64,000 nt of DNA from a virus. Taxonomy: Duplodnaviria; Caudoviricetes. The stretch spans positions 1 through 64,000 of the IMG/VR virus record IMGVR_UViG_3300033076_001145; one strand, given 5' to 3'. The translations under genes and the position numbers were made by a program. How positions within the stretch are numbered: the first letter of the stretch is position 1; each line of letters starts with the position of its first letter. The notes beneath the pieces were generated by a model. It searched no databases. It was given only the letters and a program-made list of their open reading frames with translations, and was not told the DNA's origin. Shown piece by piece: positions 1 to 64,000 of the stretch.

Positions 1-110
1 TGTGTGGTTGTTGGGGTTTGTGTGGTTGTTGGGGTTTGTGTGGTTGTTGGGGTTTGTGTGGTTGTTGGGGTTTGTGTGGTTGTTGGGGTTTGTGTAGTTG
101 TTGGGGTTTG
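1..110. repeat. 18-bp tandem repeat (tgtgtggttgttggggtt), about 5-6 copies, encoding TQTPTT on the minus strand
   Basis: Directly visible at the window start. Confidence 0.9.
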
Positions 111-2795
111 TGTTTGTGTTATAGTTGGGGTTTGTGTTTGTGTTTGGGTTGGAGTTGATGTCATAGTGGGGGTTTGGGTAGAGGTCGATGTTTGAGTTGG
201 AGTTTGCGTTTGCGTTGGTGTAATTGTACTTGTTTGCGTTTGCGTTGGTGTAATTGTACTTGTTTGTGTTTGTGTTGGAGTTTGTGTTGATGTTTGCGTT
301 GGAGTTGGTGTGGATGTTGGAGTTGGTGTTTTGGTCACATTTGTTACTTGGCAAGCGGCGAAATATTGTCCATTTGGAGAACCAACTATTGTCCCAATAC
401 CTGTTAATAATATTAAAGTTTCTGTGACGATTTGTTTATCACTAACAACAAAAGTCGCATACGATGTCCTGTCAACAAATTGTAAAGTTATAGTTGATTG
501 TCCCGGTAATATGGTATTATAGTAAGTTAAGTCTCCAGTGTCAAAGGTGAATTGAGTGTTATTATTTAAAAATATTCCATTGCCAGGACTAGTTGGGTCT
601 GCCCATTGTAATAATGTTAAATCACACAAAGGTGTTTGAGTTACCGTAGGTGTTACTGTTGGGGTACTGGTGGTTGTTGGGGTAATTGTAGGTGTTTGAG
701 TTGTTGTTGGAGTAATAGTGGATGTACTAGTTATAGTTGGAGTTTGAGTTGTTGTTGGAGTTTGTGTAGGGGTAGAACTTTCAACAGGAGTCATAGATAC
801 AGTAGGTGTAATTGTTGGGGTGTTAGTAATAGTTGGGGTAATTGTTGTAGTACTGGTGATGGTAGGGGTTTGGGTCACTGTAGGGGTTTGAGTATTAGTA
901 GGGGTTTGAGTTGGAGTATTAGATGGGTTAGGTGTATTGGACGGGGTAGATGTTACGGTGGTTGTTGGGGTTATTGTACTAGTTTGAGTAGTTGTTGGTG
1001 TTTGAGTAGTTGTTGAAGTTATCGTCGGAGTCTGTGTCATCGTCGGAGTTTGGGTTGGGGTTGGGGTATTACTTTCCGGTGGAGTTGGGGGAGGGGTCTC
1101 ACTAGGTGTTGGACTTTGACTAATTGTTGGGGTTAGTGTTGGGGATACTGACAAAGTTGGGGTATTACTAATTGTCGGGGTAATAGTTTGTGTTTGAGTT
1201 GGGGTTGGAGTTATTGTATTTGTAGGAGTAACAGTTTGTGTTATTGTTTGGGTAATAGTTGGGGTAATAGTTGATGTCTGAGTCGGTGTATTAGATGGGT
1301 TAGGTGTATTAGATGGGGTTGATGTTACAGTTGAGGTATTAGTAACAGTTGGTGTTTGAGTTGAGGTATTAGTGACAGTTGGTGTTTGAGTTGAGGTATT
1401 AGTAACAGTTGGTGTTTGAGTTGATGTATTAGTAACCGTAGGGGTATTAGTAACTGTAGGAGTATTAGTAACTGTAGGAGTATTAGATGGGTTAGGTGTC
1501 TCGGTTGGTGTAGAGGACACAGTAACAGTGTTAGTAATTGTAGGAGTTTGAGTTGATGTATTAGTAATTGTAGGAGTTTGAGTTGATGTATTAGTGACTG
1601 TGGGTGTATTTGTAACTGTTGGGGTAACCGTGGGTGTATTTGTAACTGTTGGGGTATTAGTAACAGTAGTCGTATTAGTCGGATTAGGAGTTTCAGGTGG
1701 AGTTGACGATGCGGTAACAGTGTTAGTAATTGTAGGAGTTTGAGTTGATGTATTAGTAATTGTAGGTGTTTGGGTTGATGTACTAGTAATTGTTGGGGTA
1801 TTTGTAACTGTTGGGGTAACTGAACCTGTGGGGGTTTGAGTTTGAGTCGATGTTTGAGTTGGACTATTAGTCGGATTAGGAGTTTCAGGTGGAGTTGACG
1901 ATACGGTAACAGTATTAGTTACGGTAGGTGTTTGGGTCGGTGTATTAGTAACTGTAGGTGTTTGGGTTGATGTGCTAGTAATTGTTGGGGTATTTGTAAC
2001 TGTCGCAGTATTAGTTGGGGTTGGTGTATTTGTTGATGTTGTAGTATTAGTTGGAGTGTTAGTAGGATTAGGAGTTTCAGGAGGAGTTGAAGAAACTGTT
2101 GTTGTTGGAGTAATAGTGGGGGTTTGTGTTGATGTTTTAGTAATTGTTGGGGTTTGTGTTGATGTTGCCGTTGGGGTTTTTGTTTGAGTTACTGACGGAG
2201 TTGGGGTTTTTGTTTGAGTTACTGACGGAGTTGGGGTTTTTGTTGGTGTGTTGGATAATGTTATTGATGGAGTAATGGTATTTGTTGGGGTAATAGATGG
2301 GGTTAAACTTATTGACGGAGTAATACTTGGGGTGACAGAAGTGGTAGGTGTGGGAGTCTTAGTCGGTATGTTAATCTCATCAACACAACATGGTTGGTCA
2401 GTAGTTGTCCCTGTTACAGGTCCATAACCATCTAATGAAAAAGAATCTAAAATTGTTACATAATTTTTCTCATTAAAATCTAACCTAACTGTTCCTTCAT
2501 TAGACACCAATTCAAACACAATTTCATAATTTCCAGCAATTGACGTTTGATTTTTTGAAAACTGATATTCTATATAATATAAAGTCTCAGAATTATTTAA
2601 CGGATTTACTTCTGAAATAACTGAACATGTTAGATTAGACAAATAAATCAAATTATTATCCGTATTAATTAAAGTAAGAGTTACTGAACTTGTTTGAGAT
2701 AAATTTGAAATTAAATTGTAATCACTTCGACCGTCTTTAACTACCTCGACTTTAATTTTTGATAATGTTGAATTTTGACTTATTAAGAATTCCAT
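1..2795 (-). CDS. Giant Thr/Pro-rich mucin-like protein (>=931 aa, 3' end outside the window). N-terminal ~120-aa domain paralogous to the neighbouring 117-aa protein; internal ~100-aa globular domain (~340-630).
   Basis: Absent from the ORF track, consistent with having no stop inside the window. ATG at 2795 overlaps the upstream stop (TAATG). Manual translation gives MEFLISQNSTLSKIKVEVVKDGRSDYN...QPCCVDEINIPTKTPTPTTSVTPSITP...; the same frame gives QTPTTT repeats at the window start. Confidence 0.9.
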   Translation of the reverse strand, partial: MEFLISQNSTLSKIKVEVVKDGRSDYNLISNLSQTSSVTLTLINTDNNLIYLSNLTCSVISEVNPLNNSETLYYIEYQFSKNQTSIAGNYEIVFELVSNEGTVRLDFNEKNYVTILDSFSLDGYGPVTGTTTDQPCCVDEINIPTKTPTPTTSVTPSITPSISLTPSITPTNTITPSITLSNTPTKTPTPSVTQTKTPTPSVTQTKTPTATSTQTPTITKTSTQTPTITPTTTVSSTPPETPNPTNTPTNTTTSTNTPTPTNTATVTNTPTITSTSTQTPTVTNTPTQTPTVTNTVTVSSTPPETPNPTNSPTQTSTQTQTPTGSVTPTVTNTPTITSTSTQTPTITNTSTQTPTITNTVTASSTPPETPNPTNTTTVTNTPTVTNTPTVTPTVTNTPTVTNTSTQTPTITNTSTQTPTITNTVTVSSTPTETPNPSNTPTVTNTPTVTNTPTVTNTSTQTPTVTNTSTQTPTVTNTSTQTPTVTNTSTVTSTPSNTPNPSNTPTQTSTITPTITQTITQTVTPTNTITPTPTQTQTITPTISNTPTLSVSPTLTPTISQSPTPSETPPPTPPESNTPTPTQTPTMTQTPTITSTTTQTPTTTQTSTITPTTTVTSTPSNTPNPSNTPTQTPTNTQTPTVTQTPTITSTTTITPTITNTPTITPTVSMTPVESSTPTQTPTTTQTPTITSTSTITPTTTQTPTITPTTTSTPTVTPTVTQTPLCDLTLLQWADPTSPGNGIFLNNNTQFTFDTGDLTYYNTILPGQSTITLQFVDRTSYATFVVSDKQIVTETLILLTGIGTIVGSPNGQYFAACQVTNVTKTPTPTSTPTPTQTSTQTPTQTQTSTITPTQTQTSTITPTQTQTPTQTSTSTQTPTMTSTPTQTQTQTPTITQTQTPTTTQTPTTTQTPTTTQTPTTTQTPTTTQTPTTT
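1289..2100. repeat. 192-bp (64-aa) periodic repeat units in the mucin-like gene
   Basis: The PNP(S/T)N-encoding motif starts at 1289, 1481, 1673, 1865 and 2057, exactly 192 bp apart. Confidence 0.85.
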
Positions 2796-3148
2796 TAGTT
2801 AGTTACGTTAATATATAATTTTTCCCTTTGTGGTAAAATATAGTCACCATCATCAGTAATTAAAGTGAATTCTGCCTCGAATTTCCCTGTTTGTCTTGTA
2901 TCGAATGATGAAAATTTATAATATATGTAATATTCTATTTTTGAGTTTGGTTCGATAAATATCTTTTCAACAAACCCTCCCTTTTTATTTAATATGACCT
3001 GACGACCATCTAAGGTGTCCTTCATAGAAAAATAAATTAAAGAATTCTCAATAACATCGGAAAAATTATCCAATGAACTTTCACCATCTTTAACGACTTG
3101 CATTTTTAAAAGAGGAAGCGTGGCGTTTTTCTTAATAAAAAATTCCAT
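2795..3148 (-). CDS. Small beta-rich virion protein, possibly BppU N-terminal/baseplate-anchor-like
   Basis: 117 aa; F-I-K-x-N-x-T-L-P start and YxF...T...GxFxxEF pattern; preceded by TATTTATA. Confidence 0.5.
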   Translation of the reverse strand: MEFFIKKNATLPLLKMQVVKDGESSLDNFSDVIENSLIYFSMKDTLDGRQVILNKKGGFVEKIFIEPNSKIEYYIYYKFSSFDTRQTGKFEAEFTLITDDGDYILPQREKLYINVTN

Positions 3149-3152
3149 ATTT

Positions 3153-3160
3153 TATAAATA
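3153..3160 (-). promoter_or_regulatory. Putative late promoter TATTTATA
   Basis: 4 nt upstream of the ATG at 3148; the motif recurs before many structural genes. Confidence 0.6.
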
Positions 3161-3176
3161 CGCCAAAAGTCGAATA

Positions 3177-4853
3177 TCAACTTTCTTTTCTCAAATTCCT
3201 ATCATAATGTTCGTATCTATCATGTTCGGTTGGTGTTAGTAATAAAATTGCGGGATTTAAATTACCTTTTCTCGTCTCTTGGAACATGTGGCTCATCCAA
3301 GTTTGTTCATAAGGGTGAGCCCACTTTGTATCTAAAAACATTCTTTTATTTCCCTCTCTTGTAACTAATTGAGGCCAATTACAGTAAAAAATTTCACCAT
3401 CCGCATATGCCAATCCCTTATGAATCTTAATGTTGTTAAATTTAGTTTTTGGGGCATTTGGGTCTAACCCTTGTTCAGGTAATTTAGTTTTATTTGGAAA
3501 ATATTCTTCTCTAACTACTTGTGGTACATTATACCAAGACCATTGCGTTGAATTGTCACCAAAAAACTCTGAGAAATTTAATTTAATGAAATCAAAATTT
3601 TCTTTAGAAACAATCTCAACTACTTTATCGTAAAGATTTTCAACATAACGGTTAAATCCGTTTCTACAAACTTCCCCTTCTTTGGGATAGAAGAACATGT
3701 CATCCTCAAAAAAGAAATACCCATCTAAATTTGTTTGTTCAAAATGTTCAGCAATAAACTGTCTTCCTCCACAAATTCCTAAATTTTCATGTTTCCAAAT
3801 TATTTCAAATCCATGTTCCTCACATATTTTAATATACTCATCATCCGTGGTCCTGTCTGTTGAGTTATTTAGAAGATATTTTTTTGGTTCATTTAAAAAA
3901 TTGATATCGTAATCAATAAAAGATTGAATCAATGTTTTTAATTGATTAGGACTATTAAATCCAATAACATATAATCCAATACTAGATAAATTTGTGTTTG
4001 TTTTTGAAGGTTTAATTTTTTTAGAAACTAAATTGTCATTTTTAACATCCTCAAAAAATTTACCGACTAACCCATTATCTTCAATTTCATAATAAGTTAT
4101 AAGATTTGGGTATTTGTATGTCATAATTGAAAATAGAGATTCTTCAGTACCCATTAATCCTTTATCTAAAGTGTCGTTTAATAATCCGTAATAAATTGAG
4201 TTTAATTCCGTAATATTTTCTTTTTTACCCCCAAAAAAACCTCCTCTCGCAACTAACTTTACGTCATTATCAGCCCAATTATTTATCTCGGGATATGAGA
4301 ATCCATGTATTTCTTTTTCCGCATTGTATGGGAAACAAATGAACATAAAGTCATTTGTTAAATCTGATATTTTGTCTAAAACTTTATCATGAGTAAAATA
4401 CCCCGGATGTACAGTATTTGTAATCCCTGCGTCAATCCAAAACAATTGTTCAGAATTAAATTTATCTAAAATTTTAGCGTCATTTAAAAGAAACATTTTA
4501 GACATAACCAAAGGATTATACATATCTAATTTAGCCTGCGTTGATTCCCTTAACCACCCTGATTGGCATAACCATTCTTCGTTATTCCTTATTTTTTGAA
4601 TTTTTTCAAAATACGGGTTAGTTTTAAACCACTCAACGTTCCTTTCAATAAATTGTGTGTTATCAGGATTTCTAATTTCATTAACAATTTTACTTAATTC
4701 ATAATCACCATAAATAATCATATCACAATCAACTTGTAATAATTTTTTAAACTTATCAATATAATGATTATAACTCCGAGACCATCCATCAGATAAATTA
4801 TCTCTTCCAATATCCCACAAACCAGTGACTAATGTTATTTTTATTTTTTTCAT
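3177..4853 (-). CDS. HtrL/YibB-like glycosyltransferase domain fused to a GT-A-like domain
   Basis: TLVTGLWDIGR, FWIDAG, GGFFGG, GTEE in the N-half; FFFEDDM in the C-half. Confidence 0.65.
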   Translation of the reverse strand: MKKIKITLVTGLWDIGRDNLSDGWSRSYNHYIDKFKKLLQVDCDMIIYGDYELSKIVNEIRNPDNTQFIERNVEWFKTNPYFEKIQKIRNNEEWLCQSGWLRESTQAKLDMYNPLVMSKMFLLNDAKILDKFNSEQLFWIDAGITNTVHPGYFTHDKVLDKISDLTNDFMFICFPYNAEKEIHGFSYPEINNWADNDVKLVARGGFFGGKKENITELNSIYYGLLNDTLDKGLMGTEESLFSIMTYKYPNLITYYEIEDNGLVGKFFEDVKNDNLVSKKIKPSKTNTNLSSIGLYVIGFNSPNQLKTLIQSFIDYDINFLNEPKKYLLNNSTDRTTDDEYIKICEEHGFEIIWKHENLGICGGRQFIAEHFEQTNLDGYFFFEDDMFFYPKEGEVCRNGFNRYVENLYDKVVEIVSKENFDFIKLNFSEFFGDNSTQWSWYNVPQVVREEYFPNKTKLPEQGLDPNAPKTKFNNIKIHKGLAYADGEIFYCNWPQLVTREGNKRMFLDTKWAHPYEQTWMSHMFQETRKGNLNPAILLLTPTEHDRYEHYDRNLRKES

Positions 4854-4854
4854 A

Positions 4855-6321
4855 TTAAAATCTAATTAAAGGTTCAGTACAACTAACACAATAAAATTTA
4901 AAACAAGAATTTAAAAAGTGAAACCCTGTCCAAGATGATTCCATATTGGCATCTATTGATGACATTCCAATTTCAAGTCCTTCGGCAAATGGCCACAAAT
5001 TTATACTGACTGAAAATTTATCTCTTTTATCCCAAGCATCAACAAAAGTTTTCAATTTTTCATTATTTTTAAATGTCATAAATTGCTCATTACAAACATG
5101 ACCCTCATCATAAAAATCAGTTTCCATTAATTTATATGGACCAATTTTGTGTCTCCAAAAACAATTATTCCAATCATGTTTGGCTTTAATAAAATGAGGT
5201 CTCTCAAAAAGAAAATCATACTCTGATTTTTTAAAAAAATCTAAAAATGATTTAATTTTATTTTCTTCGTATTCAGGACCAACCATCCAATCGGCATCAA
5301 AATAAATTATAAAATCGCTATTAGTTTCTGACGCCATTTTAATCGGGTAATACTTTAAATTGTAATTAAAACATCCGTTGGGATAAAATAAAGTTAGATT
5401 GTTTGGTACTATTTTGACTTCGCAATTTTTTATTTTTTTAGGTTTTTGGTCAGTAACAATTAAAACTTTATGATTTTTTGATATTTTATTCAAATCTTTA
5501 GCAAATTGAGTTGCAATATCATAATATTTTTTACCTATGGCAATTGTACAATAAGTGTATTTGTAATTAGTATTTAAAACATCATTATTAGTTTTCATGA
5601 TGTTATCGTATTCATTAAAAGGTACTGAATCAAAAGTTTCCGCATATCCAATACCTTTTTCAGGTATTAAATCAAATCTCTCCATGTTCTCATAAAAATC
5701 AAAGCTTGGGTTTCGTTCAAATCTCGAGTAATCCATAGCAATTGGTTTAGTATGAATCATAATTATTTTATCAATAATTGCAATTTTATCTTTAGGATAT
5801 CCTAGAATTTTAGGCCATATAAAATCCAATGCCGCTGCTGAGCGGGTTAAATTAAATGTTGGTAGTAATGTGTATAAAATATCTATTTTAAATAACGGTG
5901 CCGATATTTCCACAAAACTTGTGAATCTAAGAAGGTTACCTGGATGTTGCATAGTTATTAAATGTGACACGTGACCCCCTTGGCAAGGTTGAGATAAATA
6001 CAAATCAAAATTTTTAGATATTTCAAAAAATTCGTTTATCTCATTTACCGATATTTCCATGTCACAATCGGGAATCCAAACATATTCATAATTATCAAAT
6101 AGTATTTTATTGTCTGAAATTATATCATATGCTAAATTAAATTTTTCACCTTTTTTTTGTATAAAAAAATCTGATTTTTTTTTAAATTCTAATGATATAT
6201 CAGAATTATTTCCATAATATACCACAAATAAATCATAATTTTTTTTATCAGAATACCATTCAGTGTGGAGTGAATCATCACCTACACAACAAATGACAAT
6301 TGTTTTTTTAGTATCCCCCAT
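4855..6321 (-). CDS. DUF707-like GT domain fused to a second GT-A (GT6-like) domain
   Basis: YDLFVVYYG, WIPDCD, LSQP, FVEISAPLF, LDFIWP; C-half TIAIGKKY...IVTD...YFDAD. Likely start at MGDTKK (6321). Confidence 0.6.
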   Translation of the reverse strand: MGDTKKTIVICCVGDDSLHTEWYSDKKNYDLFVVYYGNNSDISLEFKKKSDFFIQKKGEKFNLAYDIISDNKILFDNYEYVWIPDCDMEISVNEINEFFEISKNFDLYLSQPCQGGHVSHLITMQHPGNLLRFTSFVEISAPLFKIDILYTLLPTFNLTRSAAALDFIWPKILGYPKDKIAIIDKIIMIHTKPIAMDYSRFERNPSFDFYENMERFDLIPEKGIGYAETFDSVPFNEYDNIMKTNNDVLNTNYKYTYCTIAIGKKYYDIATQFAKDLNKISKNHKVLIVTDQKPKKIKNCEVKIVPNNLTLFYPNGCFNYNLKYYPIKMASETNSDFIIYFDADWMVGPEYEENKIKSFLDFFKKSEYDFLFERPHFIKAKHDWNNCFWRHKIGPYKLMETDFYDEGHVCNEQFMTFKNNEKLKTFVDAWDKRDKFSVSINLWPFAEGLEIGMSSIDANMESSWTGFHFLNSCFKFYCVSCTEPLIRF

Positions 6322-6325
6322 TATT

Positions 6326-6856
6326 TTATTTTTTAGCCTCAATATTTAAGCTCATTAATAACCCATTTATCTTATCCATGTGCGGTAAATATGATTGACT
6401 ATAATCGTCAAGTTCGGAATGTTCAGTTTTTCTCCAATCATATTTTATCACCTCTTTAAATCCTATTTCTTTTAAATCCTCTGAAATAGAATTAAAATCC
6501 CACGCACAATAATGGTAATTTTGTTCATACGTTTGTCCACCATATAATAAACCCAATAAAGGTCTAATATCTCTATATGTGTTGTAATACTCAACTATGG
6601 ATTCAAAATTAGGTACGGATATTCTAAGAACACCTCCATCTTTTATTTTTTTATACCAATTTTCTAAAACTTTTTTATAAACATTTCTACCAAAATGCTC
6701 TAAAACATGAGAACAATATATCAAATCAACAGAATTATCATCAAATGTTTCTAACTTTGTAATATCAGAAACAATATCGACCCCCTCAATATCTCTAACA
6801 TCAATATTTATAAATCCGTCTAAAATTTTGTCACCACAACCTAAATGTAATTTCAT
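6326..6856 (-). CDS. SAM-dependent methyltransferase (type 11-like)
   Basis: LHLGCG, SHVLEH, GGVLRISVP. Confidence 0.85.
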   Translation of the reverse strand: MKLHLGCGDKILDGFINIDVRDIEGVDIVSDITKLETFDDNSVDLIYCSHVLEHFGRNVYKKVLENWYKKIKDGGVLRISVPNFESIVEYYNTYRDIRPLLGLLYGGQTYEQNYHYCAWDFNSISEDLKEIGFKEVIKYDWRKTEHSELDDYSQSYLPHMDKINGLLMSLNIEAKK

Positions 6857-7824
6857 ATATTAAATTTAATTAAAATATTATTAATAAAATTGAAAATGTA
6901 ATCATCATAAAAATATTCTGGTAGTATATTGTCAGCAAAAATTGGTTCAGATAACATATTTCTATATTTAATATTGTCTGAATTAATTTCTATTACTTTA
7001 TTAACAATATCGTCAATTGAATTATAATCATGACAATTTATAAACGCCTTTGGGTTATACCCATCCTCAAGTATATTTGGGTTCCCCCAAAATATGGGGA
7101 TTGTGTTTGACGCAAATCCCTGTATTATTTTTTCCTGAGAGAAATAAGGGGCACAAGTAGATTGTATTTGTAAAGAAAATTTTGATTCCGATTGGAACAA
7201 TATTTTATTAGTATAGTCGTCTTTTTCAGAATGTCTTCTTGATACTCTATCACATTCATTATCATTTGTTTCAAATCCTCCACATGAAACAACTTTTTTA
7301 TAATTATTTAATTTTTCAAAAATTTCTCTCCTGTATGGGTTTGTTGATGTCTGTATTACAGTTGCAAATTTATTCTTTGAGTTTATAATTTTTTTTACGT
7401 CTTTCTTTTCTGTCATCCATTTAAAAGGTTCGTCATATAATTTACATTCGTCATACAATTGCCAAGCCGTTGAGACCAAAAAAAACGGCATGTTTAATAA
7501 TCGCTCATGTTTTAACTCAGGATTTGCTCTACCAATTACATAATATTGTTCTCCTTTATTTAGATAAAATCCCATATCACCATATTCCGAATCCAAATAT
7601 ATTTTAATCGCGTTCGGAAATTCTTCTTCAACCTTACCATTTTCATTTGTAAAAAAATCAATTGCATTAGTGTTAGTTGAGTGATTGGCGTAAAACACAA
7701 TGTCTGGAGAGTCATTAGTAACAACTACATTATATTTTTTTTTTAAAATACTAATAATGTAATTAACCATATAATAGCTACAATTATTCCAAAAATTAGC
7801 TCTTGTTACTTTAATTGTTTTCAT
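6853..7824 (-). CDS. GT10 alpha-1,3/4-fucosyltransferase-like protein
   Basis: K..F...KFSL...YFSQEKIIQGF...IPIFWG...YNPKAFIN, a variant of the GT10 motif. Confidence 0.75.
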   Translation of the reverse strand: MKTIKVTRANFWNNCSYYMVNYIISILKKKYNVVVTNDSPDIVFYANHSTNTNAIDFFTNENGKVEEEFPNAIKIYLDSEYGDMGFYLNKGEQYYVIGRANPELKHERLLNMPFFLVSTAWQLYDECKLYDEPFKWMTEKKDVKKIINSKNKFATVIQTSTNPYRREIFEKLNNYKKVVSCGGFETNDNECDRVSRRHSEKDDYTNKILFQSESKFSLQIQSTCAPYFSQEKIIQGFASNTIPIFWGNPNILEDGYNPKAFINCHDYNSIDDIVNKVIEINSDNIKYRNMLSEPIFADNILPEYFYDDYIFNFINNILIKFNI

Positions 7825-8531
7825 ATAAAATATTCTAATAATTTAGTCGTTTCTTCATTATATCCTCCATTATCATGAATAAAAATTGGGTCCTCATTTT
7901 CAAAATTAACCTCTCCATTAATGATTTTAATGTTATTTTTAGCATTGAATGTGTTTAAAACTAATGAACATTTGGTATCTATTTCGACCCCATTTCCTGT
8001 TAGGTACTCTATCTGCCAATTACCTTGGTCACATAACCATTTATAATCCCTATGTATAATTTTATCTAAAACATTTAAATAATCTAATGGTTTTGCACAG
8101 TGTACTCCAGCATTTAAAAATCTGAATTCTGAATTTATTTTTTTATCATCATATAAATGACTAACTTCAGTATTAGGCCATAAATTTTTTTCCGCACCAA
8201 ATAAAATATTGGTGTTATATTTTTCCATAATTTCAGGAATTTTAGATATGCCCCCGACATACCCAACATCAGTTGCGTCTAATAAAACAAAATATTCATA
8301 TTTATTCAGAATTTCATTTTTAATAAATTCATAAAATTTATAAATTCTATAATATGTAAATTTATAATAATAACTTTCATTTAAAATACCTTCTTTTATT
8401 GAGCAAAATCTTAAAGAAAAATAATCCTCTTTTCTAATATCGTTTAATATTTTTTTTTCGAATGTTGGGTTAAAGTGCTCTGACAAATCGTATAAAAACG
8501 TAATTACCGCAATTTTTTTTTTGTTTTCCAT
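7821..8531 (-). CDS. PLOD/LH3 GT-domain-like glycosyltransferase
   Basis: LLDATDV, ILFGAEKNLWP, RFLNAG, DQ, PIFIHDNG. Confidence 0.7.
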   Translation of the reverse strand: MENKKKIAVITFLYDLSEHFNPTFEKKILNDIRKEDYFSLRFCSIKEGILNESYYYKFTYYRIYKFYEFIKNEILNKYEYFVLLDATDVGYVGGISKIPEIMEKYNTNILFGAEKNLWPNTEVSHLYDDKKINSEFRFLNAGVHCAKPLDYLNVLDKIIHRDYKWLCDQGNWQIEYLTGNGVEIDTKCSLVLNTFNAKNNIKIINGEVNFENEDPIFIHDNGGYNEETTKLLEYFI

Positions 8532-8533
8532 AG

Positions 8534-9166
8534 TTAATTTATTATTTGAATATAAAAATTATGTATTAAATCATTATCAGACCTATAAGGAATTCCTTTA
8601 CCAAAAATACTTACAGGTATTTCAGTTTCCCAAAAAAACGTTAATTCTCTACCTCTCATATTACTAATAACTGTATTACTTCTTTCGTCCCTCTCAATAA
8701 AAGGATATTTTGGGAAAATTGTTAACTCGTCACCAACAAAATCAAAGAATTGTTTGTGGTGAGCATTACCTCTATATTGATTATCATAAAGAAATGAGAA
8801 TTCATCATATTTTGATGGAATTGCGACAAATCCTGATTTTGATATTTTTTCTAAAAATGAAATTAAATCTATTGGGTTAAAAACATCTTCTAACGTATGT
8901 GAGCAAATTGAAAAGTCAAATTTTCCATTTTCTTCCACAAATAATAAGATTTCTTTCCAAGTATTTTTATCTTCTAAATTTATGTTAAAAAATTTAACCC
9001 CGTCCATATTAAACTCAATAGAGTCTGCAACATATTTACATTCAGGATACGACCAAAAATTTGCAGATGCTCCAACATCTATAGATTTTAAATTGTTGTT
9101 TTTAATATAATTTTTTATAAATTCTCGTTTACCACCCAAGTCATTATATTCCCATGATTTTATCAT
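8534..9166 (-). CDS. SAM-dependent methyltransferase-like protein
   Basis: IDVGAS, FDFSICSHTLED. Confidence 0.7.
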   Translation of the reverse strand: MIKSWEYNDLGGKREFIKNYIKNNNLKSIDVGASANFWSYPECKYVADSIEFNMDGVKFFNINLEDKNTWKEILLFVEENGKFDFSICSHTLEDVFNPIDLISFLEKISKSGFVAIPSKYDEFSFLYDNQYRGNAHHKQFFDFVGDELTIFPKYPFIERDERSNTVISNMRGRELTFFWETEIPVSIFGKGIPYRSDNDLIHNFYIQIIN

Positions 9167-9191
9167 AATTTTTTATTTTTTATTTTTTAGT

Positions 9192-10139
9192 TTATATTTT
9201 TAACAAATTTAATGTATGTTTTATTCTATTTTCTTTTGATAGATAATTTTCATAGTATTCTCTCGCATTTTTTGAAACAAAGTTTAAAAAATGTTTATTA
9301 TTTATAACTTCTTTAAATTTGTTTTCAATTAGTTTTGAGTGTTTTTCCTCACCTAATCTATCTTTTAGAACATCTCTTTTTTTAGGTAAGTCTAATTGAA
9401 TTGGGATAGAAATGTAGTGGTAATTAGGGATTAACGCAGGATTTAATGTTGTAACAAAATCAAATCTTAGTAATGGTACTCCCATTGCCATACATTCAAT
9501 ATCCCTATAACATAAGTCACCATTAGCAACCCCACCTATTGATAAACATATTTCATGGTCGCTTAGATTGTCAAAATAATCTTTATTTACAACTTTATTG
9601 GTTTCGGACAATATTTCTTTATCAATAAAATTGACAATTGGTCGGTATTCAGTATTACCTTTAAAAAAAAGTCTTGGAATTAATTCTGTCTTTTCTTGTC
9701 TTTTTTTGTAATAAATTTCTAAATCAATTACATCTTGTTGAAAAAATATCCATGGTAAATATTTGTTAGCGTTTTCGCGTGTATGATGAACAATTTGGTC
9801 AGGTATGTACTGAGAATATAAAACTTTTTTTAAATGTGGATTGGATTGTTCGAGTAAAATCCCACCAGTCATCTGTTCGGCAACTGATAAAATCCAAAAA
9901 TCTCCACTATCTTCGTCTTCAATAACATACTCACATTCCATTAACTCTAAGTATTCATGGGTTCTCTTTTTTAATTGGATTTTCATTCGACTAAAATGTG
10001 CCCCATCGTAATACCTATTTTCCACAACATTATGACTCTTTTTTAATTCTTCAGTTAAGTCATCCCAAAATAAATTGTATTCTCGATAATATCGTGTATT
10101 TTCATTACAAGGGTTATGGATGATTAAATTTCTTCTCAT
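9192..10139 (-). CDS. GT-B glycosyltransferase-like protein (GT47/GT90-like C-terminus)
   Basis: LFFKG, CLSIGG...CYRDIECMAMGVP, PNYHY, NAREYY. Confidence 0.6.
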   Translation of the reverse strand: MRRNLIIHNPCNENTRYYREYNLFWDDLTEELKKSHNVVENRYYDGAHFSRMKIQLKKRTHEYLELMECEYVIEDEDSGDFWILSVAEQMTGGILLEQSNPHLKKVLYSQYIPDQIVHHTRENANKYLPWIFFQQDVIDLEIYYKKRQEKTELIPRLFFKGNTEYRPIVNFIDKEILSETNKVVNKDYFDNLSDHEICLSIGGVANGDLCYRDIECMAMGVPLLRFDFVTTLNPALIPNYHYISIPIQLDLPKKRDVLKDRLGEEKHSKLIENKFKEVINNKHFLNFVSKNAREYYENYLSKENRIKHTLNLLKI

Positions 10140-11224
10140 GATATAAAATCGTTTATTTTATTTAACGCAGAATCAATAACTTGATGCATATCATAGTACT
10201 TATATTCCGCCAATCTCCCCCCAAAAAAAGTATTCTTCACATTTTTAGTTTTTTCCAAGTACTTTTCAAATACTTTTTGATTTGTTTCATCATTTATTGG
10301 ATAGTAAGGTTCTGAATCTTTTTCCCATTCAATTGGGAACTCCTTAGTTATAATAGTTTTAGTGCTATTAGAATTTTCAAAATGTTTATGTTCAATAATT
10401 CTAGTATATGGAATATCGATGTCAGTAAAATTCATTTGTCCAACCCCTTGGTAGTTTTCAATATCTAAGGTTATGTGTTCAAATGATAGTGGCCTGTATC
10501 CTAAATAACCAAATTCATAATTAAAAAATTTATCTATAGGACCGGTGTAAATTATCTTTTTACATAAACTATCATAATGTTCTTTATTTTTAAAATAGTC
10601 AACATTTAATTTAACTTCGATACCTTCTAATAATTTTTCAAATAATTCAGTATAACCATTTTCAGGTATCCCTTGGTATTTGTCAAAAAAATAATTATTA
10701 TCAAATGTAAGTCGTACTGGTAATCTTTTAATAATAAATGGAGGTAACTCTTTTGGGTCTTTCATCCATTGTTTTGTGGTATATCCTTTTATTAATTTTT
10801 CATATACTTCTTTACCAACTAATGATAATGCTTGTTCTTCCAAGTTTTTTGGGTCCCCTTTAAATTTTTGTTCATCAATTTTTTCTAATACTTCCTTTGG
10901 TGAATTAATGTTCCATAGTTTGTTAAAAGTGAACATATTAAATGGTAATGAATATAATTCATTATTATAATTGGCAATTGCATGGTGCCTGTAATTATTA
11001 AATTTTATAAATCTATTAACATATTCCCATACCTTTTCATTGGATGTGTGGAAAATATGAGGTCCATACTTATGTACATTAATCCCTTCTATTTTTTGAG
11101 TGTAACAGTTACCACCGATATGGTCTCTCTTATCGATAACCAAACATTTATACCCTAAATCCGTAAGTTCTCTAGCGCAAACCGAGCCAAATAACCCTGA
11201 CCCAACAATTAAAAAATCATACAT
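10136..11224 (-). CDS. glf: UDP-galactopyranose mutase
   Basis: GSGLFG, HIGGNCY, HKYGPHIFHT, YQGIP, EPYYP, GRLAEYKYYDMHQ. Confidence 0.97.
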   Translation of the reverse strand: MYDFLIVGSGLFGSVCARELTDLGYKCLVIDKRDHIGGNCYTQKIEGINVHKYGPHIFHTSNEKVWEYVNRFIKFNNYRHHAIANYNNELYSLPFNMFTFNKLWNINSPKEVLEKIDEQKFKGDPKNLEEQALSLVGKEVYEKLIKGYTTKQWMKDPKELPPFIIKRLPVRLTFDNNYFFDKYQGIPENGYTELFEKLLEGIEVKLNVDYFKNKEHYDSLCKKIIYTGPIDKFFNYEFGYLGYRPLSFEHITLDIENYQGVGQMNFTDIDIPYTRIIEHKHFENSNSTKTIITKEFPIEWEKDSEPYYPINDETNQKVFEKYLEKTKNVKNTFFGGRLAEYKYYDMHQVIDSALNKINDFIS

Positions 11225-11225
11225 A

Positions 11226-12473
11226 TTAATATAAATTACCTGTTATTCTTTGTCCCCAACCTTTTGATTCTGAATGTGGCCAAACAACCCAATATTTTGG
11301 GTTTTTTGTTGTTTGGAATTCTCTCCACACTTTACAATACCCATCGGGGTCGTTTTTCATTCTTTGGATTTCTCCTTTATCAGCATCTTTTCTGAAAACT
11401 GTTTCATCGTTTTCATCGTGGAATGCGACCGCCCAAAAATCGTAATCATTTTCAGGAACCTGTGAATACCCAATATCAATACAGTGTTTGAATATTGAGG
11501 CAAACGAATCCATCCATTCTTCTTCTGAAGAATAATTATATGTGTTTGGTGGGTATTTTTTATCTATTGTTTCTTGTTGTACCGCTCTACGTGAAAACAA
11601 CAATCCTGAATATTTTTCATAATCACGAAGGGTTCTTACTTTACCAAATCCATACTTTCCGTGGTCCATTGGGGGTTCATTATCCATTCCAAATAAGGCT
11701 CTGTTTTTCTTGTGACAAAATGAATTTCTTTCAACCCATTTTTTATCATCATCCCATTGTTTTGTTCTACCCTTTCTTGTGTATTCGTGCCAAATCAATG
11801 TTTTATGTGGGTGAAATAAATCATATCCGTGAGTATATGCTCTTGCGGCGATTGAGATTTCTTCCCCATGAAAATAATAATCGGGGTCGTGTTGAACCTC
11901 TTTCGCAAATTGTCCTAACGTAAAACAAAAATGTGCCGAATAGAAACGTGACGTTACAGGTTCAGTTAAGTTTTGCCAACCAGGAATTGTTTCAGGAAGG
12001 AAAAATACTGCCCCTTCAGGAATAAACCTATCAAACGTCATTCTCCACGGCTCTTGTACTCTACCTTGTGGGTCATTATCAGGGTCAAATGATGAAACAT
12101 AACCTGTAAGTAATGGTTTTTTATGACCTTTCTTTTGTAATTGTTTAATCATTTTAATCATCTCATCATCCCAATTTGGGGCAAATCTCATATGAGAGTC
12201 TATTTGAAGAGTGTATTTCTCGTTTGTATATTGTTGTTGTATTTGATTTCTTGCCCAACACGCACCTTTTGAATCTTGGTAAGGTATGTCCAATACTTTA
12301 AATCTAACATCTCCTGTGTATTCAGATAAATCGTCAAATTTATCATCAGGGTGAAATTGTCTTGCGATAGAAAAAACTAAATTTTCAGGTTTTTTTGCAT
12401 TATCGATTGCGGATTTTATTGTTTTAACAAGTTCGGGGTCTCGATATGAGGCAATTTGAATAAAAATTTTCAT
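11226..12473 (-). CDS. GT60 (Pfam GlcNAc)-type polypeptide N-acetylglucosaminyltransferase
   Basis: IFIQIASYRDPE, GACWAR, LQIDSHMRF..WD, FYSAHFCF, DP..YFHGEE, RAYTHGYDLFHP, WHEY.R; matches the Dictyostelium Gnt1/Gnt2 and T. cruzi OGNT family motifs. Confidence 0.85.
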   Translation of the reverse strand: MKIFIQIASYRDPELVKTIKSAIDNAKKPENLVFSIARQFHPDDKFDDLSEYTGDVRFKVLDIPYQDSKGACWARNQIQQQYTNEKYTLQIDSHMRFAPNWDDEMIKMIKQLQKKGHKKPLLTGYVSSFDPDNDPQGRVQEPWRMTFDRFIPEGAVFFLPETIPGWQNLTEPVTSRFYSAHFCFTLGQFAKEVQHDPDYYFHGEEISIAARAYTHGYDLFHPHKTLIWHEYTRKGRTKQWDDDKKWVERNSFCHKKNRALFGMDNEPPMDHGKYGFGKVRTLRDYEKYSGLLFSRRAVQQETIDKKYPPNTYNYSSEEEWMDSFASIFKHCIDIGYSQVPENDYDFWAVAFHDENDETVFRKDADKGEIQRMKNDPDGYCKVWREFQTTKNPKYWVVWPHSESKGWGQRITGNLY

Positions 12474-12523
12474 ATTTTTTATTCAAAAAGTATTTGAGAA
12501 AGTAAAAAAATTAAATAGTTAAA

Positions 12524-14815
12524 TTATAAACTGTCATTACAATCTTTTAGGGTTGCAAATGGTCCTCCGTTAATTGTTGAGTTAGTGTATGTGATTTCTA
12601 CACCTTCGATGTAGTATGTGGTCACATATGCACATCCGTTAAATCCTCCTGGTGTTGTTATTGAATATATTTCACCTTCTTGGAACGCTCCGCTTGGGTA
12701 ATTTATATTCTCAACTGCGAATTTATTAATTATTGATTTCGCAATCGAATATGATGTTGATGGGCTATTCGCAAATGTCGCAGTAAGGTCTCCCCATGTA
12801 TTACCTGAAAAATCTGTAAGAGTTATTGACAAATAATCATCTAACCCAATGGTCGTAACCGATGCACTTCCATATAAATTTGTAAATGGACCTCCGGTAT
12901 TTGTAAGTAATGCTTGGGTTCTAATTCTACTTGGTAAATCAGATATTGTATCCCCAGCCAAAATATTAACAGTCATAGTTATTAAGCTTGTATCATTGAC
13001 TTTATATCCACCAACAGTAAATGAACAATTCTGATAAAATGTGTCGGTTATAAAGAAATTTCTATTAACCGCAAAATTATTTGAAGTATTAACATACACA
13101 CTTGATGAAGGTATAAATACTGCTCTGGTTACCATCCTACTTGGAGTATTGGTCGGGGTATTTGACGGTTGGGGAGTTTGTGTTGAAGTTGATGTTGGTG
13201 TTGGAGTTGACTGTTTTGTTGGAGTAACTGTATTAGTTGGGGTATTTGTTGGGGTTTTGGTAACACTTGGAGTTGGGGTATTTGATGGGTTTGGAGTATT
13301 ACTTGGAGTTTTCGTTGGTGTGTTTGTTGGAGTTTCGCTTGGAGTAACGCTATTTGTTGGTGTATTCGTTGGAGTAAGTGTCTGAGTTACTGTTGGAGTA
13401 TTACTCGGTTGAGCGGTTTGAGTTGATGTTTTTGTTGGAGTGTTAGTCGGGGTGTTAGTTTGTGTTACCGTATTACTTGGGGTATTGGTTGGTGTTTGAG
13501 TATTTGTAACCGTTGGGGTATTTGACGGATTTATTGGTTCGTTTGTTGGTGTATTAGTTGGTGTGACGGTATTAGTCGGAGTGTTAGTAGGTGTGGTAGT
13601 GTTAGTAGGGGTATTTGTTGGTGTTGTGGTTGTTGTAACTGTTGGCGTGTTTGATGGGTTTGGAGTTTCTGAGTTTGTCGGAGTAATAGTATTTGTAGGA
13701 GTGTTTGTAGGAGTGTTTGTCGGTGTAATAGTGTTAGTGGGTGTTGGAGTATTGGTTGGGGTTTGGGTCGGGGTTGCACTATTAGTTGAGGTATTTGTTG
13801 GAGTACTGGTAATAGTAACTGTTGGGGTACTGGATGGTTGGACTGATTCAGTTAGTGTTGGGGTTATTGTCGGTGTAACAGTATTAGTGGGAGTATTGGT
13901 CGGTGTAATTGTATTGGTAGGAGTGTTAGTTGGTGTTACGGTATTAGTCGGAGTGTTAGTAATTGTAGGAGTATTAGTCGGAGTTGTAGTATTAGTCGGG
14001 GTCTGCGTCTTTGTCGGAGTGTTAGATGGATTTGGAGTTTCAGTAGATGTCGGAGTCGTAGTGTTTGTTGTCGTAATACTTGGAGTCAATGTATTAGTAA
14101 CCGTAATTGTCGGTGTTGGTGTGTTAGTTGGTGTTTCAGTATTTGTTGGTGTATTAGTTGGTGTAATTGTGTTGGTCGGAGTTTGAGTTTTTGTTGGAGT
14201 GTTAGATGGGTTTGGAGTGTTTGCCGGTGTTCCTGTTACAGTTTGAGTTGTAGTATTAGTGGGGGTGTTGGTTGGGGTAATAGTATTAGTCGGTGTATTA
14301 GTGGGAGTAACTGTATTAGTTGGGGTTTGTGTTGTCGTCGGTGTATTAGTCGGTGTAACGGTGTTAGTCGGGGTTTGAGTTCTTGTGGGGGTGTTAGATG
14401 GGTTTGGGGTTTCAGAATTTGTAGGTGTGATTGTGTTTGTCGGAGTATTTGTTGGCGTTACAGTAGGTGTGACTGTAGAAGTATTTGTGGGAGTATTTGT
14501 TGGTGTCTGAGTCGTAGTAGGAGTTTTGGTAGTTGTATTTGTAACAGTAATTGTTGGGGTAATACTTGGAGTTGGTGTTATGGTACTTGTAGGGGTCGGC
14601 GTTGGGGACTCACAACTAAATGCAACTGTTAGTGTTTGGTCAATACTTTGGAAATAAAAATTAAAATTACCATTATAACAAGTTTCATAGGTATAGGTAT
14701 ATGGAAAACTCAAATCAGACCCGATTAAAGTGTTGGACCCATCTGACGTATTGTAAAAAAACAAATCAAATGTATATGATTGAAAATTTTCCGAATTAAA
14801 AACTATACTAGCCAT
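12524..14815 (-). CDS. Mucin-like virion protein: ~68-aa N-domain, ~490-aa Thr/Pro tract, ~200-aa C-terminal globular domain
   Basis: 763-aa ORF dominated by TPTNT/TPTVT repeats; overlaps the upstream gene; no signal peptide apparent. Confidence 0.85.
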
Positions 14816-16718
14816 ATGTTATATCATTTACCAATCCAGAACAATCCGGACATCTTGTATCAAACAATAAAAATTTATTTTTTAAAACATTGAAATTATG
14901 AACCACTTCCGCATATGTTAATGGTTCGACATACATTCTAAATTGTGAAATTGCCCCGTCAAATGTTCCACCAAAAGTTGGTTCTAATAATATGTTGGTC
15001 GTTAATGCCGATAAAGATGTTCCTGACAGTATATTATTTGGCATACACTCAGGGTCTTGTTGGTAGGTTAGACCTGATAATGTCGTTGGACATCCTGATA
15101 ATGTTAGGTTCTCCCTAAGTCCCTGAGTTCCTCCACCCCAACTAATGTTAAATGGAACACCTAATTGCTTTTCCTTTTCCGTGTTTAGTCCTCTTGGAAT
15201 AATTTCTTCAAATCCATTTATAACAAAAAACAATCTTCCATTAATATAAATTTTTAATGAACCTAATCTATAATTTGTTTGAGATAACCATTTTTCATTA
15301 AGTTCAATAACCTCAATTTGTTCGGCAACTGTTCCTCCTGTATGTGTAAATGGTGGGGCAATTAATGATGTGGTATCATGAGATAAAGAATTAACATAAT
15401 ACTCGTTGGTTATTAATCCTAATCCACCTCTATAGTATAAATCACACTCATCAAAATATGAGTTTCTTTCCCAAACGCAATCAATCAAAAACCAATGTTC
15501 TTGATTTAAATAACTTGGATTAACTGTTTGACAGTATTGATTAATGGTATTTGTTGAGCAGTATTCTGTTATTGTATATCCTGTTGTATAAGTAATACCT
15601 GTCGTTGGACACGTCCCTGTTACCTCACATCCTCCTGTGAATTTTAATACTTTAACGCACACTTTAGGATTACTTGGGTCACCCGACAGTCGTATCGACA
15701 TTGAGTTTGATAGAGTATCTAATAATGGATTTTTATCACCATTTGCAACATTTGTGGTGTTATTACATCCACAATTACAAGAAGTATTATGTTGTTCGGT
15801 ATATACCAATGGTTCATACACCTCAACACATCTAGAATTAGTTACCGCACTATTTGAACATGAGCATGTTTTGAAACATTCTGAAAGTCCTGAAGTTACT
15901 CTTGTATAGCCTGAATCTGATAATGGGAACCCGTCAGCATGATGATAGTACTTATTTTCAGACCTTGTTCCAAAGTAGAAAAAGGTATTTCTATTCTCAG
16001 GATAAACTTCATTTAATGTTGTTTGATTTGGTAATGGATAAAACTCATCATCCAATCTTGGTTTTAATAACATTTCAGAAGTCCAACCTTTGTTAGTTCT
16101 ATTTGGAAAAACTTCGTAATCATATCCGTGTAATTTAAAAAATCCTTGGTGAAATCCTCCATATAGTTGATTGTAAATCCCTATCGTCGACCCTGTTTTT
16201 GTTACAATATTATATAATGTTTGTTTAGTATTACCTGAAAATCTATTATTGACACTCGTGTTACCTGTGACCGGAATAAATTTTAATCTTCTATCATAAT
16301 GATACCTATCCCATTTTGAATCACCTGTAAATAACCCCATTGTATAATATAGAGTTTCGCCTGAAATTTGAGTTGTTAGTCCGTTATCGATACCTGTTAA
16401 TCCAATATCACATAAAGAAGTTGCAGTATAACATGTTAAATCGTCATTATTTGGATTATAGTAATTTAAAGAAACTAATGTGTTTCCTGTATTATAGTCA
16501 CCGTAATTTAGACTGAACATTCTGGAACTACCCGAGTTATTTAAATCAAAGTGAATTGGTAATCTATTACCGTCATTAATACCAATAATTTGATTAGAAA
16601 AAACAACTTCTTCGTTATAATCCCTTTCATCCGACGCTAAGGAAATATCAAAAATTGGTTTATGTTGAGTGATAAACCATCTTTTATAGTTATATTGATT
16701 AATATTCTGTTGAGACAT
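14808..16718 (-). CDS. Cys-rich probable virion protein with a LamG/ConA-like C-terminal signature
   Basis: LKIYING...[18 protein letters not shown]; CSC and CNCGC clusters; TATTTAT upstream. Confidence 0.6.
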
Positions 16719-16724
16719 TTATTG

Positions 16725-16752
16725 ATAAATATAACTTTTCAAAGTATTTATA
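16725..16752. promoter_or_regulatory. Back-to-back TATTTAT motifs serving divergent genes
   Basis: ataaata at 16725-16731 (minus gene starting 16718) and tatttata at 16745-16752 (plus gene starting 16765). Confidence 0.65.
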
Positions 16753-16764
16753 AAATAAAACTCA

Positions 16765-17643
16765 ATGGAATTTAGAAAAGAATATTTTTATAGGCCGTAT
16801 TACTTTTATTTAACTGAAAGTAATGAGGAAATTTCTTTGTATTTTTCATATTCAGAAACATTAACTGAGTCTAGAAAAAATGACGAGGTTGTAAAGTTCA
16901 ATAAGAAAGACAAACCTGAATTAGAAAAAGAAATCAAAGATATTTTTAAATCCAAAAAAGAAAAATCAACTAAAGATATTAAAAGTAGATTAAACAAAAA
17001 GAAAAAAGAATTGGAAGAATTAGTGGATGCTAATGGTAGTTTTAAGGACTCTAGTATTCCGATTTTAAATCCAAAACTTTCACCAAAAGGGACTACTGAC
17101 CAAGAGGTGGTTCAAAATATGCAACCAGGAAATCCTCTTTGGAGAGGTTATAGAGTATATTGGGGTGAGAGTGAGGACAAAGAAGGTGAAGTTGTTTCTG
17201 AAATTGATTTATCGGGTTCTTTTGGGTTCGATGAGACTGAAGACTTGTCAGGTCCCGAGACTTATAAAACGTATGTTGATGAACTTGGTATGGAACCTGA
17301 GGATGCTAAAAAAAGAACAATCCAACAAGGTAAGACACCAAGTAAAAAGAAACACAAAGAACGTTTAAAAAATGTTCCTAAAAAAATTAAGGATGACCCC
17401 AACTTTATCGATAGAATGACTTTAGTAGAAAAAGAAAAAATTGAGGAAGAAAGAAAACAAAAAATGCTACAAATGGTTGAGGATATGTTAGTAAAAGACA
17501 AGACGGATGACCATGAAGTGAGTAGAAAGTCAAAAAATGTTAGTTCATTAATATATAAAAATTTATCGTCAATAAAAAAGTTGGCAAATAGAGAAGGAAT
17601 ATCAATAAATGATTTAGTTAAAATATTAAAAAAAGGTGAATAG
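16765..17643 (+). CDS. Hypothetical charged protein, possibly head-internal
   Basis: 292-aa K/E-rich ORF with LTE/LEE motifs. Confidence 0.7.
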   Translation: MEFRKEYFYRPYYFYLTESNEEISLYFSYSETLTESRKNDEVVKFNKKDKPELEKEIKDIFKSKKEKSTKDIKSRLNKKKKELEELVDANGSFKDSSIPILNPKLSPKGTTDQEVVQNMQPGNPLWRGYRVYWGESEDKEGEVVSEIDLSGSFGFDETEDLSGPETYKTYVDELGMEPEDAKKRTIQQGKTPSKKKHKERLKNVPKKIKDDPNFIDRMTLVEKEKIEEERKQKMLQMVEDMLVKDKTDDHEVSRKSKNVSSLIYKNLSSIKKLANREGISINDLVKILKKGE

Positions 17644-18085
17644 TAATTTATACGGACAAGTATTTCCAATACCTGATAATATTTTGAGTAATTTACAAAA
17701 ATATTCAGGTAACGAAACTATTGATAATTTATTAAACTCTAAAGAAATATCATATTCTAATTTAAAAAAAATCTTACATGACATGAAAAATGGTGAGAAA
17801 GAAAAATTGGGTGGTGATTTTTTTGAGGGGTGGGCAAAAAACACATTATCAACTAACAGAGATAACGTTACAACATCTAAAAGAGCAAAAATGAAATCAG
17901 GACAGGAAAATGCATTTATATCTCCACATGAAAAAAGAGATAAAAATAGTGTTCGTCCTTCTGAAAGACATAAAAAATCTTCCGAAAGACATTCAACATC
18001 AACAGACAATTCGTTTCTTAAATTGGAACAAAGAGTTATTGACGAGTTGAAAACAATAAATGAAATAATGAAAAAAATAATTTAA
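17636..18085 (+). CDS. Hypothetical protein
   Basis: 149-aa ORF overlapping the upstream gene. Confidence 0.7.
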   Translation: MNSNLYGQVFPIPDNILSNLQKYSGNETIDNLLNSKEISYSNLKKILHDMKNGEKEKLGGDFFEGWAKNTLSTNRDNVTTSKRAKMKSGQENAFISPHEKRDKNSVRPSERHKKSSERHSTSTDNSFLKLEQRVIDELKTINEIMKKII

Positions 18086-18089
18086 GATT

Positions 18090-18380
18090 ATGGCAACATA
18101 CATTCCATTAGAACTTACACAACCGCAAAATAAATTAACTCAAATTGCGGAACAAAAAAGAAAAGAGTTAGTTGTTAAAAATGACTACACTTTAGATGCA
18201 AATGAGTATTCTCAAACAAATGAGGATGCAATTTCCGATGGTGATAACAAAGGACGTGGTACTGGTAATTATTTAGATACTGTTAATGGTGGTACTATGA
18301 TTGATACTGTTATCAGAACTGAAGAATATGCAAGAAACAAATACAACCCAAAAAACCCATATAACACAAATCCTCAGTAA
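18090..18380 (+). CDS. Hypothetical protein
   Basis: 96-aa ORF in the operon (DGDNKGRGTG, NKYN..NPY). Confidence 0.7.
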   Translation: MATYIPLELTQPQNKLTQIAEQKRKELVVKNDYTLDANEYSQTNEDAISDGDNKGRGTGNYLDTVNGGTMIDTVIRTEEYARNKYNPKNPYNTNPQ

Positions 18381-18386
18381 TCCGAA

Positions 18387-18788
18387 ATGAAACTTTACAA
18401 CATCTTAAAAAATGTTATTCTAGAAGTAAGTATGGAACAAGTTACCAATTCTATAAAGAATAGGAACATTGTTACATTTTATTATGATGGTGATAAAGAC
18501 GGAGGACAAGGGTTAAGAGTTATTGAGCCTTATTGTGTTGGAACATCAAAAAAAGGTAATAAAGTTTTAAGGGCGTATGACTTAGAAGGGGCGTCTCACA
18601 CTGCAAAAACAGGAGAACAACCTCTACCAGGGTGGAGACTTTTCAGGTTGGATAGAATAGGTAGTTATTCTCCTGACCCAAGAGAAACCTTTGATGTACC
18701 AAAACCTTTATATAACCCAAATGATAAGGGTATGGTTGGAATTAAGACTTGTGCCAAATTTGAAATTGAAAATTTAGAAGAGATATGA
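18387..18788 (+). CDS. WYL-domain protein
   Basis: FYY...RVIEPY...LRAY...WRLFRLDRI. Confidence 0.8.
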   Translation: MKLYNILKNVILEVSMEQVTNSIKNRNIVTFYYDGDKDGGQGLRVIEPYCVGTSKKGNKVLRAYDLEGASHTAKTGEQPLPGWRLFRLDRIGSYSPDPRETFDVPKPLYNPNDKGMVGIKTCAKFEIENLEEI

Positions 18789-19378
18789 CAGAAGATTTTA
18801 TACAAAAACTAATGATTTCCAAAAAAATCATGGAGAAATCAGACAAAATTGCTAGAAATACTAATGGTACGGGTATGGTAGATATTAATGAAAGTTCTAT
18901 CCCATCAACACCTGAACTATATCAAGCATCCCCTATACAAGCGTCTTATAATATTCCTCAGGAGTATATGGAATCATCTCCGGCGCCTAAAAAAGTAACA
19001 CCACAACAAATTACACCTGAAAGAATTCAAAATTCTAAATTACCTGACGCAATCAAAAAATTAATGATTGAACACCCGATAAAACAACCCGAATCTTATT
19101 CTCCAACAATTTCTAATGATATTATTGAAAAGGCTGCGAGGTTAATGAGGGAAGAAAAGGAAGTCACATTGGATTCAAAAAAAACAAACACAAATTATTC
19201 TCAACCAAAAGGGACTAATTCTGACATTAAATCCATAATTAGAGAAACCTTAGAAGATATTCTTAAAGATTATGGTATTTTAAATGAATCAGAATCAAAG
19301 ACAAAAGACCAATTCCAATTTAGAGTTGGAAAACACGTTTTTGAAGGGACTATCACAAAAGTAAAAAAGATAAGATAA
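18785..19378 (+). CDS. Hypothetical protein
   Basis: 197-aa ORF, ATGA overlap. Confidence 0.7.
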   Translation: MTEDFIQKLMISKKIMEKSDKIARNTNGTGMVDINESSIPSTPELYQASPIQASYNIPQEYMESSPAPKKVTPQQITPERIQNSKLPDAIKKLMIEHPIKQPESYSPTISNDIIEKAARLMREEKEVTLDSKKTNTNYSQPKGTNSDIKSIIRETLEDILKDYGILNESESKTKDQFQFRVGKHVFEGTITKVKKIR

Positions 19379-19390
19379 TCTAAACTATTA

Positions 19391-19419
19391 TTGAATTAAC
19401 TGTAATTTTCATTTATAAT
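19391..19419 (+). promoter_or_regulatory. Sigma70-like promoter TTGAAT-N17-TATAAT
   Basis: Intergenic, upstream of the GT4/exonuclease/dUTPase operon; AT-rich background lowers confidence. Confidence 0.4.
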
Positions 19420-19437
19420 TGTTGAATAGTAACAATT

Positions 19438-20652
19438 ATGAAAGAAAAAATTAAAGTTTTAGTCGTACCTTCAGACCGTACAGGTGTTGGTAAATTTAGG
19501 TCAGTCGACCCTCACATTTTCTTACAAAATCTATACCCTGATGAATTTCATGTTGATATTGTTTATGATATTGACTTTAATGATATTAATTTTTGGAAAC
19601 AATATCCTATAGTTCATTTTCATAGAAGTATTGGACAGGATATGGATAAGTCTGTAGATGTAATCAATTATTTAAACTCACAAGGAATAATCACAATTTG
19701 TGATATTGATGATTATTGGTTACCTGGTAAAGAACATCCTCTACACCAATTAATTATTCAGAATAAAATTCATGAAAAAATTATTGCAAACATTAAAGCT
19801 GCGAAATATGTAACAACAACTACAACACTTTACGCAGATGAGATTAAGAAATACAATCCAAATGTTTTCATTTTCCCAAACGCAATTGACCCAAATGAAT
19901 CTCAATTCAAAGAACCGACACCTGAGTCTGACCGATTAAGAATTGGTTGGTTAGGTGGTTCGTCTCACTTACATGATTTAATGTTGTTAGATGGGATGGT
20001 CGCAAAATTAAACGACAGAAAAAATAAGTTGCAATTTGTATTATGTGGGTTTGATACTCGAGGTAGTATTACCGAAATCAATCAACAAACAGGGGAACAA
20101 AAACAACGTCCAATCAAACCCCATGAAAGTGTATGGTATGACTATGAGAAAATCTTCACAAACAACTACTCAATAATTGATAATGATTATAAGGACTTTT
20201 TACATAAGTTTGAAAACGCTCCATATGAGAACGAAATGGATAAAAACTATTTAAGAGTTTGGACAAAACCTGTTACGTCATACGCAAAAAACTACTCAAA
20301 GTTTGACGTATCAATTGCACCAATTAAACACCACACATTTAATAAAGTTAAATCTCAATTAAAAGTTATTGAGGCAGGTTTTTATAAGAAAGCATTAATT
20401 GCTTCAAACTATGGACCATACACCATTGATTTGACTCATTGTTTGAAAAATGGTAACTTTGTTGATGGTAATGCTTTATTGGTTGATGAGCAAAGAAATC
20501 ATTCCGATTGGGCAAAATACATTAAAAAATTATCAGACAACCCGAACATGGTAAAAGACATGGGAGAGAGATTATATGAACACGTATCTAAATTATATGA
20601 TTTGCGTGTTGTAACAAAAAACAGAGCAGAATTTTATAAATCAATTTTATGA
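19438..20652 (+). CDS. GT4-family glycosyltransferase
   Basis: DIDDYW, IGWLGGSSHLHDL, FNKVKSQLKVIEAG. Confidence 0.85.
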   Translation: MKEKIKVLVVPSDRTGVGKFRSVDPHIFLQNLYPDEFHVDIVYDIDFNDINFWKQYPIVHFHRSIGQDMDKSVDVINYLNSQGIITICDIDDYWLPGKEHPLHQLIIQNKIHEKIIANIKAAKYVTTTTTLYADEIKKYNPNVFIFPNAIDPNESQFKEPTPESDRLRIGWLGGSSHLHDLMLLDGMVAKLNDRKNKLQFVLCGFDTRGSITEINQQTGEQKQRPIKPHESVWYDYEKIFTNNYSIIDNDYKDFLHKFENAPYENEMDKNYLRVWTKPVTSYAKNYSKFDVSIAPIKHHTFNKVKSQLKVIEAGFYKKALIASNYGPYTIDLTHCLKNGNFVDGNALLVDEQRNHSDWAKYIKKLSDNPNMVKDMGERLYEHVSKLYDLRVVTKNRAEFYKSIL

Positions 20653-21347
20653 TAAAAACACCATTAAATAAAATATTGTTTGTCGATATTGAAACTGTCG
20701 GTATTTCTAGTAACTATGAAAGTTTCCAAAGAGATTATCCGTCATTGTCATATCAGTTTGAAAACTATTTAGATTGGTTTCAAAAAAGATTCCCTGAGGA
20801 TGCCGATAAAACAAAGGAAGAAATCTTCGTCAATAGAGCGGCTCTTGTTCCTGAGTTTTGTAAAATAGTTTGTGTAACAGTTGGATTTGTTGACCCAAAA
20901 GGTGAAACCAAAATGCAAACATTTTTTAACTCAGATGAAGAACAATTACTTAAAGACGTTAATACCCTATTTCAAAGGGTTGATAAACTTGGGTTTGTTC
21001 TTTGCGGTCACAATATTAAGAATTTTGATATTCCTGTTCTTGCAAAAAGAATGTTAGTTAATGGTGTTAGACCATCATTAATCTTACCATCATATGATAC
21101 AAAACCTTGGGAAGTTAAAGCCATTGATACAAAAGAAATTTGGCAATACGGACAATTTGGAGCCATCTGTTCATTGGAATTAATGTGTATTTCATTGGGT
21201 ATTGAAAGTTCCAAAAACATGGAGGTAACAGGAAATAAAGTTCATGACTCATTTTGGTTTGAAAACAAATACCAAGAAATACAAGACTATTGTGAAAAAG
21301 ATGTTGAAGTATTAATAAACGTTGTAACAAAAATTATGTCAATATGA
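20649..21347 (+). CDS. PolB-type 3'-5' exonuclease (DEDDy)
   Basis: DIET, GHNIKNFD, YCEKDV. Confidence 0.9.
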   Translation: MIKTPLNKILFVDIETVGISSNYESFQRDYPSLSYQFENYLDWFQKRFPEDADKTKEEIFVNRAALVPEFCKIVCVTVGFVDPKGETKMQTFFNSDEEQLLKDVNTLFQRVDKLGFVLCGHNIKNFDIPVLAKRMLVNGVRPSLILPSYDTKPWEVKAIDTKEIWQYGQFGAICSLELMCISLGIESSKNMEVTGNKVHDSFWFENKYQEIQDYCEKDVEVLINVVTKIMSI

Positions 21348-21928
21348 AAGATGAATTTATGTCAGCAATAGATAAGGTAATCCCTAATCTATCTAAAGAC
21401 CCTAACTACGGGGACATGTATAACAAAATTAAAGAAAATCTAGGGTTAGATTTAGAGCAGTTAGAAAGAGATATGGAAAACGCTTCAAATGACAAAGTTA
21501 TTTTGCGTTATACATCATCAACGGGAAAAAACTTAGTTTATAATTATGATTCTGATAGTGGATTTGATTTGTATTCATCAGAAGAAGTAGTTATTCCTTC
21601 ATTAGGAAGAGCTCTTGTCCCAACAGGAGTTAATTTTCAAATACCAAAAGATTTTGAAATTCAAATCAGACCAAAAAGTGGTTTGGCTCTAAATTACGGA
21701 CTGACTGTGTTAAATACTCCCGGTACAATTGACGAGGGATATACAGGAGAAGTTAAAGTAATTGTTTTTAACACAAGTTCAGAACCAGTAACAATAACCA
21801 AAGGAATGAAAATTGCCCAAGCAGTTGTTGCAAGATGTATCACAGGTAGATGGGTAATATTAGAAAAGTCCGAAAAAATAAAAAGTGGAGACAGAGGGGA
21901 TAATGGGTTTGGAAGTACTGGGATATGA
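21344..21928 (+). CDS. dut: Trimeric dUTPase with N-terminal extension
   Basis: SGFDL, RPKSG, GTIDEGYTGE, IAQ, RGDNGFGSTG. Confidence 0.95.
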   Translation: MKDEFMSAIDKVIPNLSKDPNYGDMYNKIKENLGLDLEQLERDMENASNDKVILRYTSSTGKNLVYNYDSDSGFDLYSSEEVVIPSLGRALVPTGVNFQIPKDFEIQIRPKSGLALNYGLTVLNTPGTIDEGYTGEVKVIVFNTSSEPVTITKGMKIAQAVVARCITGRWVILEKSEKIKSGDRGDNGFGSTGI

Positions 21929-23313
21929 TAACAATTGGGTATAGTACTAAAACATCAAAACCTGACTTTAAGAATTATTTAATTTCAACTTGTGGGGTTA
22001 AAGATTGTGAGGTAATTGAAAAAGTTAATCCTGGAACTAAATCTTTGACTCAGGTTTATAACGAAATACTTAGTGAATCGTCTAATGATGTTTTAATTTT
22101 ATGTCATGACGATATTTTATTTGAAAAATCATATTGGGGTAAAAGAATTTTAGAACATTTTAATAAGAATTCTGATTATGGAATATTAGGTGTTGCAGGA
22201 ACAACTTACTACCCATCAAATGGTATGTGGTGGGAAATACAAGGTGAGATGGTAGGACAAGTATATCACCAGCATCAGGGTAAAAAATGGTTATCCGAAT
22301 ATAACAAACCATTTGGTGGTAAAATTATAGACACTGTTATTGTTGATGGTTTATTTATTGCGGTAAAAAAATCTAATATAAAATCTAATTTTAATGAATC
22401 TGTAAATGGGTTTCATTTTTATGATACAACTTTCTGTATTGAGAATTTTTTACAAGATGTTAAAATTGGAACCATTTCAAACGTTCCAATAACCCATTTA
22501 TCAATTGGAATGACAAATGAACAATGGGAAAAAAATAGAATAGAATTTGTTGAGAGATTCAAAAGTAATTTACCTATTAAATTAAAATCAAATTACCCAA
22601 TTTTAAAAATTAATGAGAAAATACCGTTAGTTTCAGTAATAATTCCAATTTATAATTACGGTGTTCAATTTGAAAAATCAATACAGTCAGTATTTGACTC
22701 ATCATATAAAAACTTTGAAGTGGTAATTGTTGATGACGGTTCATCAAATGAATATGTTAAATTAAAATTGGATAGTTTATCAGAGCATCCAAATATTAAA
22801 GTTATTCGTCAAAACAACTCAGGCCCATCCTCGGCAAGAAATAACGGAATTAAAAATTCCTCAGGCCAATTTATACTACCTTTAGATGCCGATGATATGA
22901 TTCACCCTGATTATATTCAAAGTTGTGTTAATATTCTTAAAAATAATAAAAACATTAGTCCTGTATATTGTGATACTAATCATATTGGGCAATTACAAGG
23001 TGTTGAACAAAGACCTGAGTGGTCAATGGAAAGATTAATGCAAGGACCATTTATTGTTAATTGTTCGATGTTTAGTAGAGAGTCTTTTGAAAAATGCGGT
23101 GGTTATGATGAATCATTAAAGGGCTGGGAGGATTATGACCTATGGATTAGAATGGGTATTAATGGGTATATTGGTAAGAGAATCCCAAAACCTCTATTTG
23201 TATATTTTCACCATGAAAATGATGGGACAGTATCTACAGAGGCTAATAAAAACCAACAAGAATTATATAATAAAATAATGAATAAAAATTTTAAAAATGA
23301 AAATATTAGTTAA
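21925..23313 (+). CDS. Two-domain GT2-family glycosyltransferase
   Basis: CHDDI, DGLF, FHFYD; then VSVIIP, VDDGS, ARNNG, LDADD, EDYDLW. Confidence 0.9.
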   Translation: MITIGYSTKTSKPDFKNYLISTCGVKDCEVIEKVNPGTKSLTQVYNEILSESSNDVLILCHDDILFEKSYWGKRILEHFNKNSDYGILGVAGTTYYPSNGMWWEIQGEMVGQVYHQHQGKKWLSEYNKPFGGKIIDTVIVDGLFIAVKKSNIKSNFNESVNGFHFYDTTFCIENFLQDVKIGTISNVPITHLSIGMTNEQWEKNRIEFVERFKSNLPIKLKSNYPILKINEKIPLVSVIIPIYNYGVQFEKSIQSVFDSSYKNFEVVIVDDGSSNEYVKLKLDSLSEHPNIKVIRQNNSGPSSARNNGIKNSSGQFILPLDADDMIHPDYIQSCVNILKNNKNISPVYCDTNHIGQLQGVEQRPEWSMERLMQGPFIVNCSMFSRESFEKCGGYDESLKGWEDYDLWIRMGINGYIGKRIPKPLFVYFHHENDGTVSTEANKNQQELYNKIMNKNFKNENIS

Positions 23314-23959
23314 ATTTCCAACAAGAGGGAGAAAACATAAATTTTTTAATGTTTTAAAACAATATCAAAATTTATGTGAGGATATTAATAATACTCATTT
23401 TCTTATTACGCTTGATGAAGATGATTTAGAGATGAATAATCCTGACTCGATTGATATTTTATCATCTTTTAAAAATACAAAATTTATTTTTGGTAAAAGT
23501 AAGTCAAAAATTGATGCGGTTAATCGAGATGTCGAAGTATCTAATGAATGGGATATAATATTATTGGCATCAGATGACATGATACCAAAAGTTAAAGGGT
23601 ATGACAAAATTATTAGAGAAAAAATGATTGAGAACTTTCCTGATACTGATGGTGTGTTATGGTTTCCCGATGGAAATAGGAAAGATTTAAATACTTTATG
23701 TATTTTAGGTAAAAAATATTATGAAAGATTCAATTACATTTATAATCCTGAATATTTGTCAACTTGGTGCGATAATGAATTTACAGATGTTGCAAACATT
23801 TTAAAAAAACAAATTTTTATAGATGAGGTTATCATAAAACATGAACATCCTGATTGGGGTTATGGTGGTAAAGATGTTATACATCAGTTAAACTATGATA
23901 ATGAATCATATGATAAATCTATTTACCTTCGTAACAAATCAAATAACTTTGGTTTATGA
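23297..23959 (+). CDS. GT-A (GT2-like) glycosyltransferase
   Basis: PTRGR, ASDDM, WCDNEF, HEHP. Confidence 0.7.
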   Translation: MKILVKFPTRGRKHKFFNVLKQYQNLCEDINNTHFLITLDEDDLEMNNPDSIDILSSFKNTKFIFGKSKSKIDAVNRDVEVSNEWDIILLASDDMIPKVKGYDKIIREKMIENFPDTDGVLWFPDGNRKDLNTLCILGKKYYERFNYIYNPEYLSTWCDNEFTDVANILKKQIFIDEVIIKHEHPDWGYGGKDVIHQLNYDNESYDKSIYLRNKSNNFGL

Positions 23960-24606
23960 AAAAAGTAATAAGTTTTTCATTGTGGGGGAACAATCCAAAA
24001 TATACAATTGGTGCGGTTGAAAATGCTAAATTAGTAAATGAAATTTACAAAGGATGGACAGGTAGATTTTATTGCGGTAAAAGTGTTCCTAATGAAATTA
24101 TAGAATCTTTAAAAAATATTCCTAATAATGAAGTAATATTAATGGATGAAGATGGTGATTGGACAGGGATGTTTTGGCGATTTTTAGCGTGTTCTGATAG
24201 TGATGTGATGATATCTAGAGACACTGATAGCCGACTTAGTTTAAGAGAGAAAATGGCAGTAGATGAGTGGTTAAAATCAAATAAAGATTTTCATATTATG
24301 AGAGACCATCCGTATCATACAGCGTTAATTTTAGGAGGAATGTGGGGATGTAGAAATGGAATCTTAAAAGACATTGACAAACTAATTAATGATTATAATA
24401 AAGGTAATTTTTGGCAAGTTGACCAAAATTTCTTATATGAAAAAATATACCCAATAATTCAGAGTAATATGTTTGTTCATGATTCTTTTTTTAACGTTAA
24501 TATAGGGTCAAAAAAATTTCCATCTGAAAGAATAGATAAAGAGTTTGTTGGTGATGTTTTTGATGAAAATAATAATAGACATCCTGAATATTTTAAATTT
24601 TTATGA
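23956..24606 (+). CDS. Putative GT-A glycosyltransferase
   Basis: SFSLWG, MFWRF, RDTDSR, IMRDHPYH, GGMWG, DQNFL. Confidence 0.6.
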   Translation: MKKVISFSLWGNNPKYTIGAVENAKLVNEIYKGWTGRFYCGKSVPNEIIESLKNIPNNEVILMDEDGDWTGMFWRFLACSDSDVMISRDTDSRLSLREKMAVDEWLKSNKDFHIMRDHPYHTALILGGMWGCRNGILKDIDKLINDYNKGNFWQVDQNFLYEKIYPIIQSNMFVHDSFFNVNIGSKKFPSERIDKEFVGDVFDENNNRHPEYFKFL

Positions 24607-25469
24607 AAATTTTAATCGCGGATTTACTACTCAAAGGAAAACCTAATGAAGATTGGAAAGAAGGTTATGAATTTAAATATGCCTTTCAGAATTTAGGTCA
24701 TACTTGCGATGTATTTGGACCTAATGCGGATTACCCTGAAACAGAAATACCAAATAAAATACATGATTATGATTTTGTATTAATTACTGAAAATTATCCA
24801 GAATTTTCAGGTTGGAGATGGTGGGATTGGAAATCAATTACAAAACCTAAAGTTTTTTGGGCAATTGACACTCATTTTAAAAATTTTGAGGGGTTTATTA
24901 ATGAAACAAATATTGATTTTGTTGGTTTTAATAATAAAAAAGACATCAATAAGTATAATATTAATTGTGAAAAATTTTGGTTACCATATGGTGTATCTAA
25001 AAAAAGATACAATATAGACACACAGATTGAGAAAGAATATGATATTACCTTTATTGGTTCATTAAATCCTGAAAGAAGAGAATTAATATCCAAACACAAA
25101 ATAAAACATATATCGGCCTTTGGGGAAGATTATATTATTGAAATGAAAAAGTCTAAAATATGTTTTAATAAATCAATGTCTTACGATTTAAACGCTAAAA
25201 TGATAGAAATTATTGCATCGGGTAGTTTTATGTTAAGTAACTATAATGAAGATTTTATAGAAATGGTTGGACATGATGAAAATATACTTAAAATGATATA
25301 TAATGATGATGAGGACTTCATCAAAAAGAAAAATTATTACTTGTCAAACGAGTCGGAAAGGGAATATGTTGCATCAGTATCAAAAAAGAACATACTGGAG
25401 AACCACTCGTTTGAATCTAGAGCAAATTTAATTATATCAAAATTAAAAGAAAAATATAATTTTAAATAA
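24603..25469 (+). CDS. CgeB-like (Glyco_trans_1_2) glycosyltransferase
   Basis: WAIDTH, DITFIGS, SKICFN...EIIASGSF, ERE.....HSF. Confidence 0.75.
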   Translation: MKILIADLLLKGKPNEDWKEGYEFKYAFQNLGHTCDVFGPNADYPETEIPNKIHDYDFVLITENYPEFSGWRWWDWKSITKPKVFWAIDTHFKNFEGFINETNIDFVGFNNKKDINKYNINCEKFWLPYGVSKKRYNIDTQIEKEYDITFIGSLNPERRELISKHKIKHISAFGEDYIIEMKKSKICFNKSMSYDLNAKMIEIIASGSFMLSNYNEDFIEMVGHDENILKMIYNDDEDFIKKKNYYLSNESEREYVASVSKKNILENHSFESRANLIISKLKEKYNFK

Positions 25470-25474
25470 TTAAT

Positions 25475-26233
25475 ATGGATAAAAAATATAAAATCTACTG
25501 TTGGTGGCTAAATAAAGAAGATATGTCCGAAAACAGAAAAAGTTCATTAGAAAAATTAAAAAATTTATCAGAGTGCGAGATAATTTTTATAACTAGAGAT
25601 ACTCTCCAACATTACATATTACCAGAATATCCATTACACGAAGGATTTAAATACTTATCCGAAATACAACAAGGTGATTATTTAAAATGTTACTTTATGC
25701 ATCATTATGGTGGAGGATATTCTGACATAAAACAAACTATAGGTTCTTGGGTTCCGTTTTTTGATAGATTATATAGTAATCATGACTTATACGCAATTGG
25801 ATATCAGGAAAGAGAAGTTGGTCATGTTGCCAGATTAGAGAATTGTATATTAAAACCATCAGATTCGAAATTTTGTAGGGACTTCACATTGAGTGATGAT
25901 GGGTTGTCATGGTCTTCCGAACACATTAGAAATAATTGGTTCAAACTAATAGGTAATGGTAATTTTATATGTAAAAAAAATACTCCATTAACTAAAGATT
26001 GGTGGGACGGGTTAAATGAAAAAATGGATGGATATCTTGAATATTTGAAGCAAAATCCTGCAAAATGGGGACGAGATTGTTATAATCATATAAATCCAAC
26101 AACAGGTGAAAAATCAAACTACCCTATAAAATGGGCGGTTTTAAATGGTAATATTTTTCATCCATTGACTTTAAAATACTCATCCAACATTGAAAAAAAT
26201 TTCTACTACCCAATAATGACTAATTACCAATAA
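25475..26233 (+). CDS. GT32-like DxD glycosyltransferase
   Basis: DYLKCYFMHHYGGGYSDIK. Confidence 0.7.
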   Translation: MDKKYKIYCWWLNKEDMSENRKSSLEKLKNLSECEIIFITRDTLQHYILPEYPLHEGFKYLSEIQQGDYLKCYFMHHYGGGYSDIKQTIGSWVPFFDRLYSNHDLYAIGYQEREVGHVARLENCILKPSDSKFCRDFTLSDDGLSWSSEHIRNNWFKLIGNGNFICKKNTPLTKDWWDGLNEKMDGYLEYLKQNPAKWGRDCYNHINPTTGEKSNYPIKWAVLNGNIFHPLTLKYSSNIEKNFYYPIMTNYQ

Positions 26234-26234
26234 T

Positions 26235-26960
26235 ATGACAATATCTTTAATTATACCAACAACTCCAAATCATTTTAAATACTTAAAATGTGTACTTAAC
26301 CATTATTTAAATGGTACTATAATACCTGATGAAGTAATTATCTCAATATCTAACTCTCATCAAATAAATCGAGATGTTATTAATTCTTTAAAAAATGATT
26401 TTAATAATCAGTTTAGTAGATTTTTATTAGTCGAGAATGACTTTAGGGTTGAGGAGGGTCCTAATCGGGGAAAAGGTAGCGAATATTCAGAATGTGATAT
26501 TTTAACGTACCACGATTCAGATGATTTACCACATCCACAAAGAATTGAAATCATTAAATATTTTTTTGAAAATTTTGATATCTTACATTTAAACCATAGT
26601 TACACATTTGAAACAAAATTTGAGAATATAGACATTAAAAATATTCAATATAAATCATCAGATGAATTATATTCTAAGTATTTTAAAGGAATCTTGTCTG
26701 AAACAAGACCTAGTAAGGTGTATGATGATAATGGTAATTCGTTACCATATGGTAGCGGGTTTGGTTGGGCAATTTGTGGGGGACCCACGTCAATCAAAAA
26801 AGAAGTTTTAAGTAAAATAAAATGGGGTCAAACTATGGATGTATCATATGATTATGATTTCAGTATGGATAGTCTTTTTTATTTAAAAAAATCAATTATC
26901 ATTAATACACCTTTAATATGGTATAATAAAATTGGAAATATAAATTGGGCCTGTAATTAA
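26235..26960 (+). CDS. GT2-like glycosyltransferase
   Basis: ISLIIP, YHDSDDLPHPQRIE. Confidence 0.75.
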   Translation: MTISLIIPTTPNHFKYLKCVLNHYLNGTIIPDEVIISISNSHQINRDVINSLKNDFNNQFSRFLLVENDFRVEEGPNRGKGSEYSECDILTYHDSDDLPHPQRIEIIKYFFENFDILHLNHSYTFETKFENIDIKNIQYKSSDELYSKYFKGILSETRPSKVYDDNGNSLPYGSGFGWAICGGPTSIKKEVLSKIKWGQTMDVSYDYDFSMDSLFYLKKSIIINTPLIWYNKIGNINWACN

Positions 26961-27506
26961 ATGTGGAATCACGCGACGGACAAAAAAGTCCAAAAAAAAA
27001 TATACGATGAGATTAATAGTCAAAAGTACGATAATGAAATTTATGTACTAGATATCGGTATTGAATCATACAATATAGATAGTAAATCTTTTTTTAGTAA
27101 CGAAAAAATTAAATATTTTCAATTAGACCCAAATGGAATTTTTACAAAAAATGATGGGTTTTTACATTGTAAAGTGGAAGAATCATCTTTAAAATATCCA
27201 GAATTTAATAATTTTTTTGACATAATTTTAGATTTTGGTGTTTTTGGTTGGAATGGGGTTCGTTTAATTGATGATGAAAGAAAGACGTATATTAAAAATA
27301 TATATTATCTTTTAAAAAATAATGGAACCTATATTCTGCATTCTGATAGAGAAAAAAGAAACCCATTACATGAAATAAATTTTAATTCTCAAGTTTACAA
27401 TCTTTTTAGTCCTAAAAAATTTTTAGGATTTGATAGTAATTTAATAATAAATTGTCCTAATTATGGAACTACTTGGGACATTCAGTTTTTAAAAAAAAAT
27501 GATTAA
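26961..27506 (+). CDS. SAM-dependent methyltransferase-like protein
   Basis: VLDIG, FDII, LLKNNG. Confidence 0.65.
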   Translation: MWNHATDKKVQKKIYDEINSQKYDNEIYVLDIGIESYNIDSKSFFSNEKIKYFQLDPNGIFTKNDGFLHCKVEESSLKYPEFNNFFDIILDFGVFGWNGVRLIDDERKTYIKNIYYLLKNNGTYILHSDREKRNPLHEINFNSQVYNLFSPKKFLGFDSNLIINCPNYGTTWDIQFLKKND

Positions 27507-28074
27507 AAATACTAAAAATTTATTAATTGTTGCTCATGCTGATGATGAAGTAATATGGGCTGGAGAAATGTTACTAAAGGAAAAAAGACAATGGGATATA
27601 ATATGTGTTGTTGAGCCAGATAATCAAAGTAAATTTAGAATACCAATTTTTAATAACTTAGTTAGTAATTATTTAGAATGTAACACTAAAATGTTATCAT
27701 TCCAAGATTACGGATATGGAAGTAATATTGTCGGGGATGTTGAATCTGCATTATTATCTAAAATAATGGAAAAAAAATGGGATAAAATTTTAACACATGG
27801 GAATAAAGGTGAGTATGGTCATTCCCACCACATCCAAGTACACAATATTGTAAAAAAAATTATAATAGAAAATAATTTAATTGATTGTTTTTGGACATTT
27901 AATCCTGTAAAAAAAACAGAAAAATTAGAATTAAGTGAGAATAAACAATTACTATTTGCAAATACATATGATGACGAATCAAACCTACCTATAGGTCACC
28001 CTAAAAAATGGGTACATGGGTGGAATACAACTATGGGATGGGTTGAAGGGTTTGAAAAATTTAGTATAAAATAA
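27499..28074 (+). CDS. PIG-L family de-N-acetylase
   Basis: AHADDE and THGNKGEYGHSHH. Confidence 0.85.
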   Translation: MIKNTKNLLIVAHADDEVIWAGEMLLKEKRQWDIICVVEPDNQSKFRIPIFNNLVSNYLECNTKMLSFQDYGYGSNIVGDVESALLSKIMEKKWDKILTHGNKGEYGHSHHIQVHNIVKKIIIENNLIDCFWTFNPVKKTEKLELSENKQLLFANTYDDESNLPIGHPKKWVHGWNTTMGWVEGFEKFSIK

Positions 28075-28078
28075 AAAT

Positions 28079-28684
28079 ATGAGTAAAAAAATTTTTATAG
28101 ATTGTGGGACTAACCTATGCCAAGGATTATCATCATTTATTGATAAATTTAAAATTGACGAGTCATGGGAAGTATACTCTTTTGAGGCAAACCCTAACTC
28201 ATTTAATATTATTGATAAAAAAAAATTTAAATTTGTTAATTTTCAAAATAAAGCGGTATGGGTTTCAAATGAAATTTTAAAATTGAACGTTGAAAAATAC
28301 CCGTCATATATTAATGATAAAAAAATTTCAATCAGAAATGATATCGAATTAACCGATTTAGTTGGTGGGGGTACTAATATTATGGGAGATAACCATGTTT
28401 TTAATGAAAACAATCCCAATATGACTCAGGTATCTATTGAGGGTTTTGACTTTTCAGAATTCATTATAAATAATTTTAAAAAAGAAGATTTTATTATAGT
28501 TAAAATGGATATCGAGGGTTCCGAATACCCAGTCCTTGAAAAAATGATTTTGGATGAGTCGATTCATCTTATTGATGAAATCTATATTGAGTTTCATAAT
28601 CATTTATTAAAAAATAAATTTGACGAAAATAAAATTAAAAATACAATTACCTCACTAGGGATTAAATTAACCGAATGGATTTAA
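28079..28684 (+). CDS. FkbM-family methyltransferase
   Basis: IDCG, FEANP, KMDIEGSEY, EFH. Confidence 0.9.
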   Translation: MSKKIFIDCGTNLCQGLSSFIDKFKIDESWEVYSFEANPNSFNIIDKKKFKFVNFQNKAVWVSNEILKLNVEKYPSYINDKKISIRNDIELTDLVGGGTNIMGDNHVFNENNPNMTQVSIEGFDFSEFIINNFKKEDFIIVKMDIEGSEYPVLEKMILDESIHLIDEIYIEFHNHLLKNKFDENKIKNTITSLGIKLTEWI

Positions 28685-28695
28685 TATAAAAAATT

Positions 28696-29601
28696 ATGAT
28701 TGATATTAACATACTGAAAAACCCAGAATTTTATGTGGATTACCAAAAAGGGTTAGATTACTTAAAAACAATTAATGACTCAGAATTTGAGTATCCTGAA
28801 GAAATTACTAATTTTCACATTTATTCAGAAATAAAAAATGATAAAGAATTAGAATGTATTAAATCATTTTTGGCAACTCAAAATCTTGAAAAAACAAATT
28901 TAATTGTTTGGTCAGATTACGATATTAGTAATAATCCATTAATACAACCTTATAAAAAATTTTTAGATTTAAGAATCTGGGACCCAATTAAAGAATCAGT
29001 TGGTACAGTTTTAGAAAATAGTGAACATGTCACCGCTAAGGATTTCCTTTATTATTTACAGAGTGATTTATTAAGAATTTTAGTAATTTATAAATATGGT
29101 GGAATATGGGTTGATACCGATATTATATTCCTTAGAGATTTTAAACCAATTATGGACCAAGAATTTATGTACCAATGGGGAGGGGATATTGATTTTAAAA
29201 ATGAAGGAGCATGTGCAACAGTACTCTCGGGTAAAAAAAATAGTACATTTACATCAAAATTAATGGAAGAATTAAAAAGTTCTGAAATTCATCCAAATTC
29301 AACTAATTGGGGTAAAAATTTATTTGCAAGATTATGGTCAAAATGGCCTGAATTTACAATTTTTCCATCGTCATTTTTTAACACTGAATGGTTAATCTCA
29401 AAAACAAGATTAGATTTTAGAAAAAGTCTTAAAAATGGATTTGAATACGTTGATATCGATGAGGATACTTTATTTTTAAGTGCATTTACATGGCATTGGC
29501 ATAATTCTAGCAATAAAAATAATCCGATTCAACCTAATTCTAAATTTGATAGGTTACAAAAAATTACAGATTCTAAACTTAAAAATAAAAATATTGTGTA
29601 A
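28696..29601 (+). CDS. GT32 (alpha-1,4-GT-like) DxD glycosyltransferase
   Basis: SDLLRILVIYKYGGIWVDTD, WG..L, HWHNS. Confidence 0.85.
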   Translation: MIDINILKNPEFYVDYQKGLDYLKTINDSEFEYPEEITNFHIYSEIKNDKELECIKSFLATQNLEKTNLIVWSDYDISNNPLIQPYKKFLDLRIWDPIKESVGTVLENSEHVTAKDFLYYLQSDLLRILVIYKYGGIWVDTDIIFLRDFKPIMDQEFMYQWGGDIDFKNEGACATVLSGKKNSTFTSKLMEELKSSEIHPNSTNWGKNLFARLWSKWPEFTIFPSSFFNTEWLISKTRLDFRKSLKNGFEYVDIDEDTLFLSAFTWHWHNSSNKNNPIQPNSKFDRLQKITDSKLKNKNIV

Positions 29602-30068
29602 TGTCGTGGAGTATTTCTGAAGAAGTTATAAATTGGATTAATTTAAATATTCCAAAAAAGTCGGTAATTGTTGAATTTGGTAGTGGTGAAGGAACTCGAT
29701 ACCTTGTTGAAGATTATCAAGTGTATAGTGTTGAAGATAATATTAATTGGGTAGATTATGTACCAAAAAGTCACTATATTTACGCCCCTTTAAATAATCA
29801 AGATAGATGGTATGACACATCAATTTTAAATGAAAAATTACCAAGTAAATATGATTTAATAATTATTGATGGTCCGGCAAGTATTGAAAGATATTCATTT
29901 ATCAATCATTTAGACATATTAAATACTAATATACCCATCATTGTTGATGATGTCGATAGAGAAAATGACTTTAAAATGTTGTGTGAATTATCCTCAATGT
30001 TGGGAAGACCGTATATAATTTTCGATTGTGGTAATATGACTAAAAAATTTGGAGTAATTAATATTTAA
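29601..30068 (+). CDS. SAM-dependent methyltransferase-like protein
   Basis: VEFGSG, YDLIIIDGP, IVDDVDR. Confidence 0.75.
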   Translation: MSWSISEEVINWINLNIPKKSVIVEFGSGEGTRYLVEDYQVYSVEDNINWVDYVPKSHYIYAPLNNQDRWYDTSILNEKLPSKYDLIIIDGPASIERYSFINHLDILNTNIPIIVDDVDRENDFKMLCELSSMLGRPYIIFDCGNMTKKFGVINI

Positions 30069-30070
30069 GT

Positions 30071-39824: not shown

Positions 39825-41804
39825 ATGTCTTTAGATTTAAACGAAAGTTTTAATAGTGCAAATAAAAAAATAAAATCTTTTAATACTTACAAAGATTCCA
39901 GAAATGAAATCAAAAAACGTATTAAAGGGGCTAGTAGTGATGTTAAAGACGCAACTAACGATATAAAAAACTCGGTTGCGGTTAATAAGGGTGAATCGTT
40001 TTCTTACGCTAAGAATGAGGCAATGAATCAGTTGGATAGACTGATTAATATGTACACTAATTCTCAACAACCAGGACAAGCAACAATTTCTTTTATTTTA
40101 TCTAAATTTGTCAAATCATTTAAAATTCTAAAACCACAACTAAAGGATATTTTTATTAGTTGTATTTTAGAAAAGTTAAATTGTGATTATGAGTCTGAAT
40201 ATGTAATCGGGGATGATGACCCAACAAATCCTGATGGGAACTCAATACACGTTAGAGTTAAAGGATTTGATTTTCAACAAATTCTAAAGATTGAACCCAC
40301 ATCTCGTGCCGGTAAAGTGAAATATGAAAAAGTCCCATTTAATACAACACAAATAAATTCATCCCCTAAAAGTACTAATTATCTATTATGGAATTTATTA
40401 CAAAACAAAGATGTTTGGATGAGTTCATTATATAATGGAGTTTATAAAGGCACAAGTAACCAAAATTTATTTGATATTCGTTATGTTGATAACATTGACG
40501 GTCAAACTTTTGATGACTTTTTTGAGATAAAATTTAAGAAACCGATAAACGCTCAGGGTCAATATCAGAACAAAGGAAAGGTTTTTGATTTTTTAAAAAA
40601 TTATTACAACACTATTGATGTGTTTGATGTTAGGTTTTTCTTCAATGCTTTAATGGACAACCAATTTAATATATTAGACATTGATTTAAAATATGGTCAA
40701 AAAACCTTAACGGATAAAACTAAATTTGGATTGTTTGTTCAAAGGATGTTGGGTCAATGTTATGACAACGATGTTGAAATTTCAGTTGCGGGAAACTCAA
40801 AACTACCTGAATTAGATGACACATCCAATCGTTTTTTTGAATTAACTTTTAACCAAGAAATTTTTATTGAAGCCAAGAATGCAATAATAAGAAAACAAGT
40901 TGCAGTTTTTGAAAATTGTGATAAAGTGGAACTTCCAATTAGTGATGAACAATTGGATTATATGTACGCATTAAATGAATCTGTTACGGAAACTAATATT
41001 GAAAATTATCTTACCAACACGATTATTACAACTCTATCAACAGACCCCTCATGGTCTTTAACTTTCCCATACCCTAACAGATTAAAAATCTCATTTTTAA
41101 AACGAATAGTATCCGAGTTTCCACTTTCAGTTACAATGTCAGTAATGGGTCCAAAACAAATATTACCTTTATTTGTAATGTTAAAGGCACTTAACGTAAA
41201 TTTTCCTGAATTTCAAATCAATAGTCGAGTTGATTTTATGGTTAATTTTAGAAAATTTTTCGAATGTATTTCATCGAGTATTATGAGTCATTTCATTAAA
41301 ATATTATTTAATGAAATTAAAAAGGATTTGAAAAATTTAGTAAGAGTTTTATATATCGATATCTCAGGTGACGCTACCGCATCTATTTACATTATTGTTG
41401 AGAAATTAGTTACCATTACGTTAATTATTGCGGCATTAATTAAAGATTATAAAAGATGTAAAAGTATAATTGACGGTATTTTGGCTTTATTGAATTTAGC
41501 GAAAAACGCCGCCTCAAATTTTATACCTGCACCATTATTACTATTAAGTGATTTACTACCGGGGTTCTCACCAACAAGGGCGTTTATAAATCATATTGAG
41601 AACATGGAAAGTTTAGGATTACCTACCGGACCAGGTCCTGACGGTAGTCCGAATTTAGAACTAATGAAAGACTTCTCAATTATGAGTGCATTTCATAAAG
41701 AAATGATTGAAAATGGTAAAGTGTCAGGTGCATTTACGTTAAAAAACATTAACCCAACTGGAGGGGTTCCGGCAATTGTAACTGTAGGTGGTAAATTTCA
41801 TTAA
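39825..41804 (+). CDS. Hypothetical protein, probably structural (baseplate region)
   Basis: 659-aa ORF in a late operon upstream of the spike-like gene. Confidence 0.6.
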   Translation: MSLDLNESFNSANKKIKSFNTYKDSRNEIKKRIKGASSDVKDATNDIKNSVAVNKGESFSYAKNEAMNQLDRLINMYTNSQQPGQATISFILSKFVKSFKILKPQLKDIFISCILEKLNCDYESEYVIGDDDPTNPDGNSIHVRVKGFDFQQILKIEPTSRAGKVKYEKVPFNTTQINSSPKSTNYLLWNLLQNKDVWMSSLYNGVYKGTSNQNLFDIRYVDNIDGQTFDDFFEIKFKKPINAQGQYQNKGKVFDFLKNYYNTIDVFDVRFFFNALMDNQFNILDIDLKYGQKTLTDKTKFGLFVQRMLGQCYDNDVEISVAGNSKLPELDDTSNRFFELTFNQEIFIEAKNAIIRKQVAVFENCDKVELPISDEQLDYMYALNESVTETNIENYLTNTIITTLSTDPSWSLTFPYPNRLKISFLKRIVSEFPLSVTMSVMGPKQILPLFVMLKALNVNFPEFQINSRVDFMVNFRKFFECISSSIMSHFIKILFNEIKKDLKNLVRVLYIDISGDATASIYIIVEKLVTITLIIAALIKDYKRCKSIIDGILALLNLAKNAASNFIPAPLLLLSDLLPGFSPTRAFINHIENMESLGLPTGPGPDGSPNLELMKDFSIMSAFHKEMIENGKVSGAFTLKNINPTGGVPAIVTVGGKFH

Positions 41805-41807
41805 ATC

Positions 41808-42011
41808 ATGGATAATAATATTATAAAAGAAACTATTTCAGATTATAAGAATAAATCTAATAAAGATTTAGAATACACCTTAAATGGATTAAGTTTAGAA
41901 TTTGAGGAGACAAAAAAATTAATCATTAAATTATCTAAACATTTAGATAATGTCGAATCAAATTATAATAATATTTTAAGGGAATACAAAAACAGAACAG
42001 GTAATGGATAA
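41808..42011 (+). CDS. Small coiled-coil hypothetical protein
   Basis: 67-aa ORF. Confidence 0.6.
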   Translation: MDNNIIKETISDYKNKSNKDLEYTLNGLSLEFEETKKLIIKLSKHLDNVESNYNNILREYKNRTGNG

Positions 42012-43590
42012 AAGAATAATATATACTGGTAAGGTAAAACATATCCAAGATATTTTTGTCACAGGTTTAATTCGAATTATACCTGAAGACGCAGAGGATA
42101 TACAATCATTATTGAATGATTTTTTTAAAAGGTCGGGTCTGACGGAAAAACAATTTTTCAGTGATGATAAAAGAGACATAAATCCAAAACTTTATTACAC
42201 TAAAAACGACCCCTTTGTTTTTCAACAGTTCGGAACAACATCTTTAAGTTTTCAACCTGCGGTGAATGACCTTTGTTTATTAATTTATACCGACAAAGAA
42301 AATAATTCAGGAAGAAAAAATCAATATTATATTCCAGCACCAAAACACTCTATCTTCAATGTCGAATCTGAAAACTATAATAAAACCAAAGGAACACTAG
42401 CCGAGGGTATTAACTATAGTTCAAGAACTCCTTTAAAAAATGTTAATGGTGAATATAACAATAAAAAATATTCAGGATGTTTCGCAGAGCCTGAGGATAA
42501 CGCAATTTACGGTAAAGGAACCACAAATATCATTCTAAAAAAGAACGATATATTAGTTAGAGCTGGTAGTTGTTTAGACGTTTCAAATCCAAAATTTGAT
42601 GGTTTAAACAAAAAGATGGGATTCTTACAAGTGTCACACTTTGATGGGAACAAAATTAAAATAAAAGATAATGTTGTTGAGAATTCATTACCTGACACAA
42701 CTCCAATTGCGAAGATTGTCGAATATGACATAACTTCAGGGTTAGAAGATGGTGAGGATTTATATAATGGAAGTGTTAAAATATATAATGTTCCCCCACT
42801 AAAGGAACTTGCTCAAAATTTATTTGGATTTTTAACACCAATACCCGAACAAGTTAAAGTCCCAATTAAAGAATACACATTTACAGGTCTTCCAGCTTCA
42901 GGGGCTTCTGATTTTGTTAATACTATTTTACAAGGTCTTAATGATGGTAAAATTGAAATTGGAGGGACAACTTATACTCCAACTGAACCAATATTTCCGT
43001 TTTTTTATAGACCCGCAATAAATTTAAGAGGTATATTATCATCACTTGCAAATCCAACAAGTAATCCTTTGGATTTTTTGAAAAAGGCAAATACCATTTC
43101 AATATATAATGATATTAAACTTAGTGGTTCTCTTAATATATCAGGGTTTGGTTTAGTTAGAAGTAAGAATAAGTTTGGTCCTGGCACAAAAAAAGTTAAG
43201 GAACAGAATCCTGCTCATAAGTATGATAATAAACCAACAAGTTCAACTATTGTTGGTAGTAATTACATTTATTTATTGAGTTATAACTCTAAATTACCTG
43301 ACCAAAAAGATGCAATTAAATTAAAACGAGAAGACTATTACGGAATATCTTCGGATACGATTGTTGATGAGATACACCCAAAGACTCAATCAATGGTGAG
43401 AGGTGAGAGTTTAAAAGACTTATTAGACATGATTGTTTTTTATTTAATTAACCATTCTCATCCGTTTTCAATGATGCCCCCATACAATGAGGCTCAAAAT
43501 GAAAATTCCCAACTAACTAAATCGGATATCCAATCAGAACTAGCTCAATTCAATAGTAAGGTTTTGAATACAAATATTCGAATTAATTGA
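42004..43590 (+). CDS. Probable baseplate central spike (gp5/gpV-like)
   Basis: N-terminal OB-like P...D.CLLI segment; C-terminal MVRGESL..LL.....NHSHP with an HxH tip motif. Confidence 0.5.
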   Translation: MDKRIIYTGKVKHIQDIFVTGLIRIIPEDAEDIQSLLNDFFKRSGLTEKQFFSDDKRDINPKLYYTKNDPFVFQQFGTTSLSFQPAVNDLCLLIYTDKENNSGRKNQYYIPAPKHSIFNVESENYNKTKGTLAEGINYSSRTPLKNVNGEYNNKKYSGCFAEPEDNAIYGKGTTNIILKKNDILVRAGSCLDVSNPKFDGLNKKMGFLQVSHFDGNKIKIKDNVVENSLPDTTPIAKIVEYDITSGLEDGEDLYNGSVKIYNVPPLKELAQNLFGFLTPIPEQVKVPIKEYTFTGLPASGASDFVNTILQGLNDGKIEIGGTTYTPTEPIFPFFYRPAINLRGILSSLANPTSNPLDFLKKANTISIYNDIKLSGSLNISGFGLVRSKNKFGPGTKKVKEQNPAHKYDNKPTSSTIVGSNYIYLLSYNSKLPDQKDAIKLKREDYYGISSDTIVDEIHPKTQSMVRGESLKDLLDMIVFYLINHSHPFSMMPPYNEAQNENSQLTKSDIQSELAQFNSKVLNTNIRIN

Positions 43591-43610
43591 TATTTATCTA
43601 ATAAAAGATA

Positions 43611-45119
43611 ATGTCAGTACATTTTTCGTATTTTAAAAAGAACAATACAATACTATATAATAGTTTTACTAACACTGGTAGAGCCCCATATACTCAATTG
43701 TATTTTGGTTCATATAACGATGGGATATCCTCACCAGGGTATAGTCGTTTTATTTTTGACTTAGACCTAACCGACTTAATTGACAAATATACAGGAACCA
43801 CAATTTCCACAGCTTGTACTCAAACACCAATGAGACACATCCTTAAAATGACCAATACTTCGTCATTTGATGATTCATTATTAAACAGTGAAACCTCAGA
43901 TGGTAGGTTGAGAGCAACATCATTTGATTTATTTTTATTTAGATTACCAAAAACTTCTGGTGACACTGGGACATATCAAAATTGGGATGAAGGAGTTGGT
44001 TCGGATTATTATGACGTTAAAAAAACAATTAATTCTTCTAACTCATTACTTACCCCAGTATTATTACCTGATAATAAAAGTTTTTCTCAAAGACCTTCCA
44101 ATTGGTATCACGCAACAACTATATCAGGATGGTCTCAAACAGGTATCTACTCCAATACAAATTCAGGGTTAGTAAATTATAGTGGATTAACAATCATTGA
44201 TACTCAACATTTCCAATTTGGTAATGAGAACATTGAGTTTGATATGACAAATGAAATTAACTCAATTCTTAACGGAACATTGACAGGTGTTACAGGGTGG
44301 GGAATTGCTTATCATCCTGATTTAGAAACAATGTCGGGATTAACGGCAAACTATTCTGTCGGGTTCTTTACAAGACATACTCAAACATTCTACGAACCAA
44401 AATTAGAAACAGTATATGATGATTACGTTAATGATAATAGAAATAATTTTTCTCAATATAAAGAAAATAAATTATATCTATACTCATATATCAATGGGGA
44501 ATTAACAAACTTAGATTCTCCTCCCATTTTTTCACTATTAGATAGTAATAATAACTTTGTTAATTTTGGTAATGGGGTAACTGAATTATCAACTTGTTTG
44601 AGGACAAAAGGAATCTACGAGGTAACAATACCGGCTTTAAGTGCTTCAGCTCCTTGTACATTCTACGATGTTTGGAGACCAATAAATTATAACGGAGTTC
44701 AATTACCTGAGATTGTTAATTCTGTAATTATGTATCCGTTTGAATCTTATTTTGATTTAGGATTTAAAAGTAAAACTCCGTCAATTTATGGGTTTGATTT
44801 TTATGGTCTAAAACAAGATGAAAAGATTGTTAATAACGACCTTAGAAAGGTTGGGGTTTCAATAAAGAAAGCGTATTCAACACAAGAAATCTTAAATGAT
44901 GTTTCGGCATATTATCGAGTATATGTTAAAGAAGGGACAACTGAAGTTGATGTTCAGGATTGGACTAAAATTAGTAAATCATCAAACGAATACTTCTTTT
45001 TCTTTGACACAAGAGACAAAATACCCAATGAGTATTTTATCGATTTAAAAGTTTTAAGTTCAGGAGAAGTTAATACATATAAACAACAAATAAGATTTCA
45101 AATAGTAAATCAAAAATGA
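43611..45119 (+). CDS. Probable virion structural protein
   Basis: 502 aa, S/T/G-rich; SRFIFD, WDEGVG, FFTRHT..FYEPKLE; TATTTAT at 43591. Confidence 0.6.
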   Translation: MSVHFSYFKKNNTILYNSFTNTGRAPYTQLYFGSYNDGISSPGYSRFIFDLDLTDLIDKYTGTTISTACTQTPMRHILKMTNTSSFDDSLLNSETSDGRLRATSFDLFLFRLPKTSGDTGTYQNWDEGVGSDYYDVKKTINSSNSLLTPVLLPDNKSFSQRPSNWYHATTISGWSQTGIYSNTNSGLVNYSGLTIIDTQHFQFGNENIEFDMTNEINSILNGTLTGVTGWGIAYHPDLETMSGLTANYSVGFFTRHTQTFYEPKLETVYDDYVNDNRNNFSQYKENKLYLYSYINGELTNLDSPPIFSLLDSNNNFVNFGNGVTELSTCLRTKGIYEVTIPALSASAPCTFYDVWRPINYNGVQLPEIVNSVIMYPFESYFDLGFKSKTPSIYGFDFYGLKQDEKIVNNDLRKVGVSIKKAYSTQEILNDVSAYYRVYVKEGTTEVDVQDWTKISKSSNEYFFFFDTRDKIPNEYFIDLKVLSSGEVNTYKQQIRFQIVNQK

Positions 45120-45778
45120 GAAGGATTAAACTAACCGAAAATGACTTAATTAACATAGTTAAAAGATTAATTAACGAGTCGAAACACGAATTTCAAAATT
45201 ATGAAGATTCTATTTTAGATAAAATATCTTCAGATGGTTTTGAATCATTGTCAAACATTGAAAAAACGATACTAAATAATGTAAGTTCTGAGAATTTCGA
45301 CACAAAACCAATTATGTTAATGATTGCTAAAAAAATTGCAAGTAGAGAACAATTGACAGATATTGAAAAAATGTTTTATGACGAATATTCTGTTTCTCCT
45401 GTTGAAACTAAAGGTAGGGAGTTGGAACCCAATGTAATATATGATGCCGGAGATGATGAAATTCCAGCATCTGACGATAGGGAGAATAAATTCACATTTG
45501 AGGACCCAAAAGGACAAATTCCGTCAATGTCATTTGAACTTTCAAAAATATACTTCACAGATAAATATTTAATTTTCCAAGGTACATTAGAAGTTGGGGA
45601 TACTCAATATTACGGAAAGATATTTACAGACCCAAATGGGGAATATTTGGGTAATAAATTTAAAAGTGAAAGTCAAACATCTCCTAATGATGACTATGAA
45701 TCAACTCCGATTGACGCATTTTTAACAGTTGCAGCACAACAATTAAACCAAGATGACCAACAAAACAATGAATATTAA
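45116..45778 (+). CDS. Hypothetical probable head-internal protein
   Basis: N-terminal IKLTENDLINIVKRLINE motif. Confidence 0.6.
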   Translation: MRRIKLTENDLINIVKRLINESKHEFQNYEDSILDKISSDGFESLSNIEKTILNNVSSENFDTKPIMLMIAKKIASREQLTDIEKMFYDEYSVSPVETKGRELEPNVIYDAGDDEIPASDDRENKFTFEDPKGQIPSMSFELSKIYFTDKYLIFQGTLEVGDTQYYGKIFTDPNGEYLGNKFKSESQTSPNDDYESTPIDAFLTVAAQQLNQDDQQNNEY

Positions 45779-46292
45779 TGAAACAATAAAAAAGATTCTT
45801 AAAGAAGAATCTGAAAGATACATGTTCTTTAGTAATTTAGAACAAATGAGAAGACAATGTGACCTATTATTAGATTTAGACCGTAATATGGTTGAGGGAA
45901 TTTTATCCAATGGTCATGATTGGGCTCAGGACCACATTGCCGAAGCGAAGAACAATATGGACCAAGTATTTGATTTTTTAATGAACGAATTAAATGAAGG
46001 GAAATCTGATGAAATGATGGAAGATGTGGGGTTAGAAGATTTAGCAATTGCTGATGAGACTGACGGTAAAATGACTCCTGACCAAGCGGTTGCATTGTCA
46101 ATGACAGAAGGTCGTAAAAAAACGGGGACAAAACTATGCGCTCGTGGTAAATCAGCGGCTAAGTCAAAATTTAAGGTCTATCCCTCAGCCTATTCAAATG
46201 GTTACGGAGTCCAAGTCTGTAAAGGTAGAATGCCAGGACTTGATGGTAAAAAAAGATGTTCTCCACCATACTGTGGTTCTAAGAAAAAATAA
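45768..46292 (+). CDS. Hypothetical probable head-internal protein with a basic Cys-containing YPSAY domain
   Basis: INETIKKILKEE; HDWAQDH; LCARGKSAAKSKFKVYPSAYSNGYGVQVCKG. Confidence 0.65.
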   Translation: MNINETIKKILKEESERYMFFSNLEQMRRQCDLLLDLDRNMVEGILSNGHDWAQDHIAEAKNNMDQVFDFLMNELNEGKSDEMMEDVGLEDLAIADETDGKMTPDQAVALSMTEGRKKTGTKLCARGKSAAKSKFKVYPSAYSNGYGVQVCKGRMPGLDGKKRCSPPYCGSKKK

Positions 46293-46337
46293 TTTTTTTA
46301 GTTTATCTTTCTATTGTTTATCCATATATTTATATGT

Positions 46338-46826
46338 ATGGATAAACAAAAAAAATGTAAAGTTTGTAACCTTGTAAAATCAGAAGATGAATTTTACAAA
46401 TCACAAAGGGGTTTGAAATGTAAGACCTGTGTATTAGAAATTACAAGAAAATATAAAAGAAATAAAAGAAAAGATATAGAATTCAGATTAAATGAAAGTG
46501 TCAAACAAAAAGAAAGGAGAGTTCGTCTGTGGCAAAATACTTTAATTCACGATTCAAAGTATAGAGGTGTTGAAAATACTTTAACGGTTAATGATATTAA
46601 TGAAATGTTTGAAAATCAAAATGGATTATGTTATTGGTTCAAAGTCCCATTAATACCGTCAAACAATAAAAAACACCCACAACAACCATCTTTAGATAGA
46701 ATTGATAGAAATAAAGGTTATACAAAAGATAATGTCGTTTTATCTTGTTACTCCGCAAATATTGGTAGAAATGAAACTGATATTGATGAGTGGGAAAAAT
46801 TTTTAAAAATATTGTTAGTTCAATAG
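46338..46826 (+). CDS. HNH-type homing endonuclease
   Basis: CKVC...CKTC zinc finger; GLCY...SLDRIDRNKGYTKDNVVLSC..AN; likely ATG at 46338 after TATTTATA. Confidence 0.85.
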   Translation: MDKQKKCKVCNLVKSEDEFYKSQRGLKCKTCVLEITRKYKRNKRKDIEFRLNESVKQKERRVRLWQNTLIHDSKYRGVENTLTVNDINEMFENQNGLCYWFKVPLIPSNNKKHPQQPSLDRIDRNKGYTKDNVVLSCYSANIGRNETDIDEWEKFLKILLVQ

Positions 46827-46842
46827 TTTTACCATATCTTTG
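46812..46842 (+). promoter_or_regulatory. Bacteroidota-type promoter TTG-N20-TATCTTTG
   Basis: Matches the TAnnTTTG -7 element; precedes the ATG at 46863. Confidence 0.4.
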
Positions 46843-46862
46843 TGAATATATTCATTAATGAT

Positions 46863-47279
46863 ATGAACCCCCTGAAAAAACAATACTACAAACTTAGAAT
46901 CTTATTAAGAAATAATTTTTCTAGACCTGACCATGTTATCGAACAAAAGAAATATGAGTCATTATGTGTCAATGTTGCAAAGTCCCTAATAAAGGACAAA
47001 AATTCAATATTGGTCTATACCCCTAAAAGTTTCAAATACTATATTAAAAACCAAAATCATGGTGTTTATATGGTTATCTGTGATGCAGTTCTTTCAGTCA
47101 CAAACCACAAGTACTCCTACGAAATCAAATTAACCCCAAAAAACGAACGAAAACTAATTAATGTATTCGAGAACGAATTAGAAAAAAGAGGTGAAATTTA
47201 CGACACAGAAATGATTTTACAAATAAAAGATTCATTAACTGATATTTATAATAAAATAATAAGTGATGAACAACAGTGA
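46863..47279 (+). CDS. Hypothetical protein
   Basis: ORF 46842..47279 with likely ATG at 46863. Confidence 0.7.
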   Translation: MNPLKKQYYKLRILLRNNFSRPDHVIEQKKYESLCVNVAKSLIKDKNSILVYTPKSFKYYIKNQNHGVYMVICDAVLSVTNHKYSYEIKLTPKNERKLINVFENELEKRGEIYDTEMILQIKDSLTDIYNKIISDEQQ

Positions 47280-47457
47280 ATTAAAAAAAACAATTAGAAA
47301 ACATCTATTGGAAGGTTTTGCAAAATACTCTAAATTTGAAAGAGCTATGATAATCCAAGATGTTTTGGATAGAGTTGGCCAATATGAGGATGAGTATGTA
47401 AATGCTTTAAGAGAATTCAACTCTAACTTCCCATCAACAATGTATAAAAGAGATTAA
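47266..47457 (+). CDS. Small hypothetical protein (IRKHLLE motif)
   Basis: Preceded by TATTTATA at 47243-47250. Confidence 0.55.
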   Translation: MNNSELKKTIRKHLLEGFAKYSKFERAMIIQDVLDRVGQYEDEYVNALREFNSNFPSTMYKRD

Positions 47458-47846
47458 TCAAAAATCTCTTTTTCTTTTTTCTTATTTTTTTTAATAAAAA
47501 GTTTTGTAACTTCTCCAGACTTCGCGTTTGCAAAATTTTCGGATTCCCCTCCAATATCCTTTCTATCTTTAATATTTAATTTTTCATGGTCATACGCATG
47601 AGCCCACTCGTGTGACAGAGTTCTTAATACATCCGCAAACATTCTCCCCTTAAATAAAATACGAATTCTGTCTTTACCATTATTATATGAACCTGTAGTC
47701 ATGTCTTTAGTTTTTTCGTCTAATAACATTATTTTTAAATCATTCTCTAATGGCATTTTAGTTTGTAATAATTTACAAAATTTTTTTAAAAGTTCGAGTT
47801 GAGTTTTTTTAACCGTATTTTTTTTATATTTAAAACAAATTTTCAT
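47454..47846 (-). CDS. Zincin-like metallopeptidase
   Basis: LRTLSHEWAH (HExxH) followed by E..AN. Confidence 0.7.
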   Translation of the reverse strand: MKICFKYKKNTVKKTQLELLKKFCKLLQTKMPLENDLKIMLLDEKTKDMTTGSYNNGKDRIRILFKGRMFADVLRTLSHEWAHAYDHEKLNIKDRKDIGGESENFANAKSGEVTKLFIKKNKKKEKEIFD

Positions 47847-48540
47847 TTAAAGTCGATAATATTTTTTTTATCAAAATCTCTTCATTAGTCTTTTTCTTTT
47901 TGTAAGAAACCATTTTAGGCTTATTACCTGTACCACTCTTAGGATTGGTTTTTTCAGCTCTTCTTTTTTGAGCACAAGCGGCCTTTTTTTGAGAATCGGT
48001 CATTTTACCTGCAACTCCCGCAGCTCTACATTTAGGATAACCTTTATCTTTTGCTTCAGGTCTTCCACAAGGTGGATGTTTTCCATCTACTTTTCTACAA
48101 ATATTAACCCATGGACCTTTAGGTTGCTTACTACCCTTAGGTTTCTTTTTAGTTCCAAACCATACTCCTAAATCTTCATTAACAAATGGTTTAGATGCAT
48201 CTTTAATTTTTAAAGAATTACCATTATTTAATATATCCCCATCATCATCGTTTTGTATAGGGTGTTTTGACATGTAGTTACTAATTTTTTCAGATTTTTT
48301 CTCCATTTTTTTAATTTTATTTTTTGGAGTATCCATACTTCCATCATAACTATCATAAGCCAATTCCGAGTTATCATATTTTGATACTGGTTCATTGAAT
48401 GGGGATAACTGTGACTTTTTAAATTTTCTAAATCCCGGCATTATTGGAGCACTATAAGAACCTCTTCCTGCGGAGTCCGCAGTCGACTCATTTACAGGAC
48501 TAAATACCTTATTGATTATCTCATTAATATTTCTTATCAT
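47830..48540 (-). CDS. Basic hypothetical probable head-internal protein
   Basis: VNES/VNED/LNEN motifs; WF...WVNIC...CGR...YPKCR module. Confidence 0.65.
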   Translation of the reverse strand: MIRNINEIINKVFSPVNESTADSAGRGSYSAPIMPGFRKFKKSQLSPFNEPVSKYDNSELAYDSYDGSMDTPKNKIKKMEKKSEKISNYMSKHPIQNDDDGDILNNGNSLKIKDASKPFVNEDLGVWFGTKKKPKGSKQPKGPWVNICRKVDGKHPPCGRPEAKDKGYPKCRAAGVAGKMTDSQKKAACAQKRRAEKTNPKSGTGNKPKMVSYKKKKTNEEILIKKILSTLNENLF

Positions 48541-48560
48541 ATTAATAAATATTTGAAACT

Positions 48561-48806
48561 ATGGAACAAGACGGATTACTAAATCAAATACAAGAAAAAG
48601 TTAAAGAAATTACACCTGAAAAAAATGTATTTAATGCAATTTTTTATAATACTGATTCAGAATTAGACATGTTCATTATGAACTTAAATAATGAACAGGC
48701 CCTTTTTTGTTTAATTGAGGCTTGTAAAAAATCATATGAACGAGGTACATTTAATATGATTGAAAGTGAGATAGTTTCAAAATCAATCAGAATATTGGAA
48801 AAATAA
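48561..48806 (+). CDS. Hypothetical protein
   Basis: 81-aa ORF ending at the bidirectional terminator. Confidence 0.65.
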   Translation: MEQDGLLNQIQEKVKEITPEKNVFNAIFYNTDSELDMFIMNLNNEQALFCLIEACKKSYERGTFNMIESEIVSKSIRILEK

Positions 48807-48832
48807 AAAAGGTCAGATTTCTCTGACCTTTT
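48805..48832. terminator. Bidirectional Rho-independent terminator
   Basis: aaaaggtcaga-tttc-tctgacctttt (GAAA loop on the minus strand), between convergent genes and downstream of the major capsid gene. Confidence 0.9.
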
Positions 48833-48852
48833 AATATTAACATTAAGATATA

Positions 48853-50721
48853 TTATCTTAACTCGTTTAAGTCGAATGTACGTACTCCATCAACTGTGAT
48901 ACGTCCGAAGAAACGGTTGTTAACCATCTTCTTAGCGTAACGTGTCATGATACCTTTGATAGGTGTGAAGTTGAATGGGTTGTACATAGTTGGTGTTAAT
49001 TGTAATGGTACGTATGGAGCGTAGATGTAACCAGTATCCAACAAAGAAGTACCTTTGTGACCAATCAAGATAGTGTTTGGTGGGAAGTATGGGTCACGAT
49101 ACACTTGGTAACGTCCACTCAATGTTCCAACTCTTTCAATACCCATGTTATATTGGTCTTGCTCAGGAGCTGCGTTTGATACGTGGAAGTATTGTAAATC
49201 ATCAAAAATCGCAGAGATTTCAGAAGATACAACAATCCAGTTAGCACCACCTCTCAAAGTAGACTTGTGGATTTGAGCTGAGATTTGGTTAATCGCAGTA
49301 ATCAAAGTTTGGTTCCAGTCTTTTTGAGTGTATGGAGTTGCTTGGTTATTCAGTCTCTTCCATCCGTTGTAATCCCAACGTAATGTCCAAGCCGCACCTT
49401 TACGTAAGTCACGTAAGATTTCACGGTCAATTTCAGCCGCAACTTGCTCTGACAATAATGCTGTCAATTCAGCTTCAGCATCGATGTTGTGGAATGCCGC
49501 AACGTCTTGAGCCAATTCAGGAGACCATTGTGCTCTTAACTTTCTTTCAGTTACAGAAACTGTTACTGACTCTAAGTTGAAAGAAACTTCACCAATTTTG
49601 TCTTCGAATTCTAATTCTTCATAACGTCTCCAAGCCGCTGTAATATTAGTAGTACCTGACCATACAGAGTTGGTTAATGTTGCTCCTGAATAACCGTCAG
49701 GTGTTGATTGAGAACATGCAATACATGCAGGAACTTGTGTGTCAATCTCTAAATAAATTACTCCCGCCGCATTACAAATGTTATAAAAACTACCACCATT
49801 ACCGTCAGTTGGATATGTAGTTTTTGTTTGAGTTCCGTAATCAACAATACCGCTACCGTATTTTTGAGTAACAACACGATAAAGTAGTGGAGTCGCAGTA
49901 GAAGTTCCTAAATTAGTCGCAGCTGCTGAAACATTTGTAAATAACACTAAATTAGACAAAAATGATTCAGTATCCATTTCTTGACCATCAGGACCTATTA
50001 ATTTTCCGTCCCCAACTGTGGTAAATCCAGATAAACCAACAATGATTTTTCTAAATTCTTTAGTTCCACTAGCGGCTTCACCATTTACAGTATAACCTGA
50101 AACAATCAAATTACCATTACTCCAAGCAACTGTTTGAGTAAGTGCGGTCATTACTGTAAATCTTCCTTTAGAATAATCAAATAAACCAGCAGGATTTAAT
50201 CCAGGTTCAGTACCTTCATAGAACAAATCGTAAAGATTTTTAGCATATGGAGTACCAACATTTGACCCAGGATAACCAGCATTTGCATCTCCACCATAAT
50301 TCCCTGGAGAACCTTGTGGTGCGAAATGGTCACCTGAATTAGTATTTCCTCCGGGATATAGAGCGTTTGTTGAAGCTCCAGTATATCCTTGGATTTGAGG
50401 TACGAAGTAGAACAATTTACCGATTGGTAAGTTCATAGCTTGTACAGAAACGATGTCATTCGCTAACAATTTAGAGAATACACGTCTGATGATTGGGAAT
50501 ACAACAGTTTCAAATGAACCTGAATCCGCAGTTGATGATGACTCGTTGATTAAGTGAGAAGCTTGGTTCTCATACAACTGTGCAACATTTTCTTTTAGGT
50601 GGCCTCTAAGACCTTCTAGGAACCCTAATTTGTCCCATTTGCTTATAGTGTCTTCTTTGATAACTTTAAGGTGCTTAAGACCGATGTTACCAACTAATCC
50701 ACTTTCTAATAATGCTCCCAT
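48853..50721 (-). CDS. gp23: Major capsid protein, T4 gp23-like
   Basis: IRRVF...SVQAM..P.G, RKLRAQWSPELAQD..A.H.IDAEAEL, EIDREI, YAPYVPL, GIMTRY. Confidence 0.97.
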   Translation of the reverse strand: MGALLESGLVGNIGLKHLKVIKEDTISKWDKLGFLEGLRGHLKENVAQLYENQASHLINESSSTADSGSFETVVFPIIRRVFSKLLANDIVSVQAMNLPIGKLFYFVPQIQGYTGASTNALYPGGNTNSGDHFAPQGSPGNYGGDANAGYPGSNVGTPYAKNLYDLFYEGTEPGLNPAGLFDYSKGRFTVMTALTQTVAWSNGNLIVSGYTVNGEAASGTKEFRKIIVGLSGFTTVGDGKLIGPDGQEMDTESFLSNLVLFTNVSAAATNLGTSTATPLLYRVVTQKYGSGIVDYGTQTKTTYPTDGNGGSFYNICNAAGVIYLEIDTQVPACIACSQSTPDGYSGATLTNSVWSGTTNITAAWRRYEELEFEDKIGEVSFNLESVTVSVTERKLRAQWSPELAQDVAAFHNIDAEAELTALLSEQVAAEIDREILRDLRKGAAWTLRWDYNGWKRLNNQATPYTQKDWNQTLITAINQISAQIHKSTLRGGANWIVVSSEISAIFDDLQYFHVSNAAPEQDQYNMGIERVGTLSGRYQVYRDPYFPPNTILIGHKGTSLLDTGYIYAPYVPLQLTPTMYNPFNFTPIKGIMTRYAKKMVNNRFFGRITVDGVRTFDLNELR

Positions 50722-50754
50722 TTTATTTTTTAGGTTTTATTATTTTATTGTTTA

Positions 50755-52245
50755 TTATTTTATTATTTTTGACATAATGTCTTTCATTCTCAGGAATTGA
50801 GGATTTTCATATGTTTTTGATTCAATCAAATTAACTGATGAACCTGACTTTTGGTCGGTATCAATAATTCTTTCAATTGATTCAGTAACAGGTTTTCTCA
50901 CATCTTCTCCTGACAACTCATCTTTAATTGTTTTATAAAGAGCTTTAGACTCTTTAATAGTTTCTGCAGAATCAAATCTTCTCAAAATGTTAATTTTTTC
51001 TTGCTTAGACGTTGAATGTTCTGTGAACAATCTTGTAGCATATGCCAAATTAGAATTAAATATAGCAACTTCGTTAAGTTTATCTCTAAACATATTTAGA
51101 GCCTTTCTATATTCTTCATTTTTAGCCTTTAACGTTTCGACTTCTCTTTGAACTGACTCGGTGTGTGTTCTCGCACTTTCTTGTCCTGCTCTTGCACCTT
51201 TTTTCAAAGCTCCTTTTCTCCAACCTGTACCATAAGTACGAGCCGCTTCGGTAGCTTCTTCTTTAGATAATTTGATACCTGTTCTACTTGGCATTTCAAA
51301 AGTTTCACCTTCTTTAAATTCGAATTTCGCTTTACCCATACCAACACCTTTAGTACCTTGTTTCATCTTTTCTTTGAATCCTCCTGTAGATTTTTTATAT
51401 GAGAATTTAGAAGCCGAACCTGTCTTAGCTCCTTTACCTACTTTAGGTTTAGAAGATAATTTAGATTCATAAACGTTATCCATTTCTTCTAACTCGTCTT
51501 CATCATTGTCATCATCTGTAGCGTCCAAAGCAATTTCATAAATTGTTTCATCCATTTCTTCTTCTGACCATGACTCATCCATTTCATCATACTCTGATTC
51601 ATACATTTCTTCTGAATCCTCTTCCATTTCGTCTTCTTCGTGCATTTTTGACTTAGGAACAAACATTGCGTCTTTTGTATTTGACTTTACTTCTTTTTCT
51701 TTCTTCTCTGATTTTTCTTCGAATAATGAATCATCCATATCATCAAAATCTTCTTCGTCTTGGATTATGTATTCTACGTCTTCAGAATCATCAGTTAAAT
51801 GAATATAATCACCGTCTTTTGTTACTGTGATTTCATCTTCAGCTGACATTGCTTTGAAAACTTTCAATACTTCCTCGTCAGAAGCGTCAGTTAAGTCAAT
51901 GGTTTCATCATCCATATCAATGTCCATGTCATTCATACCCATGTCGTCAGAATCGTCATCGTCCATGTCCATGTTATCCATGTCCATTTCTAATTCGTCT
52001 TCATCATCACCTGAGATTTCCATGTCATCCACATCAATTTCGTCAGAATCTTCATCTTTGTCGATATCAATCATTTCGATATCGTCTGATTGTTCATTAG
52101 TCTCATTTTTCATAGACTCTTTTACTAATTCGCTAATTTCTTCCTTCATTGTAGAAGCAAGTATTTCTTTTGCGTTTTCGTTAATAACCTCTTCCAAATT
52201 TTGAATTTGGATTAATGTTTCTTCAACTAAATTTTTTTCTGCCAT
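50755..52245 (-). CDS. Prohead core/scaffold protein (gp22-like) with a very acidic central region
   Basis: Directly upstream of the MCP; D/E/M-rich tract; C-terminal coiled coil; many xxE motifs. Confidence 0.75.
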   Translation of the reverse strand: MAEKNLVEETLIQIQNLEEVINENAKEILASTMKEEISELVKESMKNETNEQSDDIEMIDIDKDEDSDEIDVDDMEISGDDEDELEMDMDNMDMDDDDSDDMGMNDMDIDMDDETIDLTDASDEEVLKVFKAMSAEDEITVTKDGDYIHLTDDSEDVEYIIQDEEDFDDMDDSLFEEKSEKKEKEVKSNTKDAMFVPKSKMHEEDEMEEDSEEMYESEYDEMDESWSEEEMDETIYEIALDATDDDNDEDELEEMDNVYESKLSSKPKVGKGAKTGSASKFSYKKSTGGFKEKMKQGTKGVGMGKAKFEFKEGETFEMPSRTGIKLSKEEATEAARTYGTGWRKGALKKGARAGQESARTHTESVQREVETLKAKNEEYRKALNMFRDKLNEVAIFNSNLAYATRLFTEHSTSKQEKINILRRFDSAETIKESKALYKTIKDELSGEDVRKPVTESIERIIDTDQKSGSSVNLIESKTYENPQFLRMKDIMSKIIK

Positions 52246-52310
52246 TTTGCATTTTTTTAATAAATATGTAGATATTCTAAAAAATACGTTTTATGGGGAT
52301 AAAAAAACAA

Positions 52311-52334
52311 AAAAGGGAACTTTCGTTCCCTTTT
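52311..52334 (-). terminator. Rho-independent terminator
   Basis: aaaagggaac-tttc-gttccctttt. Confidence 0.85.
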
Positions 52335-52355
52335 GTTAAATGGTTAATAATTTTT

Positions 52356-52571
52356 TTATTCGAAAATCTCATCGATTTTACTTTCAGCAACTGAAGTAAT
52401 TCTCCAATCATAACTAAAAGATTCGTAAGCCTTTGTAACCTTTGCCTCCACATCTGTTACATTGTAACCCTTAACGAGTTTTTCTTCTCTTACTTTTTTA
52501 ATTTTTCCTGAGTTTTCATCTGGCAAATCATATTGAACTTTTGCCACAAAGTATTTTTCGTCCATTTCCAT
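52356..52571 (-). CDS. DUF4494-like small protein
   Basis: F.AKV.Y....GKIKKV.E..LV.....T..EA, resembling Bacteroidota DUF4494. Confidence 0.6.
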   Translation of the reverse strand: MEMDEKYFVAKVQYDLPDENSGKIKKVREEKLVKGYNVTDVEAKVTKAYESFSYDWRITSVAESKIDEIFE

Positions 52572-52577
52572 AATTGA

Positions 52578-53297
52578 TTATTTTCCTAAATAATCGTTTA
52601 ATTTATTCATTAAATCAAGTGATTTTAATCCACCTCTCTCTAAATTTTGTAATTTTTCCTCTTGTAGATTTTCCTCAAATTTGTATTGGTCATCTTTTTC
52701 TTTGAATAGGTACGCTCCAGGTGTGGATGGTGCTTGGACTAAGTCAAAACAGATTAATTCAAAGTCGTCCTGAACTTCGTTTTGTTCTCCCACTTTTTTT
52801 AATGAACCAACACCTCGAGATGATATACCCAAAGTGACACCAAGTCTTAATAGATTAGCCGCTTGGTCTCCCTTTGTAGATACAATACCTCTTTCATGAA
52901 ATCCTGGTGACGTTAATAATTTTAATTTACCAATTAAAATATTTTTATCCCACCAAATATCAGTTATAATATGAGATACTCTATCCAAATCAATTAATGA
53001 TGATTCGGGGTGATTAAGTTCAGACAATGCTGTATTTTTCTTAATATAATTTTTAGTATAGTTATCTGCTTCTCTTTTTAATACTCTTTCAGGATATATT
53101 CTACCATTTCTATTCGGGGTATTAAACTTTTGTAACACCGCATAAAACTCAAATGGTTTAGAATAATCACCCACTTCGAATGATTCTTTTATTATTCTAT
53201 CATTAGAGAATTCAATGGGTGACACATACCCTGCGTCATATTCAACAAGAATTCCCTTACCCGTATCTTTTGGCCCTAAAATTTTATAATTTTGCAT
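52578..53297 (-). CDS. gp21: Prohead protease, T4 gp21-like
   Basis: NRNGRIYP, ELNHP, VSH, GISSRGVGS, FDLVQAPSTPGA. Confidence 0.95.
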   Translation of the reverse strand: MQNYKILGPKDTGKGILVEYDAGYVSPIEFSNDRIIKESFEVGDYSKPFEFYAVLQKFNTPNRNGRIYPERVLKREADNYTKNYIKKNTALSELNHPESSLIDLDRVSHIITDIWWDKNILIGKLKLLTSPGFHERGIVSTKGDQAANLLRLGVTLGISSRGVGSLKKVGEQNEVQDDFELICFDLVQAPSTPGAYLFKEKDDQYKFEENLQEEKLQNLERGGLKSLDLMNKLNDYLGK

Positions 53298-53322
53298 TTT
53301 GAAAGTTTATTAATAAATAGTA

Positions 53323-53775
53323 TTAAATTTCTATTTTAACTTTCTTATCAGTTTTTGTTAGGTGAAATGTAAATAATTCATTATTCCTCATTATCTCTTT
53401 GGAGATTGAATCGATAATTTCTTTTACTGAGTTTTTAATTTTAGTGGATTTGAAATCGGTTTCTCCTTTAATAAAGAGAGTTATTTCTAAATTCATAAAT
53501 GACTTTTTATTCAGACAAATCCCGCTAGAACGTAAATCCAAATCAATTATAATTTTGTTTTCATATAAAAATTGATTTAATATTTCGTAAATGTGATTTT
53601 TAACTTTTTTATTAAATAATGACACGGGTCGTTCCCAATTTTCATTATATATTTTTGGTTTCACCCAAGATTGTATGTTTATATAGATTGATTTTAAATT
53701 TTTAGCATCTACCGTACCGTAACTACATTTAAAATTTCGATATCCCTTTATCACACAGGATTTCCCTTTTTTCAT
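53323..53775 (-). CDS. Hypothetical protein
   Basis: 150-aa ORF with its own promoter-like element. Confidence 0.7.
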   Translation of the reverse strand: MKKGKSCVIKGYRNFKCSYGTVDAKNLKSIYINIQSWVKPKIYNENWERPVSLFNKKVKNHIYEILNQFLYENKIIIDLDLRSSGICLNKKSFMNLEITLFIKGETDFKSTKIKNSVKEIIDSISKEIMRNNELFTFHLTKTDKKVKIEI

Positions 53776-53808
53776 TTTTGACTCATATCAAAGTTTATTA
53801 TTAATATA

Positions 53809-53837
53809 AATCTACCAAAAATTAACCATAATGTCAA
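53809..53837 (-). promoter_or_regulatory. Sigma70-like promoter TTGACA-N17-TAGATT
   Basis: Perfect -35 and 17-nt spacer, immediately after a terminator and upstream of 53775. Confidence 0.5.
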
Positions 53838-53841
53838 AAAT

Positions 53842-53866
53842 AAAAAGTCCGTAATATACGGACTTT
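53842..53866 (-). terminator. Rho-independent terminator
   Basis: aaagtccgta-ata-tacggacttt with a minus-strand T-run. Confidence 0.8.
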
Positions 53867-53891
53867 AGATAAAATATAAAAATAATTTTTA

Positions 53892-54593
53892 TTATTTTTT
53901 TAAACCTTCATTTAGAGTTAAAAGTTTAACATATTCCTTTTTAGAAAATTCTGTGTTTTCTATTTTTTTAACAGTCTCAGACAATGTAGATTTTACCGAT
54001 TCATCAGATTCACTAATCATACTATTAATTGTTGAGATGGTATTTTCTTTTAACTCTTTGAATTTTTCTTTTAAAATGTCCTCAGATTTTAAAACTTCCA
54101 TTACTTTCTCTCTGTCAGATTCATTTAAAGTATCCAAGTGTTTTTTAATTGTGTTATTTGCAACTTTCACTAAAGAACTAATAGGTAATTTAACTGACTC
54201 TTTAATCTTTGGTTTTTTTGATAATCCCTCAACAATACCTTTTTTTATTTTAAATTTTTTCTCAAAATCATCAGAAGTAATGAACTCATCAATATCTGAA
54301 TACTTATTCTCACATTGAATTCCTTTTGACCATTTTAAAATAGTCTGAATTGTCGATTCTTTTAATGTTATACTTTTTAAATCAGAGATAATTTCATCGA
54401 ACATAAATGTTGCAACGTCTTTATCATACCCTTTATTTTCCAATAAAGAGTCGTATTTCATCATCATTTTTCCAAATGATTTATCTTCTTTGATTATCTT
54501 ATTGAAAACCTTTAAATCGCTCTTTAATTCATTTTTTATAAATGAGTCAACCAATTTGTTTTCTACTATTGTTTTTAATTCTCCAAATTTCAT
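53892..54593 (-). CDS. Hypothetical helical head-assembly protein
   Basis: Between portal and protease; repeated LKES/IKES/LNES/LNEG motifs. Confidence 0.65.
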   Translation of the reverse strand: MKFGELKTIVENKLVDSFIKNELKSDLKVFNKIIKEDKSFGKMMMKYDSLLENKGYDKDVATFMFDEIISDLKSITLKESTIQTILKWSKGIQCENKYSDIDEFITSDDFEKKFKIKKGIVEGLSKKPKIKESVKLPISSLVKVANNTIKKHLDTLNESDREKVMEVLKSEDILKEKFKELKENTISTINSMISESDESVKSTLSETVKKIENTEFSKKEYVKLLTLNEGLKK

Positions 54594-54615
54594 CTTATTA
54601 ATTTATTAATAAATA

Positions 54616-56430
54616 TTAATCATTTAACAAGTTTTTCAAAGTACTGTCCATTTCGAGTAATGTTTTTTTGGCTTTACTCAAATCTATCTCCTCATTGTCA
54701 TTCGCCCAATCACCTTCCAATATAATATTTAGTTTGGTTTCCATTGATTCGGGGGCTAATCCAGGTCCTCCTGCCGGTTCAGATGGAGGTGCCGGAGATT
54801 CAGATGGTGGTGGTGGGGTAAATCCTCCACCTATATCACCACCAGGTGTTTCTCCACCTTCAGCAGGTGCTGCGGGTTGTTCTCCTTCTTTCTTACCATA
54901 TAATCTATCTAAATTATCAAATAAACCTGTATGTGTAATAACCTGAGCAGTATTTGTTAATTCTGCCCCTACCGCCTTTTCAATTCTTTGTTGTTGTAAA
55001 TCCAACTTAATTTCTTCATCAGAAAATCCTAAAATATGTTTCTTAGCCCATGATATTGATGTAGGAGCAATTCCTTCAATCGGAGAAACCATGTCTTTAT
55101 ATAGTAGAATCTTTTCTTTCCATACATCAACTCCCAACAAATCAGCTTGTTTTGATGGGTTAGTTAATGACAATGTAAAGTTGGATATTTCATCTTCAAA
55201 TCCAAGTAAGAATAAATGTACAATAGCAATTTTATTCAATTCCTGTAACATACTTTTTTGTATTCTATTGATAGTTCTCGCAAAACGTATGTCCATAAGT
55301 GCTAAGTTCTTACCGTCACCAACAGACTCCTCAAATCCTAAAAATCCTTTAGGTACTCTTAACGCTGTTAATAATTTCTTTTGGATGTACTCAATATCCG
55401 CAATTTCAGAAAGGTTTTGAGCTCCAGGTAGTGTCTCAATTGGAGATGCTTGTGACGGGTCACGAACAGGAACAAAATAATCTTGGTCGACGGCCATTTG
55501 ATTAAATCTCATATCCACATTTCCACTTTGTGGGTCAACGGTTTGAGACCTTTTGAATTTATTTGCAAATCTTTGGATATATGGTTCAACATCCGCATCA
55601 TCCATATTACCAACAAATACCTTAAATACCCTTCTTTCAGGTGCTCTTGATGTTCTATAAATTAACATCGCATCTTCAGACAATAATAACTGTTTCCAAA
55701 TTCTTCTCGCCTTTTCCAACATAGAAGTCCCATATGGTAATCTTCTATCGTCACCTAACAATCTAAAGTGAGCAATTTCCCAAGAATTGAATTCCATATC
55801 CTTTTGTTTCCATTTGAATTTTAGAACTCTTTTAGATGGGTCAGTTTCAGGGTCAGTTTTCTTAACGCCCATTCCCGCCTCATGTCTTTCAATCTCAATG
55901 TTTGGTAATTGCATACATCCAACAACTCCCTTTTCAGGATTCAATTTTAAGAATACAAAGTTGTCACCATACTTACATGTGTTTCGAGTCCACATTGGTA
56001 AGTTGGTATTGATGTCCAAAGAATTAATAAATAAATCGACTAATATTGATTTGATTCGTTTTGAATCAGAATAGATTTGTAGGATGTGTCCATCTTGGTT
56101 AGATGTAGTCGATTCTTCAGCATATATATCCAACGCCGCTGAAATCTCAGGAGTAAATTCCATCGATTCATAATCATAAAAAGATGCCAATCTTGTTGGT
56201 TCATAATATACCGCTTGGGTATAAAGATTGTTTTCAATCCTCCCCCATTGGTTTGCCAAATAGTATGTTTGTCTGGCTTCTAATTTTTCTTTTTCATATT
56301 CTTGTTTAGAAGTTGTCTTTAAAAGTTCTTTCTTATCGAATGAATACGTTGGGTAATCTTGTCCCAATAGTGAATTAGGTCCAAATGCCTGTGATAACCT
56401 TTGCCAAACTGTTAAATTTTTTTCACTCAT
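54616..56430 (-). CDS. gp20: Portal protein, T4 gp20-like
   Basis: EDAMLIYRTSRAPERRVF, QDYFVP, IETLPG, ALRVP, DIRFARTI. Confidence 0.95.
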   Translation of the reverse strand: MSEKNLTVWQRLSQAFGPNSLLGQDYPTYSFDKKELLKTTSKQEYEKEKLEARQTYYLANQWGRIENNLYTQAVYYEPTRLASFYDYESMEFTPEISAALDIYAEESTTSNQDGHILQIYSDSKRIKSILVDLFINSLDINTNLPMWTRNTCKYGDNFVFLKLNPEKGVVGCMQLPNIEIERHEAGMGVKKTDPETDPSKRVLKFKWKQKDMEFNSWEIAHFRLLGDDRRLPYGTSMLEKARRIWKQLLLSEDAMLIYRTSRAPERRVFKVFVGNMDDADVEPYIQRFANKFKRSQTVDPQSGNVDMRFNQMAVDQDYFVPVRDPSQASPIETLPGAQNLSEIADIEYIQKKLLTALRVPKGFLGFEESVGDGKNLALMDIRFARTINRIQKSMLQELNKIAIVHLFLLGFEDEISNFTLSLTNPSKQADLLGVDVWKEKILLYKDMVSPIEGIAPTSISWAKKHILGFSDEEIKLDLQQQRIEKAVGAELTNTAQVITHTGLFDNLDRLYGKKEGEQPAAPAEGGETPGGDIGGGFTPPPPSESPAPPSEPAGGPGLAPESMETKLNIILEGDWANDNEEIDLSKAKKTLLEMDSTLKNLLND

Positions 56431-56469
56431 AATTTAAATAATAACTAATAATAAATAGTAAGAAATAGT

Positions 56470-57768
56470 TTAGCAACCTTTTAGTTTTATAAATGATGGA
56501 ACTTGGTCACCATTTTCAAACTCATTCAACGAACCCCTAAGAAAATATCCACCATTATTTGATTTATATATAAAATTAGTTGGAATAGTCCGTGCGGGGG
56601 GAGTAACAAAATTTTCAATGTTAAATGTTTCATCAACACTACCATCTGAATTTAGTCTAACATATGTTTGTACGGTGCCAATATTTACATTATTGTAAGA
56701 CACAATAATTTTACCATCTGAATCCAAACTTATTGATGTTACTGGTCCTTTAATGTCAGGATTAACAAAATCAGTATCAACAATACCGAATCCTCCATTA
56801 CCGTTCGTGTCATATCTTAAAATATAATCATATCCTTCAATATTTGTAAAATACCCTCCAATTAATAACATACCATTTCCAACATGTTTTATTGACGTGA
56901 TTGGTTTTGTAATATCTGTAAATGGAGAATATCTTTCATCATCAATACCTCCAATTTGGTCTATTGAACAAAAATTTATTATTGGTAATTCTTGGTATTC
57001 ATTAAATGAACCTCCAATATATACTTTATAATTTTCAGGACTATTTGTAGGTATTATTTCCATACAAGTAACATAGGATTGTGAAGCTGGAAAAAATTGT
57101 GTTGTTGAACTAAATCCAAAAGTTTGTTGGTTGTAAAAATTTAAATCAATACCATTTATTAAATCTAATTTATAGATTTGTTGGAAGTATTGAAGGGTGG
57201 ATAGATAACCGACTTTAAATGGAGTTGCTCCCCCTTTTAAATAAATAATCACTTTATTGTCGGGCGTATAAATTGAAACTCCTTTCGTTATACTATTTTG
57301 CTTATTAAAATTTGTATAGAAACTATTATCTATTGTTAAATCAGGATTAACTTTTTTAACAAAGGTTGGAAAATTTCCAGTGATAAGATATTGATTAAGT
57401 GGTAATTGTATAACTGATGTTACTGCTGATAATGAACTGTTATTATATATTAATTCTCCATTCCTACTATCAACTACAGAGGTCCCAAGATTCCTACCTA
57501 AAATTAATTTATTTTTACCATAAAATGGATTTTCATCAATACATACATTTACTAACCCTGTTTGTTGATATCTAAAATTATCATCATATAACCCCTCATT
57601 CGTAGTACATGGAATAAAATTATTCTCATCGGTTGGTAATTGTCGGTATTGATTAGTGTCCGAAAATTCGTTTTTAGGAACAATGGTTGAGGATACCCCA
57701 ATATTATTTGTTACCATTTTGGTTCCGTTAAATCTTCTATTTGTTCTTTTTCTATTACTTAATCCCAT
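56470..57768 (-). CDS. Delta-60-repeat beta-propeller protein with a basic N-terminus
   Basis: VRLNSDGSVDETF, KVNPDLTIDNSF, IGGSF/IGGYF repeats; ATG at 57768 overlaps the terminase stop. Confidence 0.7.
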   Translation of the reverse strand: MGLSNRKRTNRRFNGTKMVTNNIGVSSTIVPKNEFSDTNQYRQLPTDENNFIPCTTNEGLYDDNFRYQQTGLVNVCIDENPFYGKNKLILGRNLGTSVVDSRNGELIYNNSSLSAVTSVIQLPLNQYLITGNFPTFVKKVNPDLTIDNSFYTNFNKQNSITKGVSIYTPDNKVIIYLKGGATPFKVGYLSTLQYFQQIYKLDLINGIDLNFYNQQTFGFSSTTQFFPASQSYVTCMEIIPTNSPENYKVYIGGSFNEYQELPIINFCSIDQIGGIDDERYSPFTDITKPITSIKHVGNGMLLIGGYFTNIEGYDYILRYDTNGNGGFGIVDTDFVNPDIKGPVTSISLDSDGKIIVSYNNVNIGTVQTYVRLNSDGSVDETFNIENFVTPPARTIPTNFIYKSNNGGYFLRGSLNEFENGDQVPSFIKLKGC

Positions 57769-59519
57769 TATCTCATTCCTCCAAATAACCACGAATGGTT
57801 CATATAATCTTGTTTAGTTGGTTGATTTGTCTTATAAGTATTTTCACCGATAGTTGGGTTAAAGTAGTTTGATGGTTTCTGTGTATTAGTATTAATCTGC
57901 CAAGAATCAATCATTGCCTTAGTATGTTCAGTAACCTTTGTCATGGATGTGAAAGAGTTTTCCCCCACATATATTGCCATTGCGGTCGACATAATTAAAT
58001 CATCATGGTGTCCCTTTTGGTGGTCAGGTCTTCCATTTACATACACAAAAGTCGACATTTCATTAAGTAATCTTGCCGAATATACTTTAAATCCGTGTCT
58101 AAGATATTCCTCAAATGTTGCAATGATTTGAACTCGTTTCGCGTTAAAGTTAATTCCAGGTATTTTATCATTAACTTTTGGGTCGTATTTCCATTTGTTT
58201 TGATAATCAACACCATCCACATATAAGTTCCTATATCCCAATTCTTGTAGTTTCCTCGAGGTTGTAACTCCCATACCACCAGTAATATCAACGACAATAA
58301 ATGCAGAATACATATTCCCCCATTTGTAACATATCTCAGCAAGTGTGTCAGGTGGAATTTTTCCAATATACTCAGCAACTTGTTCCCTTGTATCAAAATC
58401 TAAAATTTGAAATGTTGAGAAGTCCTCACTATCCCCTCTACTAACATCGACACCCATTATATATTTGTGACCAATTTCAGGTTCCTTCCAAATCCATAAT
58501 GAACCTCCCATAAATTTATTTTGAGGTTCTTTGACACCATTTACACGGATATTATCGAGAGTGTTATTATCAAATACATTGTCCCCTGAACCTAAAAACG
58601 CACATTCCAATTCCTGATTAACCTTTCTCCTATCATATTTAAGTTTTTTAACCATTGACTCATACCAAGATGAGTGAGGTTTATATCCTTGGGATATTAA
58701 TAGTTTTATATCAGTGTAGTCTCGTTCTCTCGGAGGGATGTTTTCATAGTCTATTATTTCAACATCGTTATACTCATCACGATTTAAGTAATAATGTATT
58801 ATGTCATTAACTTTAATTAATTTAAAATCTTTTGTATAACGAGGGTCTTTAAACCAAACCATTTCCGAGATTTTAAACTCGTTCATGTTCTTTAACGCTT
58901 GGTCATAAATTTCATAATAAATTGGGTCATACCCGTTTGGTGTTGATACAACGATTACTTTACCTCCTGTAGATAAAGACGCCATACAAGCCGCCCAAAA
59001 GTCTCCGTCGGCCTCAATATATGCAGCTTCGTCAAATACAAGTATCGTTGGTGTGTAACCGCGAAGAGCATCCTTTGATGTTGCAACCGCCTTAACCTCA
59101 CACCCATTTGTTAATTTAAAATGCCTTTGTGAATTCTTTTCAGATGAAAATGTAACACCGACCCATTTTGGCCATTGTTCAGTGAAACCTCTAATTTTAT
59201 TTGCCATTTCCACCGCAGTATCCAATTTGTTGGCAATGATTAGAATTTTTTCAGGTTTGTTTTTTCTAGCAAAAACCAATCTTTTTGATGTCCAAGCAGC
59301 GGTTACAGTTGATACTCCAGCTTGACGATACTTTAACGCAATGTTTTCATTGTAGTTCTCATAATCCTCCAATAAACTTATTTGGTCAGGGAATAATTCC
59401 AATGGAACATACTTTGATACTGTGTTGTCGTAAGTTTGTAAATAGGTTTTAAGTGCATACTCTGTTGATTTCATGCACTTACCATACTCGATTAAAACTT
59501 GTTCTTTTGTTAAACTCAT
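57768..59519 (-). CDS. gp17: Terminase large subunit, T4 gp17-like
   Basis: KYRQAGVST, FDEAA, STPNG, QELECAF, GVDVSRG..D, HDDL; likely ATG at 59519 after TATTTATA. Confidence 0.95.
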   Translation of the reverse strand: MSLTKEQVLIEYGKCMKSTEYALKTYLQTYDNTVSKYVPLELFPDQISLLEDYENYNENIALKYRQAGVSTVTAAWTSKRLVFARKNKPEKILIIANKLDTAVEMANKIRGFTEQWPKWVGVTFSSEKNSQRHFKLTNGCEVKAVATSKDALRGYTPTILVFDEAAYIEADGDFWAACMASLSTGGKVIVVSTPNGYDPIYYEIYDQALKNMNEFKISEMVWFKDPRYTKDFKLIKVNDIIHYYLNRDEYNDVEIIDYENIPPRERDYTDIKLLISQGYKPHSSWYESMVKKLKYDRRKVNQELECAFLGSGDNVFDNNTLDNIRVNGVKEPQNKFMGGSLWIWKEPEIGHKYIMGVDVSRGDSEDFSTFQILDFDTREQVAEYIGKIPPDTLAEICYKWGNMYSAFIVVDITGGMGVTTSRKLQELGYRNLYVDGVDYQNKWKYDPKVNDKIPGINFNAKRVQIIATFEEYLRHGFKVYSARLLNEMSTFVYVNGRPDHQKGHHDDLIMSTAMAIYVGENSFTSMTKVTEHTKAMIDSWQINTNTQKPSNYFNPTIGENTYKTNQPTKQDYMNHSWLFGGMR

Positions 59520-59546
59520 ATATATGATATAAATACTTAGAAAAAA

Positions 59547-59572
59547 TAAACCCCTCAACTTGGAGGGGTTTA
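59547..59572 (-). terminator. Rho-independent terminator
   Basis: taaacccctc-aacttg-gaggggttta followed by a T-rich run on the minus strand. Confidence 0.75.
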
Positions 59573-59580
59573 ATGTTATT

Positions 59581-61125
59581 TTAAAGTCCTAAACTCGAGA
59601 GATAATCATCTTCTCCCTCGTCACTCTTATATTTTTTCTTTTCCATGTATGATGGATTCTGTTGCATTTTTTTCTGTAACCCTCTCGATTTTTCAACCAA
59701 GTTTGACACATAATTATCTGCGAAATCAGGGTCAGATAATCCAAGAGTAAATAAAGATTTTGCCAACTCTACCAAAGTGTCATACTTTTCTTCCGAAATG
59801 AACTTCAACATAAATGGAGTTAAATCTCTTTGTTCTTGTGTGTTAGGAACTAACTTATTGAATATCTTATAGAATTCAGTGTAAAACTTTTCACCATACA
59901 CTAAGTCATAAGCCTCGATTTCTAATGAACTTGCTTGTTGTTTTGCAAGTCTTCCTTTTTCAGACTTTTCTCCACCTGCAGATGTGAAAAACATAATAAC
60001 ACCCTTAACCAATTCATGAACAAGTAACGGTAATGTCATCGCTCTTGCTCTGATTGTAAATGCGTTAGAATTTTCTTGTGGCTGTTCTTCTTGTTGTTGT
60101 GGTTCCTCTTCATTCTCATCCTCATCTTCTTCCTCATTATTGTCATCACTTCCACTACTCTTTGGTGGGACAACTTCGATTTGACCAATTTGACCCCCTC
60201 CTGATGTTCCGATTGAACCAATGTCTGGGAATAACCAATACATATGTAACATAATTGGTTGTAATATGTTTGATAATTGTAAAATTCTTTCTCCGTCAGG
60301 TAACTCTTCAATTTTTTCACTACAAATATCATAAGCATTTGCATAATAAAGAGACATTCCTCGTCTGAATAAATTAACAATCATTCTTCTCGATACTTCA
60401 TCAGAAAATTCCTTTTTTGCCTTCTCAGCCGTTTCAGGAGAAATTTCGAAATTTGATTCAATCGCTTCTTTTGCCTTCTCTTCGTCAAATTCAACTCCCA
60501 TACTTTCAAACTCATCTCTCATTTGCTCGAGTTGTTCTTGTTTCTCTTTATCAACACTTGCAAATTTCTTCATAATTTCTTCGTCAGAAATATTATCAAC
60601 TTTAGCCTTCATCCCTTTTAGTTTGGATAAAAACCCTTGTGTGAATTTTCCGTCTAATTGTAATTTCTTGGCGAAAAACTCTCTATCAATACCCATTGCC
60701 TTTTCAACTGACTCATTAGCAATTTCTTCTAATTCAACTCTGTTTCTATTTTGCAATTGGATGAGTTCTTGTAACAACATTCCAACTAATTGGTATAAAC
60801 CAGCAAATGCAGTTTGAGCGTCTCTTTTAAGTGATTGGTTACCGGCAACTAATCTTCTATCGATTCCTGAATATCTATCAAATAATCTTTCTAATCTTAC
60901 AACAGAATCTTTAAAAGCCTGTGATGTATAAAAATCAACTTGAGCTTGTGTCAAACCAAATTTACTTAATGGTAACTCACCCTTTTCAATCTTACCTTGT
61001 AGTTTAGGAGCCGGTCTTGCACCTCCTAAATCAGGGTCAAAACTCATCGGGGGAGCTTCGTTGATTAAAGATTTAAATCTCTCAACTAAAATGTCTTCTT
61101 TTTTTGTATTACTCTTTAATCTCAT
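59581..61125 (-). CDS. Hypothetical probable head-internal protein
   Basis: 514 aa; FKSLINEA N-terminal motif; acidic loop. Confidence 0.7.
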   Translation of the reverse strand: MRLKSNTKKEDILVERFKSLINEAPPMSFDPDLGGARPAPKLQGKIEKGELPLSKFGLTQAQVDFYTSQAFKDSVVRLERLFDRYSGIDRRLVAGNQSLKRDAQTAFAGLYQLVGMLLQELIQLQNRNRVELEEIANESVEKAMGIDREFFAKKLQLDGKFTQGFLSKLKGMKAKVDNISDEEIMKKFASVDKEKQEQLEQMRDEFESMGVEFDEEKAKEAIESNFEISPETAEKAKKEFSDEVSRRMIVNLFRRGMSLYYANAYDICSEKIEELPDGERILQLSNILQPIMLHMYWLFPDIGSIGTSGGGQIGQIEVVPPKSSGSDDNNEEEDEDENEEEPQQQEEQPQENSNAFTIRARAMTLPLLVHELVKGVIMFFTSAGGEKSEKGRLAKQQASSLEIEAYDLVYGEKFYTEFYKIFNKLVPNTQEQRDLTPFMLKFISEEKYDTLVELAKSLFTLGLSDPDFADNYVSNLVEKSRGLQKKMQQNPSYMEKKKYKSDEGEDDYLSSLGL

Positions 61126-61126
61126 A

Positions 61127-61945
61127 TTATTTTCTTTTTTTCTTAATCAATCCAGCATTTTTTACTTTTGACATAAACCAATCTAATCCTTTTGAACTTG
61201 CTTCAGGTTGGTCATCTGGGTCGGGTGAAATAAATGGGTCAAAATTTGGGTCAGTTGTCGGTGATGGTTTGGTACCAGGTTTTGGTTTTGTAATTGGTTC
61301 AGGAGAATTTGCTTCAGGTTGGTCATCTGGGTCAGGAGAAATAAATGGGTCAAAATCCGTGTCAGGTTTTACACCAGGTTTTGGTTTTGTTGCTGGTTTT
61401 GCCGGAGCAGGTTGCTCATTCAATTTCTTCATTCTAATTGCCTCCATTAAATCTTTCTTTGAAATTTTTGGAGACAGGTGTTTTTCAACAATTTCAGACA
61501 TTTTTTGTTCAATCAAAAATTCGTAAGGATTTCTTCCTTCCTCAATAGTTTTCTTCACACCTTTCACACATCTTTCATATTTGTTCATTTGACCTTTAGT
61601 CCATTCACTTCTTTCAGATGTTCCGAATTCGTCAGATAAACTAGAAGTGCAGATAGCCCATGGGTTTTTCTTACTTGTTTTTTTCTTAGTTTCACCTAAT
61701 TCACCTTCTTTAGTAACTACAACATTATTATTAGCATCTAACGCCACTGAAGAACCTCCAGGTATTGAACCTTTACTTTTAATTTCTTGTGGTGTATAAA
61801 TTTTTTGAGTAGTTGTTTTAGTAGTCTCCTCATTTACCAATCTTTTGTGTAATGCATTTACCTGAGACTCAGTCATTAAAGAAAGGGTTTTCTTACTGAA
61901 ACCCAACTTCATTATATCTCCGATTTTTTGATTGTGTGTTTTCAT
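61127..61945 (-). CDS. Hypothetical protein with an NPWAICT motif and a duplicated Pro/Asp C-terminal unit
   Basis: 272-aa ORF; HKRLVNEE. Confidence 0.7.
   Translation of the reverse strand: MKTHNQKIGDIMKLGFSKKTLSLMTESQVNALHKRLVNEETTKTTTQKIYTPQEIKSKGSIPGGSSVALDANNNVVVTKEGELGETKKKTSKKNPWAICTSSLSDEFGTSERSEWTKGQMNKYERCVKGVKKTIEEGRNPYEFLIEQKMSEIVEKHLSPKISKKDLMEAIRMKKLNEQPAPAKPATKPKPGVKPDTDFDPFISPDPDDQPEANSPEPITKPKPGTKPSPTTDPNFDPFISPDPDDQPEASSKGLDWFMSKVKNAGLIKKKRK
61198..61356. repeat. Direct repeat (~48-bp core, 111-bp period) encoding FDPFISPDPDDQPEA twice
   Basis: Copies at 61198-61245 and 61309-61356. Confidence 0.9.
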
Positions 61946-62328
61946 AATTCAAATTCTTTATAAAATTCTAATATTATATCTTTTTCATATAATTTATCTT
62001 TCACCTCTTGTTCTGTCATACCATAATGAAAAACAAGTCTATTTTCCAAATCTTTATCCTCTTCCCATGCAAGGGCTACGACTTTATCTACCGCATCCTT
62101 CATACAAAAAAAATCAGAGTTCTGAACGAGTTCCATTTCAATACCCTCTCTGTTCAATACTCCGACCTTTTCAATTTCACTTATGTCTGGTGTTGTTGGG
62201 TTTCCGTTTGCCGGATTTGTATCCCAATCATCACCCCACACATCATTATCTTTTGAGAACACAAACTCGTAAGTTTTGTTCCCCTTATAGTTAGCACCTA
62301 ATCCATTTACAAACACTAAATAACTCAT
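61942..62328 (-). CDS. Hypothetical protein
   Basis: 128-aa ORF with ATGA overlaps. Confidence 0.7.
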   Translation of the reverse strand: MSYLVFVNGLGANYKGNKTYEFVFSKDNDVWGDDWDTNPANGNPTTPDISEIEKVGVLNREGIEMELVQNSDFFCMKDAVDKVVALAWEEDKDLENRLVFHYGMTEQEVKDKLYEKDIILEFYKEFEL

Positions 62329-63569
62329 AGTATCTGTCCATTAGGTGTGACTTTCAATTGCTTATTTTTATTTTCAAATACCAAATTACCTTTATTTGTT
62401 TTTCCTACAAAGGTAACCTCTGGAAAGTTATTAATCACCTTCTCAGCAACATTTTTTTGTTTTAAACTTTCTGAAAGTCTGATGATTTCTTTTAAATCAT
62501 TTTTCTTTTTACCTTCAATGAAAGTTTTTTTAACTTTTTTCTTGTTTTCAACAAATTTCTTTTCACTTTCTGAAATCATAAAATATTTTGATAATACTTT
62601 ATCTACTTTAGACTCTTTGAAAACTCTATCCATTGCCGATGACAAGAATTTCTCAGTCATTTCACCTTCAGTTGGTTCTTCCATTGATAAGTCTTCGTCA
62701 CCACTTGTTTCGTCACCAGTTGGTTCCATATCATCCATTGGCATATCTTCGTCACCCATGTCTGTCTCATCTCCACTCATACCTTCTTCTTCACCTTCCA
62801 ACTTAGAGATAATATCCATCTTATCGTCTTCTTCCAAATTATCTTCCAATGCCGATAAAATAGAATTGATTACATATTTTGCATCCTTTGATGAGATTTC
62901 TTGTCCCTCATCTTCCATTGCTCTAATTTTTTGACCAAGTTTTCCTGTTAATTTCTGAATTACTTTAAATGTAACTCCTTCTCCATCGGTTTCAGTATCA
63001 GAGTCCATTTCATCTCCCATGTCGTCAGCTGGCATGTCAGGAGCCATATCGTCAGCTGGCATATCTGAATCAGGTTCTGTCGGAATGTCCATCTCAGGAG
63101 TTGTATCCATAGGAGGTTCTGGCATGTCTGATGGTGCAGGTGGAACATCCTCAATTGGAGCCGTGTCCTCAGCTGGTGGTAACTCAGCCTTAGGAGTCTT
63201 CAAATAATATTTCTTCTGTTCAGTAAATAATGAAATTCCTTCCTCAACACCATGTAACTGATTAATGTCTTTTGCCATTAAATTTAACGACTTCATAGCG
63301 TCAGCATATGAATTAAAATACTTTCTATTTTTCATAGGAGAAGTATATTCATTAACACCTTCACTGATTTGTTTTTTAATGATGTAACCCATTTTTTCCT
63401 TGTCGATAACATATACATTACCGTCGGCTAATTTAGTTTCATAATCAGTTTTAACAGTTTCGTTTACGGGGTTAGGTGTTACTTCTTTATAGTGAGCAAT
63501 TTCTAAAATTCTTTTGATTTTTTCATCACCTTGTAATTTTTCACTTCCTATTGGTCTTAATCCACTCAT
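62325..63569 (-). CDS. Acidic hypothetical protein, probably prohead core/internal
   Basis: 414 aa; D/E/M/P-rich tracts like the scaffold; IKRILE and xxE motifs. Confidence 0.65.
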   Translation of the reverse strand: MSGLRPIGSEKLQGDEKIKRILEIAHYKEVTPNPVNETVKTDYETKLADGNVYVIDKEKMGYIIKKQISEGVNEYTSPMKNRKYFNSYADAMKSLNLMAKDINQLHGVEEGISLFTEQKKYYLKTPKAELPPAEDTAPIEDVPPAPSDMPEPPMDTTPEMDIPTEPDSDMPADDMAPDMPADDMGDEMDSDTETDGEGVTFKVIQKLTGKLGQKIRAMEDEGQEISSKDAKYVINSILSALEDNLEEDDKMDIISKLEGEEEGMSGDETDMGDEDMPMDDMEPTGDETSGDEDLSMEEPTEGEMTEKFLSSAMDRVFKESKVDKVLSKYFMISESEKKFVENKKKVKKTFIEGKKKNDLKEIIRLSESLKQKNVAEKVINNFPEVTFVGKTNKGNLVFENKNKQLKVTPNGQIL

Positions 63570-63585
63570 TTTTTTGTTGATTTTT

Positions 63586-63768
63586 TTAATTATTTAATCC
63601 GTTAAACCCTCCAAGAGTCACAGCGTTTAATTGTACGACAGTATTTGATGAATTTGTTATATCATTATAAATTGGGTGTGGTTGTAATGTAGAAGTACAA
63701 GTTACACAATTACCAGATGTTGGATTTATTACAACATAAGTGTAAGTTCCCGAAGATAATACTGCCAT
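63586..63768 (-). CDS. Small hypothetical virion protein (PHP.Y...Q...V.LGG.NGLN)
   Basis: 60 aa; TATTTATA at 63782-63789. Confidence 0.6.
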   Translation of the reverse strand: MAVLSSGTYTYVVINPTSGNCVTCTSTLQPHPIYNDITNSSNTVVQLNAVTLGGFNGLNN

Positions 63769-63807
63769 AATATTTTTTCTTTATAAATATATCGTTTATT
63801 TGTTATT

Positions 63808-64000
63808 TTAAAAAATTGTATTCAATTCTTTTAATGAAAGATTCTTATCTAATAATTTATCTCTCATTTCTAACAGTTTTCCAATATATCCATTCCTACG
63901 TAAGAATTTAAAAACCAAATTTTCAATCGAAAACTCCCCACCTTCCTCCAATCCTGACTGACGATATTTTTTGATTTTTTTGTAACATTTTTTCAATGTC
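63808..64000 (-). CDS. C-terminal part of a probable nucleotidyltransferase-like phage protein (5' end outside the window)
   Basis: KIKKYRQSGL...GEFSIENLVFK.LRRNGY. Confidence 0.5.
   Translation of the reverse strand, partial: TLKKCYKKIKKYRQSGLEEGGEFSIENLVFKFLRRNGYIGKLLEMRDKLLDKNLSLKELNTIF

Follow-up and report, generated by a model that had tools for sequence, protein, structure and literature searches.

Two mucin-like proteins are encoded by genes A and B of an uncultured T4-like jumbo phage, in the stretch of 64,000 nucleotides analysed here (the window), and in their threonine- and proline-rich tracts the motif xxNPSNTP marks the unit boundaries of a two-level tandem repeat. Comparison with the coding sequences of related phages suggests that the repeat layout is old and maintained at the protein level, and on these alignments purifying selection on segment length and motif is well supported. 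What is encoded seems to be an apparently disordered stalk built to measure. Taken alone, the repeat anatomy, the kept layout and the selection on segment length and motif are held here with high confidence. The whole explanation that we favour, in which a boundary motif subdivides a two-level repeat of selected length, the segments are glycosylated spacers and the motif is a joint or a recognition point, has in our estimate a probability of about 0.55, and the part concerning the role of the motif is more tentative, with the odds somewhat against it.

Anatomy of the two-level repeat

The sub-repeats are ten residues long, with the consensus T-N-T-x-T-P-T-N-T-P, and four of them make up a unit of 40/43 aa, or six a unit of 60-64 aa, each unit starting with [S/T]-E-T-P-(N/D/Q/E)-P-S-x-T-P; the periods found in the tracts are accordingly 10, 40/43 and 60-64 aa (Table 1). 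Thr and Ser together account for 52-62% of the tracts and Pro for 15-20%, with a proline every 4-6 residues, while Gly is almost missing. The original prediction placed Thr/Ser at nearly every second residue and described the codons as diverged between repeats, and both descriptions hold: 94-96% of one alternate phase is filled, all four Thr codons are in use, and in-register DNA identity between units is 65-80% in gene A and 60-74% in gene B, against a background of ~53%. The motif itself is a lapse of the Thr ladder that occurs once per unit, where Asn/Asp and Ser stand in place of Thr between prolines.

According to a consensus derived from 79 pattern matches across both families, a few of which are chance hits, the motif has P at +1 (0.89-0.92), S at +2 (0.83-0.84) and T at +4 (0.92-1.0), and E/D at -3 in 0.45-0.79 of the copies, among the few charged residues of the tract; Lys/Arg is found at +7 in 31% of the gene B copies. 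Motif codons vary among copies, Ser being encoded by TCN as well as AGT. Nine copies were observed, against a mean of 0.02 in shuffles preserving the alternating phase, and a degenerate DNA pattern of the motif is confined to genes A and B across the 208-kb contig (9 versus 0 in the control).

In gene A, the exact 192-bp (64-aa) period that had been proposed is present for the copies at aa 241, 305, 369, 433 and 497, and each coordinate given for them lies inside a motif copy, whereas a sixth copy at aa 621, 124 aa beyond the fifth, had been overlooked. The wording PNPSNTP is correct for the copies at aa 433, 497 and 621, but copies one to three have NPTNTP, NPTNSP and NPTNTT instead, and the gene as a whole fits T-P-N-P-(T/S)-N-(T/S)-(P/T). 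The 124-aa interval between aa 497 and 621 could not be read as 64+60, the degenerate internal TPPESNTP lying, on our reading of the units, ~74 aa in. Nine copies of (N/Q)PS(N/S)TP are present in gene B, at the predicted spacings of 64, 60, 64, 60, 43, 40, 40 and 40 aa. Autocorrelation, suggested as a check, gave a peak at 64 aa for gene A (z ~4) but only a weak one, at 372 nt, for gene B; likewise, Tandem Repeats Finder (TRF) reported a 192-nt period for gene A (4.6 copies, 77% matches, 0 indels) and found no long period in gene B. Recent gene conversion from A to B was ruled out, with 0 shared words of at least 24 nt.

Table 1. Features of genes A and B and of the neighbouring genes. All lie on the minus strand; coordinates are those of the window, and residues are numbered within each protein.
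Feature	Residues (aa)	Coordinates	Remarks
Gene A, mucin-like protein	931 visible	3-2795	3' end lost, runs off contig start
A, N-terminal domain	1-140	2376-2795	orthologue identity 71-76%; paralogue of upstream 117-aa gene
A, Thr/Pro tract 1	141-721	633-2375	581 aa; equal length in window, G001, L026
A, motif copy 1	241-248	2052-2075	TPNPTNTP
A, motif copy 2	305-312	1860-1883	TPNPTNSP
A, motif copy 3	369-376	1668-1691	TPNPTNTT
A, motif copy 4	433-440	1476-1499	TPNPSNTP
A, motif copy 5	497-504	1284-1307	TPNPSNTP
A, motif copy 6	621-628	912-935	TPNPSNTP
A, Cys-bounded globular domain	722-821	333-632	start at residue 722 in 3/4 orthologues
A, Thr/Pro/Gln tract 2		3-332	without motif; perfect 18-nt repeats at contig edge
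Gene B, mucin-like protein	763	12524-14815	complete
B, N-terminal beta-sandwich	1-67	14615-14815	AF2 pLDDT 70-85; Ig/FnIII-like fold, Z 6.7, generic
B, Thr/Pro tract	68-554	13154-14614	10-aa sub-repeats; AF2 pLDDT ~30, without secondary structure
B, motif copy 1	136-143	14387-14410	
B, motif copy 2	200-207	14195-14218	
B, motif copy 3	260-267	14015-14038	
B, motif copy 4	324-331	13823-13846	SVQPSSTP
B, motif copy 5	384-391	13643-13666	
B, motif copy 6	427-434	13514-13537	PINPSNTP
B, motif copy 7	467-474	13394-13417	TAQPSNTP; Ser codon AGT
B, motif copy 8	507-514	13274-13297	
B, motif copy 9	547-554	13154-13177	abuts C-terminal domain; same junction occupied in orthologues
B, C-terminal beta-rich domain		12527-13153	fast-evolving
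117-aa paralogue of A N-domain	117	2795-3148	directly upstream of gene A
GT60-type glycosyltransferase		11226-12473	Pfam PF11397, E 1.6e-67; directly downstream of gene B
Glycan cassette remainder between B and A		3177-11224	includes unassigned ORFs
Glf		10136-11224	
PLOD-type GT		7821-8531	
GT10		6853-7824	
Methyltransferase		6326-6856	
HtrL/YibB-like		3177-4853	
636-aa protein	636	14808-16718	8-nt overlap with gene B start

In regard to structure, AF2 modelling of full-length gene B on a shallow alignment of 6 sequences left aa 70-587 without secondary structure, at a pLDDT of ~30, and the tract is accordingly predicted to be disordered and extended. The strict Thr alternation could also bring to mind a folded repeat, a beta-solenoid or fold-back sheet like that of the TxT ice-binding proteins, with motifs as turns between equal strands. 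Segments of equal length within each class and an odd number of long segments in four genes (5, 5, 7, 7) would suit such a fold, yet the same 6-sequence model shows none anywhere in the tract, prolines every 4-6 residues, making up 17-20% of it, are ill-suited to regular sheets and Gly for PPII bundles is missing, which leaves this alternative hardly credible. The C-terminal domain of gene B reached a Z of at most 6.1 against the PDB and a TM below 0.35 against BFVD in fold searches, and searches of Pfam and PHROGs returned 0 matches for any domain of A or B, whether N-terminal, middle or C-terminal, or for the 636-aa and 117-aa proteins.

Segment lengths in related phages

Around ten gene-B-type genes are present in other phage contigs. 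A scan of viral contigs with the single C-domain sequence of gene B gave 0 matches, and the orthologues were recovered by an alignment-based scan; an exhaustive HMMER search with the C-domain returned 4 proteins in all, one of them spurious and repetitive. Motif spacings are 63, 60, 64, 60, 43, 40, 40 and 40 aa in L009 and L022, and 64, 60, 60, 60, 60, 60, 43, 40, 40 and 40 aa in L010, while L024 and L025 have units of 60-64 followed by 60, 43, 40, 40 and 40. The terminal block 60-43-40-40-40 is thus kept across orthologues, and every gene with a complete N-terminus (7/7) has its first motif at residue 136. Between clades the 60-class units number 4 to 7, in one lineage 40+72 replaces 60+64, and variants shorter by 30 or 216 nt occur on otherwise identical backgrounds. 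Units correspond by position between genomes (diagonal identities 0.78-0.91 for four units), likeness within the array does not, as it would under concerted evolution, exceed that between genomes, and only 0-1 exact self-matches of at least 24 nt were found. The C-terminal domain carried beyond this array is only 58% and 35% identical to its orthologues, compared with 86-91% for the neighbouring enzymes.

Four gene-A-type genes were found in phage contigs, with full-length orthologues of 1385-1644 aa; a 798-aa ORF of L010, considered as a further orthologue, proved to be a multi-domain enzyme. The motifs of G001 sit at exactly the window positions, the units of L026 are 63 aa long, and the spacing in G002 alternates between 60 and 64. 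The first motif lies at 241-243 in 4/4 genes. In three of them, those of the window, G001 and L026, the Cys domain begins at residue 722, even though L026 has lost 6 aa by motif six, which are regained ahead of residue 722. Units resemble each other within a genome (identity 0.65-0.80) more than their positional counterparts in other genomes (0.59-0.72), and the units of gene A have thus been homogenised separately in each genome by concerted evolution. The gene also contains 158 self-matching 30-mers, so substrates for slippage are present, though length is kept.

The spacing among homologues is therefore not random, since the 40/43 and 60-64 classes, the first-motif position and the terminal block are kept, and neither are the units near-identical recent copies at the DNA level. 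Identity at third positions of four-fold sites in the tracts is 0.38-0.42, near saturation given a chance level of 0.33, and the 581-aa tract aligns without gaps at 71% identity, with register 0 the best along its length. As the layout is kept at near-saturated synonymous sites, and despite the separate homogenisation of gene A units in each genome, segment length and motif are probably selected characters and not a residue of recent duplication, a conclusion drawn from few independent lineages (about three deep clades) and from sequences that are all short-read metagenome assemblies of repeats. The original proposal of selection on segment length, beyond slippage alone, is thus supported by the comparison named with it, while the conservation is not absolute in unit number, the 40+72 exchange and the 30/216-nt variants.

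Alternatively, motif and spacing could be a functionless relic of old higher-order duplications, whose lengths persist because codon divergence has eliminated slippage substrates and little time has passed. Gene B lends itself to such a scenario: exact repeats of at least 24 nt are nearly missing from it, and a stable length could then be a mechanical outcome instead of a selected one. Adjacent units also retain in-register DNA similarity, as duplication predicts, copy number varies by clade, and the neighbouring enzymes likewise lack indels between the window and G001, for which pair the strongest possible statement is that the tract is as stable as an enzyme. Gap events number 1 over 1068 residues of tract and 2 over 2238 residues in the folded neighbours. 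Gene A is harder to accommodate, as it is full of exact repeats and under concerted evolution, yet in three genomes it has kept four 63-64-aa units and a tract length of 581 aa, in L026 through a compensated loss. Furthermore, both families and all clades retain the motif in the protein while its codons vary, and although length variants are seen on identical backgrounds, none is seen fixed between L009 and L022, which differ by 9% in nucleotide sequence. A neutral origin of the spacing is thus regarded as unlikely, and selection on segment length is preferred.

Glycan cassette and possible roles of the motif

Genes A and B flank a glycan cassette led by a GT60-type enzyme, a candidate initiating polypeptide GlcNAc-transferase, which is the only GT60 of the cassette and is 90-91% identical across genomes. 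In T. cruzi, GT60 enzymes modify Thr residues of mucins with alpha-GlcNAc (PMC3769586). On the other side of gene B, the 636-aa protein has the same length in 3/3 genomes (identity 86-88%). The phage also carries a second, large glycan island without export genes. Among cultured phages, jumbo phage XacN1 has a GT60 that is 49% identical and T-x-T-P tracts in tail-module proteins, and its virion glycoproteins have been reported (PMC5852040); its ORF369 carries three tandem copies of APSNTP, and PSNTP occurs twice in RAS14 WAX21786.1. XacN1 ORF325 (3313 aa), near the XacN1 GT60, was considered as a mucin-like protein and is not mucin-like.

Under the explanation that we favour, the tracts would be unfolded, densely O-glycosylated spacers bearing a fast-evolving distal domain, and the neighbouring GT60-led cassette would modify them in the cytoplasm of the host. 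The motif would then be a joint or recognition point, probably bare or differently modified, splitting the glycan brush into fixed contour lengths. An extended/PPII chain measures about 0.3 nm per residue, which would give ~12 nm per 40 aa and ~19 nm per 60-64 aa.

It is also possible that the P-S-x-T-P core is itself a cue for glycosylation, an acceptor, priming or docking site preferred by GT60, or by a second transferase initiating a distinct glycan on Ser, in which case regular spacing could make coverage even or arrange side chains as in a proteoglycan. The position of the GT60 gene directly 3' of gene B and the presence of the export-less island agree with this, and P-(S/T)-N-T-P recurs in the T/P tracts of cultured jumbo phages bearing GT60 homologues such as XacN1 and RAS14 (counts of 8, 2 and 5, compared with 1, 0 and 0 in controls). 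Ser at +2 in 83-84% of copies would likewise be a mark in tracts otherwise using Thr, but Thr replaces it in three gene A copies. Moreover, priming sites would cap the spacing and not fix exact lengths, and in G001 and G002 the gene A motif (DPSGTP; (D/E)PSxTA) is unlike that of gene B (xPSNTP), although a single GT60, 90-91% identical across genomes, would serve both. Such a cue appears unlikely.

The same divergence bears on the claim that one motif is common to both tracts, which is true of this genome but not of relatives, where gene A has DPSGTP, NPSSTP or (D/E)PSxTA while gene B stays xPSNTP. A strictly sequence-specific docking site common to both proteins is weakened by this difference, and with it the possibility that the motifs keep the chains in register, by binding either sites that recur over the virion, in its capsomer or sheath lattice, or a partner chain, for instance A with B, whose period the spacing would match. 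A lattice match predicts exact spacing and a fixed first-motif position, the 60/64 classes are common to both families, and the acidic -3 and Lys/Arg +7 positions are among the few charges of the tract. The number of long units nevertheless ranges from 4 to 7 between clades, and a homo-oligomer of identical chains stays in register without any length conservation, so that registration is decidedly improbable.

Two known types of site were also compared with the motif. The bacterial N-glycosylation sequon (D/E-X-N-X-S/T), which has an acid at -2 and excludes Pro from either X, was rejected, since E-T-P-N-P-S has the acid at -3 and Pro at both X positions, and since Asn changes to Asp, Glu or Gln in orthologues. 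The T4 prohead protease cleaves at L/I-x-E, which the residues ahead of the motif Glu do not fit.

More boldly, A and B could be length-calibrated virion glycoprotein fibres, a "proteoglycan ruler" in which E-TP-x-PS-x-TP provides points of modification or docking and the contour length of each segment is selected. Such sites could attach a second, larger glycan from the export-less island, or contact the capsid or tail lattice. This reading is speculative and, on balance, unlikely; if true, it would be a so far undescribed way to turn a disordered chain into a sugar-coated appendage of measured length.

Comparison with known repeat proteins

The tracts resemble the mucin-type PTS domains of animals, T. 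cruzi and Dictyostelium in being rich in Thr, Pro and Ser, predicted to be unfolded, tandemly repeated and interrupted by small Cys-bounded globular domains. Alongside the phage tract a GT60-family enzyme is encoded, and GT60 enzymes initiate glycosylation of the mucin-like proteins of T. cruzi and Dictyostelium (PMC3769586). They differ in being encoded by a bacteriophage and lacking a signal peptide (they would be made in the bacterial cytoplasm), and in their strict every-second-residue Thr, two-level repeat and punctuating motif. Mucin repeat arrays are typically length-polymorphic, whereas the phage unit lengths are conserved between diverged orthologues.

BclA of the Bacillus anthracis exosporium has GXX collagen-like repeats with glycosylated Thr, and its repeat number sets the filament length, which differs between strains. 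The likeness lies in a repeat region, probably glycosylated in the phage proteins too, that would form a stalk from an N-terminal anchor to a globular domain at the C-terminus, with repeats setting the length. The phage tracts have neither Gly-X-Y triplets nor a triple helix, and their unit lengths are conserved.

Among phages, mycobacteriophages with their own glycosyltransferases (GTs) have glycosylated virion proteins (Freeman et al. 2023, as cited in PMC12582341). Mycobacteriophages and XacN1 resemble the phage studied here in having GTs adjoining structural-type proteins with Thr-rich extensions, but the present tracts are far longer (490-580 aa), and, as far as the search went, ruler-like punctuation is not described in the articles on mycobacteriophages (PMC12582341) and XacN1 (PMC5852040). 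The linker of adenovirus E1A, for which conformational buffering has been described (bioRxiv 10.1101/2021.05.14.444182), is likewise disordered, with dimensions apparently selected over exact sequence, whereas the phage tract has ten times its length, consists of repeats that are probably glycosylated, and is divided up by a conserved motif.

Thr/Pro low-complexity tracts are usually regarded as linkers free to expand and contract. Here, a predicted-disordered tract of ~500 residues holds its segment lengths and its motif despite near-saturated synonymous sites, and in one gene the lengths persist in spite of ongoing repeat homogenisation. Such tracts offer a concrete case in which selection for the dimensions of a disordered, probably glycosylated chain can be tested, and add an architectural rule to an apparent phage-encoded system of mucin-type glycosylation. 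Bench testing is feasible because the enzyme system has a cultured relative in Xanthomonas phage XacN1, with its GT60 homologue, T-x-T-P tracts and reported glycoproteins.

Motif and unit structure of the two tracts

The original prediction held that two mucin-like, Thr/Pro-rich genes, A and B, are punctuated by one motif at regular spacing, and all its coordinates and spacings proved correct. In gene A, an 8-residue TPNPxNxx begins at aa 241, 305, 369, 433 and 497, in 64-aa steps; these five positions stand, while a sixth copy at aa 621 had been overlooked, and the supposedly shared wording PNPSNTP does not apply to the first three A copies, which read NPTN instead of NPSN. In gene B, copies begin at aa 136, 200, 260, 324, 384, 427, 467, 507 and 547, and nine copies, compared with 0.02 in phase-preserving shuffles, are far from chance. 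A degenerate DNA form of the motif, searched across the whole contig, had no match outside genes A and B.

The motif is conserved at the protein level. The consensus [S/T]-E-T-P-(N/D/Q/E)-P-S-x-T-P-T derives from 79 pattern matches in both families, a few chance hits included, with Pro at +1 in 0.89-0.92 of copies, Ser at +2 in 0.83-0.84, Thr at +4 in 0.92-1.0, and Glu/Asp, among the few charged residues of the tract, at -3 in 45-79%. As had been noticed, Thr/Ser occupies nearly every second residue (94-96% of one alternate phase) and the codons are diverged, all four Thr codons being in use. Thr alternation continues in phase across the motif, which is itself a local lapse of the Thr ladder, where Asn and Ser, flanked by prolines, replace Thr.

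Cutting gene B at the motifs revealed a sub-repeat of 10 residues, T-N-T-x-T-P-T-N-T-P, and units, the stretches from one motif copy to the next, consist of four sub-repeats (40 or 43 aa) or six (60 or 64 aa). Autocorrelation of the DNA shows a 30-nt peak in gene A as well as in gene B. The four 64-aa units of gene A form a true 192-nt tandem repeat (tandem repeat finder, TRF: 77% matches, 0 indels), and gene B has no long period above the TRF threshold. Consistent with the expectation that the units are not near-identical DNA copies, in-register DNA identity is 0.63-0.80 in gene A, against a compositional background of 0.53, and in-register similarity between neighbouring units is 0.60-0.74 in gene B; these values indicate that the units are duplicates, though not young. 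The motif-bounded architecture is a conserved two-level repeat.

Gene B is complete in the window. The contig begins inside gene A, with 6.3 perfect copies of an 18-nt repeat (TQTPTT, window 1-113); the assembly probably broke within this repeat of the second tract, so that the C-terminal half of A, kept in its orthologues (1385-1644 aa), is absent here. GC skew is strongly positive (0.67 in window 1-2000, 0.20-0.35 in 12000-16000) and long plus-strand ORFs cross the tracts (e.g. 13563-14186); both were rejected as separate features, being by-products of an ACN/CCN-rich coding strand.

Segment length among homologues

Three full-length orthologues of gene A were found, in contigs G001, G002 and L026, and the first motif lies at residue 241-243 in all four genes. 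In G001 the motifs read TPDPSGTP and occupy the exact residues of the window (241, 305, 369, 433, 497, 621), L026 has four units of 63 aa with the motif PPNPSSTP, and G002 alternates 60 and 64 over six intervals. The window, G001 and L026 share residue 722 as the start of the Cys-bounded domain that follows the tract; up to its sixth motif L026 has lost 6 residues, and it regains 6 ahead of this domain. In G002 the domain starts at 834.

For gene B, an exhaustive HMMER search with the C-terminal domain returned only three real relatives, one of which opens with a 13-residue stretch (not shown) immediately ahead of the domain. Pattern scans added syntenic loci in two IMG/VR contigs, both with the order 636-aa gene, B, GT60, and in seven metagenome contigs. 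Comparison of spacings among these homologues showed that unit classes, first-motif residue and terminal block are kept: each of the seven B-type genes with a complete N-terminus has its first motif at residue 136, and 60-43-40-40-40 precedes the C-terminal domain in all complete genes except the L020 variant. The units are positionally orthologous, with diagonal identities of 0.78-0.91 for four units. The B-type gene of L024 (4657-7281) lacks the usual N-terminal domain, and about 33 aa from the start of its ORF recur at aa 522-554; a chimeric assembly or a rearrangement is possible.

Motif spacings in gene B and B-type genes of other contigs
Source	Spacings (aa)	Remarks
Window	64, 60, 64, 60, 43, 40, 40, 40	
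L009, L022	63, 60, 64, 60, 43, 40, 40, 40	
L023	63, 40, 72, 60, 43, 40, 40, 40	
L010	64, 60, 60, 60, 60, 60, 43, 40, 40, 40	
L024	64, 60, 60, 60, 64, 60, 43, 40, 40, 40	some copies degenerate
L025	61, 63, 60, 60, 62, 61, 60, 43, 40, ...	

Between the window and G001, the enzymes of the glycan cassette share 81-91% protein identity, with no internal gaps, and 0.41-0.59 of four-fold third positions, compared with 0.35 by chance; in the tracts the latter value is 0.38-0.42, compared with 0.33. The 581-residue tract of gene A aligns gap-free at 71% identity, register 0 being the best throughout, and the B tract has one 1-residue indel. With 1 gap event in 1068 tract residues versus 2 in 2238 of folded neighbours, the low-complexity repeat equals enzymes under purifying selection in the stability of its length. 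Furthermore, units of gene A are more similar within one genome (0.65-0.80) than to the units at matching positions in another (0.59-0.72), and the motif variant is specific to each genome; this is concerted evolution, yet number and length of the units are unchanged. Exact self-matching 30-mers number 158 in gene A and none in gene B. The length stability of B could therefore be mechanical, which would suit a neutral relic as the origin of motif and spacing, but in A, rich in exact repeats and homogenised, it is not easily mechanical, and such a relic is unlikely overall. The proposed selection on segment length is accordingly supported by the homologues, most strongly in gene A.

The number of long units varies from 4 to 7 depending on clade. 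In L023 a duplicated 72-aa unit has remodelled the mid-tract, so that 40+72 replaces 60+64 and the net change amounts to just 12 residues. The B-type genes of L020 (47-2257) and L021 (661-2685), from metagenomes that are sisters to that of L023 (8384-10624), are 100% identical to the latter in nucleotides outside the missing segments, a 30-nt decamer in L020 and a whole 216-nt unit in L021. These variants represent either assembly collapse or very young polymorphism; if real, length mutations would be frequent but unfixed: L009 and L022, at 9% nucleotide divergence, have no indel, which is what purifying selection predicts.

Genomic setting and protein domains

The source record (208,634 bp, classed linear, estimated 71% complete) belongs to a T4-like jumbo phage. 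Its closest phage records show just 37-45% identity to the capsid protein, and megablast of the first 16.8 kb against the phage collection gave no match. The long Thr/Pro tracts of A and B are the only ones in the 208 kb. A glycan cassette sits between the two genes, followed by a second glycan island on the opposite strand.

Features of the window
Feature	Coordinates	Remarks
Gene A	3-2795 (-)	
N-terminal domain of A	2376-2795	
117-aa gene	2795-3148	upstream of A
GT60 glycosyltransferase	11226-12473	PF11397, E 1.6e-67; directly downstream of B
UDP-galactopyranose mutase		cassette between B and A
PLOD-type glycosyltransferase		cassette between B and A
GT10 fucosyltransferase-like protein		cassette between B and A
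Methyltransferase		cassette between B and A
HtrL/YibB-like protein		cassette between B and A
Gene B	12524-14815 (-)	
C-terminal domain of B	12527-13153	
636-aa protein	14808-16718	overlaps B start by 8 nt
gp23-type major capsid protein	48853-50721	622 aa; top-scoring of two Pfam Gp23 stretches spans only residues 357-607
gp20-type portal	54616-56430	
T4-type large terminase	57768-59558	

The 636-aa protein is exactly 636 aa long in three genomes (86-88% identical) and has no match in Pfam or PHROG; among its Atlas look-alikes, all of them phage-only clusters, one has a Laminin_G_3 share of 36%.

Translations of A and B, read by eye, have no hydrophobic signal-type N-terminus. AlphaFold2 predicts a small beta-sandwich at the N-terminus of B (pLDDT 70-85; Ig/FnIII-like, Z 6.7, generic), a disordered tract (pLDDT ~30) and a beta-rich C-terminal domain (pLDDT 73 folded alone), for which a fold search gave no clear structural relative. 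Orthologues of this last domain share 58% and 35% identity with it, compared with 86-91% for flanking neighbours. Fast divergence is common in distal, host-binding domains of phage fibres, and by this analogy the domain may be a distal binding domain. The 117-aa gene is a paralogue of the A N-terminal domain (31% identity, E 5e-14), the pair recurring in G001 and G002, and the full-length A orthologues terminate in a domain of about 350 residues. Such a beads-on-a-string arrangement and the cassette, taken together, are consistent with a putative glycosylated virion appendage.

Possible roles of the motif

In T. cruzi, GT60 enzymes add alpha-GlcNAc to Thr, starting mucin-type glycans (PMC3769586). 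In the phage collection, homologues of the window GT60 occur in only four records (47-49% identity), all cultured jumbo phages: Xanthomonas XacN1 and Xoo-sp13, and Stenotrophomonas CM1 and RAS14. XacN1 is reported to carry at least two virion glycoproteins, with ORF334 proposed as candidate enzyme (PMC5852040). This ORF334 is the GT60 homologue, and T-x-T-P tracts of XacN1 lie in the large hypothetical proteins ORF350, ORF369 and ORF370, beside tail-sheath genes, the ORF369 tract ending in three tandem APSNTP. In RAS14 WAX21786.1, PSNTP is present twice, and TPDATPS punctuates a unit of about 33 aa. The pattern P-(S/T)-N-T-P-(T/A) occurs 8, 2 and 5 times in three GT60-carrying genomes, versus 1, 0 and 0 for a control pattern; this recurrence, the sole tie of the motif core to GT60, is suggestive at best.

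The motif could be a glycosylation cue, although its use as a strict docking site is opposed by G001 and G002, where the A and B motifs differ while the cassette GT60 is still 90-91% identical. It could also be a registration site. We favour a joint, bare or specially modified, in an extended glycan brush, which such joints would split into measured segments. Taken singly, mucin-like tandem repeats, glycosylated virion proteins in phages and disordered linkers of conserved length all have precedents, and a literature search found no report of the three combined in a phage with ruler-like punctuation. XacN1 and RAS14 could serve as a bench model, having GT60 and T-x-T-P tracts with PSNTP in large proteins of the structural module; XacN1 also has the reported glycoproteins.

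Follow-up and report, generated by a model that had tools for sequence, protein, structure and literature searches.

The tetrapeptide [ST]-G-x-[ST] is concentrated in a few probable surface proteins of a tailed phage (Caudoviricetes) and its relatives, and comparison of homologs shows selection for the peptide itself in many unrelated proteins of surface type in these genomes but not in the orthologs of a sister clade. Selection probably acts through a trans-acting factor, and the best reading is that the motif is a glycosylation sequon, to which we assign a probability of about 0.45. The DNA analyzed (the window) comprises 64,000 nucleotides, positions 1 to 64,000 of IMG/VR record IMGVR_UViG_3300033076_001145. 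The source is an uncultured lake jumbo phage, with Bacteroidota as the presumed host phylum. The initial annotation of this stretch regarded the motif as the acceptor signal of a second phage-encoded glycosylation pathway decorating capsid and baseplate and pointed to three carriers:

14808..16718, minus strand: 636-aa Cys-rich protein P0001 with a concanavalin-A/LamG-like jelly-roll core; 14 motif copies
43611..45119, plus strand: 502-aa protein P0002, putative surface protein; 6 motif copies
48853..50721, minus strand: T4-type major capsid protein of the Gp23 family (Pfam Gp23, 2e-73); 5 motif copies

Every tetrapeptide counted in that annotation (14, 6, and 5 copies) is present in the sequence, and its rough estimate of about two copies expected in the 636-aa protein is close to the 1.78 obtained from shuffled sequences (z = 9.5, Poisson P = 6e-9), an excess that remains significant after correction for 313 open reading frames (ORFs). 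The excess is nominal and is lost on correction both for the 502-aa protein (6 vs 1.2 in shuffles, P about 0.001) and for the major capsid protein (5 vs 1.45, P about 0.013). The terminase, portal, and GT60 proteins contain no copies on recount, as had been noticed. The genome-wide total is at expectation (56 observed, 55–57 expected), with 25 of the 56 copies in the three carriers. Shuffling, which the annotation had proposed as a check, therefore bears out the enrichment, strongly in the 636-aa protein, but gives a nominal signal in the other two and none for the genome as a whole.

Among the permuted arrangements, [ST].G[ST], G[ST].[ST], [ST][ST].G, and G.[ST][ST] showed no enrichment (four of five tested), and [ST].[ST]G showed a mild excess (5 vs 1.7 in the 636-aa protein and 6 vs 1.2 in the 502-aa protein). 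When all 20 residues were scanned at the middle position in the 636-aa protein, enrichment was found only for Gly (14 vs 1.8) and Ala (3 vs 0.3), in agreement with the [S/T]-A-x-[S/T] variants recorded earlier. Of 503 instances, 75% have Thr at +3, the flanks display a β-strand pattern with hydrophobic residues at −3 and −1, and acidic flanks are enriched no more than 1.5-fold. The suggested analogy to eukaryotic Ser-Gly attachment sites is thus not supported, given Thr rather than Gly at +3 and the lack of acidic flanks. Neither N-x-[ST] nor S-G-x-G nor the Bacteroidota D-[ST] sequon is enriched in the three proteins; SG.G has zero copies in all three, and the counts for D-[ST]-[AILVMT] (2 vs 1.8, 1 vs 2.2, and 1 vs 1.7) uphold the proposed distinctness of the motif from this sequon. 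Collagen-type G.[ST]G.[ST] is missing from the 636-aa and 502-aa proteins. Ser and Thr make up 18–20% of the motif carriers, and [ST]P does not occur in the 636-aa protein. No signal peptide or membrane segment was found in any of the three proteins. At the motif sites, every synonymous codon for Ser, Thr, and Gly is in use, which rules out a DNA-level word as the cause.

The 636-aa protein carries the motif at residues 62, 77, 119, 131, 151, 161, 175, 269, 276, 373, 379, 460, 548, and 565. Its 120 close homologs contain a mean of 11.8 copies against 2.0 expected, and seven of the sites remain motifs in 81–100% of homologs, with S/T and G/A swaps. Among 148 family representatives, one per 50%-identity cluster, there are 1,285 copies against 279 expected (4.6-fold), and 343 copies of the Ala variant against 103. 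No match was found in Pfam or PHROGs and no homolog in the cultured-phage collection. AF2 modeling from a 92-sequence alignment gave a pLDDT of 86.7 and a pTM of 0.88 (30 close homologs yielded a pLDDT of 38); in this model, 11 of the 14 sites lie in coil beside strands or helices, one across a hairpin turn, one in a strand, and one capping the N-terminus of a helix. The only Foldseek matches in the PDB were weak and comprised lectin-like jelly-roll receptor-binding domains plus a cyanophage tailspike; the Atlas lead is Laminin_G_3. In relatives, the gene adjoins Peptidase_S74 and Fib_succ_major fiber genes. The protein is probably a fiber-module or receptor-binding virion protein.

In the 502-aa protein, the motif occupies residues 61, 116, 172, 191, 225, and 242. 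Twenty-nine relatives average 6.1 copies against 1.18 expected (range, 1–12), with site turnover. Pfam and PHROG searches identified no family for this protein, so that its assignment to the baseplate found no backing; a weak CBM96 match is the sole lead. As the annotation had noticed, the capsid copies (residues 114, 208, 231, 345, and 355) are confined to an internal region: all five fall inside a lineage-specific insertion (residues about 100–360) that is not found in T4 gp23, and the conserved C-terminus is motif-free and has no Ser/Thr-rich tail. Across 71 capsid relatives, the mean is 4.07 copies against 1.32 expected. Site 345 is a motif in 71 of 71 close relatives and reads I-G in the genomes G009 and G001. 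The number of motifs is kept despite site turnover in the capsid and 502-aa families alike, and at retained capsid motif hydroxyls, S/T swaps are four times commoner than elsewhere. However, the excess in the capsid protein is weak in genomes G002 and G009 and no larger than the nominal excess in T4 gp23 (3 vs 0.62) and gp24 (3 vs 0.49), two proteins for which we know of no reported glycosylation, and the capsid as a real target of decoration is accordingly not supported.

The excess extends to related complete genomes. In G000, G002, G003, G006, and G009, 33 significantly enriched proteins fall into 11 homology groups, of which about nine unrelated fiber or surface families stay enriched once collagen-like and leucine-rich repeat (LRR) proteins are removed; the remaining proteins of at least 150 aa in these genomes show a 1.16-fold ratio. 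Three collagen-like fibers of G006 were discounted because their motifs arise from Gly-X-Y triplet repeats. Duplicated modules and tandem repeats account for some of the fiber signal, such as the LRR “TGLSGLT,” collagen G-x-T, and “SGGTvTGxT,” which we take to resemble a widespread tail-fiber repeat. Frameshifts and stops interrupt the genes of G010, a sign of poor assembly, and this genome therefore carries little weight as an independent motif-rich lineage. The 502-aa orthologs have 10 copies vs 1.3 expected in G002 and 7 vs 1.1 in G009. In contrast, the syntenic sister genome G001 has 71 copies against 74 expected and no enriched protein: its orthologs of the 636-aa, 502-aa, and capsid proteins show 1 vs 0.6, 0 vs 0.3, and 1 vs 1.0, compared with 14 vs 1.8, 6 vs 1.2, and 5 vs 1.5 here. 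The fiber cluster of a second motif-poor locus, L084, shows no enrichment either. Pooled T4 structural proteins contain 32 copies against 25.5, and the T4 fibers gp34 (1 vs 3.3) and gp12 (1 vs 2.0) are unenriched. A search in IMG/VR for longer contigs of the motif-free relatives P0156, P0241, P0252, and P0263 (for P0156, in metagenomes as well) left only G001 usable; P0156 itself lies on a 4.3-kb contig, and its nearest relatives (53% identity) are motif-rich. This multi-family, lineage-wide excess supports the earlier view that the motif is concentrated in (probable) surface proteins, as well as its selection as a peptide. Because the motif is missing from the same proteins in the sister group, it looks like a tag for some phage factor.

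The window encodes at least 12 glycosyltransferase-like genes, representing GT60, GT10, GT_PLOD, HtrL, several GT2, GT1-like, and GT-B types, together with GDP-sugar, aminosugar, and UDP-Galf enzymes; no membrane segment was detected in any of these sugar enzymes, and no flippase or polymerase was found. Three loci were compared with the distribution of the motif:

19438..20652, plus strand: 404-aa GT-B (GT4-like) glycosyltransferase, candidate modifying enzyme (PHROG 7162 “glycosyltransferase,” 1.8e-42)
21925..23313, plus strand: 462-aa two-domain GT-A, candidate elongating/polymerizing enzyme (Pfam Glyco_tranf_2_5 plus GT2)
36826..39439, plus strand: conserved trio comprising GT1-like and GT2 genes and a gene for a 248-aa protein (Pfam)

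The GT-B, named “glycosyltransferase involved in cell wall biosynthesis” by JGI and with Pfam GT1 matches below threshold, is conserved 3–9 kb from the 636-aa-family gene, and all motif-rich loci whose flanks extend far enough have it at 48–68% identity; the motif-poor G001 and L084 lack it, though they keep the neighboring dUTPase. The best solved relatives of the double GT-A are the chondroitin synthase K4CP (1.8e-32) and heparosan synthase. This gene is found in G002, G003, G006, and G009, and G010 contains fragments of it. In G001, there is no more than a GT2 match of 30% over 118 aa, and the syntenic block is missing. Wherever the flank of a rich locus is long enough, both genes thus accompany the 636-aa gene; both are gone from the syntenic place in the two poor loci. 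An equal motif frequency in relatives lacking glycosyltransferases had been named as evidence against the proposal; the enrichment is absent from the sister genome that lacks these two neighboring enzymes. Since G001 and L084 belong to one clade, the link between motif and enzymes amounts to a single phylogenetic contrast. The GT-B adjoins a dUTPase/dCTP-deaminase-like gene and an exonuclease gene, T4 GT-B glucosyltransferases modify DNA, and the enzyme in the window could equally act on DNA. The trio is uncorrelated with the motif because the motif-poor G001 has it too (orthologs 32–37% identical).

A separate cassette is associated with Thr/Pro-rich proteins:

3..2795, minus strand: Thr/Pro-rich mucin-like protein continuing beyond the window edge (at least 931 aa); non-carrier (1 copy vs 3.3 expected)
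3177..4853, minus strand: HtrL-like double glycosyltransferase, partner of GT60 in the conserved cassette (PF09612, 3.5e-17)
11226..12473, minus strand: homolog of GT60-type polypeptide GlcNAc-transferases (PF11397, 1.6e-67)
12524..14815, minus strand: 763-aa Thr/Pro-rich mucin-like protein; non-carrier (1 copy vs 3.7 expected)

As candidate motif enzymes, GT60 and HtrL fitted G000, G002, G003, and G005 versus G001 but were contradicted by the motif-rich G009 and the error-ridden G010. The HtrL-like gene occurs in G002, G003, G005, G006, and G007 and is absent from G008, G009, G010, and G001. Because G009 (96% complete) is motif-rich without GT60 or HtrL, the motif is independent of GT60; neither gene lies within 10 kb in any of 30 further motif-rich loci. 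GT60 instead tracks Thr/Pro tracts, which are present in four of four GT60-positive genomes and none of three GT60-negative ones. The notion of a second glycosylation pathway thus stands insofar as the motif is independent of GT60, but the attachment of anything to it is not borne out.

Several explanations compete with a sequon. An artefact, with proteins picked post hoc and local Ser/Thr/Gly-rich segments inflating the counts, would fit the flat genome-wide total and the failure of the 502-aa and capsid proteins after correction. It is very improbable in view of the significance reached by the 636-aa protein, the mostly unenriched permutations of the same composition, and the recurrence of the excess in hundreds of homologs and in other genomes; for the 636-aa family it is largely refuted, and it possibly applies to the capsid protein alone. 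A weightier alternative, which we nevertheless consider unlikely, is an intrinsic structural or assembly motif, that is, a strand-to-turn element (a two-residue hairpin or ST-turn with a β-branched Thr flank) reused in the fiber and jelly-roll domains of this clade and spread by module duplication and shared ancestry, with nothing attached. The hydrophobic −3 and −1 residues make phi-x-phi-T-G-x-T a plausible β-hairpin motif, and the modeled sites at strand ends and hairpin turns agree with the strand-turn siting expected of such an element. More than 100 homologs of the 636-aa protein keep seven of its 14 sites in place, many copies are borne by duplicated fiber modules and repeats, T4 gp23 and gp24 have [ST]G[MI]T at one common aligned position, and the related [ND]G.[ST], a generic turn signal, is 1.4-fold above expectation in G001. 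A structural turn would, however, be expected to conserve its Gly across the fold. At sites equivalent to rich-member motifs, position 0 in poor members is occupied by E, D, S, T, or N, within polar or acidic loops, and position 1 is Gly in just 25% of sites; glycines within motifs are less conserved than those elsewhere (0.75 vs 0.82, 0.52 vs 0.87, and 0.76 vs 0.86) and often give way to Ala. These observations, together with the exclusion of a DNA word, point to selection on the peptide motif. In G001 and L084, orthologs sharing the fold do without the motif, T4 fibers are unenriched, and the parallel enrichment in about nine unrelated families of the same genomes also argues against a purely structural role. 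Avoidance of deamidation-prone Asn-Gly was rejected, N-G not being the usual state at the equivalent sites of poor homologs.

A tag read by some other trans-acting partner, through phosphorylation, sulfation, acylation, a phage chaperone or cement protein, or as an aid to binding host polysaccharide, appears decidedly unlikely. The lineage-wide, multi-family pattern needs a common cause without identifying which, the carriers resemble lectin-type or carbohydrate-binding proteins, and a sulfotransferase gene adjoins motif-rich fiber genes in the locus L140. This sulfotransferase is, however, found in one contig only; no kinase, sulfotransferase, or acyltransferase was seen to covary with the motif in the compared genomes, and among the modifying enzymes encoded here glycosyltransferases greatly predominate. 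We infer that the selecting agent is an enzyme and that the enzyme is a glycosyltransferase.

Under the sequon reading, [ST]-[G>A]-x-[T>S], usually following a hydrophobic residue at the end of a β-strand, would serve as a recognition tag on exposed loops of outer virion proteins in this phage clade. The reader would most likely be a soluble glycosyltransferase of the phage, acting in the host cytoplasm either before assembly or while it proceeds and O-glycosylating one of the two motif hydroxyls; the outcome would be a glycan coat on fibers and other outer proteins. The candidate readers would be the GT-B and the double GT-A, to the exclusion of the GT60 cassette. The fullest version of this scheme, an O-glycosylation sequon used throughout a large freshwater clade of uncultured jumbo phages, phi-[S/T]-[G/A]-x-T at strand ends, read by the soluble GT-B, with the chain extended by the chondroitin/heparosan-synthase-like double GT-A to coat fibers and other outer proteins, alongside an independent GT60 pathway serving Thr/Pro stalks, is speculative and, as a whole, improbable.

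Several known systems invite comparison. The general O-glycosylation sequon of Bacteroidota, D-[S/T]-[A/I/L/V/M/T], belongs to a periplasmic system; it is likewise short and Ser/Thr-centered and occurs in the presumed host phylum, but it is unenriched in the three carriers, which have no signal peptide. The autotransporter heptosyltransferases Aah and TibC, which recognize a β-strand/short-loop/β-strand structural motif, are cytoplasmic O-glycosyltransferases reading a loop between strands, which matches the strand-end context here, but they belong to another enzyme family, the GT-B heptosyltransferases acting on AIDA-type repeats. Neither the S-G-x-G with acidic flanks of eukaryotic proteoglycans nor, in the 636-aa and 502-aa proteins, the triplet-repeat origin of BclA-type collagen-like G-x-T glycoproteins applies. 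Protist GT60 enzymes initiate mucin-type O-GlcNAc on Thr-rich tracts (Trypanosoma cruzi pp-alpha-GlcNAcT, PMC3769586; Dictyostelium). With a strong GT60 homolog adjoining Thr/Pro-rich proteins in the window, it is plausible in general that this phage O-glycosylates proteins, but the motif is GT60-independent and these Thr/Pro proteins are motif-poor. In chlorovirus PBCV-1, a eukaryotic virus, the capsid protein Vp54 is N-glycosylated at atypical sequons, as proven chemically (PMC9614988); the parallels lie in virus-encoded cytoplasmic machinery and in short, non-canonical sequons at a capsid protein’s outer face, but the capsid evidence in this phage is weak. Virion O-glycosylation in the mycobacteriophages Che8, Corndog, and Myrna (Freeman et al. 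2023, Cell Host Microbe, as cited in PMC12619734) was shown chemically, with glycans on C-terminal parts of capsid and tail-tube subunits according to that citing account (PMC12619734). As described there, soluble phage-encoded glycosyltransferases are proposed to decorate the phage’s own structural proteins in the cytoplasm, and such enzymes are encoded here as well. Compared with the same account, the present case is known from sequence alone and involves a dispersed four-residue motif in the loops of fiber-type proteins, and the capsid motifs lie in the internal insertion (residues 114–355) rather than C-terminally.

If the motif is structural instead, it would be a reusable signature of the surface domains of this clade and a caution against hunting for sequons by motif counts alone. 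To our knowledge, the cited chemical proof of virion glycosylation by phage-encoded enzymes comes from mycobacteriophages, with no acceptor sequon defined there. A sequon, if true, would be the first short one described for phage virion glycosylation. Being readable from sequence, it would make glycan-coated phages and their target proteins predictable in metagenomes, it would offer a simple tag for glyco-engineering of phage particles, and it would explain the many soluble glycosyltransferases of lake jumbo phages.

The source contig in IMG/VR spans 208.6 kb (~71% complete, ~32% G+C), with the window as its first 64 kb, and comes from a T4-like phage with a Gp23-family capsid protein, a Gp20 portal, and a T4-type large terminase. 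We recounted [ST]-G-x-[ST], a tetrapeptide that the initial annotation had read as a candidate glycosylation sequon enriched in structural proteins, and found all its counts to be exact. The main carriers are as follows:

14808-16718, minus strand: 636-aa protein, 14 motifs versus a shuffled mean of 1.78 (z 9.5, p 6e-9)
43611-45119: 502-aa protein, 6 motifs versus a shuffled mean of 1.2 (p about 0.001)
48853-50721: major capsid protein (MCP), 5 motifs versus a shuffled mean of 1.45 (p about 0.013)

The claimed enrichment over shuffled sequences stands for the 636-aa protein, the only one individually significant once corrected for 313 ORFs, but not for the 502-aa and capsid proteins, which fail this correction. 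Genome-wide, 56 motifs were observed versus 55-57 expected, so that the motif is concentrated in a few proteins rather than frequent in general. Four of the five permuted arrangements of the same residues were found at or below expectation, the one with a mild excess being [ST].[ST]G, and only Gly and Ala were enriched at the second position.

Close homologues of the 636-aa protein (n = 120) have a mean of 11.8 motif copies versus 2.0 expected, and seven sites remain motifs in 81-100% of these homologues, with exchanges between S and T and between G and A. Across 148 cluster representatives of this family, with identity down to about 30%, we counted 1285 copies versus 279 expected and 343 copies of the Ala variant versus 103. 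The means are also elevated among relatives of the capsid protein (4.07 versus 1.32, n = 71) and of the 502-aa protein (6.1 versus 1.18, n = 29), two families in which a few sites are fixed and many have been gained or lost. In four complete related genomes (G002, G003, G006, and G009), numerous large proteins are motif-enriched at p<1e-4. The 33 enriched proteins fall into 11 homology groups, two of which, collagen-like fibres and a leucine-rich-repeat (LRR) protein with repeat units reading 'TGLSGLT', were discounted because the motif arises there from tandem repeats. About nine unrelated families are left, several with tail-fibre marks (Peptidase_S74, phage tail repeat). The motif excess is real; it is strong in the 636-aa family and in the clade's fibre proteins and weak in the capsid.

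The LRR protein of G003 (899 aa, L134:14075-16774) is built from the unit 'fdgTGLSGLTsLdLtdNqLtef', and this repeat accounts for its high motif count. G006 encodes three fibres of 1300-1600 aa in a row (30629-43677; L198:14687-18634 and neighbours); the only one scanned, 34687-38634, carries collagen triple-helix repeats and ends in a Peptidase_S74 chaperone domain, and the remaining two belong to the same homology group. On a contig of a related phage, motif-rich fibre genes, among them one for a Peptidase_S74 fibre, are followed immediately downstream by a sulfotransferase gene (Sulfotransfer_1/3; L140:10972-11760).

The core of the 636-aa protein is a concanavalin-A/LamG-type jelly-roll, with weak fold matches to lectin-like receptor-binding domains, a pilus lectin module, and a cyanophage tailspike. 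Homologues in relatives are located among fibre genes, and the protein is most likely a receptor-binding virion protein of the fibre module. About 20 Cys residues cluster in the Cys-rich insertions of the jelly-roll, an unusual feature for a cytoplasmically synthesised protein. The 502-aa protein had been assigned to the baseplate, for which we found no support.

The motif consensus, derived from 503 instances, shows hydrophobic residues at -3 and -1, Thr more often than Ser at position 0, then Gly, any residue (Leu and Ala favoured), and a last residue that is Thr in 75%. This Thr preference speaks against the proposed likeness to eukaryotic Ser-Gly attachment sites, as does the lack of S-G-x-G enrichment in the three carriers. 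The Bacteroidota D-[S/T] sequon and N-x-[ST] are likewise not enriched in these proteins, and the motif is indeed distinct from the former, as had been suggested. Collagen triplets are absent from the 636-aa and 502-aa proteins, and Thr/Pro tracts from all three carriers; in the 636-aa protein, Ser-Pro and Thr-Pro dipeptides number 0 versus 4.7 expected.

A DNA-level word as the cause of the motif is ruled out by codon usage at the sites, where Ser is encoded by both of its codon families and Thr and Gly by all of their codons. The alternative that the motif is structural, for example, with a role in the backbone, is kept alive by the strand-end context of the sites, the positional conservation of half of them, and the duplication of fibre modules. 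In the confident model of the 636-aa protein (92-sequence alignment, pLDDT 86.7), 11 of the 14 motifs lie in coil adjoining a strand or helix, and another crosses a hairpin turn. Against a structural role, position 1 is Gly in only 25% of the equivalent cases in motif-poor members of the 636-aa family, in which position 0 is Glu, Asp, Ser, Thr, or Asn. The motif Gly is less conserved than other Gly residues of the same proteins, and in the capsid family, S/T swaps are four times as frequent at motif hydroxyls as at other Ser/Thr. The motif positions are thus polar, variable loop positions. Taken together, these data indicate that one clade selected a small residue between two hydroxyls in many unrelated proteins at once. 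Such parallel selection at polar, variable loop sites points to, but does not prove, a trans-acting reader shared by these proteins rather than a constraint of the backbone.

G001, a distant relative that retains synteny (244.8 kb; 53% identity in the capsid protein), contains 71 motifs versus 74 expected, and none of its proteins is enriched; the orthologues there of the 636-aa, 502-aa, and capsid proteins have 1, 0, and 1 motifs versus 0.6, 0.3, and 1.0 expected. L084, a second contig of this lineage, encodes a motif-free homologue of the 636-aa protein; the four large fibre-type genes that come after it show no enrichment. In phage T4, the pooled structural proteins contain 32 motifs versus 25.5 expected, and the fibres are flat (gp34, 1 versus 3.3; gp12, 1 versus 2.0; gp37, 8 versus 4.2). 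The T4 capsid proteins gp23 (3 versus 0.62) and gp24 (3 versus 0.49) reach the same nominal level as the MCP, so the finding is not distinctive for the capsid. All five MCP sites lie within an insertion that is specific to the lineage and missing from T4 gp23. In gp23 and gp24 (L212:34946-38607), [ST]-G-[MI]-T occurs at a shared aligned position directly past the conserved core. We know of no reported glycosylation of either protein; thus, the tetrapeptide can be conserved in a capsid protein without known glycosylation.

The window encodes many soluble sugar enzymes: GT60, UDP-galactopyranose mutase, GT_PLOD, GT10, HtrL-like, and several GT2 and GT1-like proteins, along with PIG-L, FkbM and other methyltransferases, GNAT, DegT, GDP-mannose dehydratase, and an epimerase. 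Membrane segments are absent from all of them. No flippase or polymerase gene was found in the window, and the majority of its sugar-enzyme genes are unique to this genome. The cassette of GT60 and the HtrL-like protein is kept in G002, G003, G005, G006, and G007 but is missing from motif-rich G009 (96% complete) and hence is not the reader. A trio of GT1-like, GT2, and 248-aa proteins is also present in motif-poor G001 and does not correlate with the motif. Two enzymes co-vary with it:

19438-20652, plus strand: GT-B glycosyltransferase, 404 aa, PHROG 7162
21925-23313, plus strand: double GT-A glycosyltransferase, 462 aa, two GT-A domains

At all motif-rich loci with enough flank (>40), both genes are 3-9 kb away from the 636-aa gene, and both are missing from the syntenic position in G001 and L084, where the adjacent dUTPase gene is retained. 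The correlation of the motif with glycosyltransferases across related phages holds for this pair but fails for GT60/HtrL, and the link amounts to one phylogenetic contrast only. Among solved structures, the double GT-A, conserved clade-wide next to a dUTPase/dCTP-deaminase-like gene, is closest to the chondroitin synthase K4CP and to heparosan synthase, both of which polymerise chains of the glycosaminoglycan type. In relatives that share only 47-55% identity with the window in the 636-aa-family protein, the GT-B is still 64-68% identical; it has at least 8000 homologues (every scored candidate in the protein collection) and is among the most conserved genes of the phage group. Because it adjoins nucleotide-metabolism genes, the GT-B may instead act on DNA as a glycosyltransferase.

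Thr/Pro tracts, defined as stretches of 80 aa or more in which T+P make up 60% or more, are present in all four GT60-positive genomes (this phage, with GT60 at 11226-12473 and a Thr/Pro-rich protein at 12524-14815, and G002, G003, and G006) versus none of the three GT60-negative ones (G009, G001, and G010, the last of which looks like an error-rich assembly with unreliable gene-content calls). In G010 (L187-L196), homologues of conserved genes are broken by frameshifts and in-frame stops (e.g., 50827-51883), and ORFs have a median length of 95 aa. The co-occurrence of GT60 and Thr/Pro tracts is cleaner as an enzyme-substrate pair than any for the tetrapeptide. Together with motif-rich G009 lacking GT60, it agrees with the suggestion of two separate pathways.

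Targeted literature searches found no published description of the motif, although this is only weak evidence that none exists. Among known systems, virion glycosylation in mycobacteriophages comes closest; it is chemically proven and differs in site type. As the best available reading, the motif would be a glycosylation sequon of this phage clade, a plausible but unproven role to which we assign a probability of about 0.45.
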